Below are positions 1 to 64,000 of a DNA stretch of 64,000 nucleotides, piece after piece; position 1 is the stretch's first letter, and each line of letters starts with the position of its first letter. The notes below the pieces were generated by a model. The model was not told the DNA's origin. It saw nothing but the letters and a program-made list of their open reading frames with translations, and made no database searches. The DNA is taken from positions 1-64,000 of IMG/VR virus record IMGVR_UViG_3300034112_001564; one strand, given 5' to 3'. The translations under genes were made by a program, and so were the position numbers. Source of the stretch: a virus.

Positions 1-59
1 ACGATGCTAACTGTCCGAATAATCAAACGGCCGCGAAAACCGCAAAAAATATTTTAGGC

Positions 60-87
60 TTGACCGAATTGCGGACGATGCTATCCT
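60..87 (+). promoter_or_regulatory. sigma70-like early promoter P1 (TTGACC-N16-TATCCT, extended -10)
   Basis: TTGACC 60-65, TGcTATCCT 79-87; near-identical copy at 2496-2523. Confidence 0.7.
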
Positions 88-139
88 TCATGCGTCGGGG
101 CATCCCCCCGAAACCATCACTAGATGAAAGGCTCGATCC

Positions 140-412
140 ATGCGAATCGCTCATAAGACTCCCGAATGCACGATCATTGTGGAAGGCGACGATATCCCCG
201 CTCACGTCGAATGGACGACGCACGACGTGATTGATCGCGCAACGGGGCACGTCGTCGGAACCATCGAATGTGTCTGGGAGGATTATGTTCTCGCCGGCAT
301 GCGTCGACTCGGCAGCGTCTCGGATGGCGTGATGGCGCTCGCCCGCTGGGATTTTTCCGACGCCGCCGACGCCGCCGACGCGCTGTACGAAATTCGCCCG
401 ATGATCGGTTAA
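140..412 (+). CDS. hypothetical early protein
   Basis: 90-aa ORF directly after P1, AAAGG upstream. Confidence 0.6.
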   Translation: MRIAHKTPECTIIVEGDDIPAHVEWTTHDVIDRATGHVVGTIECVWEDYVLAGMRRLGSVSDGVMALARWDFSDAADAADALYEIRPMIG

Positions 413-474
413 CACTCGACGATTCGCCGTACTGGACGTTTCCCCGCATCCCCCCATTTTTGAAAGAAAACACG

Positions 475-1434
475 ATGAAAACCGCAACCTATCGCCCGAC
501 GATGAAGAATTCCGATTGCCTGCGATTCGCTCGATTCTGCATGGAATGCGGCAGCCTCGCCGACGCTGCCGCTGAGGCTCGACGCATCGCCCGACGCATC
601 CGCGGCAGCAGCAGGAAGCGGGGCACATGGAAGTACTTCCTGCTGCGATTCGCGGCAGCCCTTGAATCCGGCAGCCTGCCGCATTCCATCTTCGCGGAGG
701 AAGGTAACGTCAAACTGCCTTTCGTCGCATTCTCGACGCTGCCGATTGTGACGTGCCCCGGCGCGGGGGCATGCGCAGGCATCGCAGCCCGCGGCGATGC
801 GCCGAACCTCGCCGATGCATTTTGCTACAGCCTGCGAGCATGGCGATACCCTGCCGCATTCCTGCGGCAGGCGATGAACACGCTACTGCTGAGGTTCAAT
901 CGTCGTGCCATCATCGACGCTTTCAAGGCGCTGCCGGAGGGCGTCACGTTTCGGCTGTATGTCGACGGCGATTTTGATTCCGAATCGACGGCCGTTTTCT
1001 GGTTCAATCTGTTGCGGCAGCGCCCCGATATGGCTTGCTATGGGTATAGCAAGTCGTGGCCGATCATTGAAAAACTCGCCGGCATGGTACCGCCGAATTA
1101 TGCCTTGAATCTGTCGTCGGGAGGCATCGACGACGACGACGCCGAATTCCGCGATAGACTCCGCGCGCTGCCTTTCGTTCGCGGCGATTTCATCGCGCTC
1201 CCCGTCGTCGGCGAGTTTGCCAAGGGCTTCGCTCGATACGATGACGCCGAATATCATCGCGCCGTCCGAAAGGCTGCCGAGGATGCGGGGCTCGGCAAAG
1301 TCTTCTCATGCCCCGGCACTTGCGGCAGTTGCACGGGCGCGGGGCACGCTTGCGGGGCTCGCGACGACGCGGGGGATTTCATCATGCCCCGCATCGTCGC
1401 CATCGGCATTCATGCGCCCGGTTATCTGTCCTGA
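475..1434 (+). CDS. GP88-family protein (Cys-cluster phage protein)
   Basis: TCPGAGAC...FCYS, FRLYVDGDF, YGYSKS, NLSSG, C-terminal CPGTCGSC; start reset to ATG 475. Confidence 0.7.
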   Translation: MKTATYRPTMKNSDCLRFARFCMECGSLADAAAEARRIARRIRGSSRKRGTWKYFLLRFAAALESGSLPHSIFAEEGNVKLPFVAFSTLPIVTCPGAGACAGIAARGDAPNLADAFCYSLRAWRYPAAFLRQAMNTLLLRFNRRAIIDAFKALPEGVTFRLYVDGDFDSESTAVFWFNLLRQRPDMACYGYSKSWPIIEKLAGMVPPNYALNLSSGGIDDDDAEFRDRLRALPFVRGDFIALPVVGEFAKGFARYDDAEYHRAVRKAAEDAGLGKVFSCPGTCGSCTGAGHACGARDDAGDFIMPRIVAIGIHAPGYLS

Positions 1435-1453
1435 GCCTGCCGCGCATCGACGA

Positions 1454-1491
1454 CACGAGCCCCGCGGGATTCAAGCCCCGCGGGGCTCGTG
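1454..1491. terminator. perfect 15-bp stem-loop, possible bidirectional terminator
   Basis: CACGAGCCCCGCGGG (1454-1468) / CCCGCGGGGCTCGTG (1477-1491), just after GP88 stop; no U-tract. Confidence 0.55.
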
Positions 1492-1499
1492 CATGCGCA

Positions 1500-1933
1500 G
1501 GGCTCAGGCTCGATCATGACGGGGGCTCAGGCTCGGCAGGCAGGCGACGGCAGGGGCTCAGGCATCGCAGGCAGGCGACGACGGCGGGGGCTCAGGCTCG
1601 GCAGGCGACGACGGCAGGGGCTCAGGCATCGCAGGCAGGCGACGACGGCAGGGGCTCAGGCTCGGCAGGCAGGCGACGGCAGGGGCTCAGGCATCGCAGG
1701 CAGGCGACGACGGCAGGGGCTCAGGCATCGCAGGCAGGCGACGACGGCAGGGGCTCAGGCTCGGCAGGCGACGACGGCAGGGGCTCAGGCATCGCAGGCA
1801 GGCGACGGCAGGGGCTCAGGCTCGGCAGGCAGGCGACGGCAGGGGCTCAGGCATCGCAGGCAGGCGACGACGGCAGGGGCTCAGGCATCGCAGGCAGGCG
1901 ACGACGGCAGGGGCTCAGGCATCGGCAGGCAGG
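1500..1933 (+). repeat. tandem array, 14 copies of a ~30-34 bp unit
   Basis: GGGGCTCAGGC-(TCG|ATC)-GCAG(GCAG)GCGAC(GAC)GGCA units counted directly. Confidence 0.95.
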
Positions 1934-1953
1934 CCGGCGCACTCGACGCCCCC

Positions 1954-2113
1954 CCCGAACGTGAGAACACGAGCCGCCCCGACCGGCGAAACGAGCCGCC
2001 CCCGAACGTGGAAACCAGCGCAGCCCCGAACGTGGAAACGCGCGCCGCCCCGACCGGCGAAACGCGACGCCCCCGATCATGCGAACCCGAGCCGAGCCCC
2101 CGAACATGGGAAC
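1954..2113 (+). repeat. array of 7 CCCG-N6-GAAAC-type motifs at ~24-bp period
   Basis: exact copies at 1978, 2001, 2025, 2049; degenerate at 1954, 2072, 2099. Confidence 0.85.
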
Positions 2114-2123
2114 CGGCGAGCCG

Positions 2124-2372
2124 CTACGAACCGCGCCGGCGGCTCCGGTCGGCCGCCCTGGCATCCGCGGCGGCCTCCGCGATTTCGCGGAGCTGCTCGA
2201 CCCCGTACATATCAAGCACGAGCGACCAGTCCTCGCCGGCTCGCAGCCCCTGGCCGTGAGCGTGCCGCCAAACGACGGCAGCGATTTCTTCAGAGTAGGC
2301 CGGATCGGCGCCGGCCGCCGCGGCGGCATCGGCAGCCCAATCGAACAGTCTCGCGAGGTTTTCGATTTTCAT
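2124..2372 (-). CDS. hypothetical protein, probably leaderless
   Basis: MKIENLARLFDW..., 82 aa, promoter directly upstream. Confidence 0.6.
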   Translation of the reverse strand: MKIENLARLFDWAADAAAAAGADPAYSEEIAAVVWRHAHGQGLRAGEDWSLVLDMYGVEQLREIAEAAADARAADRSRRRGS

Positions 2373-2378
2373 GCCGGC

Positions 2379-2407
2379 ATCGTATCCAGCGAGCCGCGGG
2401 GGCGCAA
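2379..2407 (-). promoter_or_regulatory. promoter TTGCGC-N17-TACGAT
   Basis: -10 ends 6 nt before ATG 2372. Confidence 0.55.
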
Positions 2408-2495
2408 CCCCGGCCGCGAAAACTCGAAATTTCTCACAATCCCAAGTGTCCAAACAACGCAAACCCGCGGGAATTCCGAGAAAAAGATTTTAGGC

Positions 2496-2523
2496 TTGAC
2501 CGATCGACGGACGATGCTATCCT
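2496..2523 (+). promoter_or_regulatory. early promoter P2 (TTGACC-N16-TATCCT)
   Basis: copy of P1 including upstream ATTTTAGGC. Confidence 0.7.
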
Positions 2524-2570
2524 TGTGGCATGCGGGCGAATGAGCCTCCCCAGTGAAATGAGGTGACGAA

Positions 2571-2795
2571 ATGTGCGACGACCAGAAAATCGTGAACGAC
2601 ATGGAAGATGCGATAGAGCGAAACGATCTGCGCGACATGGTGCGACTGCTTCGCGAGTATGACGGGAAGAACCCGATCACGTTTCGCCAGTTCAAAATCG
2701 AATACGGCGACGACTCGACCCGCGCCGAGTGGCGCGAGGCGATTGTCGAAGAGTGCGAGAGTCTGATCGAAGGAATCAAGCACGGCCGGGAATAG
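2571..2795 (+). CDS. hypothetical protein
   Basis: GAGGT RBS, 74 aa. Confidence 0.7.
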   Translation: MCDDQKIVNDMEDAIERNDLRDMVRLLREYDGKNPITFRQFKIEYGDDSTRAEWREAIVEECESLIEGIKHGRE

Positions 2796-2838
2796 CCCCG
2801 ACCGTGGAAACCCAAACCCCCTAGAAGGAAACGAGACG

Positions 2839-3174
2839 ATGAAGAACCCCGCGACGATCCCCGGCAGCGTCATGGAAGAAATCGAACGGCGTATGGCCCG
2901 CGGCGATGATATGCAAGAAACGCGACGGCACGTCATCAAGCACCACGGCATGAGCGAATGGCGATGGCTCTCGACCACGCCGCACGAGCGACACGCTCGC
3001 GAGAGGGCGCAGGCCGCTCGCTCGATTCTGGAGGTGAGGCAGCTTATCCGCGAAAACGGCTTCAATACCTGGGAGGTCTGCGCCATCGCTCGCGATCCAG
3101 ACGGTTTCGCTTTCTGTGACGGTGGCGGAGCCACCGCGGATGACCTCGGGAGGGAATCCGCCGGCCTTGCGTGA
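2839..3174 (+). CDS. hypothetical protein
   Basis: AAGGA RBS, 111 aa. Confidence 0.7.
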   Translation: MKNPATIPGSVMEEIERRMARGDDMQETRRHVIKHHGMSEWRWLSTTPHERHARERAQAARSILEVRQLIRENGFNTWEVCAIARDPDGFAFCDGGGATADDLGRESAGLA

Positions 3175-3256
3175 TAGGCTCCCAGAGCAAACAATCGGCC
3201 GCCGGCGCGTTGCCGGTGGCCCCGACCGTGACAACCCCGTAAGAGGAAACCAGACG

Positions 3257-3571
3257 ATGAAGGTATACAGCGTCAGCACGAACAAGACATGCGGCGGCCC
3301 GCATCATGGAATCACCGTATCGCTTATCAGCGGGCCTGGGATCGGCGTGCTGCTGCGGCACTTCCCCAGCAGCGAAGCTTCCGCAGCCCGCGCCTACGAG
3401 GCGAGGCTGCAACGAGTGGCGGAGATTCTCAACGAGACAAGCGCGGCGGCGGCCTTGGCGGCAGCCGCTGATGCGCTTGACATGGCGCAGGCGCAGGTCG
3501 ATTGCGAGCGGGATCGGAAGACGCTGATCGCCGCGATGCACGCGGCGCGCCAAGCAGCTCGATCTCTTTAG
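3257..3571 (+). CDS. hypothetical protein
   Basis: GAGGA RBS before ATG 3257. Confidence 0.65.
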   Translation: MKVYSVSTNKTCGGPHHGITVSLISGPGIGVLLRHFPSSEASAARAYEARLQRVAEILNETSAAAALAAAADALDMAQAQVDCERDRKTLIAAMHAARQAARSL

Positions 3572-3629
3572 TCGCCAGACCCCGACCCCGTACATCACAA
3601 CCCATAACCCCGATTAGGAGAACCTGACG

Positions 3630-4634
3630 ATGGCAGCGATTCAAGACTTTGGCGGCAAGATCGGCGGAGCGGCGAAAGACCGCTCGCCCCCCCGCGGGCC
3701 TCGATCGACCCCGACCGGCGAAACGGCGGGCGCTTCCGGCAGGCAGGCCAAGCCGCTCCGGTTCGCATGGTACATAGACCGCAAGACCGGCGCGGTCTAT
3801 GCCGTGAAAGATGGAGACCGCGCCCATCGTCGCCTGCGGGAGTTCCCAAACGGCGAGGCTGCCCGCGCATTTATCGCCAGCCCCGCGGCGCAGTCCGAAC
3901 TGGAGGCCGCCTGGGAGGTCGCCCGCGAGGCAGGCAACGTGACCGAAGAGAAGACACGCGGCACGTTCAACCGCCCTCGCAGCGGCCTCGATCACCGCGG
4001 CGGCGTCGATTCGACGCCGGAGTCTTTCCTCGCCACGTTCGCCCCCTACGGCGTGGAGTTCGGCAATTGGCAGACCGATAGGGCGGCCTGCCTCAACCAG
4101 ACGCACGATGCGCTGTGCGACCTCGCAGGGGTCGTGCGGATGCAGGCCGGATCGCTCACGTTCGGCGGGAGGCTCTCCCTCGCATTCGGATCACGCGGCC
4201 ACGGCAAGGCGTCCGCACACTACGAGCCGGAACGGCGGGTTATTAATCTGACCAAGACCTCCGGCGCGGGCTGCCTCGCGCACGAGTGGTTCCACGCCTA
4301 CGATCACCAGCAGGGGGACGCTGCCGGCCTGGGGGGCTTTGCCTCAGCCGGCCGCAGCGATTTGTGGCTGACGCTGCAAGCCCTGCCAGCGGGGCTTAAA
4401 GACCGCAGCCTCGCAGCCGACCGGACCCGCAGCAAGCGCTACTGGTCGCTGCCCGAGGAGATTCTGGCGCGGGCGTTTGAAGCTTGGGTGAGGCAGTCGG
4501 TGGACAACGACTACCTCGCGAACATCCTGCCGGTGGAGCAGTTCGGCCCCGGCGCGTCTGTCTACCCTTACCCGCTGCCTGCCGAGATGCCCGCAGTGGG
4601 CGTGGCGTTCCGCCGGCTTTTCGGCTTGCCCTGA
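3630..4634 (+). CDS. LPD1-type (large polyvalent protein) domain protein with zincin HExxH
   Basis: IQDFGGKIGGAAKD, GVEFGNW, LAFGSRG...AHYEP...INLTK...LAHEWFH, EILARAFE. Confidence 0.8.
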   Translation: MAAIQDFGGKIGGAAKDRSPPRGPRSTPTGETAGASGRQAKPLRFAWYIDRKTGAVYAVKDGDRAHRRLREFPNGEAARAFIASPAAQSELEAAWEVAREAGNVTEEKTRGTFNRPRSGLDHRGGVDSTPESFLATFAPYGVEFGNWQTDRAACLNQTHDALCDLAGVVRMQAGSLTFGGRLSLAFGSRGHGKASAHYEPERRVINLTKTSGAGCLAHEWFHAYDHQQGDAAGLGGFASAGRSDLWLTLQALPAGLKDRSLAADRTRSKRYWSLPEEILARAFEAWVRQSVDNDYLANILPVEQFGPGASVYPYPLPAEMPAVGVAFRRLFGLP

Positions 4635-4679
4635 CCCCCGTGGATGGAAACGAGAGCACCCCGAAGGAGGGAACGAGAG

Positions 4680-4946
4680 ATGAGCGACCCCGAGATGTAC
4701 GCACGACTGCGGATCGCGATGGAGCGGATCGATGCCGCGACTAATGGCCGCGAATGGTTGGCTGGTCGGCACATTCGCCGCGTGATGGATGCGATGGCGC
4801 AGAAGTTTTTCGACAGCACGGGCGGCGACCTGCGATGGCAGGCGACAACTATCCCATCGCCCGCGGAGACGTTCGGCGACAAGACTGCAAGTCAGGACTA
4901 TGCCCCCTGGAGCGAAACGATTACCCCGACCGGAGAAACGACATGA
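4680..4946 (+). CDS. hypothetical protein
   Basis: AAGGAGG upstream. Confidence 0.65.
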   Translation: MSDPEMYARLRIAMERIDAATNGREWLAGRHIRRVMDAMAQKFFDSTGGDLRWQATTIPSPAETFGDKTASQDYAPWSETITPTGETT

Positions 4947-5125
4947 ATCCGATGCTGCCTTGGTGGAGCTGTTCCGCGATGATCCTCGACGGTGCCGACG
5001 AGATCGACGCCGACCTCGAAGTGCGGGCCGCGACGGCCGGCGAGGCCGAGGATATCGCCCGAGCCGAGTGGGCCGATATGGGCCTGGGTGCCGATGCGGT
5101 GAAGGTGCGGAGGTGCGACCAGTGA
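4943..5125 (+). CDS. hypothetical protein
   Basis: GGAG RBS, ATGA overlap. Confidence 0.6.
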   Translation: MNPMLPWWSCSAMILDGADEIDADLEVRAATAGEAEDIARAEWADMGLGADAVKVRRCDQ

Positions 5126-5448
5126 CAAGCTATCAAGTCTCTCCGCGTGTCACGCTCCACCCTGGCGATCGATTCCGCGTGAGCGGCGGCCCCTACTACC
5201 GACTCGAAGACGGCAGCCGGGTGCCGCTAGCGGCTCGCGGCGTGTTCACGCTCGTGGCAGTGGATCGCGGGCGGCGTGGCAGGGTGCAGCTCCTCGCCTA
5301 CGGGGCCGGCGGTTTCGCGGTGCTCCACGTTGCCGGCCGGCGGCGGTCGCGGGTGCCGGGGCTCGTCTGCCGCCCCTATCGGGTGCGCCGGGCTGGCGGG
5401 CAGAAAACAATTCGGCCGGCGCGCAAGAAGCAGTTGCCCGCGGCGTAA
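5122..5448 (+). CDS. hypothetical basic protein
   Basis: GGAGG RBS, GTGA overlap. Confidence 0.6.
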   Translation: MTSYQVSPRVTLHPGDRFRVSGGPYYRLEDGSRVPLAARGVFTLVAVDRGRRGRVQLLAYGAGGFAVLHVAGRRRSRVPGLVCRPYRVRRAGGQKTIRPARKKQLPAA

Positions 5449-5461
5449 TCATTGCGTAGGA

Positions 5462-5489
5462 TTGACCTACCAAAGGACGAGACTAGAAG
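5462..5489 (+). promoter_or_regulatory. early promoter P3 (TTGACC-N16-TAGAAG)
   Basis: shares TAGG-N-TTGACC-N7-GGACGA with P1/P2. Confidence 0.55.
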
Positions 5490-5547
5490 GGGCAGCGTAG
5501 CCCCGGCCGGCGAAACGAGACGATACCCCGATTAGGAGAACGCGACG

Positions 5548-5907
5548 ATGAGCCGAATGAAGGATGCGATCATTGCATGCTGGGATGCGGACGCGATCCC
5601 AGTCCCTGGTGGCACTGTGAAGAAGTGGCGGGCGGCGGGCCATGCGGCCCCGACAATCCGCGTGCCGGTGACTGGCTACGACGGGCAGACGATCATGCTC
5701 CGCGCCATGCGGCACCGGGATGCCAGCGCGATGGCTATTCGGTTGGAGGGGTCGAGCGACGGTCGCCGGCTGTGCCGCGAGCTGGCTGCCCTGCGGAAGT
5801 ATCGGTACATGACTTTGCCATGCCGATGCGGTGCCTGCGGTGTTCGCGGGCAGCAGCATTACTTCGTGAATACCGGGGCGGAATTGCTCTGCGTGAATTG
5901 CGGCTGA
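5548..5907 (+). CDS. hypothetical protein with C-terminal Zn-ribbon
   Basis: AGGAG RBS; CGAC...CVNC. Confidence 0.7.
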   Translation: MSRMKDAIIACWDADAIPVPGGTVKKWRAAGHAAPTIRVPVTGYDGQTIMLRAMRHRDASAMAIRLEGSSDGRRLCRELAALRKYRYMTLPCRCGACGVRGQQHYFVNTGAELLCVNCG

Positions 5908-6228
5908 TTCCCCGCCGGCACGTTGCCGGCGGGGAGTGGGCAGGCACAAGGTGAAGGAGAGATGCGATGGTCAATCAGTTTCCAGAAGCGGGGCAGTCCC
6001 GCGGGCGGTTCATCACCTGGGCAAGAGAAATCACCGAGGAGGCATTTCGCCTTGACCCGATTTTTATGGACGAGGCCGCCGTGAGGATTTTCGGCGGCTC
6101 CGTCTGGTGCTGGACGGGATCCGAAACGACGGACGCGAAGATTCACGCGATCTGCCGAGCGGCGATGATCGTGCGGTTGCAGGCCGGAGCGGCCTGACGG
6201 GATTCCCCGCCGGCACGTTGCCGGCGGG
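5906..6228 (+). repeat. identical 28-bp hairpin-forming direct repeat (5906-5933, 6201-6228)
   Basis: GATTCCCCGCCGGCACGTTGCCGGCGGG twice, flanking one gene; related copy near 3199-3219. Confidence 0.9.
5967..6197 (+). CDS. hypothetical protein
   Basis: AAGGAG RBS. Confidence 0.65.
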   Translation: MVNQFPEAGQSRGRFITWAREITEEAFRLDPIFMDEAAVRIFGGSVWCWTGSETTDAKIHAICRAAMIVRLQAGAA

Positions 6229-6288
6229 CGTGGAAACGACGAAACTACGATGACCCCCAGACGGGGGAAACGACACGAAAGGGAAACG

Positions 6289-6576
6289 ATGGCGACCGAG
6301 CACATTTATGACTACCAGACAACGCTTGACGGCAAGCCCGAGAAGGTGACATTCACCATCGTGCGAGATACCGCGGCAGAGAAAGCAGCCGGCCGGCACC
6401 TGTGGCCGATCACGGCGACCGTTGGAGAGAAGTCGCTCCGATACGTTGTCGCGGCAGGGACAAGGCTTAGAGAGTCTCGCAGCGTCTTGCCAGACTTGGC
6501 CCGCGACGGGTTTATCACGCGGGAACGCGAGATTGAACCATTTGGCGGATTCGGCAGCTATGACCCAACGACATGA
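6289..6576 (+). CDS. hypothetical protein
   Basis: AAAGG RBS. Confidence 0.6.
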   Translation: MATEHIYDYQTTLDGKPEKVTFTIVRDTAAEKAAGRHLWPITATVGEKSLRYVVAAGTRLRESRSVLPDLARDGFITREREIEPFGGFGSYDPTT

Positions 6577-6711
6577 CGACCCACCGCTACCCCCGGCCGG
6601 CGAAACGCTCGCCGGGGACTGCGGCGGGCCGGCGTGGCCCCTGGAACGTGGAAACGCGACGGCCCTGGAGGGCCGCCGCAGACCGGAAACCTAGAGACGA
6701 GGAGACAGACG

Positions 6712-6951
6712 ATGACATACACGAAGTGCCAAATTCTGAATCACGAGGTCGAGTTCAAGTCGATTCCGACCAGCGGCTGCATCTCGGTCGGCGTGGATGG
6801 CTGGCTTGTCGGCAACTACGAAAACGATTCGGCGGCGATCGTGGCGGCACTGGAGCAAATCCGCGTGATGGACGGACTAGTGAAGCGGCCACTCATTTCC
6901 AATCGTATTCGCAAAAACCTGCGAGAGATGGTCGCTGCGAACGCATCTTGA
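6712..6951 (+). CDS. hypothetical protein
   Basis: GAGGAG RBS. Confidence 0.65.
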   Translation: MTYTKCQILNHEVEFKSIPTSGCISVGVDGWLVGNYENDSAAIVAALEQIRVMDGLVKRPLISNRIRKNLREMVAANAS

Positions 6952-7018
6952 GCCCCGCCCCGTGGAAACTTTGACCCGATTACACCATGCCGCCCCGTGC
7001 GGCGAAACGAGCACGATC

Positions 7019-7375
7019 ATGATGGGCATCAACATCAACGACCGCACCCAGGACTTCACCGCTCAGATTCTGCGCGGCGAGAAGACGGTCGAAACCCGCC
7101 GCACCGACTCGCTCCGCCCCTATGTGGGAAAGCGGGTCGGCATCGTCCGCACCGGCCGGGGGCGGGCGACACTGGTCGGCTACGCGACCATTGGCGAGCC
7201 GATTCGCTACGAGCACCAGCGGCAGTTTGCAGCCGACTACGCTCGCCACCGAGTGGCGGCGGGCTCTCCGCACGACTGCGGCCCCGAGGGCAAATTTGGC
7301 TACGTCCTGATCGACGTTGAGGCGACGCCCCCCAGGCCGGTGACGAGCCGCGGGATCGTGGCGAGGAAGATTTAG
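7019..7375 (+). CDS. ASCH-domain protein
   Basis: ILRGEKTVETR matches the ASCH GxKxxExR motif. Confidence 0.8.
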   Translation: MMGININDRTQDFTAQILRGEKTVETRRTDSLRPYVGKRVGIVRTGRGRATLVGYATIGEPIRYEHQRQFAADYARHRVAAGSPHDCGPEGKFGYVLIDVEATPPRPVTSRGIVARKI

Positions 7376-7445
7376 GCACAGTGCTCGAGGGCCGCCGCCA
7401 CCCCGAGCATAGAAACCCCGAGCGGCGAAACGAAAGGACGATGCG

Positions 7446-7829
7446 ATGACGAAGGAAGGATTCAAGATCGACAAGAAGAAGCGAATGTCGAAGAAGGCCG
7501 TCTGCGCCTACTTCGGTGAACGCGGGATGCCCGTGTCCCCCGCGGAGGTGGCCTTCCATGCGGTCGGCACGTTCACCAGCAGGAAGTGGGATCACGAGCA
7601 CGGCGGTCGCTTCACCGACGAGCTGGAGACCATCCCCGCCCTGGCCGTGATCATCAAGGAACGGCCGGCTGGCATCTGCGACTGGGGCGACACCGACGAG
7701 GGCCGCATGGATGTCTACTCGCTCAGAGACATTTATGGAGAGTGCCAGGACGATGTCCCCGCCCCGAAGTACGCTATCGCCGCGGCGAAGCGGGCAATAC
7801 GGCCCGCGAAACGAAAGGCAGCCCGATGA
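7446..7829 (+). CDS. hypothetical protein
   Basis: AAAGGA RBS. Confidence 0.7.
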   Translation: MTKEGFKIDKKKRMSKKAVCAYFGERGMPVSPAEVAFHAVGTFTSRKWDHEHGGRFTDELETIPALAVIIKERPAGICDWGDTDEGRMDVYSLRDIYGECQDDVPAPKYAIAAAKRAIRPAKRKAAR

Positions 7830-8014
7830 TCTCATACGAACCGATCCCCGCGGAGATTCGGCGCGAGCTTTTTCAGGTCATGTTCGACCGCATCAAGATG
7901 CACTACGAGCTGCGGCAACGCATCCGCAGGAGCGCCGGCCTCCCCGCCGGCAACATGGTCACTGGAGCGTTCCGGCGGCCCGTCCGAGGAAACAAGAGGA
8001 GACCCCGATCATGA
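7826..8014 (+). CDS. hypothetical protein
   Basis: ATGA overlap, AAAGG RBS. Confidence 0.55.
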   Translation: MISYEPIPAEIRRELFQVMFDRIKMHYELRQRIRRSAGLPAGNMVTGAFRRPVRGNKRRPRS

Positions 8015-8190
8015 AAAACCGAATCACCCCCTACGAGGCCGGTTGGCTGACGTTCTTGGTCAGCAGCGGCATCGCCTCCGAGGCGGCCTGCCGCGAGGCG
8101 ATGAACCGCGTGGCCCAGGACGCCCTCGACGAGATCAACCGCCTGCGGGCGGCCAGGAAGAAGGCTGGCAAAAAACGCAAGGACAATTAG
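8011..8190 (+). CDS. hypothetical basic protein
   Basis: GAGGAG RBS, ATGA overlap. Confidence 0.6.
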   Translation: MKNRITPYEAGWLTFLVSSGIASEAACREAMNRVAQDALDEINRLRAARKKAGKKRKDN

Positions 8191-8245
8191 GCTACTGGTC
8201 GATAGTTCAATAGGCTACGAAACGACACTTCACAGGAGACTCCCC

Positions 8246-8557
8246 ATGAGTCACGCAGTAGGCGATTCGGTCTGGTTGGCGACTTCCCATGTCGGATTTG
8301 ACGGCCTCTCCCGCGGCCATGTCCTGCGGGTCGAGGTTGTCGCCGTCATCGACGGCACCGTGATGATCCGCTACCCGTCCAGCGGAACGATCCGCTCGGT
8401 CGAGGCCGCGTCGGAGACGATCTGTGACAGCGAGGCCGAGGCATGGGCCGCCGTGGCCCGCGAGCTGACCACGGCCCGAGGCCGCGTCCAGGCGGCGATC
8501 GACGAGGCCACCGCCAAAGCCGCCGGCTGCCGGGTCGGGGAGGCGGTGCCGGCATGA
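8246..8557 (+). CDS. hypothetical protein
   Basis: AGGAG RBS. Confidence 0.65.
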   Translation: MSHAVGDSVWLATSHVGFDGLSRGHVLRVEVVAVIDGTVMIRYPSSGTIRSVEAASETICDSEAEAWAAVARELTTARGRVQAAIDEATAKAAGCRVGEAVPA

Positions 8558-8700
8558 ACCCCCGATCGTGGAAATGGGTCATGGACGACCTGATCCGCAC
8601 GCTCGTGCTCGTCCGACTCGGGCAATTGCTCGGGTCGGAGAGCACGGCGGCGCGGGCCGTCCACGACCTCGTCGAAGCCGTTTTTTCGATTGTCAGGTGA
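8554..8700 (+). CDS. small hypothetical protein
   Basis: GGAGG upstream, ATGA overlap. Confidence 0.45.
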   Translation: MNPRSWKWVMDDLIRTLVLVRLGQLLGSESTAARAVHDLVEAVFSIVR

Positions 8701-8755
8701 TTGGCCTGACGCATAGAATGACACCCCTACCCGAGTGTGGAAACGAGAGGACACG

Positions 8756-9046
8756 ATGAAACCCATCGACCCCAGCGACTACCTGACCATCCAACAGGCA
8801 ATGGACGCTCTCGGCTGCCCCAGGCGGACGCTTGCCAGGGCGATCCTGCGGGCCGAGACGGCCGGCAAGAAGATCGTCACCGAGATTCTCGGCAAGAGCG
8901 TGATCCACAAGTCGAAGATCGCCGTGCTCAAGGAGTTCTACTACCCATACGGCTCGCCGGCCCACCAGAAGATGGTGAAGAAGTGGGGCTCCGCCGGGGG
9001 CACACAGAAAAGGATCAATCGCGAAGAGGCGGAGCAGGGGCGGTAG
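8756..9046 (+). CDS. HTH DNA-binding protein (Xis/MerR-like)
   Basis: YLTIQQAMDALGCPRRTL; possible promoter TTGTCA-N18-TAGAAT at 8690-8719. Confidence 0.7.
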   Translation: MKPIDPSDYLTIQQAMDALGCPRRTLARAILRAETAGKKIVTEILGKSVIHKSKIAVLKEFYYPYGSPAHQKMVKKWGSAGGTQKRINREEAEQGR

Positions 9047-9059
9047 TTAAAGCCTGCCT

Positions 9060-9350
9060 TTAACTTGAGTCGCGGGCCGTGCGCTTACTATGGCATGCCT
9101 TGTGTAAAAGCCGGAGGTTACTGAGGCTATCAGTACCACCTTTGGCCTTCTCGACGATGTGGTCGATGTCGCCGCTTTCGCCGACGATCAGCATCCCGCA
9201 CAACTGGCAGATGCCCTGGTCGCGGGCGATGACGGCAAGGCGGGTGCGTCTCCAGGCGGCCGAGCAGTAGCCGCGGGCCGCCGCCGTCGGGCGGGCCTCC
9301 CCCCGTGGGGCGAAACGAGCCGGCCTATACGTCGGGATTCTTTTCGGCAC
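9060..9350 (-). CDS. HNH endonuclease (HK97 gp74-like)
   Basis: RDQGICQLC...DHI...GG...NLRLLHKACH. Confidence 0.9.
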   Translation of the reverse strand: MPKRIPTYRPARFAPRGEARPTAAARGYCSAAWRRTRLAVIARDQGICQLCGMLIVGESGDIDHIVEKAKGGTDSLSNLRLLHKACHSKRTARDSS

Positions 9351-9666
9351 GAGCCTGCTCCTGCCACCCGTACATCAGAACCTTGTGCGCGTGGTTCTTC
9401 TTCCACCACGCGATGATCGCCTTGACGATCAGTTGAGCCAGCACGCTGATCAAGATCGCGGCGATCACTGAGCCGTACTTGTCCCTGGCGCGGATGCGGA
9501 GGCGGGCGGCGAGCACCTCCTCCATGCGGTCAGGCGGCGCGTCGATTGGGAACTCCTCGACCGCCCATTCGACGAGCTGATCGCGGAGGGCGGGATGCGT
9601 CGAGAGACGGATGCCACCGGCTCGCGAGACATACCGCTTTAACGTGTCGTACTTGGCGTCGGGCAT
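9325..9666 (-). CDS. hypothetical membrane protein
   Basis: hydrophobic segment VIAAILISVLAQLIVKAIIAWW. Confidence 0.65.
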   Translation of the reverse strand: MPDAKYDTLKRYVSRAGGIRLSTHPALRDQLVEWAVEEFPIDAPPDRMEEVLAARLRIRARDKYGSVIAAILISVLAQLIVKAIIAWWKKNHAHKVLMYGWQEQARAEKNPDV

Positions 9667-9929
9667 TTGCCGTCCTTGCATGGTGCGGGGGCGGCGGAGG
9701 TCGCTGCCTTTCCAGTGCCTTTACAGACAGGGCACTCAGATCGCACGCGGCCGTCAGACAAATACCCGAGGCCGCGGCAATTGCTGCAAACGCCAGACGG
9801 AGCAGGAGCCGGCTTGGCCTGGGCCATCAGCGAGTACCTGCCGGCCACCGCGACGAACGGCCGGAGGTCTTCGGCGGCATGCGTGCAGCCGCAGAGAGAC
9901 AGCAGGAGGACGATCAAGAGCTTAGACAT
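9639..9929 (-). CDS. putative lipoprotein with DnaJ-like Zn finger
   Basis: MSKLLIVLLLSLCG-C lipobox-like; CSNCRGLG...CPVCKGTG. Confidence 0.65.
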   Translation of the reverse strand: MSKLLIVLLLSLCGCTHAAEDLRPFVAVAGRYSLMAQAKPAPAPSGVCSNCRGLGYLSDGRVRSECPVCKGTGKAATSAAPAPCKDGKCPTPSTTR

Positions 9930-12120
9930 TGCCTTCGGCTCCGTAGGTCGTGTGCTTGCGGCGAGGCCAGCCAGCCACGCTCGAGAGAGCAATGCACTGG
10001 CATCGGTCAAGGTTGTCGGCGAGTGCCCAGAAGCATCCCTCTGGAATCAGGAGATCGGTGCCGAGCACCTTGCGGCTCCCTGAGTTCCATTTCGCCCAGG
10101 AGTTGACGACCAACACGAGCCCCTGCCCGTACTTCCTGTGCGTCTCCGGCCGATCGTCAAATCCTGCGAGCCCCATCGAGTGGTGCCACACCCCAATTTG
10201 ACGACTTACGCCATCCTCATTTCTGGTTCGATCGAAGCCTAAAGAACTACATACGAAGCAGCCGAAACCGGCCGCGAGGAAGTCCCTGATCTGCTCCCTG
10301 CCCTTGAGGAACGTCGCCGTCCTCGCGACGTACTGCTTGCTCTCGCGCAGCCAGTTCTCGCCGGGGGGCGTCGCGCCGCCGAGACGAATCGTCTTCTCGG
10401 TGTAGTGCGTCAGGTCGATCTTCAGATCGGGGTACGGCTTGCGAATGAGGAAGCCCTTCTCGCAGGCAACCTTCGCGGCTTCAGAACACACCCAGCCGTC
10501 CCCGGCAAAATTTCTCCACGCAAAAAGTGATTCGCTGGCGATCACTGACTCGCGGATGCCGGCCTCTGGAAGTTCAGGAGCGCCCTCAAGCCTGCCGGTC
10601 ACCTCGTCGGGCTTGTTGTCGTAGATTTCCGCGCTCAAACTGCCAAGCAAGGCACGCGAACACCCCCATCCGACGCAGTTGTGGACAGCGTATCCGTTCG
10701 CGATGAATGAGTGATCCTCCTCGACCTCGAGACAATACACATCGCCCTCAAACGCTTCGCGGGTCGTCTCGGCAACCTTCTTCCACATGCCCCACTTGCC
10801 GGCCTTTTTCCCAGTAGATACGCCAAGCCCCCGCTCGGTCTTTGCGGCCGGAAAAGCCGCGATGGCATTGTCGCCGAAAAGATGAAGCACGTCCGCCGAC
10901 TTCGACTGCTTATAGGCAGGCCGCGTGCTGACGGAGGCGACGGCCCCGCACGAGTTCGCGATGTCAAACATGTCGCGGACAAGACCGCTGGATACAGAGA
11001 CAGCACACGCCGAGAACACGTTGCTTTTCGCTGGCTTGCCTGTCTTGAACGCGAACGCCCCCTTCGCCACCTGCTTGAGATTGCCGTCGCCTGCAAACCA
11101 ACCACGAAGCAGCCCAAGACGGACAGACTTTTTCGCCGTCAGAAAAACTCGGTTGACCCGTTTTGTGTATGTGTTGCCTGGGGCAAGCTTCTTGAACAGC
11201 CATGCCACGGGGCCGCAGTTGAAGCGAACGTAGACGACAGACGGCTTTGAGGGGACTCTGACAATCCTTGCGTCAAGGCCAAATATGTCATTTATGAACT
11301 GAACCGCTGTCTCCGCGAGAAACGCTTCATGGGAGCCCAGGTTAAACGTGATCCGCGAGGGTCCGTACTTTCCATAGTCGCACGAACCCTCGGCAAGAAA
11401 GAGGCCGATCAGCCACGCGAGCCTGAAGTCCAGCGGGGCATACCTGTTGATTTCTTTTTTACCGTGAAGCCAACGAAGTCGATGTTCAGCCGTCGGCTTC
11501 ACGTTCCGCGGGTCGGCCTGCCCGAATGCAATCGCCCGCGGCGCTTCTGCGAGATCGAAGACGATCTCGTCACCGATTTCCGCGTGCCGCGGGATGAGGA
11601 CATCCGTACCTTTCGTGATGAGTTCGGATTGGCACCAGAACGGATTGTCGTCGTTTCCACAGACAAAACGGTGGTCTGGAGTAGAGCGGACGCTCCTCGG
11701 CACTCCGCGGGCTCGCAGTTTCACAAGGTCGCCCTTGTACGGCTTCTTGAGTGTATTGAGCACCCTTCGGACGTTGCCGTTGTGGGTGACAACGCTCTCG
11801 CCCACCGCGACCGCCTCGATCGGCTTCTCGGTCCCGTCTGCCATGCGTACAGTCGTGCCGGCCGGAAAGCAGTCGCCCCATAATTGCGACGGCCCCGGCA
11901 GCGAGCCTGGAAACACGGCCTCGATGGTTCGCCAGAGCGTCGACAGCCTGCCGGCCCCGGCCTGCTCAAGCCCCCAGTCGTAGGCGACGTTCGCGCCGTT
12001 CGGATCGCCGCCGTACCGCAGCACATAATCGGCGAACACCTCGTCGGCCCGCGGGTCTTTGCGGCAGCCGATGAACCCCTTCGCGTATTTCTCGACGGGG
12101 TCGAAGTCACTCATTGCCAT
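9922..12120 (-). CDS. papain-like (C1) cysteine peptidase interrupted by an intein
   Basis: spliced product reads SQLWGD-CVGWG; downstream HSMGLAG and VNSW supply the His/Asn motifs. Confidence 0.8.
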   Translation of the reverse strand: MAMSDFDPVEKYAKGFIGCRKDPRADEVFADYVLRYGGDPNGANVAYDWGLEQAGAGRLSTLWRTIEAVFPGSLPGPSQLWGDCFPAGTTVRMADGTEKPIEAVAVGESVVTHNGNVRRVLNTLKKPYKGDLVKLRARGVPRSVRSTPDHRFVCGNDDNPFWCQSELITKGTDVLIPRHAEIGDEIVFDLAEAPRAIAFGQADPRNVKPTAEHRLRWLHGKKEINRYAPLDFRLAWLIGLFLAEGSCDYGKYGPSRITFNLGSHEAFLAETAVQFINDIFGLDARIVRVPSKPSVVYVRFNCGPVAWLFKKLAPGNTYTKRVNRVFLTAKKSVRLGLLRGWFAGDGNLKQVAKGAFAFKTGKPAKSNVFSACAVSVSSGLVRDMFDIANSCGAVASVSTRPAYKQSKSADVLHLFGDNAIAAFPAAKTERGLGVSTGKKAGKWGMWKKVAETTREAFEGDVYCLEVEEDHSFIANGYAVHNCVGWGCSRALLGSLSAEIYDNKPDEVTGRLEGAPELPEAGIRESVIASESLFAWRNFAGDGWVCSEAAKVACEKGFLIRKPYPDLKIDLTHYTEKTIRLGGATPPGENWLRESKQYVARTATFLKGREQIRDFLAAGFGCFVCSSLGFDRTRNEDGVSRQIGVWHHSMGLAGFDDRPETHRKYGQGLVLVVNSWAKWNSGSRKVLGTDLLIPEGCFWALADNLDRCQCIALSSVAGWPRRKHTTYGAEGNV
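10678..11871 (-). mobile_element. 398-aa intein with LAGLIDADG homing endonuclease
   Basis: starts CFPAGT, block B TPDHRF, LIGLFLAEG and LRGWFAGDG, ends VYCLEV...AVHN followed by C+1. Confidence 0.95.
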
Positions 12121-12592
12121 TCACCTTGAAGCACCACTTGAGCACCCCGCAGGCATCCATGAGCTGCTGCCGCTTCACGGCATCGACCGTGGCCGTGTCG
12201 GCCCCCGCCGCCGCGAAGAAGACGGCATCGATGGCCTTGTCGAGTCCGGGGTACTTGCCCACGTTCTTCTTCTGGATGGCAAGCTGAAGGCTCCCGGCGT
12301 GGAACTGCGCGAACTTGTCGGTGTCGCCGATGATCGGCGTCGACCGCTCGCCGTCCTGCTTGAGGACATACTCCATCGCGTCGTAGAAATTGGCGAGATA
12401 CTCCCGGTCGGCCGGCAGCATCCTGGGCAGGATCGACTTCAAGTCGCCGGCCCACTTGATCTGCTCGGCGGCAGGCTTCTCGGCGACGACGGTCGTCTGC
12501 GGGGGCAGCGGCCACTTCACGTCCAGCGAGCCGCCCTTCCAGGCGAATGCGAGCAGTGCGCCTGCCACGATGTACCTCGCTGTGTTGTTCAC
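12107..12592 (-). CDS. secreted or membrane-anchored hypothetical protein
   Basis: N-terminal hydrophobic YIVAGALLAFAW. Confidence 0.7.
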   Translation of the reverse strand: MNNTARYIVAGALLAFAWKGGSLDVKWPLPPQTTVVAEKPAAEQIKWAGDLKSILPRMLPADREYLANFYDAMEYVLKQDGERSTPIIGDTDKFAQFHAGSLQLAIQKKNVGKYPGLDKAIDAVFFAAAGADTATVDAVKRQQLMDACGVLKWCFKVNGNE

Positions 12593-12867
12593 TACTTGTC
12601 GCTCCCGGCCACCAGGGCCAGCGTTAGGGTGTCGATGGCTGCCCTCTGGGGGCTCTTCTCTTCGCCCAGGAGGCCCGTGGTGTTCAGGCGGGCTCGCACT
12701 CGGGCGAGGTTATGAATGGCGTCCTCGTAGCCCACAGGGGCCACGCTGGGGGCTGGCAGGGGCGTCGATGGCAGCTTGCCCAGCACGAACTTGCCGACGG
12801 CGGCGATCTTAGGCCACGCCACCACTGCCGCCGCAATAATCCCGGCCCCAATCTGCTCGTAGGTCAT
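12592..12867 (-). CDS. small membrane protein
   Basis: N-terminal TM segment; ATGA coupling. Confidence 0.65.
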   Translation of the reverse strand: MTYEQIGAGIIAAAVVAWPKIAAVGKFVLGKLPSTPLPAPSVAPVGYEDAIHNLARVRARLNTTGLLGEEKSPQRAAIDTLTLALVAGSDK

Positions 12868-13157
12868 GTGATCTCCTGTGCGACGAGTGCGAACCATTCA
12901 ACGAGTGCCTGACCCTCGGGCGTCTTCAAAACCGCCTCGATCCGGTCAAGCACGTTGTTGTCCTTGTCAGTGACCGTCTTGTCGGCCGCCAGCCGGAGGG
13001 CGGCGACCAGAGCCAGAGCCTTCTCCGCGGGCGTCTTCGCCAGGGCGACGGCCTCGAGCTTCGCCAAAAGCGGTGCCCACGCCGCCAGCAAGCGGACCTT
13101 GTCGATAATCGACAAGCTGCCGTACATCTGGCCGAACTGCTCGTCACTTACGTCCAT
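12864..13157 (-). CDS. hypothetical protein
   Basis: GGAG RBS, coupled ORF. Confidence 0.65.
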   Translation of the reverse strand: MDVSDEQFGQMYGSLSIIDKVRLLAAWAPLLAKLEAVALAKTPAEKALALVAALRLAADKTVTDKDNNVLDRIEAVLKTPEGQALVEWFALVAQEIT

Positions 13158-13329
13158 TGCGATTTCTCTCCAGAAACGCCTGATATTCCCGGCTAGTCGT
13201 GCGGCCTTCGCTCGTCAGCTTGCCCCGCACATACGGCTGGTCGCGGACAAGTGCCATCAGCGGCGTCGAGTCGTCGCCGCGGCGACTCTCGAACTCGCGA
13301 TGGTCGATGTCGGCGTCGTCAATCACCAT
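13144..13329 (-). CDS. hypothetical protein
   Basis: short ORF coupled to neighbours. Confidence 0.5.
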   Translation of the reverse strand: MVIDDADIDHREFESRRGDDSTPLMALVRDQPYVRGKLTSEGRTTSREYQAFLERNRNGRK

Positions 13330-13510
13330 GCACCATGAAATTCATGCCGTCATATGCGTCGTCGAACACGGCCCTGGCGAACTCCGCGGCCTCGCTTTTT
13401 CCGATCGTTCTCCCGAACGACCAGACCTCGTCCTCGACGATGTCGTCGCCCTTGCGAATCGTCAGCCTCGCCTCCTTTGGAGCGATCACCAATTCGACTT
13501 TCGCCAGCAT
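13319..13510 (-). CDS. hypothetical protein
   Basis: GGAG RBS before ATG 13510. Confidence 0.55.
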   Translation of the reverse strand: MLAKVELVIAPKEARLTIRKGDDIVEDEVWSFGRTIGKSEAAEFARAVFDDAYDGMNFMVHGD

Positions 13511-13784
13511 TGTTGTCTGCTCCAGTAGGCACATTCATCTTACCAAGTCGGGACTCCCTCTCGGCGGGACTCCAAGTGGCCCGAATCTTGGCGCACTCAA
13601 GGCGAATCTGTGCCGGGGTCGGCAGGTAAAAATCGGGCTCGGGGCGATCCGGTAGCCCCAGGATGCCGGCGGCCACCGCCAGCTCGTCGACCGAGAACTC
13701 TAGCTCGACGCAGATTTCCTCCGTCGTCGAGTCGCCCTTCCAGAGCCGTCGCAAAGCCCGCTTCTGGTTGGCGGAGAGGATCAT
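13350..13784 (-). CDS. HTH-like protein, paralog of 16110-16448
   Basis: LWK...ICVEL...PTPAQI...IRATWSPAERESR. Confidence 0.6.
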   Translation of the reverse strand: MILSANQKRALRRLWKGDSTTEEICVELEFSVDELAVAAGILGLPDRPEPDFYLPTPAQIRLECAKIRATWSPAERESRLGKMNVPTGADNNAGESRIGDRSKGGEADDSQGRRHRRGRGLVVRENDRKKRGRGVRQGRVRRRI

Positions 13785-14629
13785 GGCAATATCGCGACGT
13801 ACCTCGAGCCTGGGTTCAAAAAAAGCTGGTAGCCGGCCTTCTGCATCGAGCGGTGCAGGAAGACGTGCTCGCAGTCGCCGCCCTCGTAGGTGCCGGCCAG
13901 GAACGCCTCGCGGCGGTAGAGGCACAGGCCGCCGAACGCCGAGTTCATCGGGATCGGCGGCGACCCGACGGGCGGCATGAGCAGGTGGAACCACGCATGG
14001 TCGCGGCGGTCCTCAAACCAATTGAGCCTCGCTGCCCACGCATCGTACTGGGCCGCCCCGTAAGCCCCAGACGGTTCCTCTCGCAGGAACAGCGAGTAGC
14101 TCGCCATCGCCCCCGGCTCCCGCCGATGCCAGGACTCGCCCAGCATCTCACAGAACCAGCCGAGGCTGTTGAGCACCCCATCCACGCTGAATCCGCCGTG
14201 CGGGTCGGTGTCGAGCACCATGACATACCCGGCGTCGACCGCGTAACGCCGCACCCACTCCTGGCACTTGGTGCGGCACTTCGCCAGCCGCACCGTCCGC
14301 TCAGACCCGAATCCTCTGGCGTCCTCGCCGCCCAGGCTGTCGTGCTCGATCGTAACCCACTGGCGGATCGCGAAATCGTCGAGCACGTCGTTCGTACCGT
14401 CGGTCGAGTCGTTCTCGTAAACGAAATAAACGCAATCCCTCCAGAGCCCCGCCAGCTCGTCCACGAGCCGCAGCGTATTCTTCAGGTGCGGCATCGAGTT
14501 CCTGGCGATGCTCACGATCGCCAGCTTCTGCCGGCGGGCCTCCACGCGGCCGAATTCGACGTGTTCGCGGTAGCCGGCGACGTAGGCGTCACCGACGGAC
14601 CACATATCCTCGGGTCGGCTGACGGTCAT
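13781..14629 (-). CDS. glycosyltransferase (CAP59/GT69-like, GT-A)
   Basis: VYENDSTD, VLDTD, SAFGGLCLY, CEHVFLH. Confidence 0.75.
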   Translation of the reverse strand: MTVSRPEDMWSVGDAYVAGYREHVEFGRVEARRQKLAIVSIARNSMPHLKNTLRLVDELAGLWRDCVYFVYENDSTDGTNDVLDDFAIRQWVTIEHDSLGGEDARGFGSERTVRLAKCRTKCQEWVRRYAVDAGYVMVLDTDPHGGFSVDGVLNSLGWFCEMLGESWHRREPGAMASYSLFLREEPSGAYGAAQYDAWAARLNWFEDRRDHAWFHLLMPPVGSPPIPMNSAFGGLCLYRREAFLAGTYEGGDCEHVFLHRSMQKAGYQLFLNPGSRYVAILP

Positions 14630-14649
14630 GCCACTGCTGTATCTCAGCC

Positions 14650-15270
14650 TCATGTCGATATTGCCTCGATCATGGCGGCACGCCGGTCTGGGAAGCAGGT
14701 TGCATGGAAGAAGCGACAGCCAGAGACTCCCCTGGAGTCTCTGGCGTGCGGATTCCACTCATACGGCAACTCCGCCCAGGCGCGACCGGCGGGCGTCGCT
14801 ACTGGCGTCGCGTCGGGGTCTCCGCCGAGGGCTGCGATCAAGGCGGCCTGCTCCCACCAGCAAGACGAGCGTCGAAACCCATTCAGGGGCCAGAGACTCT
14901 CAAGCAACTCAGCGGCTTCGGCGCGAGCGAGCCAGACGCCGCAGTTGGGAACGGCCCCGTCCTCGGTGTGATGCACGACCATGCCCACCGAAGCGCCGGC
15001 GGGCAGGTCGTCAAGTATGTCGCGGTCGTCCCTGAGCACGACGACATCGGCGTCCAGCCAGAGCGCGGCGTCGTACCCGCCGTTCAGGAGCGTCAGGATC
15101 AGCGGAATCTTGCCCCACGACGGATGCCGGCTCATGCCGGCGAACTGCTCGCCGGACGGCACGAACAGGTCGTAGCCGTGCCTCTGGGCATACCTCGCGA
15201 ACGTCGGCATCGCCACGTCAAGCAGCTCGGCCATCGGGCCAAAGCCGAACGTGGTTAGTACCTTCCTCAT
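14650..15270 (-). CDS. glycosyltransferase (GT34, GMA12/MNN10-like)
   Basis: YAQRHGYD, WGKIPLI, WLDAD, NCGVWL, WEQAAL. Confidence 0.8.
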   Translation of the reverse strand: MRKVLTTFGFGPMAELLDVAMPTFARYAQRHGYDLFVPSGEQFAGMSRHPSWGKIPLILTLLNGGYDAALWLDADVVVLRDDRDILDDLPAGASVGMVVHHTEDGAVPNCGVWLARAEAAELLESLWPLNGFRRSSCWWEQAALIAALGGDPDATPVATPAGRAWAELPYEWNPHARDSRGVSGCRFFHATCFPDRRAAMIEAIST

Positions 15271-15788
15271 TTCCACCCCAAGAACAAAGAGCGACCCCTG
15301 CTATCCGCGTCGGCCACGGTCGTACTGAACTTCGCCGCCACCGCCGCCTGCATTGAGTCGTCAAGTTGCTCGAAGTCGTGGATTGCCAGAATGCTTCCCG
15401 TAACCTCGGCGCAGCCCAGGTACTCGAGAAACGCCGCCGGCCCGTGGACCGCGTCGTGGAACACGAAGTCGAACTGCCCAGGCTGGCACTGCGACAGGTA
15501 AACCTCGGCATCGGCGGTAACCGGGAAGATGTTCGTGATCCCGAGCGTCGCCCAGTAGGTCTCGCGCATCGCCTCGGCGACGGTGTCTGACAGGTCGACC
15601 GCCGTGATCGATGACTCAGGCGAGGCCAGGGCCATCGCCGCCGCCGAGAGACCCATGTGGCTTCCAAGCTCAAGGATTCGCCACCGCCTGCCTTCGACGG
15701 CCTCGCAGAGCATGCGGATATGCCGCCGGTCGGTGGTCATCGGGTGCGAGTCATCGATGGACTCAACGAATTCACGCCAGTCGCTCAC
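15267..15788 (-). CDS. class I SAM methyltransferase (Methyltransf_24-like)
   Basis: ILELGSHMGLS, FDFVFHDAVH, IHD. Confidence 0.8.
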   Translation of the reverse strand: MSDWREFVESIDDSHPMTTDRRHIRMLCEAVEGRRWRILELGSHMGLSAAAMALASPESSITAVDLSDTVAEAMRETYWATLGITNIFPVTADAEVYLSQCQPGQFDFVFHDAVHGPAAFLEYLGCAEVTGSILAIHDFEQLDDSMQAAVAAKFSTTVADADSRGRSLFLGWK

Positions 15789-16078
15789 GACACGTTCTCC
15801 AGAAAATGTCTCGCCTCGGCCGCCGAGGTCACGACGGCCACCGGGCATCCTGCCGCCGAGAGTTCACGCATTCTGTGGAGCTGAATCTTCGTCGGCTCTT
15901 CGCCTGGGCGCTTGCACTCAAGCCAGAACGCGCGGCCGTCCTTGATCATGAGCACGTCGGGGACGCCCGCCATTGAATAGGCGTTCCCGTGGAACTTCGT
16001 CGCCCAGAAGCCCAAGGCTCTTCCCTGAGCCATGACATTTGCAACGATGGTTTTCTCCAGGGGAGCTTTCCGTTGCAT
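15785..16078 (-). CDS. VRR-NUC domain nuclease
   Basis: GVPDVL...WLECK...Q. Confidence 0.85.
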   Translation of the reverse strand: MQRKAPLEKTIVANVMAQGRALGFWATKFHGNAYSMAGVPDVLMIKDGRAFWLECKRPGEEPTKIQLHRMRELSAAGCPVAVVTSAAEARHFLENVS

Positions 16079-16109
16079 TTCCTGATTGTCTTACACGGCA
16101 GGGTTATGG

Positions 16110-16448
16110 TCAAGACGAAAACGAGTATGCCTCGCGGTCGAAGTGGAAGTTTCTGATCTCGACTCGCTTGGGCCGGTAGCACTTTGCCATCCTGCTGCGC
16201 CGCTCCTCCGGCGTCCACGTCGCGCGGATGGCGGCGGTACGCTCGGCGATCTGCTCGGGGGTGGGGTCCGGGGTCTCTGGCTCACGCGGAGCGTTGAACT
16301 GCGGCGGCCGGCGGCCCAGGCGGTGCTTGCGGACGAGGTTGAAAAGGTGGCCCCTAGTGCAGCCCAGCTCCTCACAAATCTGGTCGCTCCGCATCTCGCT
16401 CTTCCAGAGATGCGTCAGGTACTTGAGGTCGATCGGGGGGCAGTGCAT
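16110..16448 (-). CDS. HTH-like protein (GcrA N-terminal-like)
   Basis: LWKSE...QICEELGCTR...RKHRLG; AAGGAGG RBS. Confidence 0.6.
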   Translation of the reverse strand: MHCPPIDLKYLTHLWKSEMRSDQICEELGCTRGHLFNLVRKHRLGRRPPQFNAPREPETPDPTPEQIAERTAAIRATWTPEERRSRMAKCYRPKRVEIRNFHFDREAYSFSS

Positions 16449-16479
16449 GGAATCCTCCTTGATGGGGTGAAAACGGAAC

Positions 16480-16971
16480 TTACGGTTGAACGAGATTGGG
16501 GCCAGAATCGGTGTTGCGGTAGACGAATCCTGCCGTTTCGATCGCGGCCCGCAGGCAATCGACGAGTTCGCGAAGTCTCGCAATCTCGTCGCGGGCGGCA
16601 GACGTGCAGGCACGCTGCACCTCGATCTCGGTCGCCGCCTCCTCGAACAACGTGCCGCTGTGCGCGAGGTGCAGCCCACGCCAATGGCGGAGGCGGGAGA
16701 CGATGTCGCCTGAGTAGGCGGCGGTGTCGATTTTGTTCACTCCAGCCGCTCCAGCACCTCCCATGAGCCGTTCGGCCTCTGCCTTGTCGAAACTATCCTC
16801 TGGATAGGCCAGATCGACCACCGTCGGGAAGTGCCTCAGGAGACGCCGAGCCTCGTCGCGAGCGGCCTTCGGAATCTTCTTGTACCCGTCGGGCAGGTAC
16901 GGGCTAGAGAGCCGGAAGAGGAAATCTCTCGCGTAGACGACAGCTCGAGTTCGCTCTGACGGCATGGTCAT
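16480..16971 (-). CDS. BPSL0761-like hypothetical protein
   Basis: MTMPSERTRAV...FL...ARRLLRHFP. Confidence 0.6.
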   Translation of the reverse strand: MTMPSERTRAVVYARDFLFRLSSPYLPDGYKKIPKAARDEARRLLRHFPTVVDLAYPEDSFDKAEAERLMGGAGAAGVNKIDTAAYSGDIVSRLRHWRGLHLAHSGTLFEEAATEIEVQRACTSAARDEIARLRELVDCLRAAIETAGFVYRNTDSGPNLVQP

Positions 16972-17348
16972 GTCTTCACCTTCTCACTGCATGCGTCGCA
17001 CAGCGTCATGATCCAGCCACCGCCGCGACGCTCGCCAGCGGAGCCGCACTGTTCGCATGTCACGGCCGACACGGCCTCGGCCATCGCAATCACGCCCTCG
17101 CAGTAATCGTCGCCGCCGTGGTAATAGAGCCGCAAGGCTCCCCACTTTTCCTTGACTTGGGTGAACTGAAACGACGGCGACCCCGTGTGCTTCTCGCGGG
17201 CGGCGATCTCGCTGCACGCCGATCGGATGATTCCATGCCAGCCGTCTCCGCACTCGACGCCAAATGCCATGCAACTCCCCTTGCTCTCACGGTTCGCGAA
17301 GAGCGTCGGGAAGTCTTCGTAGAGCTTCTGCTCAAGTTCGGGGCTCAC
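16968..17348 (-). CDS. conserved phage protein
   Basis: ECGDGW...QVKEKWGALRLY...TCEQCG. Confidence 0.75.
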   Translation of the reverse strand: MSPELEQKLYEDFPTLFANRESKGSCMAFGVECGDGWHGIIRSACSEIAAREKHTGSPSFQFTQVKEKWGALRLYYHGGDDYCEGVIAMAEAVSAVTCEQCGSAGERRGGGWIMTLCDACSEKVKT

Positions 17349-17554
17349 AGCCTCTTCTCCATCTCGTTGCAACGAGTGTCCAGCGTGGCGTTCACGTCGC
17401 GGAGAGCGGTGATGAGCAGTCGCTGCTGCTGGTTTTCAGCCAGGAGCTTCTGGTAGCGATCGTGGCCGCGGTCGTTCTCTTCCTCCAGAGCCCTGACCTT
17501 CGCCTCAAGCGACGCCAGCCTGTTTTTCGTCAGCCAGTTGATGATCCGCTTCAT
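17345..17554 (-). CDS. coiled-coil hypothetical protein
   Basis: GAGG RBS, coupled ORF. Confidence 0.6.
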   Translation of the reverse strand: MKRIINWLTKNRLASLEAKVRALEEENDRGHDRYQKLLAENQQQRLLITALRDVNATLDTRCNEMEKRL

Positions 17555-17856
17555 TGCGTCACCTCTTTGCAAAATACGCCCTCCGGCGTCAACGTCCCAC
17601 GCCGATCCTTGATCTCCCCGTAGGCCGACGCGAGGCAGTCCTCGATCGACACGCCCTGGAGGGCCGCGTAGATGATGAGCGTCACGAGCACATCGCCCAC
17701 GCCGTCAACGATGCCCTCGCGGTCGTTCTTGAGCGTGGCGTCAGCCAGTTCGCCCAGCTCGCTGACCGTCTTCATCAACTGGGCCTGCGGCGTGCTGTTC
17801 GGGGTGATCTGGCGATCTCTCGCCCAGGATTCAACTTTATTGATTAGGTCGTGCAT
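17551..17856 (-). CDS. MazG-like nucleotide pyrophosphohydrolase
   Basis: KTVSELGEL, DGVGD, AYGEIKDRRG. Confidence 0.85.
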   Translation of the reverse strand: MHDLINKVESWARDRQITPNSTPQAQLMKTVSELGELADATLKNDREGIVDGVGDVLVTLIIYAALQGVSIEDCLASAYGEIKDRRGTLTPEGVFCKEVTQ

Positions 17857-18055
17857 CTTCCCTCCACCATGCTTGGATGATTCTGTAGTGCCGCATGATT
17901 TGTCTGGCCGATGGCCCGAAGAAAACCTCGTCCCTCGCGTAGACGTGAATCGCCGCCCCACAGGCCAGCGGCATCGTCTCGCACTCCTCGGGCACCGGGC
18001 GAACCGCCCCGTCCAGCGGGCCGCCGACGAACTCGAGACGCAGGAGTTTTGTCAT
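17837..18055 (-). CDS. hypothetical protein
   Basis: FVGGPLDG motif, GGAGG RBS. Confidence 0.6.
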   Translation of the reverse strand: MTKLLRLEFVGGPLDGAVRPVPEECETMPLACGAAIHVYARDEVFFGPSARQIMRHYRIIQAWWREDARPNQ

Positions 18056-18069
18056 GGTGGCCTCCAGGC

Positions 18070-18105
18070 GGCCGGGGGAGGCGACGAGAGCGGCCTCCCC
18101 CGGCC
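18070..18105. terminator. 13-bp intergenic stem-loop
   Basis: GGCCGGGGGAGGC / GCCTCCCCCGGCC; no U-tract. Confidence 0.45.
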
Positions 18106-18122
18106 TGACCCGGCGAGGAGGA

Positions 18123-18449
18123 TCAGTTGGAGTAGCGGAGCACGGCGAACCAGCCGCGGCGAACCGGCGACCACGCGACGCCGCGTTCGACGATGCGGTA
18201 GCGGCCACGCATGGCCTCGTTGTAGAAACATGCCGACTTCACTGCCTCGAGCGGGCTGACGGTCGAGAAGCCGATGCCCTCTCGACGGCCACCGAGCAGG
18301 CGGCAGTGGCGGAGCACGCCCGAACGGGCGCAGTCCTCGGCCGTTTCCTGGGCACTGATCACGGTCGTCGTGGTGACGACCACGTTGTTCTCGCCGCTGG
18401 CGATCGTGGTGCAGCAGGCGATGGCGAAAGCAAGCAGAAACAGTCTCAT
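18123..18449 (-). CDS. secreted hypothetical protein
   Basis: signal peptide MRLFLLAFAIACC; GGAGG RBS. Confidence 0.7.
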   Translation of the reverse strand: MRLFLLAFAIACCTTIASGENNVVVTTTTVISAQETAEDCARSGVLRHCRLLGGRREGIGFSTVSPLEAVKSACFYNEAMRGRYRIVERGVAWSPVRRGWFAVLRYSN

Positions 18450-18504
18450 GCGAAATCCTCCATGAAAGGGAAACTGAACCGGCCGCATTGTCTGGATCGG
18501 AAGC

Positions 18505-18723
18505 CTATCTGTCAAGATCGTCTTCCATCTCAACCAGAAACTTCCGCATCTCGTGAGCGTAGACCTCCATAGACTCTTTGAGCAGGAACGCGGCCGTCGC
18601 CAGCCCGTTGGCATTGACGGCCTTCGCGGCCCGCCCGAGAGCCTCGATCATGGGCATCGTCGCGACGAGCCTGTCGACCTGCACCGTTGCGGCGGCAACC
18701 ATGATCCGCTCTTCGGGAGTCAT
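18505..18723 (-). CDS. hypothetical protein
   Basis: ATGA coupling. Confidence 0.55.
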   Translation of the reverse strand: MTPEERIMVAAATVQVDRLVATMPMIEALGRAAKAVNANGLATAAFLLKESMEVYAHEMRKFLVEMEDDLDR

Positions 18724-19124
18724 CTCGCCGCCTCTTTCCACGACCCGTCGGGCTTCCTGTCGAACTCGACAAACGGAATGCCCAGGCGGCGTGCTAGCGA
18801 TGCCATTGACGGCCGGAACACGGCGACTTCGTCGTGATCGACGAACACGCCGGCCGCCACGAGGCCGGCGACGCACAGAGTCGCCACGCCGCGGCGGCGG
18901 TAGGCCGTCGCCACGAACGCCTCGATCGTCGGCAGGTTCTGCCATATCTCAGTCCTCGCCCAGCCGAGGATCTCGCCTTGATCCAGGCAGATAGCGATCG
19001 TGCCGGCCGGCTCGCCGTAGAGCAGGGCACGCTGGAAGTCGCTCCCCGCCCGCGTCAGGTGGTCGGCGATGAACCGCCGCTCCGAGCGACGCAGGCGGGA
19101 GGTCTTGAGGACGAAGAGTTCCAT
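18720..19124 (-). CDS. GNAT acetyltransferase
   Basis: FVATAYRRRGVAT (acetyl-CoA motif A). Confidence 0.75.
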   Translation of the reverse strand: MELFVLKTSRLRRSERRFIADHLTRAGSDFQRALLYGEPAGTIAICLDQGEILGWARTEIWQNLPTIEAFVATAYRRRGVATLCVAGLVAAGVFVDHDEVAVFRPSMASLARRLGIPFVEFDRKPDGSWKEAAR

Positions 19125-19381
19125 TATCCAAGCCTCACATAGAGCGGGCCATGCTCTCCAACGAATGCGCCCAGGACGTTAAAGGACATGTACTCGTCGG
19201 CCTCCTCGTGCGTCATACCGTCGCGATCGACGAGAACCTGGACGCACTTGTCGTAGTCGTAGACGGCGACAACGGCGTGATGGTGATTCATCGTGTAGCC
19301 GATGAACCCCGCCTCCAGGCCGTCGGCCAGGAGAGCTTCGGGGTTGAGTTCGGCAAGCTCTTCGAGTCGTTCGACGCTCAT
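19124..19381 (-). CDS. conserved phage protein
   Basis: ADGLEAGFIG...VYD...EADEYMSFNV.GAFVGE..P. Confidence 0.7.
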   Translation of the reverse strand: MSVERLEELAELNPEALLADGLEAGFIGYTMNHHHAVVAVYDYDKCVQVLVDRDGMTHEEADEYMSFNVLGAFVGEHGPLYVRLG

Positions 19382-20124
19382 TCGCCAGTGACCTCCTTGA
19401 TCCACTCCCGATAAAGACTCACCCGCGTGTGCGCCGTCTCCTCGCCCTGCCGGCTCTTGAGCGGCCCCTTCGCCGCCATCGTGAAGCTGTTCACGCCGGC
19501 CAGCTTGCCGCCGGCAAAGAGCGGGCCGCCGGAGTCCCCAGGCGAGATGCAAAACTCGAGCGTGCTCGTGCCGCACTGGGCGTGGCAGACGATGACCGTC
19601 CGCTCGAACCGCTCGATCGTCTGCGTCCCGGCACGCAGTTTGCCGTCGTAGCCCGAGTGGCCGTCGGTCAGTCGACCGTGGAGGCCGTAGCCCACGATGC
19701 TCACCGTCTGCCCGACCTTCTCGTCTCCGTCGCTGAGTGGTGGGTAGTAGGCAATGCCGGCGGGCGTCTCGCAGTGGAGCAGGGCCAGATCGTGCCAGCC
19801 GTGCTTGTCATCGACCCAGTCGGGATGAGCGACCACGCGATCGACGGGGCGGCTGGCCGTACCCGTGGTCAGCGTGATCCCGTTGACGCCGTGAGCAACG
19901 TGCGCCGCCGTGATCGCCCAGTGCGGCGAGATCAGCGTGGCCGTCGCCTCGTTGAGCCTGCCGTCGGCGTCGCGACCGCGGAACTTGGACGTGTACGGGG
20001 CGAACGCCTTCGCGTACTCGAGGTACCGGGCATCGGGGACCGCGTCGTCAGTTGTGCCGGCCATCGCGGCCGGCACGCCCAGGAGGAAGGCTGCCAGGGC
20101 TTTGTCTTCGATGGGTGGGGTCAT
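19378..20124 (-). CDS. trypsin-like serine protease
   Basis: TAAH, DLALL, GDSGGP catalytic triad motifs. Confidence 0.9.
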   Translation of the reverse strand: MTPPIEDKALAAFLLGVPAAMAGTTDDAVPDARYLEYAKAFAPYTSKFRGRDADGRLNEATATLISPHWAITAAHVAHGVNGITLTTGTASRPVDRVVAHPDWVDDKHGWHDLALLHCETPAGIAYYPPLSDGDEKVGQTVSIVGYGLHGRLTDGHSGYDGKLRAGTQTIERFERTVIVCHAQCGTSTLEFCISPGDSGGPLFAGGKLAGVNSFTMAAKGPLKSRQGEETAHTRVSLYREWIKEVTGE

Positions 20125-20216
20125 GCCTTCACGATCCTGAATTCCGAGCACCCGCACTTCGGGCAGGGGCCGTTGGATTCCTTTCGCTCGTTGCAGCGGT
20201 TGCAGTAGCGTGTCAT
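20121..20216 (-). CDS. 31-aa Zn-finger microprotein (not in ORF track)
   Basis: MTRYCNRC...CPKCG, ATGA-coupled at both ends. Confidence 0.55.
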   Translation of the reverse strand: MTRYCNRCNERKESNGPCPKCGCSEFRIVKA

Positions 20217-20431
20217 CGCCCCTGCTCCTTCTCAAGCCAATCGGCCGCCTTCACCAGCCACGCCGCGACTTTCCGCAGCGCGTCTGGATTCTCCGAATAG
20301 TCGGGATCGTCGTTCGTCGGCGGTACGCTGTCGAAGCGACAGTCGACATACGCCGCCGCCCCGTCCTCTGACGGCCTGCACACCATGCAGAACAGCTCGT
20401 CGTCGATGTCGATCGGTGCAGGGGGTTTCAC
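20213..20431 (-). CDS. hypothetical protein
   Basis: coupled ORF. Confidence 0.55.
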   Translation of the reverse strand: MKPPAPIDIDDELFCMVCRPSEDGAAAYVDCRFDSVPPTNDDPDYSENPDALRKVAAWLVKAADWLEKEQGR

Positions 20432-20541
20432 TTGTCCCTCGTCATGTACGGGATAAGGCTGATGTACGCGACCGCCCCGACGAACACGAGCAGCGTCGCG
20501 ACGTTGAGCCAGACGCTGATCGACTGTTCGATTTCGTTCAT
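20428..20541 (-). CDS. 37-aa single-TM microprotein (not in ORF track)
   Basis: WLNVATLLVFVGAVAYISLI; fills the gap with overlaps at both ends. Confidence 0.55.
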   Translation of the reverse strand: MNEIEQSISVWLNVATLLVFVGAVAYISLIPYMTRDK

Positions 20542-20987
20542 GCCCAGATGACCTCGATTTCTACGACTGCCGTCTCCGGCGGGCTCCACAGCATCGGCCG
20601 GTCAAGGCTCGTGATGTCGACGGAGTCGACGTAGCTAGAAACCGTGATCGACACCGGCCGCTTGCCGGCGACCATCGGCTCGACCGTGCTATTCAGGTTG
20701 TCTGCCGACGGCGTCTGCCCTTCGATGTACCGATAGGTCACTTGAAACCTGTCGTGGTCGCCGACTGAGAGCATCCGCGAGTAGTGGACAACGTCGCATT
20801 CCTTGAGCTTCTCCATGACCATGTCCTGCGCGGACTTGGCGGAGTAGGTCGGCGTAGGCGTCTCAAGAGCCGGAGGTTGAACAGGCAGAGCCTGCTCAAC
20901 CTCCTGGCCCGACGGCATCCTCACGCCAGCCGCGAGGGCCGCGCCGAATGCCGAGAACGCTTTGAGGAAGTCTCTGCGGAGCATCAC
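20538..20987 (-). CDS. protein with twin-arginine (Tat) signal
   Basis: LRRDFLK followed by hydrophobic stretch. Confidence 0.65.
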   Translation of the reverse strand: MMLRRDFLKAFSAFGAALAAGVRMPSGQEVEQALPVQPPALETPTPTYSAKSAQDMVMEKLKECDVVHYSRMLSVGDHDRFQVTYRYIEGQTPSADNLNSTVEPMVAGKRPVSITVSSYVDSVDITSLDRPMLWSPPETAVVEIEVIWA

Positions 20988-21226
20988 TCACCGTTGAACC
21001 ACTGTAGCCACGTTCGCGCCGGCTTCTTGAGCTGCTCGACATCGAACAGCAAGGCGGCCCACGACTTCTCCAGAGCCTCGACGCGGGCAGTCAGGGCGGC
21101 GATTCCCCTGGTAGCGACCACCACCATGCGATCAGTCGACTCGCCCTCCTCGCGGAGATCGTGAACCGTCTTCGCGATGTCGGCGAGCGACTTCTCGACG
21201 CTGAAAACTGGCTTTTTCTTGCTCAT
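20984..21226 (-). CDS. hypothetical protein
   Basis: GGAGG RBS. Confidence 0.6.
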   Translation of the reverse strand: MSKKKPVFSVEKSLADIAKTVHDLREEGESTDRMVVVATRGIAALTARVEALEKSWAALLFDVEQLKKPARTWLQWFNGE

Positions 21227-21900
21227 GCGACCTCCTCAAACATGGTCTTCTGGGTGTCATCGACGATCATGCGGTTATCACGCTGATACCGCTTCACAAT
21301 GATTTCCAACGCCTCTCCGTAGGTCAGCCAAGGCAAATCCCGTCGAACCTTGAATGCGTCGCGCCACCAGTTGGTGCTGTCGACGCTGTCAAGACGCCGC
21401 ACCTTTGTGTAAGCACGCAAGGCCCAGCCGTGGATGTGCATGTCCTCGGGGATGTTGTCGCATGCCCAGCGAACGAACCGCTCCTTGCCCTCGCGGGGAG
21501 GCACAAGGCCGATTCCGATCCAGTTACCTCGCTCGCGGGCTATGGCGACTAAGTCCTTCAGAAGTTCCGGCGGGTCAGAGTCGTGAATAGTAGGGAATCC
21601 GTTGGGCATCGCCTCATAGTTGCGGAGGCTCTGTCGCCAGTCGCCCGCGATGTCGTCAAGCCCTGCGACCGCGTCGGCGTGTCCGTCCCAGCGGAGCGAC
21701 CAGTCGGCATACGCCGCGATGTCGATCTTCTGACCGGAGTTCAATACAGAGTACGCGCCGCTGTCGATCAGCAGCCGCCTAAAGGCGTGCTGGTACTTAT
21801 CCAGAAATGGGTCGTACAAGCCGAACGACAGTAGCACTGGCATGCCCTTCACATGCTCTGCCTGCTGCTGGTTGCCGGGGCTGGCGAGATAGACGGTCAT
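21223..21900 (-). CDS. TGT/DpdA-like guanine transglycosylase-fold protein
   Basis: IDSGAYS, LDDI, PTIH, IGIG, HIHG, DSVDSTNW; adjacent to queE/queD. Confidence 0.7.
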   Translation of the reverse strand: MTVYLASPGNQQQAEHVKGMPVLLSFGLYDPFLDKYQHAFRRLLIDSGAYSVLNSGQKIDIAAYADWSLRWDGHADAVAGLDDIAGDWRQSLRNYEAMPNGFPTIHDSDPPELLKDLVAIARERGNWIGIGLVPPREGKERFVRWACDNIPEDMHIHGWALRAYTKVRRLDSVDSTNWWRDAFKVRRDLPWLTYGEALEIIVKRYQRDNRMIVDDTQKTMFEEVA

Positions 21901-22103
21901 GTGATTGCCCTTGCGGCTCTTGCCAGATACCTGAGTTGATTTCGGGCGTGCATCGCACGGCATCTCGGGTCGCGGTAGCGCGCGGCCATGTATTCTCGGT
22001 GAGCTGCCCATTGCTCTGGAGTGCAATCCGACTTCTTGCGGCGAATGCACTTGGGAGCAACGCCGCCACTGCGGATCAAGGCAACACGATCATCGAAGGT
22101 CAT
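21897..22103 (-). CDS. hypothetical protein
   Basis: ATGA-coupled both sides. Confidence 0.55.
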   Translation of the reverse strand: MTFDDRVALIRSGGVAPKCIRRKKSDCTPEQWAAHREYMAARYRDPRCRAMHARNQLRYLARAARAIT

Positions 22104-22510
22104 GTGCTGTTCCTCGCCATCACGTCGAAGTTCATCAGGAACACAACGGCGGCCTCAAGCGAGTCAAGGATCGCGTGTGTGTGAACCATGAGCCACGGGC
22201 TTGGTGCTGACGCATCGGAGAACGCGACGACGCCTTTGCCGCTGTCCCACGCCCGAACCACCTCCATAGCAGTCCCCCAAGACGGCCGCGAAGCATTGAC
22301 AAGGACAAAGTTGCAAGCGGCGATCGCGTGGAGGTCTGCTGAGACCAACTCCCTGGCGGCTGAGGCTTCCCGCCCCCTCAAGTCCCAGTCCATCGGATCA
22401 AATATGTCGAACTGGCCGCTGCTGAGGAGCTGCCGCGCCCTTGCACGCCAAGCCATGCACTCGTCGTCGGAGCACCCGTTTATGGGGCCAGCGAGGTATA
22501 CAGCCTTCAT
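22100..22510 (-). CDS. nucleoside 2-deoxyribosyltransferase (NDT)/nucleotide N-hydrolase family
   Basis: VYLAGP, DLHAI, SWGTAME, SPW. Confidence 0.8.
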   Translation of the reverse strand: MKAVYLAGPINGCSDDECMAWRARARQLLSSGQFDIFDPMDWDLRGREASAARELVSADLHAIAACNFVLVNASRPSWGTAMEVVRAWDSGKGVVAFSDASAPSPWLMVHTHAILDSLEAAVVFLMNFDVMARNST

Positions 22511-23091
22511 GGCATCCCCCACGACTTGTGAGACTGTGCGCACAGCGTGTAATCGCGGTGCGTCTTGACCCATTCGACGCAGGCGGCGAGTGACTCTCGG
22601 CTCCCAGCCATAGGCTGGACGTAGCGATAGCCGAAGTCGGTGCCTGACAAGTCAAAATCTTCCAGCGCCATTTCGTTCAGGCCGGGCACGAGCTTTAGCT
22701 CCGCGCCCATCCGCTGCTCAAAACGCGCGGTGTGCGGCGAAACGGAAACCCACCACCAGTGGCCTTCCACTTTTCTCACGCCGCTCGTGGCGATGCACGG
22801 CTTGAAGTCCGCAGACCACAGAGCGAGATTGAGGGCGGAAAGGTCTTGGTCTGTCGGCTCGCCGCCAGTCACCCAGACGTACTTCGCTCGGCCGTTCTCA
22901 GCCCGGAGGCGAACGCACTCGTCGACAACCTCGGCGACCGTCGCCTCGCGAGCGAACGTGTAGTTCGTGTCGCATGTCGGGCAGCCGACGCTGCAACCGG
23001 AAAGACGTATGAAAACCATAGGCTCGCCGACGAAGTGCCCCTCGCCCTGGATCGTCCAATACACGCCCTGGCTGGCTAGCGTGAGTCTCAT
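22507..23091 (-). CDS. queE: 7-carboxy-7-deazaguanine synthase (radical SAM)
   Basis: TIQGEG, FIRLSGCSVGCPTCDT, VTGGEP, C-terminal QSHK. Confidence 0.92.
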   Translation of the reverse strand: MRLTLASQGVYWTIQGEGHFVGEPMVFIRLSGCSVGCPTCDTNYTFAREATVAEVVDECVRLRAENGRAKYVWVTGGEPTDQDLSALNLALWSADFKPCIATSGVRKVEGHWWWVSVSPHTARFEQRMGAELKLVPGLNEMALEDFDLSGTDFGYRYVQPMAGSRESLAACVEWVKTHRDYTLCAQSHKSWGMP

Positions 23092-23483
23092 GGCGTCACC
23101 GTCACCGAGGATGTGTCGGTCTCGTGCAGGACGAGGCTCACGACGTTGAGGCCGGCGGCGACGAGCCGCTCCGCGAGATGCTGCGCCATGTTCTCGCACG
23201 ACGTTTGAAACGGCACTTCGTAGACCTTTCCGCAGGCACCGCTGGCGATAAGCGCCGGCTTGGCCGGGTCTTTGCTGTACAAAAGAAGCGAGTGATCTAG
23301 TTCTGCGACCACCGTCATTGCCGCATCCTCGAGCGAGGCGAATGGGATGGTGACGCTGCCGGCCTTGTCGTGACGGACTGAAATGTCCACGCCGTAGCGA
23401 TGGCCGTGGATGTTCTCGCACTTTCCGCAAATCTCAGGATTGCGGTGCGCGGCGTAGAAATGAAGCTTCTTTGTGACAATCAC
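23088..23483 (-). CDS. queD: 6-carboxy-5,6,7,8-tetrahydropterin synthase
   Basis: FYAAHR, C..IHGH.Y, LDH, TSCEN, LHET. Confidence 0.9.
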   Translation of the reverse strand: MIVTKKLHFYAAHRNPEICGKCENIHGHRYGVDISVRHDKAGSVTIPFASLEDAAMTVVAELDHSLLLYSKDPAKPALIASGACGKVYEVPFQTSCENMAQHLAERLVAAGLNVVSLVLHETDTSSVTVTP

Positions 23484-23662
23484 GTCGCAGGCTCCTTCGA
23501 CGGTGCTCGGTAGATCAGCTCGTCCCGCACGATCTTGATGTGCTTGGGGGCGTTGATCACGAGCCTGACCGTCTTCCCGACGACCGACTCAACCGTGATC
23601 TCGATATGCGGCCGGTCCAGAATGAGCTTCTGGCCGGGGCGCCGCGTGAGACAAAGAGCCAT
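23480..23662 (-). CDS. csrA: carbon storage regulator (CsrA/RsmA) RNA-binding protein
   Basis: LCLTRRPGQKL...IEITV...VRLVINAPKHIKIVRDEL. Confidence 0.85.
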   Translation of the reverse strand: MALCLTRRPGQKLILDRPHIEITVESVVGKTVRLVINAPKHIKIVRDELIYRAPSKEPAT

Positions 23663-23696
23663 TTCAGGAGTCCTTTCCGATGTGTGCGGCAGTAGC

Positions 23697-24173
23697 TTAA
23701 CGAGACCCAACTGTCCTGTCCAGATGTTTTTTGCACGCCTCCTTCACCATCTGCCGAGGGTGGCTCTCGGCAGCCCACTTCAGGTAGTCCAAGCCTCGCG
23801 GCTGCTTCTCTACCTCGTCAAGTGTCAGGCCGGCGAACCGGCCGTCTCGCAGGACGAACTCCTGCCCTCGAGGCTTGAGATGCCCCTTGATGGCCTTCAC
23901 CCACTGGCCGGTGCCGCAGAACGCGCACGAGAGATACCACTCGCCATGCTCCTCGTGCAGGATGTCGTGGGATTGGGTGTTGCAGGCTGCGTCAGCGCAG
24001 TCGTAAGTGTGGTCGATCATGCCGATGGGCAGGATCGCCCTCTGCGGCCTTGAATCCGCTTTATAGATCGGAGTCTCTTGGATGACCTGCACCGCATCCG
24101 CCTGCGCGCGAGAAGGCCGCTTCTTGGAGGATCGAGTCGGCTCGTCGGGGGTTATGTCGAAAAGCGTGTCCAT
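23697..24173 (-). CDS. hypothetical protein with Zn-ribbon
   Basis: CADAAC...CAFC; GRFAGLTLDEV...YLKW. Confidence 0.65.
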   Translation of the reverse strand: MDTLFDITPDEPTRSSKKRPSRAQADAVQVIQETPIYKADSRPQRAILPIGMIDHTYDCADAACNTQSHDILHEEHGEWYLSCAFCGTGQWVKAIKGHLKPRGQEFVLRDGRFAGLTLDEVEKQPRGLDYLKWAAESHPRQMVKEACKKHLDRTVGSR

Positions 24174-25825
24174 CAGCGTGGCAACTCCATTGCGTAAGGT
24201 TCGTCCGACTCGCACACAATCAGCCGCTCTTTGGCTCGAGTAACGCCGACATACTCGATCCGGCACTCCTCGTCGTGGCAGCGTGGGTCCAGCTCTCGCT
24301 CCTGCTCGACCCGCGCGGCCGTCTCGGTCGCCAGGATTACGTCTTGGGCCTCCATCCCCTTGGCCCCGTGGATCGTCGATAGCCTCACGTTCGGCTTGGT
24401 GGCGACCTCCGGCCCATGCCGCTTGGCAGAGTCGTACCACTTCTTCCCGCCGTCAAGCAGGCTAGCCCAGCCCCCAGACCGGATCATATCGACCAGGGAC
24501 TCCGTAGCCCCGCCGACACTGACGATCTCGTCGGCCGGCAGGAAGTCGACATCGTCCCGCCGGCCGCTTGACCACGCAGTCTTCTCGCCACGACGCAGGA
24601 AAATGGCGTCGCCAGTAGCCTTTACGGGCGTCAGTTCGATTGCCGCCTTCCACTCATGGCCGCCGATGTCCTGGCCGTGCTGGAGCTTCCAGTAGGCGTT
24701 GAATGCGACGAGCGCCTTGGTGTCATCCTTCTCGTTGATGCCGGCATGCGGGATTCGGCGGGACTCGAGCACCTCGGAGAACTTCGCCAGCGAGAAGTTG
24801 CAGCGTGCTAGTACCAGTGTCGTGCGGCTGCCGTCGATCTGGCACAAGGCCCGCTCGACAGACGCCTCTCGAATCACGCACCCGTCGTGAGAGGCTGGGG
24901 CGATCTTCCTGTCGAAGTAACCCTTGTGCATCCGCTTCAGGCACCGTTCGCCAAGCTCCATGACGGCCTTCGGGCAACGCCACGACTGAGGCATCGTCCG
25001 CTCCTTGTTGACGCTCCACGACAGGAAGTTGTTGTAGTCCGCCCCGCCAAACCCAAAGACCGACTGGAAGGGGTCTGCGGCCAGATACGCCCACTTCACG
25101 CCTGGGGCGTAGGCCAGCCGCCGGCAGACGCGGTCTACCAGAGCCGAGGCGTCCTGGGCTTCGTCGAATATCCACGCCCGCACGCCCGCGGGCGTGTCCC
25201 CGGCGGGATCGACCTCCTCCGGCCCCTCCAGCTCGAACCGGACGCCGCAGTACCGCCCCAGGAGGTCGACGAAGTCCATTTTCCCGTCGATCCTCTTGGC
25301 TTCCTCGTACTTCCTGACGAAATGCCTCACCGTGGTGATAGGAGGCACCTCTAAGCCCGCGTGAGACTTTTCGGCATGAACGGACGCCAGGGGCACGATC
25401 CGGTTCCTAGCGATGTCCCAGAGCGTCAGAGAGGCAGCCGCCTCGGAGTCGCCGACGCACGCCGAATACCCGCTGTCGGCTACCTTCTTCCACGAGACAG
25501 AGACCCGCAGGCGGTCGGCGACCCACTTCGACGCCTTGTTGTCGCCGGCCAGCATCGCATCCGGCTTGACCTCTAGCATCTTGTGGCAGGTCGAATGCAC
25601 CGTCCTGAACCAGCCATGCCTGTCCAGCAGGCTGTGGTGGCAGTCGAACGCCGCCGCAGCCCGGTTCACCATCTCCTCGCGTGCCGCGGTCGTGAAGCTC
25701 GCAAACCCGATTGCTGCCGGCGAGTCGCCGATCTCGCCGAGTACGCTCTTCATGATCCCCAGCAGTTCCGTCGTCTTGCCAGTTCCTGCCCCGCCGATCA
25801 GCCGCGCGACCTGTGTTTCGCTCAT
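24173..25825 (-). CDS. UvrD/SF1 helicase
   Basis: GGAGTGKTT, DEAQD, QSWR, STIHGAKG.E, YVGVTRA. Confidence 0.92.
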   Translation of the reverse strand: MSETQVARLIGGAGTGKTTELLGIMKSVLGEIGDSPAAIGFASFTTAAREEMVNRAAAAFDCHHSLLDRHGWFRTVHSTCHKMLEVKPDAMLAGDNKASKWVADRLRVSVSWKKVADSGYSACVGDSEAAASLTLWDIARNRIVPLASVHAEKSHAGLEVPPITTVRHFVRKYEEAKRIDGKMDFVDLLGRYCGVRFELEGPEEVDPAGDTPAGVRAWIFDEAQDASALVDRVCRRLAYAPGVKWAYLAADPFQSVFGFGGADYNNFLSWSVNKERTMPQSWRCPKAVMELGERCLKRMHKGYFDRKIAPASHDGCVIREASVERALCQIDGSRTTLVLARCNFSLAKFSEVLESRRIPHAGINEKDDTKALVAFNAYWKLQHGQDIGGHEWKAAIELTPVKATGDAIFLRRGEKTAWSSGRRDDVDFLPADEIVSVGGATESLVDMIRSGGWASLLDGGKKWYDSAKRHGPEVATKPNVRLSTIHGAKGMEAQDVILATETAARVEQERELDPRCHDEECRIEYVGVTRAKERLIVCESDEPYAMELPR

Positions 25826-25903
25826 TGGACCGCTTTTCCTTTCTGGGTGTTTTGTGGGCCGGTTTTCGGTCCACCGTAAAGTCTTATCCAGTAGCCACTT
25901 AGG

Positions 25904-27661
25904 TCACGTTGGCCCACAAACCAGCGTTCCCGCGCTCATAATTGGTTTTTCCAAATCAATTTGGCCCCTATATATAAGGGCCTTTTGGTCCGAACCTCCG
26001 TCAGGATGGGCAATGTTCTCAAGATGGGCAACATGGGCTTGTGTCCACACGACGTACCGACGCCTGACGCCTGCCTCTGTCCGCACCCGCTCTACCCGAA
26101 ACTCGTCCTCGCCGGCTGCTGCCAGCATCCGCCTCTTGAGGGCCACCATGTCGCCCTCGTTGAGCCGGACCTTCCTTGTCTTCTGGATGTCCTCGAAGAC
26201 CCGAGTCCACGAGAAGTAGAGTTCGTAGACGCCGTCGCCAGACCGCACCCAGCACGGTCTGCCAGACGGGTGAGGCATGGAGTCGTCCATATCCGGCTCC
26301 GGCTTGGCGATGTTCGACAAACCGTCCAGCAGCCACCCCGCCACGACCGCATACCGCTGCTGTTCGGCAGGCGGCCACTCCTCGTCCCGATCATCCATCA
26401 GCTTGACCTTCAGCCCGCGAACCTTGACGGTCTTCTTCTCGCCTTCCGGCTTGTAGGAGTATCCGTTCCAGATTTTCGCCCACTCCTTCGGGTTTGGGTC
26501 CGTCACGTCGATCGTGCCGGTGGCCTCGAGCACCTTGCGGGCGACGGCGATCGGGCTTGACCAGTCTGCGCTGGTCAAGGAGACGAAGACACGCATCTTC
26601 TCGTCCTCGTCATCGTCCTGAGTGGCCCCAGGCAGGGGCACTCCCAGTCGGAACTCCTTGGGGTCAGAGTGGACGACAGTCAGCCGCCACAGGCCGGGGA
26701 ACCACTCGCCGCCGCGGATTTCCAGACCGCTGGCGGTGTGGGGGCTCTTCGCCCTGGCCTCGCGAACCTTCTCGTCAGCGTCCTTGTCTGTGCTTGCGAT
26801 CTTCGTGGCCCCGGAAGCCCTGGCCTTCATGCCCCAGCGGAGCTGCCCCTGCCATATCGAAACAAGTTGGGGGTCTTTAAGAGGGTCCGCCAACTGGGTC
26901 TTGTTAAGGGCGCGGAGGATTGTCAGCACGTTCTGCTGTTCAGCCGGGTCGTGCGGGTCTCGCATCCGCATGATCTCAGATGACACCCAGGCAACGAGCG
27001 CGTCGTTGCGCTCGCCCTCGACAATGATCCGCTCGTAGATCGTGTTTTTGGTGATCTCGCCTTCGCCGCCCTCGCCTCCGCACGCGGCTATGACCGCGAG
27101 CACAAGTGCCTCCGGCATCGTTGCCAGCTCGACTTCGTCGGGCGACCGCCCCGGCTCCCACGCATACTTCTTTCCGGTGTGGTGGACGCTAGGAGGAATG
27201 ATCGACTGCGTCATCTTGCCGCCGCCGCCGAACCGCACCTCCAGGCCATCGATCTTCTTGACGCCCTTGGATATGTCAACGAGCCGCTTGTCTATCTTCC
27301 ATAGGCGATGGCCGCCTCGGGAGGAGACGAACCCTGGGGTCGGTATGCCGAGCAGGCCAAACCGCTTCGCGGTTGCGAATGACTTCTCGTCATCCCACTC
27401 GGTATCGATCACGCCGCTGGACGGCCCGAGGGGGAGCCCGATGTTCCACATCTCTCCGTCCTCGTACCACGACGCAATCGTGTCCTCGTCGGTCGTGACG
27501 TGGAGAAGCCAGTCATCATGAATCGGATGCTTCCCCGGCATTCCGCATGACTTCCCCCGGAAGCACATGCAGCCCCCGTCGTCGCGCATTCCGTAGTTCT
27601 GCACCATCGGCCAGCCTTGGTTGGCCGCGTATCCTGCTGCTGCTTTGAAAATGTCGTTCAT
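25904..27661 (-). CDS. bifunctional primase-polymerase (prim-pol) domain protein
   Basis: GKHP, NIGL, IDTE, GGHRLW, PPSVH, GERN. Confidence 0.85.
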   Translation of the reverse strand: MNDIFKAAAGYAANQGWPMVQNYGMRDDGGCMCFRGKSCGMPGKHPIHDDWLLHVTTDEDTIASWYEDGEMWNIGLPLGPSSGVIDTEWDDEKSFATAKRFGLLGIPTPGFVSSRGGHRLWKIDKRLVDISKGVKKIDGLEVRFGGGGKMTQSIIPPSVHHTGKKYAWEPGRSPDEVELATMPEALVLAVIAACGGEGGEGEITKNTIYERIIVEGERNDALVAWVSSEIMRMRDPHDPAEQQNVLTILRALNKTQLADPLKDPQLVSIWQGQLRWGMKARASGATKIASTDKDADEKVREARAKSPHTASGLEIRGGEWFPGLWRLTVVHSDPKEFRLGVPLPGATQDDDEDEKMRVFVSLTSADWSSPIAVARKVLEATGTIDVTDPNPKEWAKIWNGYSYKPEGEKKTVKVRGLKVKLMDDRDEEWPPAEQQRYAVVAGWLLDGLSNIAKPEPDMDDSMPHPSGRPCWVRSGDGVYELYFSWTRVFEDIQKTRKVRLNEGDMVALKRRMLAAAGEDEFRVERVRTEAGVRRRYVVWTQAHVAHLENIAHPDGGSDQKALIYRGQIDLEKPIMSAGTLVCGPT

Positions 27662-28542
27662 ACACACGCCTCCACTTGGTTCCAGAGCTTCCCCCACGCC
27701 TCTCCCGCCGTATTCGCAAAAATTCGATTCGCAGCAAACTGCTGGCACAGCCACATTTGACGATCATCGAATTCCTTCGGACTTGCGACAACAACCGTCT
27801 TCTTCCTGGCGACGGCCATGCCGATCTCAAAGATTGTGCCGAAGCAGTCGTCCGAGCTGATCCAGGCAAACAGGAGATCGCACCTTGCGATCGCCAAGTC
27901 GATGTTCCTGTGGACAGCCGACATGGCCCGCCGACGTTCAGCATCGCTTGCCGGCACTTCCATCCCATGATTGTCAAAATCTGTCGACGTGTATGCGTGA
28001 GGCTCTCCGCATGAACAGGCAGTGCCGTGGCCGCCGCCAGCCCCGAAGTCGCACCACCAGGGGCCGACGTAATCAAGCCTCGCCCCGAATGCCGCGGCCG
28101 CCGCGCGAGGCGCTGAATCCCATCGCGTGCCGCTGTCGCTGTTCACGGCGGCGTAGTACCGATTTGAGTCATCGTTCTGATGCCCCCATCCCTCCACGAT
28201 CTCGCCGCGCCAGCCATCGCCTGTGATCTTTCCCGCAAGATAGACAGACCGAATGGGCTTTCCGCGTTCGATGAATGCCGGCGCGTAAACTCGAGGGTCG
28301 TAATTCGACTTGCCATGCGTGAACTCGTGGCAGTCCTTGCAGATAGCCTGCAAGTCCTCCAGCGGCTCGTCGTATTTTCGGGCATATGTCAGGTGGTGAA
28401 CGTGATCCATTTTGTTCACCCGACAGCGTTCACACTTGCCGCCGCTTCGCTTCCTGACCGCCTCGCGTCTGGCGCACCACTCTCTACTGCACAGATACGC
28501 CTGATACTTTTCCTTGCTGTCGCTTTCTATTTTCCAGTCCAC
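27658..28542 (-). CDS. HNH domain fused to NDT-like domain
   Basis: CERC...HVHHLTY...CKDCH then VYLAGKI...CDLLFAW...GTIFEIG; GGGAGG RBS. Confidence 0.75.
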   Translation of the reverse strand: MDWKIESDSKEKYQAYLCSREWCARREAVRKRSGGKCERCRVNKMDHVHHLTYARKYDEPLEDLQAICKDCHEFTHGKSNYDPRVYAPAFIERGKPIRSVYLAGKITGDGWRGEIVEGWGHQNDDSNRYYAAVNSDSGTRWDSAPRAAAAAFGARLDYVGPWWCDFGAGGGHGTACSCGEPHAYTSTDFDNHGMEVPASDAERRRAMSAVHRNIDLAIARCDLLFAWISSDDCFGTIFEIGMAVARKKTVVVASPKEFDDRQMWLCQQFAANRIFANTAGEAWGKLWNQVEACV

Positions 28543-28583
28543 TGTTCGCCTCCCTGCCTTCGCTGTTGGTGTTTGGGTGTTGT

Positions 28584-28883
28584 TCAGTTCAGCTCGTGCT
28601 GTCGATTCGCCGGACGGCTGACGATGCTGCTCGGCGCGTCGTGAAGGATCACCGAGTCCGAAAACGGCGTGATGGCGTCCCATGCGTTGCGAAAAAGCGA
28701 GACCTGCTCTTTCGTGGGGTGGATGTCCCAGCCAATCACGGCTCCGACGCCGCCGTCCTCGTTGTCGAAGACATCGACGGCCAGGATGCAGGACGGGCCT
28801 TCGTCGTGACGGATGAATTCAGCGATCGCCATAAAGACGCTGGCTACGCATGTCGTGCAGTCCAGCTCGACGTTCATTTCCAT
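28584..28883 (-). CDS. hypothetical protein
   Basis: AAGGA RBS. Confidence 0.55.
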   Translation of the reverse strand: MEMNVELDCTTCVASVFMAIAEFIRHDEGPSCILAVDVFDNEDGGVGAVIGWDIHPTKEQVSLFRNAWDAITPFSDSVILHDAPSSIVSRPANRQHELN

Positions 28884-28915
28884 TGATCAGTTCCTTCTTG
28901 GTGGTTGTGTTCGTT

Positions 28916-28961
28916 AAAAGACCCCCTGCGGAGCCGCCATCGCTGGCGACCCCGCAGGGGT
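28916..28961 (-). terminator. intrinsic terminator
   Basis: long GC stem CCCCTGCGG...CCGCAGGGG followed by TTTT. Confidence 0.65.
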
Positions 28962-28974
28962 TTGAGTCCCGCCC

Positions 28975-29098
28975 GCCCAGGCCCGTGGGAAAGGTGACAC
29001 GGGTGATCTGGGCCGACTTCCGGCGTTACGACGCCACAAACCGGCTTGGCGACCGGGCGGTTGGACGATGAAGCCAACCGCTATGGCCGCCGGCCCAG
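28975..29098 (-). ncRNA. candidate structured RNA (four-way junction plus hairpin)
   Basis: 10-bp closing helix 29089-29098/29008-29017 enclosing three hairpins. Confidence 0.45.
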
Positions 29099-29107
29099 CC
29101 GGCTGAA

Positions 29108-29896
29108 TCACTCGTCGTCGCCGACATCCGCCGCGGAGACAGTCGCCCCGGCCGGCGGCGTGTTGAACATCGCCGTCAGCGGGGTGTGGTAGACCTTCTC
29201 GGCCACCGTGCCCTGCTCCTCGGAGATCGTGCCGACGGTGCGGAACACGATCTGCGAGTACGGCTGCCCGCCGCCGTTCTTGACCTTCTGGAGCTTCAGC
29301 CCGATGACGCACTCGTAGGGGAACGAGGGCAGCCGCTTCTTGAACGGCAGCCAGTTCGCCAGCGAGCCAGGACCGACGGTCACGAGGATCGGCCACGTCT
29401 CGCCCTCACGCAGGATGGCAAGCACGCGGGATTCCTTGACCTTCCGCGACCGGCCGCCGGCCTTGCCCGAGCCCCAGCCAAACTCTGGGCCAGTGGACAA
29501 TGCCGCCCAGTCGTACTTGCGGTCGCCGATCCGATACTTCTCGAGAGCCTTGGGATCGCAGTCGCCCAAGGTGTCCTCAGAAACCCGATAGCCGACGATC
29601 AGGTCGTGCGTCACGATCACCGGCCGCATGTCAGACGGGTCGTCCTTCGGCCAGAGCGTGCCGCGGCGGCCCTCGGCGACGAGCAGACCGACGATCTCGT
29701 CGGTCGTCTCGATGTTGCCCTGGTTGTCGATCGCCCACACCGTGCCGCCGCCTGCCGGCGTCGGCACCTTGATGAGGTCTTGCTCCCTCATCGGCTCACC
29801 CTCGAGGTTCGACTGGATGATCCTCGCCTGCCGGCTGGTCGGCGAGAGCGAGGGGTAGTCGATGGTCTTCACGTTCGTCGAAATCGCAGTGCTCAT
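29108..29896 (-). CDS. phage replication/recombination protein (SSB-like by context)
   Basis: acidic C-terminus, position in replication module. Confidence 0.6.
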   Translation of the reverse strand: MSTAISTNVKTIDYPSLSPTSRQARIIQSNLEGEPMREQDLIKVPTPAGGGTVWAIDNQGNIETTDEIVGLLVAEGRRGTLWPKDDPSDMRPVIVTHDLIVGYRVSEDTLGDCDPKALEKYRIGDRKYDWAALSTGPEFGWGSGKAGGRSRKVKESRVLAILREGETWPILVTVGPGSLANWLPFKKRLPSFPYECVIGLKLQKVKNGGGQPYSQIVFRTVGTISEEQGTVAEKVYHTPLTAMFNTPPAGATVSAADVGDDE

Positions 29897-29971
29897 GGTT
29901 GTCTCCTAGAGCTTTCCTAATCGAGCAATCAAACACACCGCCCAGGCAACACGCCTGAGCGGCAACGCTTC

Positions 29972-30244
29972 TCACAACCGCTCTTCGCGGTCGCTTCTGG
30001 TGATGTAGTCCTCCTCCATCTGGCGACCTTCTTCCGCCGTGATGACGCGGGCGTCGATGGTCCGCATCGCCCGCCGGTAGCCGGCGTTCCCTGGCTGATA
30101 CCGCGGCCCCGTCGGGGGCGCAGGACGGGCAGCGATCTCGGGGTACGAGATCGTCGTGAGCCGCGTGCCGCTCCCCCACACGATCGTCGTGCGAGTCATG
30201 CCGTGGGCCAGGAACTCAACGTGTCGCGAGATGACATCGCTCAT
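29972..30244 (-). CDS. hypothetical protein
   Basis: GGAGG RBS, ATGA overlap. Confidence 0.5.
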   Translation of the reverse strand: MSDVISRHVEFLAHGMTRTTIVWGSGTRLTTISYPEIAARPAPPTGPRYQPGNAGYRRAMRTIDARVITAEEGRQMEEDYITRSDREERL

Positions 30245-30705
30245 GAGCCACCTCCGACCGTGAGGTGACGAAGAACGGGGCGGACGTATTCGCTGACGAG
30301 GCCGGCGAACGGCGTGCCATCTGCCCACGGCTGGCGGGCGTCCTTGCCCGCCGCCTTGTGCATCTCCTTGAGGACCGTCTTCAGTTGCGACGTGTTGACG
30401 CCGATCAACTGGGCTTCCATGCCCGCGGCCCTCACCGCAGCCAACACCGCGTCCTTGTTGTCGGCCGTGGCGGAAATCGAATGCTCCCACTCGACCCGCC
30501 AACTCCTTCCGGCAACCCTGACTCCGTCCAGGCGTCCTGCCGTCATCTCCTCGACGGCCAATTCAGCGAGACGATCCCGCTTTTTCTTCAGTTCCTTCAC
30601 CGTCAGCTCGGCCGCGTCGATCTCGCGGTCGATCTGGGCGATCTGCTCAAGCGCGTTCGAGAGCGGGCTTATTGTGTCTGGTGCTGTAGGCATTAATGAC
30701 GACAT
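30241..30705 (-). CDS. coiled-coil phage protein
   Basis: AAAGGA RBS. Confidence 0.65.
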   Translation of the reverse strand: MSSLMPTAPDTISPLSNALEQIAQIDREIDAAELTVKELKKKRDRLAELAVEEMTAGRLDGVRVAGRSWRVEWEHSISATADNKDAVLAAVRAAGMEAQLIGVNTSQLKTVLKEMHKAAGKDARQPWADGTPFAGLVSEYVRPVLRHLTVGGGS

Positions 30706-32041
30706 CGATCACTTCCTTTCGGTTACTGAGGGCTTCGTACACGCGGCCGTCCGCAGAAGTCTTGCCCTGTAGGGTTGCGACGAGACTGAAAAACCGCGTG
30801 CTTCGTTCCTGCCCAGGCCGGTGAAGGCGGGCAATTGCCTGGAGCCATTCGGAGAGGCTGTGGCCGAGGCTGTAGAAGACGCCGACGGCGGCCCTGGTCA
30901 AGTCGATGCCGATTCCGCCAGACTGGATTTGAGCGACCAGAACGGCGGTCTCACCGGCCTGCCACGCGGCAAGGGAGTCGATTCTACCTGATAGCTCGCT
31001 CACGCTGCGGCCAAGCGAGTTGCAGACGTGGATCACGCTGTCGATGTCCGACCTGAACCGGCAGAACACCACGAGCGGCTCGTCGGCCGGCATGTCCTCG
31101 AGCATGTCGGCGAACGCGGCACGCTTCGACGGCGTCTCGTCGATCTGCCTCGCGGTCGCCGTGTCGTCGAGCTTCATGAACCCGCTGGTCGCCTGGAGCA
31201 TTCGCAGCAGGCCGACCATCGCGTTGGCCGGCGTGATGTAGCCGCCGTCGACCTCGGCGCAGAACTCGCGCTCAAGCTGGGTGTAGACCTTGGCCTCCTT
31301 GGCCGTCATTTCGACCGGCACCTCGACATGGTGGATCGGCGGCAGGTCAAGCACGTCCTCGGATTTGCGGTGAAACGTCGTGGCCGCAACTTTGGCCGCA
31401 AATTGCTCGCGGTTTCGCCAGCCGATGACCATGCCGGGGACATGCGGATTGACTATGGCGTAGGTCGCCTTGAAAAGGCCGTAGAGCTGGCCGAATGTCG
31501 GGCATTCTGGGCTTTCGACGGCCCGCCATGTCCCGAAGGCGTCGAGCGGGCTTTGCGAAAGCATGGTGCCTGAAAGCCCGATCCTCTTCGCCGTCGGGTT
31601 TTTCTTGCCCAGCTTGGCCGCCCACTTGCTCGCCGCCCCCGACGGGGACTTCAGGCGATGAACCTCGTCCCACACCAAGCAGTTCCAGGAAACTTTTTCG
31701 ACTTCCTTGATCCGCCAGAGCGACTCGTAGTTGCAGACGATGATGACCGGCGAGGTGTCTGCCATCGCGGCGACGATCTGCCGTCCCTTGTCGGCCGAGG
31801 TGCCGCGGTCAAGCAGGATGATGCGGATTTCGGGCAGCCAGAGGGCCGCCTGCTTCGCCCAGGCCGGGATCACTGCCTTCGGGCAGCCGACGAGGATGCG
31901 GCGGATGCTGCCGGCCAGCATGCCTCGCTTGATGATCTCCAGAGCCACGCGGGTCTTCCCGCAGCCCATGCCGAGCCAGAGCAGGGCGTCACGACGCCCG
32001 TCGGCCCATTCGATCGCTTCCTGCTGATGCGTCCATAGCAT
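30647..32041 (-). CDS. SNF2-like/DExH helicase
   Basis: MGCGKT, DEVH, LSGT, GGIGIDL, ARLHRPGQ. Confidence 0.92.
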   Translation of the reverse strand: MLWTHQQEAIEWADGRRDALLWLGMGCGKTRVALEIIKRGMLAGSIRRILVGCPKAVIPAWAKQAALWLPEIRIILLDRGTSADKGRQIVAAMADTSPVIIVCNYESLWRIKEVEKVSWNCLVWDEVHRLKSPSGAASKWAAKLGKKNPTAKRIGLSGTMLSQSPLDAFGTWRAVESPECPTFGQLYGLFKATYAIVNPHVPGMVIGWRNREQFAAKVAATTFHRKSEDVLDLPPIHHVEVPVEMTAKEAKVYTQLEREFCAEVDGGYITPANAMVGLLRMLQATSGFMKLDDTATARQIDETPSKRAAFADMLEDMPADEPLVVFCRFRSDIDSVIHVCNSLGRSVSELSGRIDSLAAWQAGETAVLVAQIQSGGIGIDLTRAAVGVFYSLGHSLSEWLQAIARLHRPGQERSTRFFSLVATLQGKTSADGRVYEALSNRKEVIDVVINAYSTRHNKPALERA

Positions 32042-32066
32042 GCGCCTGCTCTCCTTAGCGGGAGGC

Positions 32067-32095
32067 AGGATATAAGGCTACTGAAAAAGAGTCAA
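32067..32095 (-). promoter_or_regulatory. promoter TTGACT-N17-TATCCT for the replication operon
   Basis: same -10 hexamer as P1/P2. Confidence 0.7.
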
Positions 32096-32634
32096 GCGGG
32101 CTTCCGCTTGCGTCCTTTTTTCTTGCCTGCGGCCTCGAGCCGGCGGGCGATGGACACGTTGGCTTCGCATGAGGCTCGCGAGAAAATCCAGCACCGGCTG
32201 CGGTTGTTGCGGCCGTTGGTCAGCACGCGGCCGACGATCTTCCCTGCCTTGGCGAGCCGCGGGGGGAACGTCCAGTGAACCGCGAGGATTTCCCCGGCCT
32301 CGCCCGTGGAGATCGCGTCGCCGAACTCGATCTGCTGCTCACATGCCGCGAGCTTCTTGAGCATGGCGGGCCGCTCGTCGACCGACGTTCTCGCCCGCTT
32401 GCCCGTGCCGCCCGACTTCATGGCGGCCTCGTAGTCGGCGAAGTCCTTGTCGCACTCTTTGCTCGAGTAGATCGCAAACGACCGCTCTGGGTCGGACACG
32501 ATCGGCGACAACAGCGCCCGCGTGGTCAGGAGCCCTTTTTCGGCCATCCGCTTCGGCTGCGTGAAATGGACGCCCAGGAGGCAGGCGGCCTCCCAGCTTC
32601 CCAGGGCAAGGTCAACAGGTTTTGCTTTTTTCAT
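32092..32634 (-). CDS. tandem-HTH DNA-binding protein
   Basis: internal repeat SWEAACLLGVH...AEKGLL / TGEAGEILAVH...AKAGKI. Confidence 0.7.
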   Translation of the reverse strand: MKKAKPVDLALGSWEAACLLGVHFTQPKRMAEKGLLTTRALLSPIVSDPERSFAIYSSKECDKDFADYEAAMKSGGTGKRARTSVDERPAMLKKLAACEQQIEFGDAISTGEAGEILAVHWTFPPRLAKAGKIVGRVLTNGRNNRSRCWIFSRASCEANVSIARRLEAAGKKKGRKRKPA

Positions 32635-32846
32635 CGTGTCCGCCTTCTGGCGGTCGTGCCGCCACAGGCAGGATACCCCCGCAACCTGCCCAAAATCCAA
32701 TTTCCGAAAAATCCGTCACGGCTCCCCTTGCACAAATTAAGTGGAGGATAGAGGATTTGAATACCAGTGCTGGCACCGACACATGGTGCCAGACCGGCCG
32801 GCAAAAAGCCAGCCGCCATACGGAAGACACATGGAGGTGCCTGCTG

Positions 32847-33068
32847 ATGCCCCGCTACACGGTGATCTGCGAGTGGTCGGATTCTGGCCCTGACGGCGGG
32901 TATGCCGTCGAGGACGCCGACGAGATCGTGGTCGTGACAGACACCCCGGCCTTGGCCGTGGAGAAGGCGAGAAAAAAATGGCGTATGACCATCGGTGCCG
33001 AGTGGCCGCACTGCCGGCTCACGAACGCATTCGTGCTGACAAAGGAAAAGTTAGCCGAGTCCCTATAG
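32847..33068 (+). CDS. hypothetical protein
   Basis: GGAGG RBS. Confidence 0.65.
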   Translation: MPRYTVICEWSDSGPDGGYAVEDADEIVVVTDTPALAVEKARKKWRMTIGAEWPHCRLTNAFVLTKEKLAESL

Positions 33069-33164
33069 GCGAAAAATTTTGCCCACACGCGCCCCCCCGA
33101 AGGGGGGCGCAATCAGTTGTCGCTGCGCATGGAAGTGGTACTTCCTTCAAGGGAGATGCACGCC

Positions 33165-34019
33165 ATGCTTTTGCACCATGTTCTTACTGATCTCTACGCG
33201 CCGCTGACCGGCATCAGCGGGCGCACGGTTGAGTTGTACGACTACACGCTCAGAAAATGGGCCGAGGTGCTCGGGCGACCGCCCGAGACCACCGACCTTG
33301 AGGAATTGTGCGTGGCGCAGTTCCTGGCCCACCGCGTCCGCACAAAGTCCGCAGCCTCGGCCGCGAAAGACAGGGCTCAGTGCCGCGCCCTCTGGGAATT
33401 CTGTGCCCGCCGCCGCCTCTGCGAGACGTGGCCCGCCATGCCGCGGATTATCGTGCCAGAGCGAGTGCCAGAGGCGTGGCTGACTGACGAGATGACGCGG
33501 TTGCTCGCCTCGGCAGCGCAGGAGCCTGGGAGGATCGGCGGCTTTCCTGCGTGCGACGTTTTCAAGGCATTGCTTCTTCTTGCCTACGACACGGGCGAAC
33601 GCATAACGCCCCTGATGGAGCTGCGGACATCCGACGTTCGTGGTTGCAACGTGATTTTCCGAGCCGAGCAGCGAAAGGGTAGACGCCGCGACATCTTGCG
33701 GGAGATCAGCGTGGCCTGCGCCGACGCCCTCTTGGCCGTTCGCCGTGGCCCTGACGACACGGCCATCCCGTGGGATCGCCACCGCACCTGCGTCTGGCGG
33801 CTCCTGAAGGTCATCCTCCAGCGAGCTGGCCTGCCGTCAGATCGGCGGTGCAAGTTCCACAAGATCAGGAAAACGACTGCGTCGTATTACGAAGCGGCCG
33901 GCGGGTCGGCTCAGAGGCTGCTTGACCACTCGAGCCCCGCCGTCACGAGAAAGTACCTCGACCCCAGGATCGTCAGCCCCGGCGTGCCGGCACCGAGCGT
34001 GCTGCCGAAAGTTGTTTAG
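33165..34019 (+). CDS. tyrosine recombinase/integrase
   Basis: TGER, HKIR, LLDH, RKY catalytic residues. Confidence 0.9.
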   Translation: MLLHHVLTDLYAPLTGISGRTVELYDYTLRKWAEVLGRPPETTDLEELCVAQFLAHRVRTKSAASAAKDRAQCRALWEFCARRRLCETWPAMPRIIVPERVPEAWLTDEMTRLLASAAQEPGRIGGFPACDVFKALLLLAYDTGERITPLMELRTSDVRGCNVIFRAEQRKGRRRDILREISVACADALLAVRRGPDDTAIPWDRHRTCVWRLLKVILQRAGLPSDRRCKFHKIRKTTASYYEAAGGSAQRLLDHSSPAVTRKYLDPRIVSPGVPAPSVLPKVV

Positions 34020-34309
34020 CTAGGCTCCACCCACGTCACCGTCGCCGTGTCGAGCGTCCAGCCTTCGCCGGGGCAGGGCGGGATAAAAGCGTCGATCCGC
34101 TCATCGTAGGTGTAGCCGAGGCCAGCGTAGTTGCCTCGAAAAGCTCTGCCCTGTGGATGCTGGTTTGCCTGCGTGTTGAAACTGGTCCGCTTGCACGGCA
34201 GCCCCCTCACCTCCGCATAGTGCGACTCCCAATCAACGCCCTCATCCTCGTCGCGCCCGACAATCACCTCGACGACGATGCCGTTCTGAAGAAATGCGTA
34301 GTGCGCCAT
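34016..34309 (-). CDS. conserved phage tail-associated protein
   Basis: MAHYA...TSFN...FRGNYAG.GYTYD...DAFI.P. Confidence 0.75.
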   Translation of the reverse strand: MAHYAFLQNGIVVEVIVGRDEDEGVDWESHYAEVRGLPCKRTSFNTQANQHPQGRAFRGNYAGLGYTYDERIDAFIPPCPGEGWTLDTATVTWVEPS

Positions 34310-34321
34310 CTGGTGCCTCAA

Positions 34322-35194
34322 TCAGGTGAACGTGACGGTGCCGGTGCCTGCTGTGATCGTCACGACGCTGTCCCCGTCGGAACTTGTTGTAGACGAAGTC
34401 AGTCCGGCACTGACTGCGATTTGCATGGATGACGCGAAGCGAAGCACAACGATCCCAGACCCTCCAGCACCGCCGACGCCCGTCGTACTACCAGAGCCGC
34501 CTCCTCCACCACCGCCGCCAGTGGACGCAGACCCAGCGGTGCCAGCACCACTTCCGACACGACCGTTGCCGCCGCCGCCGGTGCCGCCTAGTCCCTGCAA
34601 TTTGTTGCCCGTGCCGCCGCCGCCGCCACCGGCATAGGTGACGCTCGCACCGGAAATACTTGATGCAAATCCGCTGCCACCGTTCCCCGCCTTCGCGCTG
34701 GTACCAGCCACGCCGGCACCACCAGCACCGCCGCCGCCGCCGCCGAGTCTGTACGTCGCGCCGTCCGTTGAGCCAGCACCGCCGCCGAAGCCTTGCGTCC
34801 CGGCAACCTGCGCCGAACCGCCCGAGCCGGATGTCGATGTCACGGTGCCGCCGCCGCCGCCTGAGCCTCCGTCAACGCCAGCGAGAGCCGTAGCCGATGT
34901 CGCACCGCCGCCGCCGCCGCCAATCGCCACGACCGACAGTGCGATGGTCGGGGAGCCGTTGATCCCTCGCACCGTCACGCTGCCAGCACCACCGGCACCA
35001 ACCTGCACTGCGTAGGCGACTCCCAGCGCGACCGACACCGCCGTTTCCACGACGCCACCACCACCACCACCGCCGCCCTGCTCGCCGTTTCCGCCGCCAC
35101 CGCCGCCGACCACCAGTACCCTGACGGTGCGGTTGATCTGCGCACGCAGCCGCGAGGCACTCACCAGCGATGTGGAAGCGTTGCGGAGCGTCAC
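34322..35194 (-). CDS. glycine-rich virion protein
   Basis: LVVGGGGGG...GGSGIVVLR. Confidence 0.8.
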   Translation of the reverse strand: MTLRNASTSLVSASRLRAQINRTVRVLVVGGGGGGNGEQGGGGGGGGVVETAVSVALGVAYAVQVGAGGAGSVTVRGINGSPTIALSVVAIGGGGGGATSATALAGVDGGSGGGGGTVTSTSGSGGSAQVAGTQGFGGGAGSTDGATYRLGGGGGGAGGAGVAGTSAKAGNGGSGFASSISGASVTYAGGGGGGTGNKLQGLGGTGGGGNGRVGSGAGTAGSASTGGGGGGGGSGSTTGVGGAGGSGIVVLRFASSMQIAVSAGLTSSTTSSDGDSVVTITAGTGTVTFT

Positions 35195-35517
35195 TAGCTG
35201 ATCTCCACTCCGAAGGCACTGAAGGCTACGCTGGCCGACCCTGCGTAGACGCTCACAACGTCAGTCGCCGCCAGCGTCACGCCAAGCGTGAGAGTCACTG
35301 TGTCACTGGCCGGGAGCGGTGCGTCGTAAACCAGATACTGCGAGGTAGCAATCGACGCCCCAGCGGGCCGCACCGCGATCCGATAGGTGGTCGCCGTCGC
35401 GGCTGTGTTGCAAATCGTCAGCGACGACACAATCGCCTGCGACGGTGCCGTATAGAGCGTGGTGAGCGTGGTTGCGGCCGGGTTGCTTTGCCCCAAAACT
35501 TTATGTGTCTGCGGCAT
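35194..35517 (-). CDS. virion beta-sandwich protein, paralog of 45573-45947
   Basis: GGGAGG RBS, similar pattern. Confidence 0.7.
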   Translation of the reverse strand: MPQTHKVLGQSNPAATTLTTLYTAPSQAIVSSLTICNTAATATTYRIAVRPAGASIATSQYLVYDAPLPASDTVTLTLGVTLAATDVVSVYAGSASVAFSAFGVEIS

Positions 35518-35518
35518 G

Positions 35519-35890
35519 TCAGCCTCCCATAAGCAGGAACGGATGAAAAATCTGGTTTCGCACAGTGTCGGCAAGATCGGCCTCGGTGACGGCACCCGCC
35601 GCGCCGCCGCCACCCCCACCAGAAACCCCGACCTCCGCGTAGACGCTGCCCGTCCACTGATAGAGTCGCGAGTTATCCGACGCAAGGTGCAAGACGCTCG
35701 TCGATCCCGTGGCAGGAAAGTTCGCCGCCGTTGCGTAGGGGGCGATCGAGGAGAACGTCGTGACAGCACCGCTACTGGAGCGGTAGAACAGCCGACCGTC
35801 GGCTTGGTTCACGCCGATCTGGCCGTTACCAAGCGACGGAGGCGTGTTGCCAGCCGTGTTCGAGTATGGGTTGCGAACGACGTTTGCCAC
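35519..35890 (-). CDS. tail fibre-related protein
   Basis: GQIGVNQADGRLFY. Confidence 0.65.
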   Translation of the reverse strand: MANVVRNPYSNTAGNTPPSLGNGQIGVNQADGRLFYRSSSGAVTTFSSIAPYATAANFPATGSTSVLHLASDNSRLYQWTGSVYAEVGVSGGGGGGAAGAVTEADLADTVRNQIFHPFLLMGG

Positions 35891-35891
35891 T

Positions 35892-36599
35892 TCAGAAGGT
35901 TCCCGAGTCGATTGTGATATTGTCGATCGAACCGCCCGTGATGTTCACGTTCGACGAACTCTGCTGGCTCATCGACCCGAGGCCGAGGTTCGATCTCGCA
36001 GTTGCCACGTCGGCCAAGTCGCTGAGATTTGACGCCTTGGCGAGCTTGCCGCCGATGGTCGCGGAGATCGTCGTGGAGAATGACGCATCCGAATTTAAAG
36101 CGGAGGCCAGTTCTGCCAGTGTGTTTAACGCTTCCGGTGCCCCGTTCACTAGCGCGGAAACAGCCGCCGACACGAACGCCGTCGTGGCGATCTTCGTCGA
36201 GTTGTCGCCGGTCGTCGGCGTCACTGAGGCAGGGGTGCCCGTGAAGGTCGGCGAGTTAATCGGTGCATAGGTGCTGCTCGCCGACGACTGCGTCAGGTAG
36301 GTGCTGCTCGCGGACGAGATCGTCAGATAGGTCGAAGCGGCACTGGCGGCCGTGAGGTAGTTGGCGAGTTGCGAACTCACGTCCACCGCGGCGACGGCAG
36401 AGGCAACATACGTTTTCGTGGCAAACACGCCGTCGCCGCCGATGGCAATCACGCTGGTTGCGTTGCCGTCCTGACCCAATCCTTTGCCATACCAAACGAC
36501 ATTGTCGACCTCATTAACGGCGCACTCCCCGTTCAAGAGTGTCGCGGGCGCGCCCGCGTTGCCAGAGACTCGTCTTTTCAGCCTGAGACGATTTGCCAT
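35892..36599 (-). CDS. tail fibre protein
   Basis: SPTFTGTP, STKIATTAFV, APEALNTLAELA. Confidence 0.8.
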   Translation of the reverse strand: MANRLRLKRRVSGNAGAPATLLNGECAVNEVDNVVWYGKGLGQDGNATSVIAIGGDGVFATKTYVASAVAAVDVSSQLANYLTAASAASTYLTISSASSTYLTQSSASSTYAPINSPTFTGTPASVTPTTGDNSTKIATTAFVSAAVSALVNGAPEALNTLAELASALNSDASFSTTISATIGGKLAKASNLSDLADVATARSNLGLGSMSQQSSSNVNITGGSIDNITIDSGTF

Positions 36600-36618
36600 G
36601 ATGCTCGCTCCTTGAGTT

Positions 36619-36900
36619 TCAGAAATTCTGTCCGTCTAAAATCAGATCACCCTCGGCGTGGTTGCGCCACTTATTTGACGAGTAACGAAGCAGGTCGCCG
36701 TCCGCGACGTTGCTCAACTGCACGTTGCTCAGTTCACCTAGCGAGCCGCCAGCAACACCTGACGGCCCCTGCGGCCCGATCCCGCCGCCAACGCTGGCCG
36801 TCACGACCGATGAGCCAACGCTCGCGGAGATGCTTCCTGAGCCGCTGACGGTCGCCACGATCGGCTGCGACTGTACGGTCGCCGTGATCTGCTGCGTCAT
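36619..36900 (-). CDS. tail-associated protein
   Basis: GPQGP, GDLLRY...KWRN. Confidence 0.65.
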   Translation of the reverse strand: MTQQITATVQSQPIVATVSGSGSISASVGSSVVTASVGGGIGPQGPSGVAGGSLGELSNVQLSNVADGDLLRYSSNKWRNHAEGDLILDGQNF

Positions 36901-37217
36901 GCGTAGACCTCCACGGTGCCAGAGAGGGCCGTCCGCTGGACGCCGCCGGGAGCGGTCCAATCAAGCTGCCAGCCGTAGGTGCCAGCGGCGAGAGAAGCGG
37001 TCTGGGTGTCGGTAAGACTCACTGAGACTTGCCCCGCCGAGGCGTCGGCAATCGTCGTCGTGAATGGCACGACGGTCGCCCCGGTGACGAGGCTGGTCAG
37101 GTTCGCCGACACGGTGTAACCGACGAGGTCTGTGCCGTTGAAGTCGATGACGGCTGCGAAGTCGTTGGACTTCCTGAACGCGAGCGGGAGTTTGCCGGGC
37201 AGTACGGAGTAGGTCAT
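36897..37217 (-). CDS. BppU-like adaptor, paralog of 46412-46777
   Basis: AGQVSVSLTDTQT...Y.W.L.W.APG...RT..SG.V. Confidence 0.65.
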   Translation of the reverse strand: MTYSVLPGKLPLAFRKSNDFAAVIDFNGTDLVGYTVSANLTSLVTGATVVPFTTTIADASAGQVSVSLTDTQTASLAAGTYGWQLDWTAPGGVQRTALSGTVEVYA

Positions 37218-37220
37218 GTT

Positions 37221-37346
37221 TCACCAGTAAGAGATGATCACTCGTCCAATCGCCCACCGCATCGCCGCCGCCCCGGCGCGAGCCGAGAGCACCAGCGCGG
37301 CGGCACCGGCTGTGGCGAGGGCGGCGAGGTAGATGGTGTCTCTCAC
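37221..37346 (-). CDS. small hydrophobic protein
   Basis: GTGA overlap; fills gap. Confidence 0.4.
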   Translation of the reverse strand: MRDTIYLAALATAGAAALVLSARAGAAAMRWAIGRVIISYW

Positions 37347-39223
37347 GAGATGCCCCACTTGGTCATGAGGTACGACTCGATATTCGACACGTTCTGTGAT
37401 GTCAGAGAAGCACTGTAGATCAGTAGCTCCGAGATGTGGCATGACATGAGCCGCTGTCCAGACTCAAGCCCGTAAGCCGTATACCCGCCAATGACGACGC
37501 CCGCTGTACTGGCAGAGTTGAATAGCGTCGAGGTGTTCGTGCCTTGTAGCGAACCATTCATGCGGGCTTGCAATCCTGCGCTTGTGTTGACGTACCCAAG
37601 CAGGCGGGCGGCTCCGTCGTTGAAATTTGACGTGGTAGCCTGCGTTGCCGCGTTGGTGCCATCATGAGCGTACATGGTGGCCGGAGTGGCAGACGTGGCA
37701 CCGCCCGTGTAGGCGAGAATCCACGCCGTCCCAGTAGACTGACCAACACCGGGCCATTTGCCGATGAGGCCAAGATTGCTGCCAGTGGAGCTTGTCTTGT
37801 AGACACAAAATATCGCCAGCCCGTTTGCACCATTGAGTGCAGCAGCGTGAGCGATTCCGAGCCAGTCGCCGCTATCGGCGGTGTCCGCCACAAACTCAAC
37901 AGATTCCCTGCTGTTGAGTCCAGCGAGTCGCCGCGTTGGCCTGCTGCCGCTTGTGGATTGGATCGCGTGGTTGCCTGAACCTGACTTGTCCGTCCACCTC
38001 GCCACGGCACCGTCTGCGGCCACGAGAGAGCCGCCGCTAGTGGCGTCAAACAGCGTCGAGGCGTCGGATGCGTCTAGCCATGTTGTCAAGCCGCTCACGC
38101 TGGCTGGCGTGAATGAACTCCATGTACTTAACGCCGCCCGCTCCCATGTATTCGCTGCCGTGGCGACGTACAGGTAATCACCGTCATACGCGATGCTGCC
38201 CGCCGTGCCGCTCGCCGTCGCCGACGCTGGCACGCTCGACCATGTGAGGCCAGAGCCGCCGCCGCCCGAGCCGGTGATGGTCACGGGGTAAGTCTGGGCG
38301 GCGGTGTAGGTGCCGGTGCCTGCGGCTACTGCTGGCGGCGTGAAGTTTGCCGTAAACCGCGCCGTGCCTTTTGTCACGCGCAGGTCGTCCAATCGCCCAT
38401 TGAGCGAGAACAGATACGGGTGGGCGTTCAGTTGACCGATCCACAGGTCGGTCGTTGCGCCGGGAGTCATGTCGTCGCTGTTTGTCACGGTCGAGCCGAC
38501 TTGCACGCCGTCAACAAACGCGCGGATGCTGCTGCCCGAGCGAGTCACGGCAACGTGATGCCACTGGTTGAGATTAAAGGTCGCCGTCCAGTTCAGGTCG
38601 GTCGTGCCTGTGTAGACGTTGATAGTGTTGTATCCGCTCGACGTGCCGTTGATGCGTAGCTGCCAGCCTTGATTCCCGCCCTGCCCGGCAGGGTAGGTCG
38701 CCATCAAACAGGCACCGTATGCGCCGTCAAATGACGCCGAGGCAGCATTGAAAAACACCCACGTTTCCAGCGTGAAATCGGCGGGGAAGGCAAACGCCGA
38801 ACTGCCAGCGACGCGCAGGTAGTCGCCGGTGCCATCGAACGCCAGCGAGTTGGACCCGTACTTCGCCATCCCCGTCGCCGCCGCATTGCCGTAAGCCGTT
38901 ACGCTGCGTGCGTAGCTCGACGAGTCCGTCAGGTCTCCGTCGCCCTTCAGAAGCAATTGCGTCTGCGTCCAGAACTGGTCCCCGCTCGCCGGAATCGTCA
39001 CGCTGCCCGAGAGCGAGCCGCCGCCAGACGCAGCCAACACGCCGTCGGTGATCGTCAAGCCGCTGCCGACCTTGACGAGGCCCAGCACCGAGGCGGATGC
39101 GGTTGGGATGGAGCCGCCCGTGCTTGTGAGCAATTCCCACGCATAGCCCGTCCAAAAAAACTCGCGTTGGTTCTGTTGGCTGGTTTGCCCGACCGTCGGC
39201 GACGATGGAAACGAGAGTGGCAT
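37343..39223 (-). CDS. tail fibre/receptor-binding protein with LamG-like domain
   Basis: DFTLETW, WHHVAVTR, GRLDDLRVTKG; second domain WLDASD...YLMTKWG. Confidence 0.8.
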   Translation of the reverse strand: MPLSFPSSPTVGQTSQQNQREFFWTGYAWELLTSTGGSIPTASASVLGLVKVGSGLTITDGVLAASGGGSLSGSVTIPASGDQFWTQTQLLLKGDGDLTDSSSYARSVTAYGNAAATGMAKYGSNSLAFDGTGDYLRVAGSSAFAFPADFTLETWVFFNAASASFDGAYGACLMATYPAGQGGNQGWQLRINGTSSGYNTINVYTGTTDLNWTATFNLNQWHHVAVTRSGSSIRAFVDGVQVGSTVTNSDDMTPGATTDLWIGQLNAHPYLFSLNGRLDDLRVTKGTARFTANFTPPAVAAGTGTYTAAQTYPVTITGSGGGGSGLTWSSVPASATASGTAGSIAYDGDYLYVATAANTWERAALSTWSSFTPASVSGLTTWLDASDASTLFDATSGGSLVAADGAVARWTDKSGSGNHAIQSTSGSRPTRRLAGLNSRESVEFVADTADSGDWLGIAHAAALNGANGLAIFCVYKTSSTGSNLGLIGKWPGVGQSTGTAWILAYTGGATSATPATMYAHDGTNAATQATTSNFNDGAARLLGYVNTSAGLQARMNGSLQGTNTSTLFNSASTAGVVIGGYTAYGLESGQRLMSCHISELLIYSASLTSQNVSNIESYLMTKWGIS

Positions 39224-39276
39224 GTGTTACCTGCTTAAAGCGACGAGGACGATGGAGGTGCGGATCATGCGATGTG

Positions 39277-42200
39277 TCACTGTGGCGGCAGTAGCTGAAT
39301 GTCGCCGACGCGAACGTCGGTGAGAACTGGGTTGTCAACCACGAACTGCCACCGCCAATATCTGTAGTTGGCGGGTGCTGCAAATGTAAACGTCTTTGTC
39401 TCGTTGTCAGACCACGCCAAGCCGACTCGCTCGTCAATCATTTGGAACGTCGCGCCGTCATTGCTACCAGAGAGAAATATCCTGTTCGGCCCGAAAGTAC
39501 CGGCGGCATCGCCTGTCTTGACTCGGTAGCCACCAGCCCACGATTTCTGGTTCTCAGGAAATGCGTATTGCAGCCACCTGAGCGGCGACACGTTAGCGGC
39601 CGCTCGCACCTGCATCCCACCGCAGCCTTGATCAAAGACACGCCAGAATTCCTCGCTCCCGCCTCCTCCGCACTGCGAGGTACGCCACCCCGGAAAAGCA
39701 TATTCATGAAACGACACTTCGCCGGATGGCGCGGTCATGGAGGTCATCTGTGGTATCAGGCGATACGTCAAATCTTCTGGGGTTACACCTCCCGACAGCG
39801 CCGACCACGCCCCTTGCCCTGCGGCATTGATCGCGGCCACGCGGAAGACGTATTCAACGCCGTTCGTGAGGCCAGTGACTGTCGTTCCGGTTGATTCGGC
39901 AAAGCCGTCGCTGAATGTAGTCCAGTTGGACCCGCCGTCCGAGGAGTATTGGACAACGTAGTCTTGCACAGCGCTTCCGCCGTTGTTTGATGGCGCAGCC
40001 CATGAAAGGCTTGCGGAAGCATTGCTGCGAGTTCCCGACACCCCTGTCGGCGAGTCTGGCGCAGTGAACGGTTTTCCAGAGAATGAATCGCTGTAGCCTC
40101 CAGCGCCGATAGCGTTTACCGCCCGCACTCGCACGCCGTACAGCGTCCCGTTCGTCAAGCCGTCAAGGTTGTAGGAGGTCGCGCTTGTGCCAGTGCTGAC
40201 GGTTTGCGCAGAGCCGCCGCTGGGCGTGTATTCAATGGTGTAGCCTGTGATGGCTGAACCACCGTTGTTGGGCGCGGTCCAACTCAGCGCGAGTCTGCCG
40301 GAGGCTGTTCCGCTCGTGACGGTCACATTCACGACACTGGCAGGTACTGTGGCAGGCGTGCGGCTGATCGCCGTCGTGTACGAGCCTCGGCCAACCGCGT
40401 TGTTCGCGGCAACTCGGATCGAGTAGCTCGTGCCGTTGGTTAGTCCTGTCAGCGTGTACGGGCTTGATGCCGCCGTCACTGTCACGGCGGAGCCGCCTGA
40501 AGGCGTGTACTCCACCGTGTAGTTCGTGATCGCGGAGCCGCCATTGCTCGTCGGCGCGGTCCACGACAGGGCAACGCTGCCGTTTCCGACAGTGCCTGCA
40601 AGCGATGTCGGCGATCCCGGCACGGTTGCTGGTGTTCCAGAGAATGAATCGCTGTAGCCACCCGACCCTACGGAGTTCACCGCCCGCACTCGAACGCCGT
40701 ACAGCGTCCCGTTCGTCAAGCCGTCAAGGTTGTAAGATGTTGCTGCGCTGCCGGTGTTGACTGTCACGGCCGACCCACCCGACGGCGTGTACTCGATCGT
40801 GTAGCTCGTGACCGCGGAACCGCCGTTACTTGAAGGCGCGGTCCAACTCAGCGCGAGTCTGCCCGAGGCTGTTCCGCTCGTGACGGTCACATTCACGACA
40901 CTGGCAGGTACTGTGGCAGGCGTGCGAGTGATCGCCGTCGTGTACGAGCCTCGGCCAACCGCGTTGTTCGCGGCGACTCGGATCGAGTAGCTCGTGCCGT
41001 TGGTCAGTGAAGGCAGAGTGTATGGGCTGGACGCCGCCGTCACCGTCACAGCGGAGCCACCTGACGGCGTGTACTCGACGGTGTAGTTCGTGATCGCGGA
41101 GCCGCCGTCGCTGGCAGGAGCGGTCCACGACAGGGCGACGCTGCCGTTTCCGATCGTGCCTTGAAGGCTCGTGGGTGCGCCCGGAGCGGAGACTGGCGAC
41201 GCGGTTGCGGCGGTGCTGTATCCCCCCGACCCGACGGCGTTCACAGCCCGTGCGCGGACGCTATAGGTCGTGCCGCCTGTCAGGCCGTCAAGATTGTATG
41301 ATGTCGAATTGCTGCCAGTGTTGACCGTCGCAGGCGAGCCGCCTGAAGGCGTGTACTCGATTGTGTATTCGGTGATCGCGGCCCCGCCGTTGCTGGACGG
41401 TGCTGTCCACGAGAGTTCCAGCCTGCCCGCAGTGCCACCTCCAGTGGCATTGAGTCCTGTCGGCTCGCTGGGCGTCGTGGCGGGGGTGCGATTGATTGCC
41501 GTCGTGTACCCGCCACGACCCGCTGCGTTATTTGCGGCGACTCGGATCGAGTAGCTCGTGCCGTTGGTCAGTGAAGGCAGAGTGTATGGGCTGGACGCCG
41601 CCGTCACCGTCACAGCCGAACCACCCGACGGCGTGTACTCGATCGTGTAGTTTGTTATCGTGGAGCCGCCATTGCTTGATGGGGCGTCCCACGAAATAGC
41701 AACGCTCGCGTCGCTTGTGGTGCCGCTCAAGTTGGCTGGAACGCCGGGGACAGTGAAAGGCGTGCTGGAGGCAGCTTCGCTGTAGTTTCCAGCGCCGCCC
41801 GCGTTCACCGCCCGAACCATCAAGCTGTATGAAGTGCCGTTCGTCAGGCCGTCAAGGTTGTAAACCGTATTGGTGCTGCCTGTGTCGACGGTCTGAGGAG
41901 AGCCGCCCGAGGGTGTGTACTCGACGGTGTATCCCGTGATCGCGGACCCGCCCGCCACCGAGGGCGCGATCCAGTCAAGCACAAGCCTGCCAGACTCGCT
42001 GCCGCCGGTTGCCGTCAAGCCCGTCGGAGCGCCGGGTACTGCGATTTGTGGAGTTCGAGCGATCGCCGTCGTGTACTCGCCTCTTCCAACCGCGTTGTTT
42101 GCGGCAACTCGGATCGAGTAGCTCGTGCCGTTGGTCAGGCCGGTCAGCGTGTACGGGCTTGCTGTCGCAGTCACGGTCGCGGCAGAACCACCTGCCGGTG

Positions 42201-45200
42201 TGTATTCGACGGTGTAGTTCGTGATCGTGGCCCCGCCGTCGCTGGCAGGTGCGGTCCACGAGAGATCGACGCTGCCGTCTCCGATCGTGCCGATCAGGCT
42301 GGTGGGAGTGCCGGGAACAAGACCCGGTGTGCCAGTTGCGGCTGTGCTGTACCCGCCCGCTCCAACGACATTCACCGCACGCACTCGCACGCTGTAGGAC
42401 GTGCCGTTCGTGAGGCCGTTGAGATTGAACGAGGCCGACGTGCTACCAGTGCTGACAGTCTGAGCGGACCCGCCAGACGGCGTGTACTCAACAGTGTATC
42501 CCGTGATCGCCGACCCGCCGTTGCTGGGAGCGGTCCACGCAAGCACGAGCCTGCCGGATGCGCTTCCGCCAGTTGCGGTCAGGCCAGTTGGAGTCCCCGG
42601 CGCAGTGGCTGGCGTGCGAGTGATCTCCGCCGTGTACCCGCCCCTGCCGACCGGGTTGTTCGCGGCAACTCGGATCGAGTAGCTAGTGCCGTTCGTCAGC
42701 CCGCTCAGCGTGTACGGGCTGGAGGAGGCGGCTACCGTCTGTGCAGACCCACCCGCCGGGGTGTACTCGACCGTGTAGCTCGTGATATCAGGACCGCCGT
42801 CGTCGGCAGGTGCCACCCACGAGAGATAAACGCTTCCGTCGTCTGACGTGCCACTGAGGTTAGTCGGCACTCCCGGCAGACCCTGCACCAAAACCGGCGA
42901 CGATGCGTCGCTCCACTGGCCGACACCGACTGCGTTGGTCGCTCGAACGCGGAACGTGTACGACACTTCGTTCGTCAGGCCGGTGACGGTGTACGAGGAG
43001 TTGACAGAACCAGTCTCGACCGTCTGGGGGGAGCCACCAGATGCCGTGTACTCGACTGTATACCCCGTGATCGCAGACCCGTTGGCAGACGACGCAGTCC
43101 ACGCGAGAGCCACCTGACCAGAAGTTGCCGTGCCGCTGGGAGTCCCCGGAGAACTCGGCACGCCGCGAGGGGTGACGGCAGAAGACTGCGTCGGAGTGCT
43201 GTCGCCGACCGCCGTGCGGGCAGAGACTCGGAAATAATAAGCCGTGCCGTTTGTTAGTCCCGTGACTGTATACGAACCAGAAGTGTTCTGGCCGTCGTCG
43301 ATCGGCGTCCACGAGGACTGATCGGTGCTGTATTGCAGCAGGTAGTCCAAGACCGGCGTGCCGCCGGTACTGCCAGCTACCCACGACACGACTACTTCGC
43401 CATCACCAGCAGTGCCGGAAACACTGGCTGGCGGGCTGGGCGGGCCGCTCGGCGTGACGGCTGCACTGGATGCCGACCAAGGCCCGGTGCCGGAAGACGA
43501 CTGATACGCCACTCGGAAGATGTAGCTCGTGCCGTTCGTGAGTCCGCCGACAGTCGATGTGACACCTGACGCAGCTTGCGGCGTGAGGTCCGTCCATGTG
43601 CTGCCGGAGTTTGCACTGTAGGAGACGATGTAGTTGGTCAGGACGCGGCAGCTTGTGTTCGCAGGTGCCGTCCAACTCAGAGTCGCCTGCCCGTTGCCGG
43701 ATACGCCCGTCACTGATGTCGGTGCTTCTGGCAAAGCCAGAGACGGCGTAGCCGTAGCGACACTTGAATACACGCCGGTATATTGTCCGTTGGTTGCAGC
43801 CACGCGGAAGTCGTAGCTCACACCATTGGTTAGCCCGGTTACTGTGATGAACGTGTTCGTCGACGCGGGGTGCGAGAAGGTCTGCCAGCTAGGCCCGCTT
43901 TTGTACTGCACAGTGTAGTCAGTCACGTCGCCGTCAGGTGCCGACCAAGAGAGGCATGCCTGCAAGTGTCCAGCGGCAGCAATCAGGCCGGAGACTTGGG
44001 CGGGTGGCGTGAGAAGAGTCACGGGAGTGCTGGTGATCCACACCCCCTGCCCGCCAGCGTTCACGGCGGCGACACGCACTGTGTATGTCTCGCCGTTTGC
44101 AAGTCCGGTGATCGTGCGTGATGTCGTAGACACGCTGCCCCCAGACTCCCACTCGCCGCCATCTCGCTGGTATTCGACGACATAGCCAGTGGCACCAGTC
44201 ACAGCCGCCCATGAGACGGACAACTGCCCGTCTCCGGCGGTCGCCGTCACTGTCACGGGCGAGTCGGGGGCCAGCGGCCTCTTTGCGACCGGGAATGGCT
44301 CAGAGGGCGGAGTGAAGTTCGCCGAATACCTCGCTCGCTTCGTGACCCTGAACTCGTCGATGAAGGCGACGGGCGAGCGGGCTGGGTAGCCGACGAAGAG
44401 CCTTCCAGAGAGAGCAGCCGAACCGCTCCACACGTCCGCAGACGTTTGCGGGTTGATCTGAACTCCGTCGACAAACAGGCGGATGCGAAAGTCAGCCTCG
44501 CGGACCACGGCGATGTGATACCAGCGGGCGGCTTGAAACTGCACCGGCGAAGGCGCACTTAGCTGCGCCACCCACGATCTGCCGTATCGCAGCGCTTGTC
44601 CGTTGGAGGATGTCGTGAGAAAGCTCATGTTCCTGCCTTCGGTGCTGTTGTTTGCACCGTGGAACAGGTAGAGTTCTCGCGTCGGCGCGGCTTTGAAAAA
44701 GACCCAGAACTCGATCGTGAACGCGCCAGTCAGGGCGGTGCTGGGACCGTTGGCGACGGTGAGGTAGTTGCTGCTTGTCGGCAGGTCAGCGCTTTTCGCC
44801 CCCCACTTCTTTTGAGTCGTGGACTGAGTCGCACCAAGAGACGTGATGACCGTGTTGTTCACGGACGAGTCCACGAACGTGGTCCCGCTGCCGTCCATCT
44901 TCAGGAGCAGGGCAACGTCGTCCCAGTTGTCGTCGTAGGACACGGGCGTGGCGGCTGCTGTGCTTGACCACGCCCCCGGCCCGATGCCGTTAACCGCCCG
45001 AACGCGAAACTGATACGCCGTCTGACCAGCGAGGCCGGTGACGGTGAAGCCCAGCGCCGTCGAGGCCGAGGGGCGAGTCACTGCGGTCCACGTCACGCCA
45101 GAGTCGACGCTCTGCTCGATCGTGTAGTCCGAGATCGCGACTCCGCCTGTGCTGGCTGGAGCAACCCAAGATAGTTGCACCTGCCGCTCGCCAGCCGTCG

Positions 45201-45573
45201 CCGTCAAGCTCGTCGGCGCACCGGGCGGAAGGCCGATGAGTGCGGCGACCGTCGTCGAAGCGTAAGGCCCGAAGCCAGCCTTGTTGACCGCCCGCACCCG
45301 GAAGAAGTACGAACTTCCGCTGGTGAGGCCGGTCACGACGGCGGTCGCCGCGCCGCCAGCTTGGTCGTAGAACGTCGTCCACGAAACGCCGTCGGCGCTG
45401 TACTGGACTTGGTGATCCGTAATAGGCAACTGAGATATCGTGGCAGGAGCAGCCCACGACAACGTAGCCGAGCCGTCGCCGCCAGCCACCGTGAGCGAAG
45501 TCGGCGCGGGGGGTGCAAAGGCACTGATGATCGAGTTCCAACCCTGATCGCTTAGTCTATCCAGCCTCGCCAC
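39277..45573 (-). CDS. giant fibronectin type III repeat protein (about 18 FN3, LamG, C-terminal discoidin-like)
   Basis: repeated W.AP...ITxY.VEY...LTNGTSY..RV.A.N..G. Confidence 0.9.
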   Translation of the reverse strand: MARLDRLSDQGWNSIISAFAPPAPTSLTVAGGDGSATLSWAAPATISQLPITDHQVQYSADGVSWTTFYDQAGGAATAVVTGLTSGSSYFFRVRAVNKAGFGPYASTTVAALIGLPPGAPTSLTATAGERQVQLSWVAPASTGGVAISDYTIEQSVDSGVTWTAVTRPSASTALGFTVTGLAGQTAYQFRVRAVNGIGPGAWSSTAAATPVSYDDNWDDVALLLKMDGSGTTFVDSSVNNTVITSLGATQSTTQKKWGAKSADLPTSSNYLTVANGPSTALTGAFTIEFWVFFKAAPTRELYLFHGANNSTEGRNMSFLTTSSNGQALRYGRSWVAQLSAPSPVQFQAARWYHIAVVREADFRIRLFVDGVQINPQTSADVWSGSAALSGRLFVGYPARSPVAFIDEFRVTKRARYSANFTPPSEPFPVAKRPLAPDSPVTVTATAGDGQLSVSWAAVTGATGYVVEYQRDGGEWESGGSVSTTSRTITGLANGETYTVRVAAVNAGGQGVWITSTPVTLLTPPAQVSGLIAAAGHLQACLSWSAPDGDVTDYTVQYKSGPSWQTFSHPASTNTFITVTGLTNGVSYDFRVAATNGQYTGVYSSVATATPSLALPEAPTSVTGVSGNGQATLSWTAPANTSCRVLTNYIVSYSANSGSTWTDLTPQAASGVTSTVGGLTNGTSYIFRVAYQSSSGTGPWSASSAAVTPSGPPSPPASVSGTAGDGEVVVSWVAGSTGGTPVLDYLLQYSTDQSSWTPIDDGQNTSGSYTVTGLTNGTAYYFRVSARTAVGDSTPTQSSAVTPRGVPSSPGTPSGTATSGQVALAWTASSANGSAITGYTVEYTASGGSPQTVETGSVNSSYTVTGLTNEVSYTFRVRATNAVGVGQWSDASSPVLVQGLPGVPTNLSGTSDDGSVYLSWVAPADDGGPDITSYTVEYTPAGGSAQTVAASSSPYTLSGLTNGTSYSIRVAANNPVGRGGYTAEITRTPATAPGTPTGLTATGGSASGRLVLAWTAPSNGGSAITGYTVEYTPSGGSAQTVSTGSTSASFNLNGLTNGTSYSVRVRAVNVVGAGGYSTAATGTPGLVPGTPTSLIGTIGDGSVDLSWTAPASDGGATITNYTVEYTPAGGSAATVTATASPYTLTGLTNGTSYSIRVAANNAVGRGEYTTAIARTPQIAVPGAPTGLTATGGSESGRLVLDWIAPSVAGGSAITGYTVEYTPSGGSPQTVDTGSTNTVYNLDGLTNGTSYSLMVRAVNAGGAGNYSEAASSTPFTVPGVPANLSGTTSDASVAISWDAPSSNGGSTITNYTIEYTPSGGSAVTVTAASSPYTLPSLTNGTSYSIRVAANNAAGRGGYTTAINRTPATTPSEPTGLNATGGGTAGRLELSWTAPSSNGGAAITEYTIEYTPSGGSPATVNTGSNSTSYNLDGLTGGTTYSVRARAVNAVGSGGYSTAATASPVSAPGAPTSLQGTIGNGSVALSWTAPASDGGSAITNYTVEYTPSGGSAVTVTAASSPYTLPSLTNGTSYSIRVAANNAVGRGSYTTAITRTPATVPASVVNVTVTSGTASGRLALSWTAPSSNGGSAVTSYTIEYTPSGGSAVTVNTGSAATSYNLDGLTNGTLYGVRVRAVNSVGSGGYSDSFSGTPATVPGSPTSLAGTVGNGSVALSWTAPTSNGGSAITNYTVEYTPSGGSAVTVTAASSPYTLTGLTNGTSYSIRVAANNAVGRGSYTTAISRTPATVPASVVNVTVTSGTASGRLALSWTAPNNGGSAITGYTIEYTPSGGSAQTVSTGTSATSYNLDGLTNGTLYGVRVRAVNAIGAGGYSDSFSGKPFTAPDSPTGVSGTRSNASASLSWAAPSNNGGSAVQDYVVQYSSDGGSNWTTFSDGFAESTGTTVTGLTNGVEYVFRVAAINAAGQGAWSALSGGVTPEDLTYRLIPQMTSMTAPSGEVSFHEYAFPGWRTSQCGGGGSEEFWRVFDQGCGGMQVRAAANVSPLRWLQYAFPENQKSWAGGYRVKTGDAAGTFGPNRIFLSGSNDGATFQMIDERVGLAWSDNETKTFTFAAPANYRYWRWQFVVDNPVLTDVRVGDIQLLPPQ

Positions 45574-45947
45574 TAGAAGACCTCCTTCCAGTTCACGTCG
45601 ACTGTCAGCTTGTTGGCGACCGCCGCTGCGACATACAGACTTTGGTTTTCGAGAAGCCCGAATCCAAAAGTCTTGTCGATCACGACGAGGCTGTGACCGG
45701 CCTGAATCGGAATCTGATAGGCGATGTGAAACGGCGTGCCGACGTTTGCGGCGTCGTCGTACCTCGTCACCGTGACCGACACGGCGACTGACGGGTCGGC
45801 GTTAGCGACGATGACGGAGTCGACCAGAAGAAGCTTGCCGCTATCCACCGCGTTGCTGACCAGAGAGGTCGCTGCCGTCGACCCAAGCGAGACCTGATTA
45901 TTATTCGCGAGGATCGTGCTTGCGTTGTTGATGTTTGGGTTTGCCAT
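45573..45947 (-). CDS. virion beta-sandwich protein
   Basis: MANPNI...; GAGG RBS. Confidence 0.7.
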   Translation of the reverse strand: MANPNINNASTILANNNQVSLGSTAATSLVSNAVDSGKLLLVDSVIVANADPSVAVSVTVTRYDDAANVGTPFHIAYQIPIQAGHSLVVIDKTFGFGLLENQSLYVAAAVANKLTVDVNWKEVF

Positions 45948-45956
45948 CGATCCACC

Positions 45957-46415
45957 TCACGAGAGTGCCAATACTGTTCCGATTCGCACGCCGCTGCCGC
46001 TCGGTCCCATTGGCCCCACGATCGACGAAATCGGCACGAGGTTGTTCCACGCCGTGTCGCCGACCAGTCGCCACTGGAGGTATGAGCCGGTCGACTGGAA
46101 CTCCGGCCGCAAGGCCGGCAGCACGAGGCTCAAGGTCTGCGACGGTGCCGACCCCGTGATCGACACTGCGGCCGTCGGCCCCACGGCGACCGTTCCGATC
46201 GACAGCGTGTTTGGCGGCCCCAGGAGCGACGTAAGCGGCACGAGGTCGGTCCAGCTCGAGCTGGCGACCAGCTTCCACTGAACGTGCGTCGCGTTCGCCC
46301 GAAGCTCGGCCGGCAGGGGCAGCAAGTCGCCGACGTTGACGTTGACTGAGTCGCCGCCGGAAACGGAGACGCCCGCGGTGCCCGAGCCCGCGACCGTAAT
46401 GTTGATTGCGCTCAT
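45957..46415 (-). CDS. tail-associated protein
   Basis: repeated QW...W.(D/N)LVP. Confidence 0.65.
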   Translation of the reverse strand: MSAINITVAGSGTAGVSVSGGDSVNVNVGDLLPLPAELRANATHVQWKLVASSSWTDLVPLTSLLGPPNTLSIGTVAVGPTAAVSITGSAPSQTLSLVLPALRPEFQSTGSYLQWRLVGDTAWNNLVPISSIVGPMGPSGSGVRIGTVLALS

Positions 46416-46777
46416 GGGGCCACCGCCGTCACGCTGCCGCTGATGATCGTTCTCGTGATCTGCCCTGGAGCCACCCAGCGGAGATACCAGCGGTAGGTGG
46501 ATGACGGCGACAGCAGGTTGGTCTGGGTCTCGGATAGCGCCACGGTCATGGAGCCGGCGGCTGCATCGGTGACAGTGATGGACGGTTGCGTCACCGTCGC
46601 TCCGATGCCACTGAGGGACTCCACGCCCCCGCCCGTCGTGACCAAGTCGCTCTGGTAGACGTAGCTTTCCCACGAGTACCCAGAAACATTTCTCTGGATA
46701 TTCACGGGCACGGTCAGTTCGTCCCCGCGGACGAAGCGCAGATTTAATTCCCCTGGCAGTAAAACGAAATCGGGCAC
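46412..46777 (-). CDS. BppU-like adaptor
   Basis: paralog of 36897-37217. Confidence 0.65.
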   Translation of the reverse strand: MPDFVLLPGELNLRFVRGDELTVPVNIQRNVSGYSWESYVYQSDLVTTGGGVESLSGIGATVTQPSITVTDAAAGSMTVALSETQTNLLSPSSTYRWYLRWVAPGQITRTIISGSVTAVAP

Positions 46778-46786
46778 GGCTTGGCC

Positions 46787-47083
46787 TCAGTGGGGTGCTT
46801 CGCCGGTCTTCTTCACGACAGCCTGCTTGATTTCCTGCTGGCCGGCGGCGATTTCTTGGAGGGTTTCTGCCTGCTTGAACTGCGTTTTCCCGATTTCGTC
46901 GAGGGTTTCTCTCGTCGAATCAAGGAATTCTGTGTGGGATTTGACGATCGGGACGAGCACGGTGCCGTGGAGCGTCACCGCCGCGTCCCTGAGAAACCAG
47001 ATCATTACGGCCAGAATGACGACCGGAACGCCGAACCTCTCGGCCACGCGGAACGCGGCCTCGGTGAACGATTCGCTTGACAT
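46787..47083 (-). CDS. membrane protein (holin-like by size/TM)
   Basis: FGVPVVILAVMIWFL followed by coiled coil. Confidence 0.5.
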   Translation of the reverse strand: MSSESFTEAAFRVAERFGVPVVILAVMIWFLRDAAVTLHGTVLVPIVKSHTEFLDSTRETLDEIGKTQFKQAETLQEIAAGQQEIKQAVVKKTGEAPH

Positions 47084-47126
47084 CTGCCACTCCGCGAAAA
47101 CTACAAAATGTCGGCTAGTAGCCTTC

Positions 47127-47654
47127 TTAAATTGTAGCAGCGGTCAGTTGCAGTCTGAGGGCATCCAAGGAGCCGGAATTGTCGATGATTCGGGCGACAA
47201 GAAGGTCGCTCACCCCCGCCTCGCTCGAGTGCGACGCCGAGGCGTCGTCGAGGCATCGCCACCCCGGCCGCACGACCCTCCACACCTCGCCGCCAGCGTC
47301 GATGATGGCTTTGGCCTCGTTGTCGAACCGAACGTCGGTTATGACGACGCCGCGGCCGGCGGCCAGTTCCGGCTTCGCCCGCTCGAGCGCGATCCGAATC
47401 CAGATTTCCTCGTGAACGCTGCCTCGACCCCACTCGGTGCCGAGGGTCTGGAGCATCTGCCTAGGCGACTTGCCGAGCCAGGGGATCAATGCCTCTTTCA
47501 CGGCCCGGTCTTGAAGCCGGCCGACGGGGAGGCCCGTAATCGTCGAAATGCACTGATACAGCGGGTCTGCGAAGGCGATCTGCCGGAAATCGGTAAGAAT
47601 TTCCGCCACCGTATTCTTACCGGCCCCAGCCGGCCCGCAGAGTCCAATCAGCAT
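47127..47654 (-). CDS. deoxynucleotide monophosphate kinase
   Basis: GPAGAGK, FADPL, RQMLQTLGTE.GR, DVRF.NE. Confidence 0.9.
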   Translation of the reverse strand: MLIGLCGPAGAGKNTVAEILTDFRQIAFADPLYQCISTITGLPVGRLQDRAVKEALIPWLGKSPRQMLQTLGTEWGRGSVHEEIWIRIALERAKPELAAGRGVVITDVRFDNEAKAIIDAGGEVWRVVRPGWRCLDDASASHSSEAGVSDLLVARIIDNSGSLDALRLQLTAATI

Positions 47655-48133
47655 TGAAAATCTCTCCCATCGAAGCGAATCGTGACCCCTACGCTGCCGG
47701 CCAGGAGCCTCTGGCTGACTCCGGCCTCCTCGAGCATCCGCTCCGCCATCTCCACGTTCAGGAGCCAGCGTGCCGGCGTGGCGTTCCTCATGGCGACGAG
47801 GCCGACGACCTCCTTGATGCCAGCCTGGATGATCGCCCTGGCACAGTCGGTGCAGGCGAACCAGGGGCAGTAGAGCGTTGCCCCGGCAGTTGCCGCCCCC
47901 ACCTCGGCGGCCTTGTAGATCGCCGCTCGCTCGGCGTGCTCGACAAAGTGGTACTTGAACGGCCTCGCGAGCCTGTGGTCGGGGCGCGACACCCCCCGCG
48001 GCACGCAGTTGGCGGCGTAGATCGTGCCGCCGGCAGTCACCAGCACGGCTCCGTTCTGCGTGTCTGGGTCGTGGGAATTCTCCGCAGCGTAGCGGCAGGC
48101 GTCCCGCAGTCGCACGAAGTCGAAGTCGATCAT
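47648..48133 (-). CDS. dCMP/cytidine deaminase
   Basis: HAE...CTDCA..IIQAGI. Confidence 0.88.
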   Translation of the reverse strand: MIDFDFVRLRDACRYAAENSHDPDTQNGAVLVTAGGTIYAANCVPRGVSRPDHRLARPFKYHFVEHAERAAIYKAAEVGAATAGATLYCPWFACTDCARAIIQAGIKEVVGLVAMRNATPARWLLNVEMAERMLEEAGVSQRLLAGSVGVTIRFDGRDFQC

Positions 48134-49305
48134 CGTGTCGGCCCCGCGATGTGCATGGCGGTCAGGCCGCCCTCGGGGAGGTAGATGAACGTCTCCATGC
48201 ACTGTCGCGAGCAAATGTAGCCGCTCGCGGAATGCCACTCATCCGGTGGGGTGATCGACGGCGCAGTTCGCAGCACCACCGAATCAACGGACTCGATCGC
48301 CCGCTCGGCGGCCTGGGCGTGGAGGTGGCCGGTGTGAAACTCCCGATACCAGCACCGCGACCAATCAGCCGACGCCTCCATCGCCATGATCTGCGGCAGT
48401 CGCTTCTTCGCCTTGTCGCCGTGGGCCGCGCCGATGAGGTTGCTGCCGTGGGTGACGTACTGCCGGCGTGTGTAGTGCGGCGAGACGGCGACCCTGCCGT
48501 CATTGCGGAATCGCTCTTGAAGGATTCGGCGAAACGCGGCCGTCAGCGTCTCGTCGTGGTTGCCGTTCACGACGAGTACGTCTGTCGGCACAGTGGCCGC
48601 CGACCGCTCGACCAGCCCAAGCAGCGTATCGCAGCCGACTTGGATCATCTTCTGAAACCGACCGTCATTGTCCTGCGGAGTCCCTGCGGTCGTGTTGCCC
48701 GCGGGGCCGTCGGCGTTGAATAAGTCGCCCAAGAACAAGATCGTGCGGCGGGCCGGCTGGTATGTGTCGCCGGTATCAATCAGGGACATGCCTGTCTCGC
48801 CGACCATCTTCTCGGCGATCGACAGATCGTAGTCATCGTGGCCGGTCGACTTGGCCCAGGCGTATTTGCCAAAATGAGTGTCCGCGACGACCAGCACCTG
48901 CCAGAGATCGCCGCGAGACTTCGGCTTGTTCGGCTTCTGCTTCGTCCTGGGCAGATTCGCTCCGGCGATCATCGCCTCGACGATTTCCTTGATGCCTGGG
49001 CCTGCCTTGGGCTTGAGCCTCACCCAGACGCGGTGAAGCTCAGTGACCGTTGGCTCGCCATTGGCGTCGGCGGTCGCGACCTCCCATTTGGTCGCCTCAC
49101 TAGCCGCTACTTCGTAGCGGCTAGTGTCGGCCTCGATGTGCTTGAGGAGATCGTCGACCGTCTTGATTCGACGGCTCGTCGATCTCGCCTCGAGCGTGTC
49201 TCCGTCGCGACGCTGCGTCACCTGCTCGGCGTCAGGGGCCGGCTTCGGGGTGGACGCCGCGGCTGCGGCCGAGAGGATGTCGCCGGTCAGCCCTGGGTCA
49301 GCCAT
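48130..49305 (-). CDS. calcineurin-like metallophosphoesterase
   Basis: DTH, GD, GNHD, HG, GHLH. Confidence 0.8.
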   Translation of the reverse strand: MADPGLTGDILSAAAAASTPKPAPDAEQVTQRRDGDTLEARSTSRRIKTVDDLLKHIEADTSRYEVAASEATKWEVATADANGEPTVTELHRVWVRLKPKAGPGIKEIVEAMIAGANLPRTKQKPNKPKSRGDLWQVLVVADTHFGKYAWAKSTGHDDYDLSIAEKMVGETGMSLIDTGDTYQPARRTILFLGDLFNADGPAGNTTAGTPQDNDGRFQKMIQVGCDTLLGLVERSAATVPTDVLVVNGNHDETLTAAFRRILQERFRNDGRVAVSPHYTRRQYVTHGSNLIGAAHGDKAKKRLPQIMAMEASADWSRCWYREFHTGHLHAQAAERAIESVDSVVLRTAPSITPPDEWHSASGYICSRQCMETFIYLPEGGLTAMHIAGPTR

Positions 49306-49532
49306 CGTTGCACCTGCCGGTATTTGGCGACTTTGTAGCCGCGGGCGGAGATCTTCTCGACGATCGTCTTTGCCATCTGGCAGGCCGAGACACCCGTCGC
49401 CTCGGTTGTCTTTCGCCAGGAGTCGCGGACCTCAAGGATCGCGCTTTGGTGCTCTTCGGACAGAGCGTGAAACCAGCTTTGGTTTCCTGGCGACGGCCTT
49501 GCGCTTTCCAGAATCTCCTTGGCTAAGTCCAT
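49287..49532 (-). CDS. hypothetical protein
   Basis: coupled ORF upstream of phosphoesterase. Confidence 0.6.
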   Translation of the reverse strand: MDLAKEILESARPSPGNQSWFHALSEEHQSAILEVRDSWRKTTEATGVSACQMAKTIVEKISARGYKVAKYRQVQRWLTQG

Positions 49533-49653
49533 CCTGTTTTCCCTTGAGGTGAATCCACCCGTCGTCGTCGGGGATGCCGCCTCCGGCGATCTCCTCGTCG
49601 TCGTCCAGCTCAGGCGGGAGAATGACTCCCTTGGGTGGGGTTGCCTTGCCCAT
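49432..49653 (-). CDS. hypothetical protein, probably leaderless
   Basis: ATG 7 nt after predicted -10. Confidence 0.45.
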   Translation of the reverse strand: MGKATPPKGVILPPELDDDEEIAGGGIPDDDGWIHLKGKQDGLSQGDSGKRKAVARKPKLVSRSVRRAPKRDP

Positions 49654-49660
49654 GACTAAT

Positions 49661-49689
49661 AGTGTCGCCTAGTAGTCTTTACTGGTCAA
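49661..49689 (-). promoter_or_regulatory. promoter TTGACC-N17-GACACT
   Basis: upstream of nucleotide-metabolism island. Confidence 0.5.
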
Positions 49690-50158
49690 TGCTGTTTCGG
49701 TGCGGCGTCGCCTTGCCCCATTTACCAGCGGGGCATTCCTGATCAGCCCACGATAATTTGCTGACGTACCCGCGAATCCTCGCGACCGGGCAACCGCAGA
49801 GAGAGCAGGCATTGTTTTGCAGATGTTCGCACTGAAGGCAGATATCGTGCCGCCTGATGATCTCGTCGTCCGATGCCATCGGCATGCCTGCGGCGACGTG
49901 ACCGGCGGCGGCAGAGGCGAGATTTCGTACCTTGGTCAAAAACGACGGCGCGCCGTGTCTGGAAAGCTGCGTTGCTACGGCCGCATCTTCCACGCTGTAA
50001 CCCGGCTTCAGCGTCCTCGGATACCACGGGCTGTCAGTGTCGACGATCCACTCGTCGGCAGTCTGCGAGACAACGCACGGCATCACCTCTTCCAGCGTAT
50101 AGCCTCGCTCGGCGCAACGCTCTTCAAGGTGCTCGCGGCGGCAACTGACTGTGTTCAC
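49679..50158 (-). CDS. Cys-rich hypothetical protein
   Basis: CLQC...CSLCGC...CPAGKW; GTGA overlap. Confidence 0.7.
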   Translation of the reverse strand: MNTVSCRREHLEERCAERGYTLEEVMPCVVSQTADEWIVDTDSPWYPRTLKPGYSVEDAAVATQLSRHGAPSFLTKVRNLASAAAGHVAAGMPMASDDEIIRRHDICLQCEHLQNNACSLCGCPVARIRGYVSKLSWADQECPAGKWGKATPHRNSIDQ

Positions 50159-50775
50159 GGCAGCGGGTTGTCCAACGAGTTTATGTGGCAATACGGGCTG
50201 GGCGGCGAAGAATACTCGCCGCTCAACTCAGAGCGAATCAGAGAAAAGCCATCCTTTTGCTTGGTCGGCACCTGTCCAAAAATGTAAGCCCAGTAGCCAG
50301 GGTCGCCCGAGGCTGGAACATAAGACTCCGACAATTCACGATCAACGTCGGGAATGTTTAAAAGCCCCCCTCCTCGGTTGAATAATGTGGGCTGACGAGA
50401 CGGGATGTACGGGCTGGGTTCTCCACCCAGCAATCCACGACTCGGAGAGTTAAATGGATTCCTATTACCATACGAACCCGGCGGATACCTTGGCCCGCCC
50501 GTCACCGAAGGAAGCAAAGCCTCCGGGTATCCCGGGCAAAGCGACAGCGCGTCTGTAACCACATGCCCGTCGACAAGTCGCCCAGGAGGCGCGGGCGTCC
50601 CGAACTGATCCATCACAGCAAAGTCTTGATCTTGCGGCGTCAAAACGTATTGGTTGACTCCAAATGTTGGAATATCCCAGTCGTAGTGTGTGAAGTAGCG
50701 GTAAAACTTGTTCGTGCCGTCAAACGCACGGAACGCCGGGCAGCACTGCGGCGGATTGCAGCATGGACAAGCCAT
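50155..50775 (-). CDS. hypothetical tail-region protein
   Basis: MACPCC start, GGAG RBS. Confidence 0.6.
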   Translation of the reverse strand: MACPCCNPPQCCPAFRAFDGTNKFYRYFTHYDWDIPTFGVNQYVLTPQDQDFAVMDQFGTPAPPGRLVDGHVVTDALSLCPGYPEALLPSVTGGPRYPPGSYGNRNPFNSPSRGLLGGEPSPYIPSRQPTLFNRGGGLLNIPDVDRELSESYVPASGDPGYWAYIFGQVPTKQKDGFSLIRSELSGEYSSPPSPYCHINSLDNPLP

Positions 50776-50776
50776 C

Positions 50777-51421
50777 TCATATCTCCAGCGAAACGAACGT
50801 TGCCGTGAACGTGCCGGCCACAACCGTGGCCGTCTGCGTACCGCTGATGGCGACGACGGTCGCCGTCTGCGTCGGGCCTGCCACTTGCAGAGAAGCAGTT
50901 GTCTTATTCAAGGTGATGCTGCAACTGCTGGTGTTAAAAACAGCAGACACGTCCGTTATCACCGTCACTGCGGAGGAGTTGGCAGACGCAAACGTGATGG
51001 ATTGGGTGGCGTTTGGCCCGATAAAAGTGATCGACTGCGTGGACGTGGAAAACGCTCCGGTCGCGGCTGACATCTGAAAGCTAACCAGATACCACTGCGT
51101 GCCGTCCTTCGCGATGTTGACGATCCTGCTTGTTGCCGTGCTCCTGGGAGCTGGCAGGCTGACGATCTTGTTGATTGCACTGACCGTGTTCGGCGTGGCC
51201 GTGACGCCGTAGAAGGTCACTGTCTTCAACGTGTCTAACGACCATGCGCCGGCAGCGGTGCAGACGCGGAAGACCTTGGGGGCGTATGACTGCCCGTCGC
51301 CCTCGATCACCGTCGGTATGCGGCTCACCGGCCCGCCGAACGGTATGGAGTCCACTTTCGCGATCGTGCTTTTCAGCTTCTCGCGGAGACTCTCGCCGAT
51401 AAGGTATTTGCCGTCTGCCAT
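50777..51421 (-). CDS. tail protein
   Basis: position after tape measure, Thr/Ser-rich. Confidence 0.65.
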   Translation of the reverse strand: MADGKYLIGESLREKLKSTIAKVDSIPFGGPVSRIPTVIEGDGQSYAPKVFRVCTAAGAWSLDTLKTVTFYGVTATPNTVSAINKIVSLPAPRSTATSRIVNIAKDGTQWYLVSFQMSAATGAFSTSTQSITFIGPNATQSITFASANSSAVTVITDVSAVFNTSSCSITLNKTTASLQVAGPTQTATVVAISGTQTATVVAGTFTATFVSLEI

Positions 51422-52497
51422 CAGGTAAACCAGCGTATTCCGAAGTTCGAGAAATTGCTGCCAAACGCCATTTCTGGCTGGATGCAGATGCGGTTGATCA
51501 GTACCCTTGGGTTCGCAGACGGCGACCTTGGCGTGCCGTCGTCGTTCAGCGCCACGGGCTGTGCGGCGGGGCGTTGAACGTAGCCGCCGTCGCCTGCGGG
51601 GACCGTGACCATTGCCCTCGCCTTCTGCTGCTCAGTGCCAATGGCGAGCACTGGGAATGACCCGCCGACCAGCCATACCTTGCCTTCCCTGTGCTCAAGC
51701 GAAAGCGATCTCTGGTCTACGTCTCCGCGGGAAAGGCCGCTGTTGTAGATGTTAAACCCCGTCTGCGGGACGGCCATATCCCAGCCGATTGCCTGGAAGC
51801 CGTGGCGGGTGAGTGTCCAGTGCGCCCTGACGGCAAACCCGAACGTCACCTTGAACCCCCTAAACGTCGTGTTGCCGAACTGCTCGACAACAGCGTTCGA
51901 CGAGATGCTCTGCAACATGCAGCAATGGACGCCGATGGAGAGGTTGCTGAACGTGAACTGGTCGTTGTTCACATACCCGCAATAAGCAAGCAACTGGCTC
52001 ATGTCGCTCGCCGAATACTGGTCGATGTTGATGTTCACGACCGGCTCGAGGCGAGTCACGCCATCGACGAGGTCTCCAACGGGATTGGCGGCCGGCACCC
52101 ACGCCCCCGACGCGCCGCCCGTCACCGGAGCACCGCCCCACGCGGCGATCTCCGTCAGGGACGTAGTCATCGAATACATCGCCGGCCGGACGGTTGGCTC
52201 CTGAAGCCCAGGGTCGGTGCCACCGACGCTCGGGTTGCTGCGGTACTGGGCCGTGACGATGCGGACCAGCCGGCTCTCGCCATCCGCCTTCACGTCCAGG
52301 CTGACGCAAGGGATGGAGTTCTCGGAGCCAAGGGCGTCGCCGATGTTGACGCCGATTGCTTCCGCAATGTTGAACGACTCGTTTGGTGAGTTGAGCAGGA
52401 TTTTCCACGTCCGCGTTGCCTGATCGGCAAGCTGCCCGCCATCGGCACTGCGGCTGAAGGATTTGCCCTGCGCGAGTTCTGATACGAGCTTCGGCAT
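51421..52497 (-). CDS. tail tip protein
   Basis: immediately downstream of tape measure. Confidence 0.7.
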   Translation of the reverse strand: MPKLVSELAQGKSFSRSADGGQLADQATRTWKILLNSPNESFNIAEAIGVNIGDALGSENSIPCVSLDVKADGESRLVRIVTAQYRSNPSVGGTDPGLQEPTVRPAMYSMTTSLTEIAAWGGAPVTGGASGAWVPAANPVGDLVDGVTRLEPVVNINIDQYSASDMSQLLAYCGYVNNDQFTFSNLSIGVHCCMLQSISSNAVVEQFGNTTFRGFKVTFGFAVRAHWTLTRHGFQAIGWDMAVPQTGFNIYNSGLSRGDVDQRSLSLEHREGKVWLVGGSFPVLAIGTEQQKARAMVTVPAGDGGYVQRPAAQPVALNDDGTPRSPSANPRVLINRICIQPEMAFGSNFSNFGIRWFT

Positions 52498-55400
52498 TAC
52501 AGCAGGACTCCTGGGTTACCTTCTTTGATCGCCCTAACGACCTCGTCCAGCTTGTCCGTCTGCTTCCGCAGCTCCGCGAGATTCACATCCTTCGCCGAGT
52601 CGTCGCCTCGGAGAAGCCTGTTGAGTTCGCTCTGGCCCTGGCTCGTCGACACGTCGGAGACGTTGAGGGCGGCGCGGGACGGGCCTTGGAGCAGGGCGTT
52701 CTGCCGCTCCTCTTGAAACTGCTGGAGCATCGGGGCGACCTGCTCCATCTGGTTCTGGATGGCTTGGCGGAGGAAGGCTTGCGGGTTCTCGCCCTTGAGC
52801 AGCATATCGAGGGCATTGGCGTTAATGTCCGCACCCGCCCCCTCGGTGAATTCTTTGCGAAAACGCTCGCGGTCAGTCATGCCGAGATCGCGGCCTCGCA
52901 GGGCGCGGTCTCGGTCGTTCTGGATCATCCGCTCGATGTCGATGGCCTTCTGCTCATCGCGAGTGCCGTCGGCAATCATCAAGTCTCTTTCGGCGAGCAT
53001 TCTGCGGCTGTCCTTTTGCCTCGCAATCCGCTCGTCCTTCTCTCTCTGCGTCAGCCCAACGCTCGCCTCTTTTTCGGCAAGCGCCGCGAGTCTCTCGTCA
53101 TTCGCCGCGATCAACCTGTTGTTGGCTGCGAACAGCGGGTCTTGCTCTATTTCCTTTCGTTTGTTGTCCAGATCGTCTTGCAGCTTCTGGGCTAGCTCGC
53201 GGTCAGCACGAAGTTGCGCGTCGGCCGCGTTACGATCTGTGCGATTCTGCTCGGTCGGGTTGTTGATGTACCTCTCCTGGGCCTCATTCGCCTGACGCTC
53301 GCTGTCGGCGATGATCTGGTTCGCGGCGTCCATTCGCCTCTTGAAGGTCGGGTCTTCGGCGGCCCGCTGCCGGCTCTTTTCAAGCTCCTTCTCGCGGGCA
53401 GCGATGCCGTTGTTAATGGCGTCAAGCTGCTTTCTCTCTGCCTCTGTGAGGTTGCGGGCGAGGTGCTCGCGTTGGCGCATAAGCTCAATCTCGCGCTTCC
53501 TGGCTGCGTCAAGCTCATTCTGTTCAGCCGGATCAAGAGACCCAATCCTTGCTTTGGCCTCAAGGTCTGCCCGCCGCTGCGTAATGGCTTCAAACTCTTT
53601 GTTGATGCCCTGCATTCGCGGGTCGTTCTGCACCACGCCTCGCCGAATGTCCAAATCCACCTGAGCCTGCGCCACGCGAGCGCGGTCGTCGATTAACCTT
53701 CGCTCCGCATCGTCGCGAGACTGGCCGCTGCCAGCCCGCAGGGGGTTCTCTTCAAACGCCTTCTGTGCGGCGTCTGCCCCTTGCTCGGATCGCTGCACCG
53801 CAGACTCGCCGACCTTGCGAATGCGGGTCAGCGCGGCCTCGACGGCGACGGCTGCTTCGGCGAATGCCGCAGCGGCCTCCGAGGCGCTCTGGGCGGCCTC
53901 AAGCTCTGCCTCTGCGGCCTTGATTTCTGCGTCAGACCCCTTTGCCGTCGCAACCTCGAGCTGCCCGCGAGCCTCAATCTCTCGGTCGATTGCGGCCTCA
54001 ATGTACGCGGTCGTTCTAATGCTATATTCGTCGCCTGCAAACCGCTCGTTTCCTTGAATCGACGCCAATGCGGCCGTCGTCCGCTCGCCGCCAAACGTGC
54101 GGCCGAGCCGCGTTTCGCGAGAGCGGAGGCGAATGCCAGCCCCCTCTGCCTCGACTTGGTCGATATTCGCCTTGGCCTCGTCTACCTTGGCCCGCTTCTT
54201 GTCAGGGTCGGTTTCCTTCTGGGCTTCCTCGAGCGATACATAGGCTTCTTTCAGCTTCTTGGCATTCGCATCAAGCTCACGCTGGAACGCTGCGGCATTC
54301 GGCACGCCCCTGCGAATCGCCTCCGCAACGTCCTCTTGGGCTTGGCGAATCTGGGCCGCGGGGCCGCGGGAGGACTCGGCGATTTCGTTAGCAGTCCTAT
54401 TGATTTCCCTGAGGAGCGGAGCGCTCAGGGAGCCGAGGACAAGACGGAGTTCTGCGATCTCCTTTTTTGCCGTTGCCGCCTCGTTTGATGTCAAAAGCCC
54501 GCCTTCGATCTGCGTCGACAGTTCCTTGATGCGAGCATCAACCTGCTCCCTCGCCTCGCTGACGCTCCCCGCCAACGGAACGGACGCAGCCCGTTCCATG
54601 AACGGCGCGGCTGCTCGAGCGGGAGCAAATGGGTCGTCGGGATTACTCGCTCCCTCGTCTCTCGCGGCGGCCACGGCCTGTGCTTCCAGAGACTCCCGCA
54701 ACCTTTTCTGAATCTGACCAAAGTCTGGCGGCGGCGCGGAGACGGCGCGGTCGGCGGCGTCCCGCTCGCGTCGCCTGGAGTCCTCCAGTTGCCTCTGAAG
54801 CCCGACGATCTCGCCAACGTCTGTGCTCTTTTCGATATCATCTTGGAGCTTCCGCTGCTCGGCCCGCTCCTTGATCACTTCGGGATCGAAGTCGGCTACG
54901 TTATTTCGGATCGCCTCGTTCTGCTTCTTCCGAATGTCCTCCATCTGCCTCGAGAACTCTGCGGCCTGCTCGCCGCCGGCAGAGAAGGTGCCGCGCGACA
55001 TCGCGTCGCCAAGCGACCTGAACGCCTGCGCCAAATCCTCGACAAGGCTCTTTTGTCGTGCCAGGGCTTCGTTGAGCGCCTTCGTCTGGTCTTCCGCCGA
55101 CCGGCCATTGTTCGCCCACTTAATGAGCCCGACGGCCGCCTGCCCCGCGATCACGGCACCCAGGCCGACGAACAGGCCCGTCGTTCCGCCGACTATAAAA
55201 CCAAGCTGGGTGATGTTGTTGCTGACGGCGCGAAGCTTGAATTCAAGGCCGCCGGTAGAAGACATGAAGTCGTCTACGGCGAATATGGCTTGGTTAAGAC
55301 CGAGGGCAAACTTGTCAGCGCCGGCTCGACCAACGTCGCCGATGCCCTTGACGAATGAAGCAGCTTCTGCCTTGCTCTTGAACAAGCCAGCGGCAAGGGC

Positions 55401-58400
55401 AGCCTCTCCAATCTTCTCTGCGAGCTGGTCGGCCTGCTCCTTCGTGGAGGCGAGACCAATGGTACCCTTCCTGGCAGCGCTCTCGACGAAAGCTGCGTAC
55501 TTGTTGAAGGCGTCGGCGACGGGGCCGCTAGCCGCCGCCCCGATGTCCAGCAGCTTGGCCCTGATGAATCCGATCTGCTTTTCTGTGCGAGTGAACGCCG
55601 CGGTGTTCAGCGCGTCTCCAAGCGTGCCGCCGAGCTTGGCGGCCTGCTGCGTTCTGGTCAGCGCCCGCTCAAGGCCAGCGACCTTCTTTGCGACTGCATC
55701 GATCTCCGCCGCAGTTGACGATGGGCCAAGCCCCTTAAATGCGTCTCGAACCTTGTTGATCGCCGGAATCAACTGAGCCTGCAACGGCGTCGGCAGCTTT
55801 TCAAGGCTGGTCTGGAGCGATACGACATTAGCTTGGAGGTTGGCGTATCCACGAGCGGCTGTGCCGAAGTCTGCTCCAAGAACGTCCACTGGCGGTTTCG
55901 GCGGTTTCGGCGGCGGTGCCGCCGCGATCGCTGCGTCCCGCAACTGGCCCGCACGCTGGCCGGCAAGCCTCGCAGCCGCCTCGTTGCCAGCATTCGCGCC
56001 GACGAACGTCTCGATCTTGGCGATGTTCTTCTCGCCGATGGCTTTCATCGGGCCGTCAAGTTTCGCGACCGCCGCCTTGGCCTCGGCAAGGTTTTTCTTG
56101 AGGATATCGATGGGCTGGCTCGGATTCGCGCCGTCTCCGATGGCCGCCATCGCAGCCTTGAGGTCATCTGCCGCCTTCTTCGCCTGCAACTCCTTGTCGA
56201 CGAGATCGACGAACACCTTGATCAGCGGCGCGCCGAAGTCCGCGTTACCAAGCCCCGCGATGGCCGCGTCCTTGGCGGTCGTCACCCTCGCCAAGGCGGC
56301 GGGGTCGAGGCTGCCGGCTCTGGCGATGGTGCTACGCAGCTCGCCCTCGGCCTGCGCCCTGTTCTGCGGCAGTCCCGTGAACTGGAACGCGGCGGACTCC
56401 TTGAGGGCGTCGATGCTGGCCTTCAGGTCATCCGTCTTCTTCTTGGCGTCTGCGGTAGTGAGGTTGAACTTCTTGTCCTGGGCGACCTTGAATGCGATCT
56501 GGTCAAGAACGTCGTTGTACTTGTCCAAGTCGCCCAATTGTCGCGCCATTGCCGCGTCTTCTAGGAGCGGCTTGTAGTTCTGACGCTGTGCGCGGTCTAG
56601 GCCGACGATGTCGCCTTCTAGCTGCCCTCGGCGGCCGTCTGCCTGCTCCATGTTCTGCGGACGGCCGGTGATGACGAAGGCGGCGCGCTCGCGCATTGAC
56701 GTGATCTTCGCCGTGATCTCGTCAGCCTTTCTCTGCGCCTCGGCGGTGTCAATGGTGACCCTGATTTCTTTTTCCGCGACCTCCTGAGCCTCGCCGAGCT
56801 TCTTGATAACAAGATCAAGCGACAGTTGCGCTGGCCCCGTCGGGAGGCTATCAGCAATCACTGCTTGCAGCTTCGCGTACCGAACCGTGGCCTCCTGCGA
56901 AAGCCTGTTGACCTCCACGAGCGACTCGACAATCCTCGGGTTTGCCTGAATCGCCGAGGCCGGCAGCGCCGCTGCTTTGTCGCCGATAGCCGCTCCGCGG
57001 TCCAAAGACTCGGACAGCCCGGGCTGGTCAAAGAAAAGCTCCCTGCCGGTCTTGATCTTCCCGACCTTCGCCGACGCCTCGGCCAATCGCGAGACCGACG
57101 CCACGACCTGATCGACATCCTGCTTTATGCCGACGAACGTGGCCTCAATTGCCTTGGCGGGAGCGACGCCGTCATCGATCAGTCTTGCCAGCGACTCAAG
57201 ATCGTTTTGCACGCTTGAGAGCGCAGGCAGGAAACCAGCCTGAACCTCTCTGGTCAGCGTACCGAACTGCTGCGTGGCTGCCGCGATAGGCTTTGACAGC
57301 TCCTCCGACTGAGACACCATCTGCCGCATCTTCGTCGTCGCGGCCGTCAGGTCAGAGCGGCCAAGCTCTTCCATGACGCGAGGCAGTTTGCCGAGTACCG
57401 CCCCCGCGGCCTCGGCCTTCTTGGCGACATCGTCAAGCGTCTGAATGTCGACGTTCACGCCGAACTCAGCGGTGACCTTTTTGCCAAGTTGGCGATTCAG
57501 CTTGCCGAGCGTGCTTTCTGCCTCTGTCAGCTCGTCGTACTTCGCCTTGATGTCGACGACGCGCCCGCTGGCCTTGGCCTTCTCCAGAGCGGCCGTCAGC
57601 CTGTCGACCCTGTCCTGCGCCTCGGCGATCTGTGCCTTGAACTCGTCTGTCGATACACTGATCTTGGCGACCCTGGCCTGCTTCTTTTCAAGCGAATCGA
57701 TCTCCTCCGAGATGCCGTCGATCACCGCGCGGACCTTTTGAAGCTCTCGTTCATCACCGCGAACGCGAATGGCCTTCGCCTCAAGGGATGCCCGCTTGCT
57801 GTTCAGCGCATCAAGTTGTTCGTTGATCGCGTCGAGTTCGCGCGAACCGCCGCCGCCGGCTGCGGCCTGATCCTGCAACCTCTTCAAGGCCGCCGTAGCC
57901 TTGGCAAGCCGCCCCTCGAGCTTCTGCACCGCGGCGTCATCGACGGGGACGGTAACCTTGCCACCGCTGTCGGCCGCGGACTTGATCTCCTGCTTCAGCG
58001 CCTGAATCCGATCTTTGGCCGATTCGACATCCGCCGCCACCTTCATAACAGCGGGCGACGACCTGATCTGCTCACGAAGCTCGTTGATCTTCTCCAGGCC
58101 GCCGACGCGGGTGATGATCTCCACGTCCTTCGACGTAAGGCCGTTGATGGCATCGCGGAATTCCGTGATGCTCTTCATTCCGCTCGTCTTCAGGACGATG
58201 TCGATCTGTCGCTCGTTGAGACCTTGCAGCCGCCGCTGAAGGGCGTCCACGTCTCCGATGAGACCCTTGAAGCCCTTGAACGATAGCTTCATCGACTCGG
58301 CGGCCCGCAGAGACCGCTCGACTTTCTGGAGGGGCGTGTAGATACCCTCCAGAGCCCTAGCAGCCTGAGTGGACGCCGATGTCAGGTTGCCCTGCACCCG

Positions 58401-58508
58401 GCTGGCGAAGTTGGCGACTTCTTTCGCAGACTTCGCCAGCTTGCTGTCGAAGTCTCCCGTGCTCGCCGAGACAACTGCACTGATCTTGCCGAGGTAGCCG
58501 TTTGCCAT
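52497..58508 (-). CDS. tape measure protein
   Basis: 2003 aa, Ala-rich helical, follows G/GT chaperones. Confidence 0.88.
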   Translation of the reverse strand: MANGYLGKISAVVSASTGDFDSKLAKSAKEVANFASRVQGNLTSASTQAARALEGIYTPLQKVERSLRAAESMKLSFKGFKGLIGDVDALQRRLQGLNERQIDIVLKTSGMKSITEFRDAINGLTSKDVEIITRVGGLEKINELREQIRSSPAVMKVAADVESAKDRIQALKQEIKSAADSGGKVTVPVDDAAVQKLEGRLAKATAALKRLQDQAAAGGGGSRELDAINEQLDALNSKRASLEAKAIRVRGDERELQKVRAVIDGISEEIDSLEKKQARVAKISVSTDEFKAQIAEAQDRVDRLTAALEKAKASGRVVDIKAKYDELTEAESTLGKLNRQLGKKVTAEFGVNVDIQTLDDVAKKAEAAGAVLGKLPRVMEELGRSDLTAATTKMRQMVSQSEELSKPIAAATQQFGTLTREVQAGFLPALSSVQNDLESLARLIDDGVAPAKAIEATFVGIKQDVDQVVASVSRLAEASAKVGKIKTGRELFFDQPGLSESLDRGAAIGDKAAALPASAIQANPRIVESLVEVNRLSQEATVRYAKLQAVIADSLPTGPAQLSLDLVIKKLGEAQEVAEKEIRVTIDTAEAQRKADEITAKITSMRERAAFVITGRPQNMEQADGRRGQLEGDIVGLDRAQRQNYKPLLEDAAMARQLGDLDKYNDVLDQIAFKVAQDKKFNLTTADAKKKTDDLKASIDALKESAAFQFTGLPQNRAQAEGELRSTIARAGSLDPAALARVTTAKDAAIAGLGNADFGAPLIKVFVDLVDKELQAKKAADDLKAAMAAIGDGANPSQPIDILKKNLAEAKAAVAKLDGPMKAIGEKNIAKIETFVGANAGNEAAARLAGQRAGQLRDAAIAAAPPPKPPKPPVDVLGADFGTAARGYANLQANVVSLQTSLEKLPTPLQAQLIPAINKVRDAFKGLGPSSTAAEIDAVAKKVAGLERALTRTQQAAKLGGTLGDALNTAAFTRTEKQIGFIRAKLLDIGAAASGPVADAFNKYAAFVESAARKGTIGLASTKEQADQLAEKIGEAALAAGLFKSKAEAASFVKGIGDVGRAGADKFALGLNQAIFAVDDFMSSTGGLEFKLRAVSNNITQLGFIVGGTTGLFVGLGAVIAGQAAVGLIKWANNGRSAEDQTKALNEALARQKSLVEDLAQAFRSLGDAMSRGTFSAGGEQAAEFSRQMEDIRKKQNEAIRNNVADFDPEVIKERAEQRKLQDDIEKSTDVGEIVGLQRQLEDSRRRERDAADRAVSAPPPDFGQIQKRLRESLEAQAVAAARDEGASNPDDPFAPARAAAPFMERAASVPLAGSVSEAREQVDARIKELSTQIEGGLLTSNEAATAKKEIAELRLVLGSLSAPLLREINRTANEIAESSRGPAAQIRQAQEDVAEAIRRGVPNAAAFQRELDANAKKLKEAYVSLEEAQKETDPDKKRAKVDEAKANIDQVEAEGAGIRLRSRETRLGRTFGGERTTAALASIQGNERFAGDEYSIRTTAYIEAAIDREIEARGQLEVATAKGSDAEIKAAEAELEAAQSASEAAAAFAEAAVAVEAALTRIRKVGESAVQRSEQGADAAQKAFEENPLRAGSGQSRDDAERRLIDDRARVAQAQVDLDIRRGVVQNDPRMQGINKEFEAITQRRADLEAKARIGSLDPAEQNELDAARKREIELMRQREHLARNLTEAERKQLDAINNGIAAREKELEKSRQRAAEDPTFKRRMDAANQIIADSERQANEAQERYINNPTEQNRTDRNAADAQLRADRELAQKLQDDLDNKRKEIEQDPLFAANNRLIAANDERLAALAEKEASVGLTQREKDERIARQKDSRRMLAERDLMIADGTRDEQKAIDIERMIQNDRDRALRGRDLGMTDRERFRKEFTEGAGADINANALDMLLKGENPQAFLRQAIQNQMEQVAPMLQQFQEERQNALLQGPSRAALNVSDVSTSQGQSELNRLLRGDDSAKDVNLAELRKQTDKLDEVVRAIKEGNPGVLL

Positions 58509-58512
58509 CGAT

Positions 58513-58836
58513 TCATCCCTGAATTGGCGTGTTCAACTTCATCAGCTCGGCCATGATCTGATCGTTCGTCTGCTCCGGCTTGATCACGCTCGGGATGAAC
58601 GCAGCCTCGTCTGGGAGGTCATGCTTCTTGTAGTTCCCAGACGAGGCCATGATCACCCTGCACAGTCTGGCCGTTTGCCCCCACGGGTCAGGCAGCGGCC
58701 ACCTCTGATCAAATGCGTACCATTCGGCGATCTCCGCGCTGTCAACCTCCTGCAACAGACGCTTGACGCTCATCCCCAGCGTCGCCGCTAGGCGGAAGTA
58801 GAACCTCCGCTCTGGGCGGTTTCGGAATCTTCCCCC
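58513..58836 (-). CDS. tail assembly chaperone GT extension (-1 frame)
   Basis: open -1 frame from slippery site: RFRNRPERRFYFRLAATLGMSVKRLL...EW.A. Confidence 0.75.
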   Translation of the reverse strand, partial: GGRFRNRPERRFYFRLAATLGMSVKRLLQEVDSAEIAEWYAFDQRWPLPDPWGQTARLCRVIMASSGNYKKHDLPDEAAFIPSVIKPEQTNDQIMAELMKLNTPIQG

Positions 58837-59159
58837 AGGGCATCCACTGCCTCCTGCGTGAAGGCATTCAGCTTCCAGCCGGCCTCGAAGAGACGGTTGA
58901 TCACAACCGAAGACTTCTTGCCGAGAATGTCGGCCTCGTCGTCACTGAAGAGCCGCTCTCCATCCTCGTCGCACAGAGCGAGCAGGAGGAAGCGAATGCG
59001 AAACGCCTTCATCTTCTGGTCGGCGTAGCTCTCCTCGAACCTGTCGCGGTCGGTGCCAGTGAGCACACGGAGATACACGTCGCCCTTCCACTCGGGGACG
59101 GCGACCTTCTCCTTGCGAACGTCGTCGGCGGCCAGGATGCTCTTTCGATCAAGTGCCAT
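58788..59159 (-). CDS. tail assembly chaperone G
   Basis: VAVPEW.G.V..R.LTG.DRD.FE...LCDEDGERLF. Confidence 0.85.
   Translation of the reverse strand: MALDRKSILAADDVRKEKVAVPEWKGDVYLRVLTGTDRDRFEESYADQKMKAFRIRFLLLALCDEDGERLFSDDEADILGKKSSVVINRLFEAGWKLNAFTQEAVDALGEDSETAQSGGSTSA
58830..58836 (-). other. programmed -1 frameshift site GGGGGAA
   Basis: CTG GGG GAA near end of G; -1 frame joins the 58513-58773 ORF. Confidence 0.75.
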
Positions 59160-59204
59160 GTCTGCTCTGCTCCCAGTAACGGTGTGGCGCGGCATCCTTG
59201 CCGG

Positions 59205-59570
59205 CTATGCTGCTTGGTAATCAGTCATCAAGAACTTGAGCGAGCCTCGCACCAGCTCGCCCGCCTGCGCGCCTACAGACGCGGACTCGCAGACCACTCG
59301 CCGGCTGATGCTGTAGCCCCTCGACGAGAACGTGAGCTGGCCGACCCTCCTGACGAGCAACTGCGGGTCGACATTCGATGTCAGGAAGTCGACGGTTATG
59401 GTGCCGCCGGACCACTCCCCGGTCGGCACCGCAACCATGCTGCCCAGCACGTCGTTGGCAGAGGTCATGTTGACGACCTCCGCAGTCGGCATCTCCACAG
59501 AGATGCCGACCAGCGACCCGCTGAAGTTCAGGAACGAAAAGGTCGCGCCGTGTGCGGTGGCCCCGGCCAT
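59205..59570 (-). CDS. tail tube-like protein 2
   Basis: position; resembles 59591-59920. Confidence 0.6.
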   Translation of the reverse strand: MAGATAHGATFSFLNFSGSLVGISVEMPTAEVVNMTSANDVLGSMVAVPTGEWSGGTITVDFLTSNVDPQLLVRRVGQLTFSSRGYSISRRVVCESASVGAQAGELVRGSLKFLMTDYQAA

Positions 59571-59590
59571 GTCGGGTCACCTCCAGGGCG

Positions 59591-59920
59591 TTAGGCGACC
59601 CGCCAAGTCGCGTTGCCCTTGATGAGATCGCCGACGGTGCCGCCCACGGTCGACGCCGTGAGGGTGGCGTTGCCGGTGAAGCTAACCGGGCCGGCGATGC
59701 TGATCGCCGCGGACTGAATCGTGATGACGGTCGTGGCGATGTAGTCGCAGGAGATTTCCCGCTGCACGAACGTGGGGACGTACTCCCGACGCCCGCCAGG
59801 GGGGATGCCGAGATGCGAACCATCGGCGTTGTCGATCTGGTCGTTGACATTGAAGCTCGTAATCACCAGCGTCTGACCGCTGTAGGTCATCGTCACGCCC
59901 ATCGCAGCAACACCGGCCAT
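59591..59920 (-). CDS. tail tube-like protein 1
   Basis: position after tail terminator, AAGGAGG RBS. Confidence 0.6.
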   Translation of the reverse strand: MAGVAAMGVTMTYSGQTLVITSFNVNDQIDNADGSHLGIPPGGRREYVPTFVQREISCDYIATTVITIQSAAISIAGPVSFTGNATLTASTVGGTVGDLIKGNATWRVA

Positions 59921-59944
59921 AGTGCGCCTCCTTGCGCTAAAGTC

Positions 59945-60370
59945 TTATTCGGTAGCTTCGGACCACCGAATCTGAAACAGTTGTCGAACCTCGTATGCGG
60001 GCGGGAGCTGGGCTCCCACGGCTGCCGGGTCCAGATAGTCATCTGTCTCCGACACGAGCCGTATATCACTTATTGTAACGCCCGCGAGGGTGCCAGTGCG
60101 TCCATCCAAAGCGAGACGCACCTCGTCGGCAAGCTCGCGGGCAACGTCGTAGTAGAGTGCCCAGGAGGCGATCTGGAGATGCACGATCGGCTGGTACATC
60201 GGGCCTGCGAGATGGGCCTCGCGGGTGATGTTATTCCGCTTGTAGATGCAGAACGGCAGGACGGCGTTTTTCGGCACCGCGATCGGGTAGACCTGAAAAC
60301 CGACCAGCCTCGCCACCTCCGGCGAGGTGATGAGCCTCTGGAAAACGTGTTTTTCTGGGGAGATGATCAC
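59945..60370 (-). CDS. tail completion/terminator protein (DUF3168-like)
   Basis: VYP..P....P...Y...LQI..W...A..LA..VR.ALDG. Confidence 0.8.
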   Translation of the reverse strand: MIISPEKHVFQRLITSPEVARLVGFQVYPIAVPKNAVLPFCIYKRNNITREAHLAGPMYQPIVHLQIASWALYYDVARELADEVRLALDGRTGTLAGVTISDIRLVSETDDYLDPAAVGAQLPPAYEVRQLFQIRWSEATE

Positions 60371-61104
60371 TTACTGAGCCTGTCAAGCGAGTTCTGGATT
60401 GCTGCCTTGAGCGTATTCAGTACAGCGTCCTTGGTTTCGGCGATGGACCGCTCCATCGCGTGGCTGGCTGGCATCGGAGCGTAGGTGTCGCCTGGGTGGA
60501 GGGTGATCGGATGCTGCCTGCCGTTGGAGTAGCCGAAATCGTGGGGGTAGCCGATGCCTTGGCGGGCCTGCCGCGTCTCTTCGTCGCGGCTGCCCATCAA
60601 AAAGTAGTAGCCCCTCGACATATTGGCGAACTGCTGGTCATTCGCCGACGAGTGGCGTCGCATCTTGCCGTTGATCATCTGGTGGACGTTGACGTAGGTG
60701 CGGCGGCCCTTGGTCCCCGGCCTGCGCGGGCCGGACCCGAACTCCTTCAGCCAAGCGTGGTTGCCCGAAGCCTGCTTGTCAGTGCTGCGGCCCGTTCCAG
60801 ACTGGTACGGTCCCACAATCGCCACAGTTGCCGCATCGTAGACTTTGGTTTCGATCCTTGTCGATCTCGCGAGGTTGCCGGTGACGTTGCCGACCTTCGA
60901 CTGATAGCTTCGCTTTATGTGGCTGCTGGCCTTTCTGACGGCCTGCTCGAGCGCCTTTGGCTCGCCCACCTCTGCGGCGAGCTTCTGGAGCCTCTCGGCC
61001 AATTCACGGACACCCTCCATCCTGACCGACACGAACCCCTCGGCCAGCGACTTGCCGGTGCTGCCGCCAATCGATCTCGGAGTCCCGTAGCCCTGCGTAA
61101 TCAT
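60367..61104 (-). CDS. HK97 gp10-like tail morphogenesis protein
   Basis: TGNLARS, HAWLKEFG. Confidence 0.75.
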   Translation of the reverse strand: MITQGYGTPRSIGGSTGKSLAEGFVSVRMEGVRELAERLQKLAAEVGEPKALEQAVRKASSHIKRSYQSKVGNVTGNLARSTRIETKVYDAATVAIVGPYQSGTGRSTDKQASGNHAWLKEFGSGPRRPGTKGRRTYVNVHQMINGKMRRHSSANDQQFANMSRGYYFLMGSRDEETRQARQGIGYPHDFGYSNGRQHPITLHPGDTYAPMPASHAMERSIAETKDAVLNTLKAAIQNSLDRLSK

Positions 61105-61427
61105 GTCGCGTCCTCCCTCGCCAGTATCTCATGGATCGAGCGGGTCTCTCGCTCAAGGACGCTAGAAATCTCCATCACACGGCCCCTCCAGAGAAGCCGG
61201 TGCTGGTGATTTAGGCCGGGGAAGAACCTGATCCGAACGCGGTGCGTCACGATCGCGCCGGCCTGCTGGGCGGCGAAGTAGTCGCTGGCCCTAACGCCCA
61301 TGATGCTGGCGTAGACTGTGGCCTCGTCCACCCAGGTCAGCGTCGTCTCGCCGAAGGAACTCTGCTGCTCCACGGGCTTCTGGATCGTGACCCGCTCGCG
61401 CATCGTGCCCGAATTGATCATGGTCAC
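61101..61427 (-). CDS. head closure (head-tail adaptor) protein
   Basis: G.MRERVTIQ...W...THRVRIR. Confidence 0.85.
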   Translation of the reverse strand: MTMINSGTMRERVTIQKPVEQQSSFGETTLTWVDEATVYASIMGVRASDYFAAQQAGAIVTHRVRIRFFPGLNHQHRLLWRGRVMEISSVLERETRSIHEILAREDAT

Positions 61428-61753
61428 CCCATCCAGAGGGCGGTGTACGAACCCGTGCCGGACGGCGCAGAGACTGTGATCGTCGTTGTAACTGGCAGCA
61501 CGGCCACGCGGCCGGCGGCCACGTTGAAGCTGCCAGCCAGCCGCAGGACGCTCGTGCCCGTGTTCTTGACCACCAGCGTCGAGAGCGGCGTCGCCCCGAC
61601 GATCTGAACGGCGGCTGTGCCGACGCTGCCGTTGATCGTCTGAGCGCTCGTCAGCGACGGGGAAATGTGCTCGGACAGCGAGCCGATCGTGAGCGAAGTG
61701 TCACTCGAGTCGTGGTAGACGGCGTCGATGTCGATGCGGGCCTTGACGGTCAT
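61424..61753 (-). CDS. hypothetical virion protein
   Basis: ATGA-coupled within head-tail module. Confidence 0.65.
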   Translation of the reverse strand: MTVKARIDIDAVYHDSSDTSLTIGSLSEHISPSLTSAQTINGSVGTAAVQIVGATPLSTLVVKNTGTSVLRLAGSFNVAAGRVAVLPVTTTITVSAPSGTGSYTALWMG

Positions 61754-62391
61754 CGGTAAACCCCCATGCTGGCCGCGGCCAGGAGCGTATCGAACGTCTG
61801 CGGCACAGAAACGGGTGCCCCCGTGACCGCCGGCTGCCTCGTGTCGAACCAGTGGGCCACGAGCAGGCAAATCAAGTGCTTGACCACGGGCGGCGCGCTC
61901 TGCCCGTCGTCGCCGTAGCCCGCCGAATACCGCACCGTGACTGAATTTTCGTCGCCGCGGGTCGCGGGCCAAGCTCTGGCCCACTGCGGGTAAATCCGCC
62001 CAGGCAGGACGCTGGCGTCGACCTGAAAGTCGCCGTTCGCGCTCAAGAGCGTGCCGTAGGTGCCGTCGCCGTTGCGATAGGTCACCGTGATCGACCTGTC
62101 CAGAAGCGGCAGGCGGGGCAGGATGATCGCCCAGACAGGAAACAGGTCGTACTTGGCCTCCCACACGGTCGTGCAGATCGTGATGTCAAGAACATCCTCG
62201 ACATACTGCCTCGCCACGGCGATGAGACCCTGGATGTAGAGGTCATCCACATCGGTATCCACCCGGCAATGCTGCTTCGCCGTCGACAGGCTGACCGGCT
62301 CCACGGCCGGGTTCGTAATGCGTCGCAGGCTGCGAAACGGCGTAATCGTCGCCGTCGGCCTCTGCGGCGTGCCGAAGACAATCTGATCCAT
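61750..62391 (-). CDS. head-tail connector protein (gp6-like)
   Basis: EPVSL..AK.H.RVD, AGYG, LLVAHWF..R. Confidence 0.9.
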   Translation of the reverse strand: MDQIVFGTPQRPTATITPFRSLRRITNPAVEPVSLSTAKQHCRVDTDVDDLYIQGLIAVARQYVEDVLDITICTTVWEAKYDLFPVWAIILPRLPLLDRSITVTYRNGDGTYGTLLSANGDFQVDASVLPGRIYPQWARAWPATRGDENSVTVRYSAGYGDDGQSAPPVVKHLICLLVAHWFDTRQPAVTGAPVSVPQTFDTLLAAASMGVYR

Positions 62392-62583
62392 TTATCGCCT
62401 CTTCTTCGGTGTGTGCTTGACGGCCACTTCCGCACGCTCGACGGCCTCGGGGACAGCCTCGGCGGTCTCGACCTCTTCGATCAGCCCGCGGCGGATGAGG
62501 ATGTCGCACATCCCGGCCGCCCAGTCCTCGAAGACCTGCCCCTTCTCGTAGCAGTCAAAATTCTGGAGCACGCGGATTTTCAA
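62392..62583 (-). CDS. small head-module protein
   Basis: TTG start overlapping upstream stop; LIRRGLIE, basic tail. Confidence 0.6.
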   Translation of the reverse strand: MKIRVLQNFDCYEKGQVFEDWAAGMCDILIRRGLIEEVETAEAVPEAVERAEVAVKHTPKKRR

Positions 62584-63308
62584 TGAACGTGCCCCCAGGC
62601 GCTTTCCGGTGCCTTCTGGCCGTTCGTCCAGTATTCCGTCGTGTGCTGCTGCACCTTGCCGCCGTCGGCCGTCCTCGAGGGCCATGTGACCATCAGTTCG
62701 GCGTGGCCGACGCTGACATGCGTGGCGAGGCCCAGCTTGTTGCCGCAGGCGGCCCACGACTTCCAGAACGAGATGTCCTCGTCGGTATGGCCCCCCGTCC
62801 ACTCTCCCTGGTCGTTCGCCTTGGCGAGGAACCAGGGCTTCTTCATCTTCTTGAGGCCCGAGGTCCGCAGGAATGTCAGGCCGAAGTGGGCCGTCTCCAC
62901 GGGCTGCACGACCTTGTTGAAGAAGTCGCCGTCCACCGTCGTCTTCTGGTCAACGTCACTGCCGGCCAGGGCGAACATCACCGCGTTCGCCTCCCGCTTC
63001 GTCTGAAGCGGAGCGATGGCGTCGTAGCCAGAGTGCAGGAGCAGTGCAAGGAGCGCCTCGACCGTCTTCGCACTGAAGACCGTGTCGTAGTCGATGGTCA
63101 GGATCACGTCGTGCGTGTCGACGACCTGCTCCATCGCTCGCTGAAGGCACTGGCCCCAGAAGGCACCCGTCACCTTGATGGGACTGATGCCATGCGGGGC
63201 CAGTGCCGACGAGACACAGAAGAAATTGTCGGTAAATCCAAGCCGCGGGGTGCTCATCACCGCCGCGACTTTGATTTCCGCTTCGACGTTACCGACTCTG
63301 ATCAGCAT
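62580..63308 (-). CDS. putative GT-A fold glycosyltransferase
   Basis: ILTIDYD (DxD), HFGLTFL, PWF, EDISF, VGH. Confidence 0.55.
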   Translation of the reverse strand: MLIRVGNVEAEIKVAAVMSTPRLGFTDNFFCVSSALAPHGISPIKVTGAFWGQCLQRAMEQVVDTHDVILTIDYDTVFSAKTVEALLALLLHSGYDAIAPLQTKREANAVMFALAGSDVDQKTTVDGDFFNKVVQPVETAHFGLTFLRTSGLKKMKKPWFLAKANDQGEWTGGHTDEDISFWKSWAACGNKLGLATHVSVGHAELMVTWPSRTADGGKVQQHTTEYWTNGQKAPESAWGHVH

Positions 63309-63384
63309 GGATCGCTCCGTGTGTGGAGCGGGCGCGCATCCATGCGCCTTTGTCGGCCATCATGGCCGTCCCGCAGTTCGGGAA

Positions 63385-63810
63385 TCAGCCCTTGACCCAG
63401 CCGATGACGCCAGCGTCAGCCGCCGTCACCGGAGCCTCTTCGCCACGCGACAGACGAGCCGACACCACGGTGTTCACGCTGACCGCGGGGGTCGCCGTGA
63501 CCTTGAGGTAACGCTTCTTCGCCTTGGTGTCGATATCGAGCTTCACGATGGCGGCCGACGCGGTGTCGGACACAGCCGGAATCGTGAAGTCGGTGCCGCC
63601 GACGAGGCCCGACACGTTCGAGTAGGACGAGTTGTCATCCGACTCTTCGACCTTCAGCACGCTGGCGAACACCGTCGAGGCGTTGCTCGCCCGCAGCACG
63701 TCCACGCTCGCGTGGTCGTAGCCGAGGGTGTCGATCGTCAGGGTCACTGCGCTGGTGCCGACGGCCGCGGGGACGGAGCCGACAACCTTATCGTTCTGAG
63801 AATGGATCAT
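63385..63810 (-). CDS. capsid-associated (cement/decoration-like) protein
   Basis: follows capsid gene; IDT.GY, ESDD, KRYL.V. Confidence 0.65.
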   Translation of the reverse strand: MIHSQNDKVVGSVPAAVGTSAVTLTIDTLGYDHASVDVLRASNASTVFASVLKVEESDDNSSYSNVSGLVGGTDFTIPAVSDTASAAIVKLDIDTKAKKRYLKVTATPAVSVNTVVSARLSRGEEAPVTAADAGVIGWVKG

Positions 63811-63848
63811 GGTTCTGGGGTTCTCCTTCTAGAGGGTGTTTGTCAGGC

Positions 63849-64000
63849 TCACGACGCCGCGGACTTGAGAGCAACCACGGGGCCGGCGGTCGTGTTGTCG
63901 CCGAGCGAGTGATGAACCACGTCGAACCGCATCGTGCCCTGGAGCAGGAGCTGATCGGTCGTGGCGTAGACTTGGTCGTACATCCGCACTGCGAAGTCGC
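63849..64000 (-). CDS. major capsid protein, C-terminal part (partial)
   Basis: YATTDQLLLQGTMRFD...GPVVALK resembles an HK97-fold terminus; runs off window. Confidence 0.7.
   Translation of the reverse strand, partial: DFAVRMYDQVYATTDQLLLQGTMRFDVVHHSLGDNTTAGPVVALKSAAS

Follow-up and report, generated by a model that had tools for sequence, protein, structure and literature searches.

Phage-encoded CsrA and its predicted operators on phage mRNAs: evidence for a putative Csr translational regulon in a clade of uncultured lake-water phages

A phage from lake water, of which a stretch of 64,000 nucleotides (the window) was analysed, encodes a CsrA homologue and displays, at the ribosome-binding sites (RBSs) of a subset of its own genes and at a few intragenic positions, an ANGGAN hexaloop seated immediately on a short stem. 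The analysis directly establishes the family of the protein, the presence of the hairpins and their enrichment in one specific register, as well as their confinement to one clade and the covariation of their stems. An ANGGAX hexaloop directly on a stem has been described as a high-affinity CsrA/RsmE site (Duss et al., 2014, PMC4005645, available text), and a phage-borne Csr translational regulon including autoregulation of csrA is the probable reading of the sequence data.

The csrA gene and its product

The csrA gene, located where the first-pass annotation had placed it, encodes a product that matches the Pfam CsrA family PF02599 (E 2.3e-14; 53.5 bits with a cut-off of 27), whereby residues 3-50 cover positions 2-48 of the 53 positions of the profile, and equally the PHROG 9500 'CsrA-like regulator' (5.6e-14). 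Residues 3-55 align with solved CsrA and RsmE chains with retention of LTRR and VR(D/E)E; in the alignment to chains 2bti and 1y00, LCLTRR corresponds to LILTRR and IKIVRDE to VSVHREE. The RNA-contact residues of CsrA, which we take to be the beta-1 L-x-L-T-R-R and the arginine of the V-x-V-H-R-E-E segment, fall into these stretches, and the beta-1 LTRR and the arginine of VR(D/E)E are also retained among the CsrA homologues of the clade. Structures of CsrA/RsmE complexes have been solved (2jpp, 2mf0-2mfh). Members of the family form an interlocked homodimer with two RNA-binding surfaces, and from its likeness to the solved chains the phage protein would be expected to do the same.

Every uncultured relative that can be judged equally encodes csrA. 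The order of a helicase, a 158-aa Cys-rich ORF and csrA (Table 1) is found in nearly all relatives. Among 55 helicase-derived loci, 52 have csrA after the helicase, and of the three that do not, two are cut off there.

Table 1. Coordinates of csrA, its neighbours and the ANGGAN hairpins in the window
Feature	Position	Strand	Location or remark
Hairpin GGTC-ATGGAC-GACC	8577-8590	+	near called start of 8554-8700
Intragenic hairpin GGCTC-AGGGAA-GAGCC	16016-16031	-	52 nt into gene 15785-16078
RBS hairpin ATC-AAGGAG-GAT	16452-16463	-	gene 16110-16448, 112 aa, without family match
csrA	23480-23662	-	60 aa; Pfam PF02599 and PHROG matches
RBS hairpin GGA-AAGGAC-TCC	23667-23678	-	closed hexaloop at csrA's own RBS; candidate autoregulatory operator
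158-aa Cys-rich ORF	23697-24173	-	between helicase and csrA, conserved order
Helicase	24173-25825	-	precedes csrA, conserved order
7-bp hairpin GGCGGGC-AAGGAC-GCCCGCC	30333-30352	-	inside DUF7307 gene 30241-30705
Further ANGGAN hairpin	30411-30424	-	DUF7307 gene
Further ANGGAN hairpin	30496-30515	-	DUF7307 gene; with G-U pairs
Further ANGGAN hairpin	30517-30532	-	DUF7307 gene
RBS hairpin GCT-AAGGAG-AGC	32048-32059	-	SNF2-type helicase 30647-32041
RBS hairpin CAC-ATGGAG-GTG	32828-32839	+	73-aa ORF 32847-33068, just upstream of integrase 33165-34019
RBS hairpin ATTC-AGGGAT-GAAT	58511-58524	-	2003-aa ORF 52497-58508
Hairpin CGGC-AAGGAT-GCCG	59190-59203	-	at or upstream of tail assembly chaperone start
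RBS hairpin GCGC-AAGGAG-GCGC	59924-59937	-	109-aa ORF 59591-59920
Upstream hairpin GCGC-ATGGAT-GCGC	63334-63347	-	35 nt before start of 62580-63308

Hairpins in leaders and coding regions

Gene starts were taken from our own heuristic caller, which identified 103 genes in the window. A leader motif was defined as ANGGAN 4-35 nt upstream of a called start and considered closed with at least three Watson-Crick pairs. All seven stem-hexaloop-stem strings listed by the first-pass annotation were recovered, six on the minus strand and the one at 32828-32839 on the plus strand. Five of the seven loops begin 12-16 nt before the start codon and thus constitute the Shine-Dalgarno sequence itself.

An eighth leader hairpin, missed in the first pass, is located at the RBS of csrA. 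It is the best-conserved RBS hairpin, as 33 of the 39 distinct leaders of csrA in relatives have a closed ANGGAN hexaloop, and its stem covaries in five of five pairs with compensatory changes (83% paired versus 61% upon shuffling; 0/500 shuffles as high).

Most other targets are only partly conserved: the hairpin is closed in 17 of 40 distinct leaders of the SNF2 helicase and in 8 of 19 distinct orthologous leaders of the 73-aa ORF, with seven different stems in each case, and in 7 of 36 distinct orthologous leaders of the 112-aa gene. Stems of GCA/TGC and GCC/GGC are found in orthologues of the SNF2 helicase and a compensatory TTC/GAA stem in those of the 112-aa gene, and compensatory stem changes occur in further orthologous leaders. 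At the SNF2 site of the phage itself, an upstream CCUCC could compete for pairing, and pairing of the hairpin in its context has a probability of approximately 0.

Among the tail genes, the 2003-aa ORF, a putative tape measure by position and size, has the counterpart hairpin ATTC-AAGGAT-GAAT in record G001, while the hairpin of the 109-aa ORF, previously labelled 'tail tube' and without a PHROG or Pfam match, is identical in records G001, G002 and G004. The hairpin at 59190-59203 (dG -5.2 kcal/mol, pair probability approximately 1) is located 40 nt upstream of the called start at 59159 of the gene 58791-59159, which matches PHROG 344 (tail assembly chaperone), or, alternatively, an ATG at 59195 falls into its loop. 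The hairpin at 63334-63347 is not a Shine-Dalgarno sequence; a separate ANGGAN, ACGGAG, acts as such 22 nt downstream. This hairpin is kept in G001 and G002, and in G004 as GGCGC-ATGGAG-GCGCC. As the equivalent of the hairpin at 8577-8590 is intergenic in G001 and G002, the start call of 8554-8700 may be wrong.

Within coding regions, the 7-bp hairpin of the DUF7307 gene (dG -15.2 kcal/mol) recurs in 31 of the 40 distinct orthologues, with 90% of cells paired. One pair of its stem varies between G-C (16), C-G (10) and U-A (5), and its covariation is 0.303 versus 0.097 (0/500 shuffles as high). Two corresponding upstream positions in DUF7307 orthologues carry hairpins in 19 of 40 each, and the gene holds the densest ANGGA cluster on the minus strand (6 per 200 nt versus a mean of 0.64). 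Both G001 (GGCTC/GAGCC) and G002 (GGCGC/GCGCC) have an equivalent of the intragenic hairpin at 16016-16031 at the identical position. The first-pass annotation had cautioned that several loops double as Shine-Dalgarno sequences; since the hairpins at 30333-30352, 16016-16031 and 63334-63347 do not, the loop is selected independently of this role. The conserved and covarying members of this group at 30333-30352 and 16016-16031, together with the requirement for A as first loop base (see below), answer that caution.

Enrichment in the phage, its relatives and control genomes

In this genome, 7 of 35 leader ANGGAN motifs are closed as compared to 12 of 334 elsewhere (Fisher p 8e-4). Upon permutation of the 3' flanks among the 35 leader sites a mean of 0.77 is closed and 0 of 20,000 permutations reach seven, such that the enrichment over a Shine-Dalgarno-matched null proposed as a test in the first pass is borne out (7/35 versus approximately 0.8 expected). 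The signal is specific to the register, with closed counts of 1, 0, 0, 7, 3, 2 and 0 when the 3' arm is slid from -3 to +3 columns, and the remaining leader hexaloops of this genome are closed at 1.6-2.0%. There is no enrichment of second GGA sites around the hairpins (extra GGA between -48 and +12: 0.69 per hairpin leader versus 0.77 per leader without hairpin, p 0.51), with the hairpin at 63334-63347, followed by its ACGGAG, and the DUF7307 cluster as exceptions with more GGA sites. Alone, the 3-bp stems are marginal (dG -0.8 to +1.0 kcal/mol, pair probabilities 0 to 0.4); their complementarity is selected despite this weakness, which fits a protein-stabilised stem.

In the set of 1,427 distinct leaders from uncultured relatives, closure was found for 125 of 1,698 hexaloops whose GGA occupies loop positions 3-5, whereby those starting with A (ANGGAN) account for 117 of 679 and those with other first bases for 8 of 1,019. 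Other loop lengths and registers are closed at 0.6-2.4%, around 1.5%, with the one exception of an 8-nt loop with GGA at positions 4-6 (93/1,566), which is read as identical hairpins with the closing pair counted into the loop. Loops begin 11-16 nt from the start codon and are mostly AAGGAG. Four complete csrA-bearing relatives show 9/44, 5/40, 5/47 and 5/33 closed motifs, with 0.6-0.9 expected for each.

On the other hand, 76 csrA-less pieces of high-GC viral contigs taken at random are at chance level (6/418 closed, approximately 5 expected), significantly different from the relatives (Fisher p 2e-19); a count independent of gene calls gives 103/704 closed in relatives versus 12/711 in controls. 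The csrA-less record G005 shows 0 of 33 closed and, having no more than 3 of 103 proteins in common with this phage, is a control rather than a sister lineage. In JBD90, an unrelated F116-like csrA-bearing Pseudomonas phage, 2 of 18 motifs are closed as compared to 0.4 expected, which is no enrichment, and its csrA is without hairpin; the pattern thus characterises this clade rather than phage csrA at large. Since it was observed in one clade, in which all judgeable members bear csrA, the link of csrA with the hairpins counts as one evolutionary association only. By the register-specific excess in relatives and its absence from the 76 csrA-less pieces, the initial interpretation as a Csr regulon gains computational support.

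Alternative explanations

The pattern was picked in the first pass after the data had been seen and the stems are short, such that ordinary Shine-Dalgarno sequences flanked by complementary triplets might be suspected; chance or post hoc selection is, however, refuted by the permutations, the replication with register specificity in relatives, the csrA-less controls and the covariation at the csrA RBS and at 30333-30352. Alternatively, the hairpins could be self-acting, showing the Shine-Dalgarno sequence single-stranded in the loop, unburied in a GC-rich mRNA, and tuning initiation with no trans factor. Most loops being the Shine-Dalgarno sequence itself at normal spacing, and mostly AAGGAG, would agree with such a role, but it is quite improbable, as the high-GC csrA-less pieces are devoid of the pattern and such a presentation needs neither A as first base nor a loop of exactly six nucleotides. 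Moreover, conserved and covarying copies reside in coding regions, another copy is found 35 nt ahead of a start codon, and stems of 3 bp are not strong enough to maintain the structure unaided.

It is equally unlikely that another RNA-binding factor, be it clade-specific or a host protein such as CsrA/RsmA, uses the hairpins as its operators, with phage CsrA mainly acting on host mRNAs. Host manipulation has been proposed in the literature (PMC11879866, available text), binning places some relatives with Planctomycetota assemblies in which several csrA copies occur, and many ORFs of this phage are without a known family. Nevertheless, the motif is the published CsrA/RsmE optimum (PMC4005645, available text) and the RBS of csrA itself has the best-conserved copy. 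In addition, the closest genome-collection match is binned, which is weak host evidence, with an assembly whose sole CsrA match is on the phage contig, and CsrA matches are absent from all 300 further genomes that were sampled within the family of that assembly.

A predicted translational circuit

With a phage-borne Csr regulon as the preferred reading, the phage and its whole uncultured clade would have placed high-affinity CsrA operators into their own mRNAs. CsrA would be expressed from the replication-module operon, after the helicase, and the accumulating dimer would clamp the ANGGAN hairpins; in those cases in which the loop constitutes the Shine-Dalgarno sequence, binding would block access of the 30S subunit and reduce translation. 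CsrA as the binder, repression as the effect and the timing are inferred. Affected would be csrA by negative autoregulation, the SNF2 helicase heading the replication operon, the small ORF preceding the integrase and several tail genes. The cluster of three to four hairpins at 30333-30532 in the DUF7307 gene is a candidate decoy embedded in mRNA; it might bind further dimers and act as a decoy or buffer, in mRNA stabilisation or in another role. More tentatively, a self-contained viral Csr circuit can be envisaged, in which a repressor, operators on its own mRNAs including the autoregulatory operator of csrA and a DUF7307 decoy that buffers CsrA function, in hosts possibly without CsrA, as a post-transcriptional timer for the switch from replication to assembly and for the integrase operon.

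While host manipulation is the usual guess for a phage csrA, regulation of the phage's own genes by phage CsrA is a concrete and testable alternative for one large uncultured clade. Predicted operators, including the RBS of csrA, can be named at base resolution, the natural compensatory variants could provide a ready-made mutant series, and the intragenic sites might form a decoy built into the mRNA. Should the host family really be without CsrA, the repressor-operator pair would be portable and usable as an orthogonal module for translational control.

Comparison with known systems

Escherichia coli CsrA autoregulates its synthesis by binding to its own leader at the Shine-Dalgarno sequence, with several sites. 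The csrA RBS hairpin of the clade likewise resides at the Shine-Dalgarno sequence (33/39 leaders), but with a single hexaloop as candidate operator. Phage translational repressors acting on RBS hairpins are represented by the MS2 coat protein with its replicase operator and by T4 RegA; as proposed here, timing or amounts are set by a previously synthesised phage protein that binds to the RBS in mRNAs of the phage. The protein family is unrelated, however, and the operator of the present phage is a CsrA motif.

In the repression of hcnA by RsmE/CsrA in Pseudomonas, the RBS is, as here, an A-N-GGA-X hexaloop on a stem (PMC4005645, available text); both systems have a small protein of the CsrA family in which the RNA-contact residues are conserved, the expected outcome being a 30S block. 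In contrast to hcnA/RsmE, protein and operators are both phage-encoded and mostly a single hairpin is present per target, without enrichment of second GGA sites; several GGA sites per target for bridging by the dimer, common among CsrA targets, are not found apart from the exceptions named above. Of the antagonists of Csr/Rsm systems, no multi-GGA sponge sRNA of the CsrB/RsmY/RsmZ type was recognised in the window by Rfam at gathering scores, and no FliW-like protein in the PHROG and Pfam scans. RsmZ stem-loops have C-G followed by U-A, whereas the closing pairs in the relatives are C-G (52) or A-U (49).

Genes for CsrA have been found on approximately 1% of phage genomes (Sobrero & Valverde, 2020, PMC7366521) and, as cited there, CsrT of a Legionella ICE is a mobile-element CsrA. 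Knock-down of csrA in phage PTXU04 resulted in a small-plaque phenotype only, and the role of a phage csrA had, according to the available text of the same 2025 paper, not been tested earlier (Adler et al., 2025, PMC11879866). In all these cases, as here, the CsrA homologue is presumed to help its carrier. Where the available portions of the two reports (PMC7366521, PMC11879866) name no targets within the element, and the F116-like JBD90 is without such operators, the present clade adds a set of predicted operators matching its CsrA, which reside on genes of the phage itself and are conserved among the clade members.

Closed hairpins in leaders

Hairpins with an ANGGAN hexaloop, here called closed when at least 3 Watson-Crick pairs flank the loop, are concentrated ahead of start codons in this lake-water phage, and all seven leader hairpins listed in the first-pass annotation were located exactly as written. 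Scanning the whole genome on both strands retrieves 369 ANGGAN hexamers, 35 of which lie 4-35 nt upstream of a start called by the heuristic caller of this analysis (codon log-odds, Shine-Dalgarno bonus and greedy selection; 103 genes in the window). Seven of these 35 are closed, three of them by at least 4 pairs, compared with 12/334 non-leader hexamers (Fisher p 8e-4). The annotation had made its reading depend on an excess over Shine-Dalgarno expectation, and this excess is borne out by a permutation null in which the 3' flanks were swapped among the 35 sites, preserving Shine-Dalgarno sequence and flank composition: the permuted mean is 0.77 closed sites and none of 20,000 permutations reaches the observed 7. 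When the 3' arm is slid from -3 to +3 columns, the closed counts are 1, 0, 0, 7 (unslid), 3, 2 and 0, and the closed rate is 1.6-2.0% for other leader hexaloops and 2.05% for all hexaloops genome-wide.

The same pattern is found in relatives, which were gathered from IMG/VR with the helicase as query (55 loci, identity 100% to 34%) and with CsrA (8 loci). Their 1,427 pooled leaders, distinct by the sequence from -30 to -1 and excluding any identical to this phage, were scanned over loop lengths 3-9 and every GGA register. The sole sharp signal comes from hexaloops with GGA at loop positions 3-5, of which 125/1,698 (7.4%) are closed; the remaining combinations of length and register close in 0.6-2.4%. 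Closed 8-nt loops with GGA at positions 4-6 (93/1,566) are read as the hexaloop hairpins again, offset by one pair. With A as first loop base 117/679 (17%) are closed, against 8/1,019 with other first bases. The closed loops, among them AAGGAG (61), ACGGAG (18) and ATGGAG (10), start mostly 11-16 nt from the start codon, and their closing pairs are C-G (52), A-U (49), G-C (13) and U-A (3). Equally, four complete csrA-bearing genomes have 9/44, 5/40, 5/47 and 5/33 closed, each versus 0.6-0.9 expected.

As controls, 80 random high-GC viral contig pieces drawn by an arbitrary 16-mer and one Pseudomonas phage record were taken, and five pieces below 6 kb were dropped; csrA was detected by profile in none of the remaining 76. 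These hold 1,573 called genes, with 418 ANGGAN in leaders, of which 6 are closed versus ~5 expected (summed); the relatives differ from these controls with Fisher p 2e-19. A count free of gene calls (ANGGAN, 4-9 nt, ATG) gives 103/704 closed in the clade versus 12/711 in the controls.

Covariation of the stems

The leader of csrA itself, whose hairpin was absent from the first-pass annotation and emerged from the whole-genome scan at the gene's own ribosome binding site, has its ANGGAN hexaloop closed in 33 of 39 distinct sequences, on stems as diverse as GGA/TCC, AACGG/CCGTT, GCTGA/TCAGC, TCCGA/TCGGA, CGCAA/TTGCG and GAGG/CCTC. Among 37 distinct aligned leaders, 83% of the cells of the 5-bp helix are paired versus 61% after shuffling, double changes occur at 5/5 pairs, and the covariation score of 0.578 versus 0.201 is matched by 0/500 shuffles (slid controls 0.017-0.205). 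Closure is partial in the distinct leaders of the SNF2-type helicase (SNF2; 17/40), the 73-aa ORF (8/19) and gene 16110 (7/36). Compensatory stems occur in the orthologous leaders of SNF2 (GCT/AGC, GCA/TGC, GCC/GGC) and of gene 16110 (ATC/GAT, TTC/GAA). Taken alone, the 3-bp stems have a dG of -0.8 to +1.0 kcal/mol and a pair probability of 0 to 0.4; being marginal by themselves, yet selected for complementarity, they fit a stem held by protein. The SNF2 site can alternatively pair with an upstream CCUCC, and a promoter-like TTGACT-17-TATCCT lies just upstream of its hairpin, so positioned that the transcript start may coincide with the hairpin. This promoter-like site is overlapped by a terminator-like hairpin that has T runs on both strands and is situated between gene 32092-32634 and the SNF2 leader.

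Hairpins are equally found apart from Shine-Dalgarno sites. One example lies inside the DUF7307 gene, ~100 nt before its stop codon, and a hairpin at this position is present in 31 of 40 distinct orthologous genes. Over 35 aligned sequences, 90% of the cells of its 7-bp helix are paired; one pair varies (G-C 16, C-G 10, U-A 5), and the covariation score is 0.303 versus 0.097, with 0/500 shuffles as high. Since the varying pair joins a synonymous Ala third position with an Arg/Ser/Gly first position, the protein changes and the stem is kept. Two or three further ANGGAN hairpins occur in the same gene, where ANGGA motifs cluster more densely than anywhere else on the - strand, with 19/40 orthologues having one at each of two positions. 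Gene 15785 has a conserved internal hairpin 52 nt from its beginning, and hairpin 63334 stands 35 nt upstream of its gene, a second ANGGAN 22 nt further on serving as Shine-Dalgarno sequence.

csrA and its neighbourhood

The assignment of csrA in the first-pass annotation holds (Pfam 53.5 bits), and the protein aligns over its full length with solved CsrA chains, keeping LTRR and the arginine of VR(D/E)E. Of the 55 loci found with the helicase, 52 contain csrA by a profile built on the CsrA matches, ~0.5-2 kb downstream of the helicase; of the other three, L036 and L062 stop at the helicase, and L061 is without csrA, PF02599 having no match across the whole record of this locus (G005). Nearly all relatives keep the gene order helicase, 158-aa Cys-rich ORF, csrA. 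Conserved features of the 158-aa ORF are a Cys/His cluster and the segment FRDGRF...PRG..Y..WAA, and its product may resemble a zinc-finger replication accessory protein; considered as a FliW-like partner of CsrA, the ORF gave no family match in PHROG and Pfam scans. Directly after csrA follows a 7-deazaguanine module, the queD start overlapping the csrA stop. A consensus scan near csrA found no sigma-70-type promoter or terminator. In most relatives the word TAGGCTAC or TAAGCTAC occurs a few to ~20 nt 5' of the csrA hairpin and may be a -10-like promoter element.

Genome organisation and host clues

The virus record comprises 72,419 bases, of which the window is the first 64,000, with a GC content of ~63%. 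Apart from many small ORFs, the 73-aa ORF and the integrase on the + strand, all genes are on the - strand.

Coordinates of the features, in order along the window-based numbering
Feature	Position	Content
78-nt repeat	24-101 and 2460-2537	76% identical; TTGACC, spacer, TATCCT
Small ORFs (+)	140-9046
Tandem array	1480-1954	~12 copies of ~32-nt unit (spacing 30, 31 or 34 nt), core ACGACGGCAGGGGCTCAGGCA
Dispersed motif (+)	1953-9325	CCCCG-N4-CGGCGAAAC or CGTGGAAAC, at least 20 copies; six in tandem, 24-nt spacing, at 1953-2092
TAGGCTAC/TAAGCTAC word	8188-8195 and 8211-8218 (+); 23692-23699 (-)	3 found versus 0.5 expected in window
Gene 15785	15785-16078
Gene 16110	16110-16448
7-deazaguanine module	21223-23483	QueD-like, QueE-like, nucleoside deoxyribosyltransferase, DpdA/TGT-like (PHROG/Pfam scans)
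csrA	23480-23662 (-)
csrA leader hairpin	23667-23678	GGA-AAGGAC-TCC
158-aa ORF	23697-24173	between helicase and csrA in relatives
Helicase	24173-25825
DUF7307 gene	30241-30705
Intragenic hairpin	30333-30352	GGCGGGC-AAGGAC-GCCCGCC, dG -15.2 kcal/mol
SNF2-type helicase	30647-32041
Replication module		SNF2-type helicase, DUF7307 protein, primase, helicase (PHROG/Pfam scans)
Terminator-like hairpin	32093-32110
73-aa ORF and integrase (+)	32847-34019
Hairpin 63334	63334-63347
Structural module, siphovirus-type	63849-70623	large terminase, portal, prohead protease, major capsid (PHROG/Pfam scans)
Structural module, then		adaptor, head closure, tail terminator, tail assembly chaperone (PHROG/Pfam scans)
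Structural module, further		2003-aa tape-measure-sized ORF, 2098-aa J-like tail protein (PHROG/Pfam scans)

Several repeats accompany the small + strand ORFs. The tandem array lies within a 689-nt gap without called gene and could represent iterons, an origin or a non-coding RNA; lacking a GGA motif, it is unlike a CsrA sponge. Beyond its six tandem copies, the dispersed motif stands 25-45 nt ahead of start codons of small ORFs, whose leaders are alike (...CCCCG..AGGAGAAC..GACG-ATG), and is possibly an early-gene regulatory or processing element. The 78-nt repeat is promoter-like and faces the + strand ORFs; its TATCCT also precedes the SNF2 leader and recurs in SNF2 orthologues.

No cultured relative was recognised in the phage collection: megablast of 20 kb returned a single 52-bp match, and tblastn gave at most 34% identity for the SNF2 helicase and at most 29% for the helicase. 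Near-identical DNA to 23400-33100 is present in many lake-water metagenome runs, eight of them flagged as candidate sources, and none of the sequencing runs listed for it is an RNA run. In the genome collection, the closest match lies in an assembly labelled Chakrabartia sp., on a 50.8-kb contig with a 77%-identical helicase, and CsrA is matched in that assembly only on this contig; among 300 other genomes sampled from the Chakrabartia family, PF02599 and the helicase were found 0 times each. Binning places further relatives in Planctomycetota assemblies, among others, and these have csrA copies of their own. These host clues rest on the binning of phage contigs, which is unreliable; should the host be an alphaproteobacterium without CsrA, the infected cell would have no CsrA other than the phage protein.

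Discussion

The observation of closed ANGGAN hairpins is real, non-random, conserved and covarying. A hidden ribosome binding site was considered for the intragenic hairpin, which in this phage is followed by a GTG in frame with the next gene; relatives do not conserve this GTG, and the role is rejected. Equally, a link of csrA to the adjoining 7-deazaguanine genes is rejected, these lying downstream of csrA in only a few relatives, which suggests that the module is an accessory insertion at this location.

Whether the hairpins go along with csrA might be judged from a csrA-less sister lineage, and G005, with 0/33 closed, was a candidate. Only 3/103 of its proteins are common with this phage, which rules it out as sister lineage and makes it one more control; a search for its relatives led to the csrA-bearing clade again. 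csrA occurs more widely, with 84 records matched, including F116-like Pseudomonas phages, several Vibrio phages and others. In the unrelated F116-like, csrA-bearing Pseudomonas phage JBD90 (KM389247.1; loci L255/L256), 2/18 closed versus 0.4 expected is no clear enrichment, in a test that is rough, only 62 genes having been called over 61 kb, and the JBD90 csrA is without hairpin. The hairpin pattern is thus not a general property of phage csrA, and the association of csrA with hairpins rests on one clade.

The reading with the best support, and judged from sequence a probable one, is a translational Csr regulon that is carried by the phage and includes autoregulation, with the phage CsrA as likely candidate binder of the hairpins. 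Extra GGA sites around the hairpins were not enriched, the window gave no Rfam family match at gathering scores and thus no recognised sponge RNA, and no FliW was recognised in PHROG and Pfam scans. In the openly accessible full-text literature, neither CsrA operators on phage genes nor a phage Csr regulon were found to be described. The csrA gene of E. coli is autoregulated, and the position of the best-kept site, on csrA, is what an autoregulated repressor would show. A survey reports csrA in 30/2,517 phage genomes and gives no function (Sobrero and Valverde 2020, PMC7366521), and a csrA knock-down in phage PTXU04 is reported to yield small plaques (Adler et al. 2025, PMC11879866). Duss et al. 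(PMC4005645) describe A, G, G and A as the specifically read bases and find that affinity falls with a shorter or longer loop or on loss of the stem; the hairpins enriched here have this shape and share the intolerance to loops of another size or with another first base.
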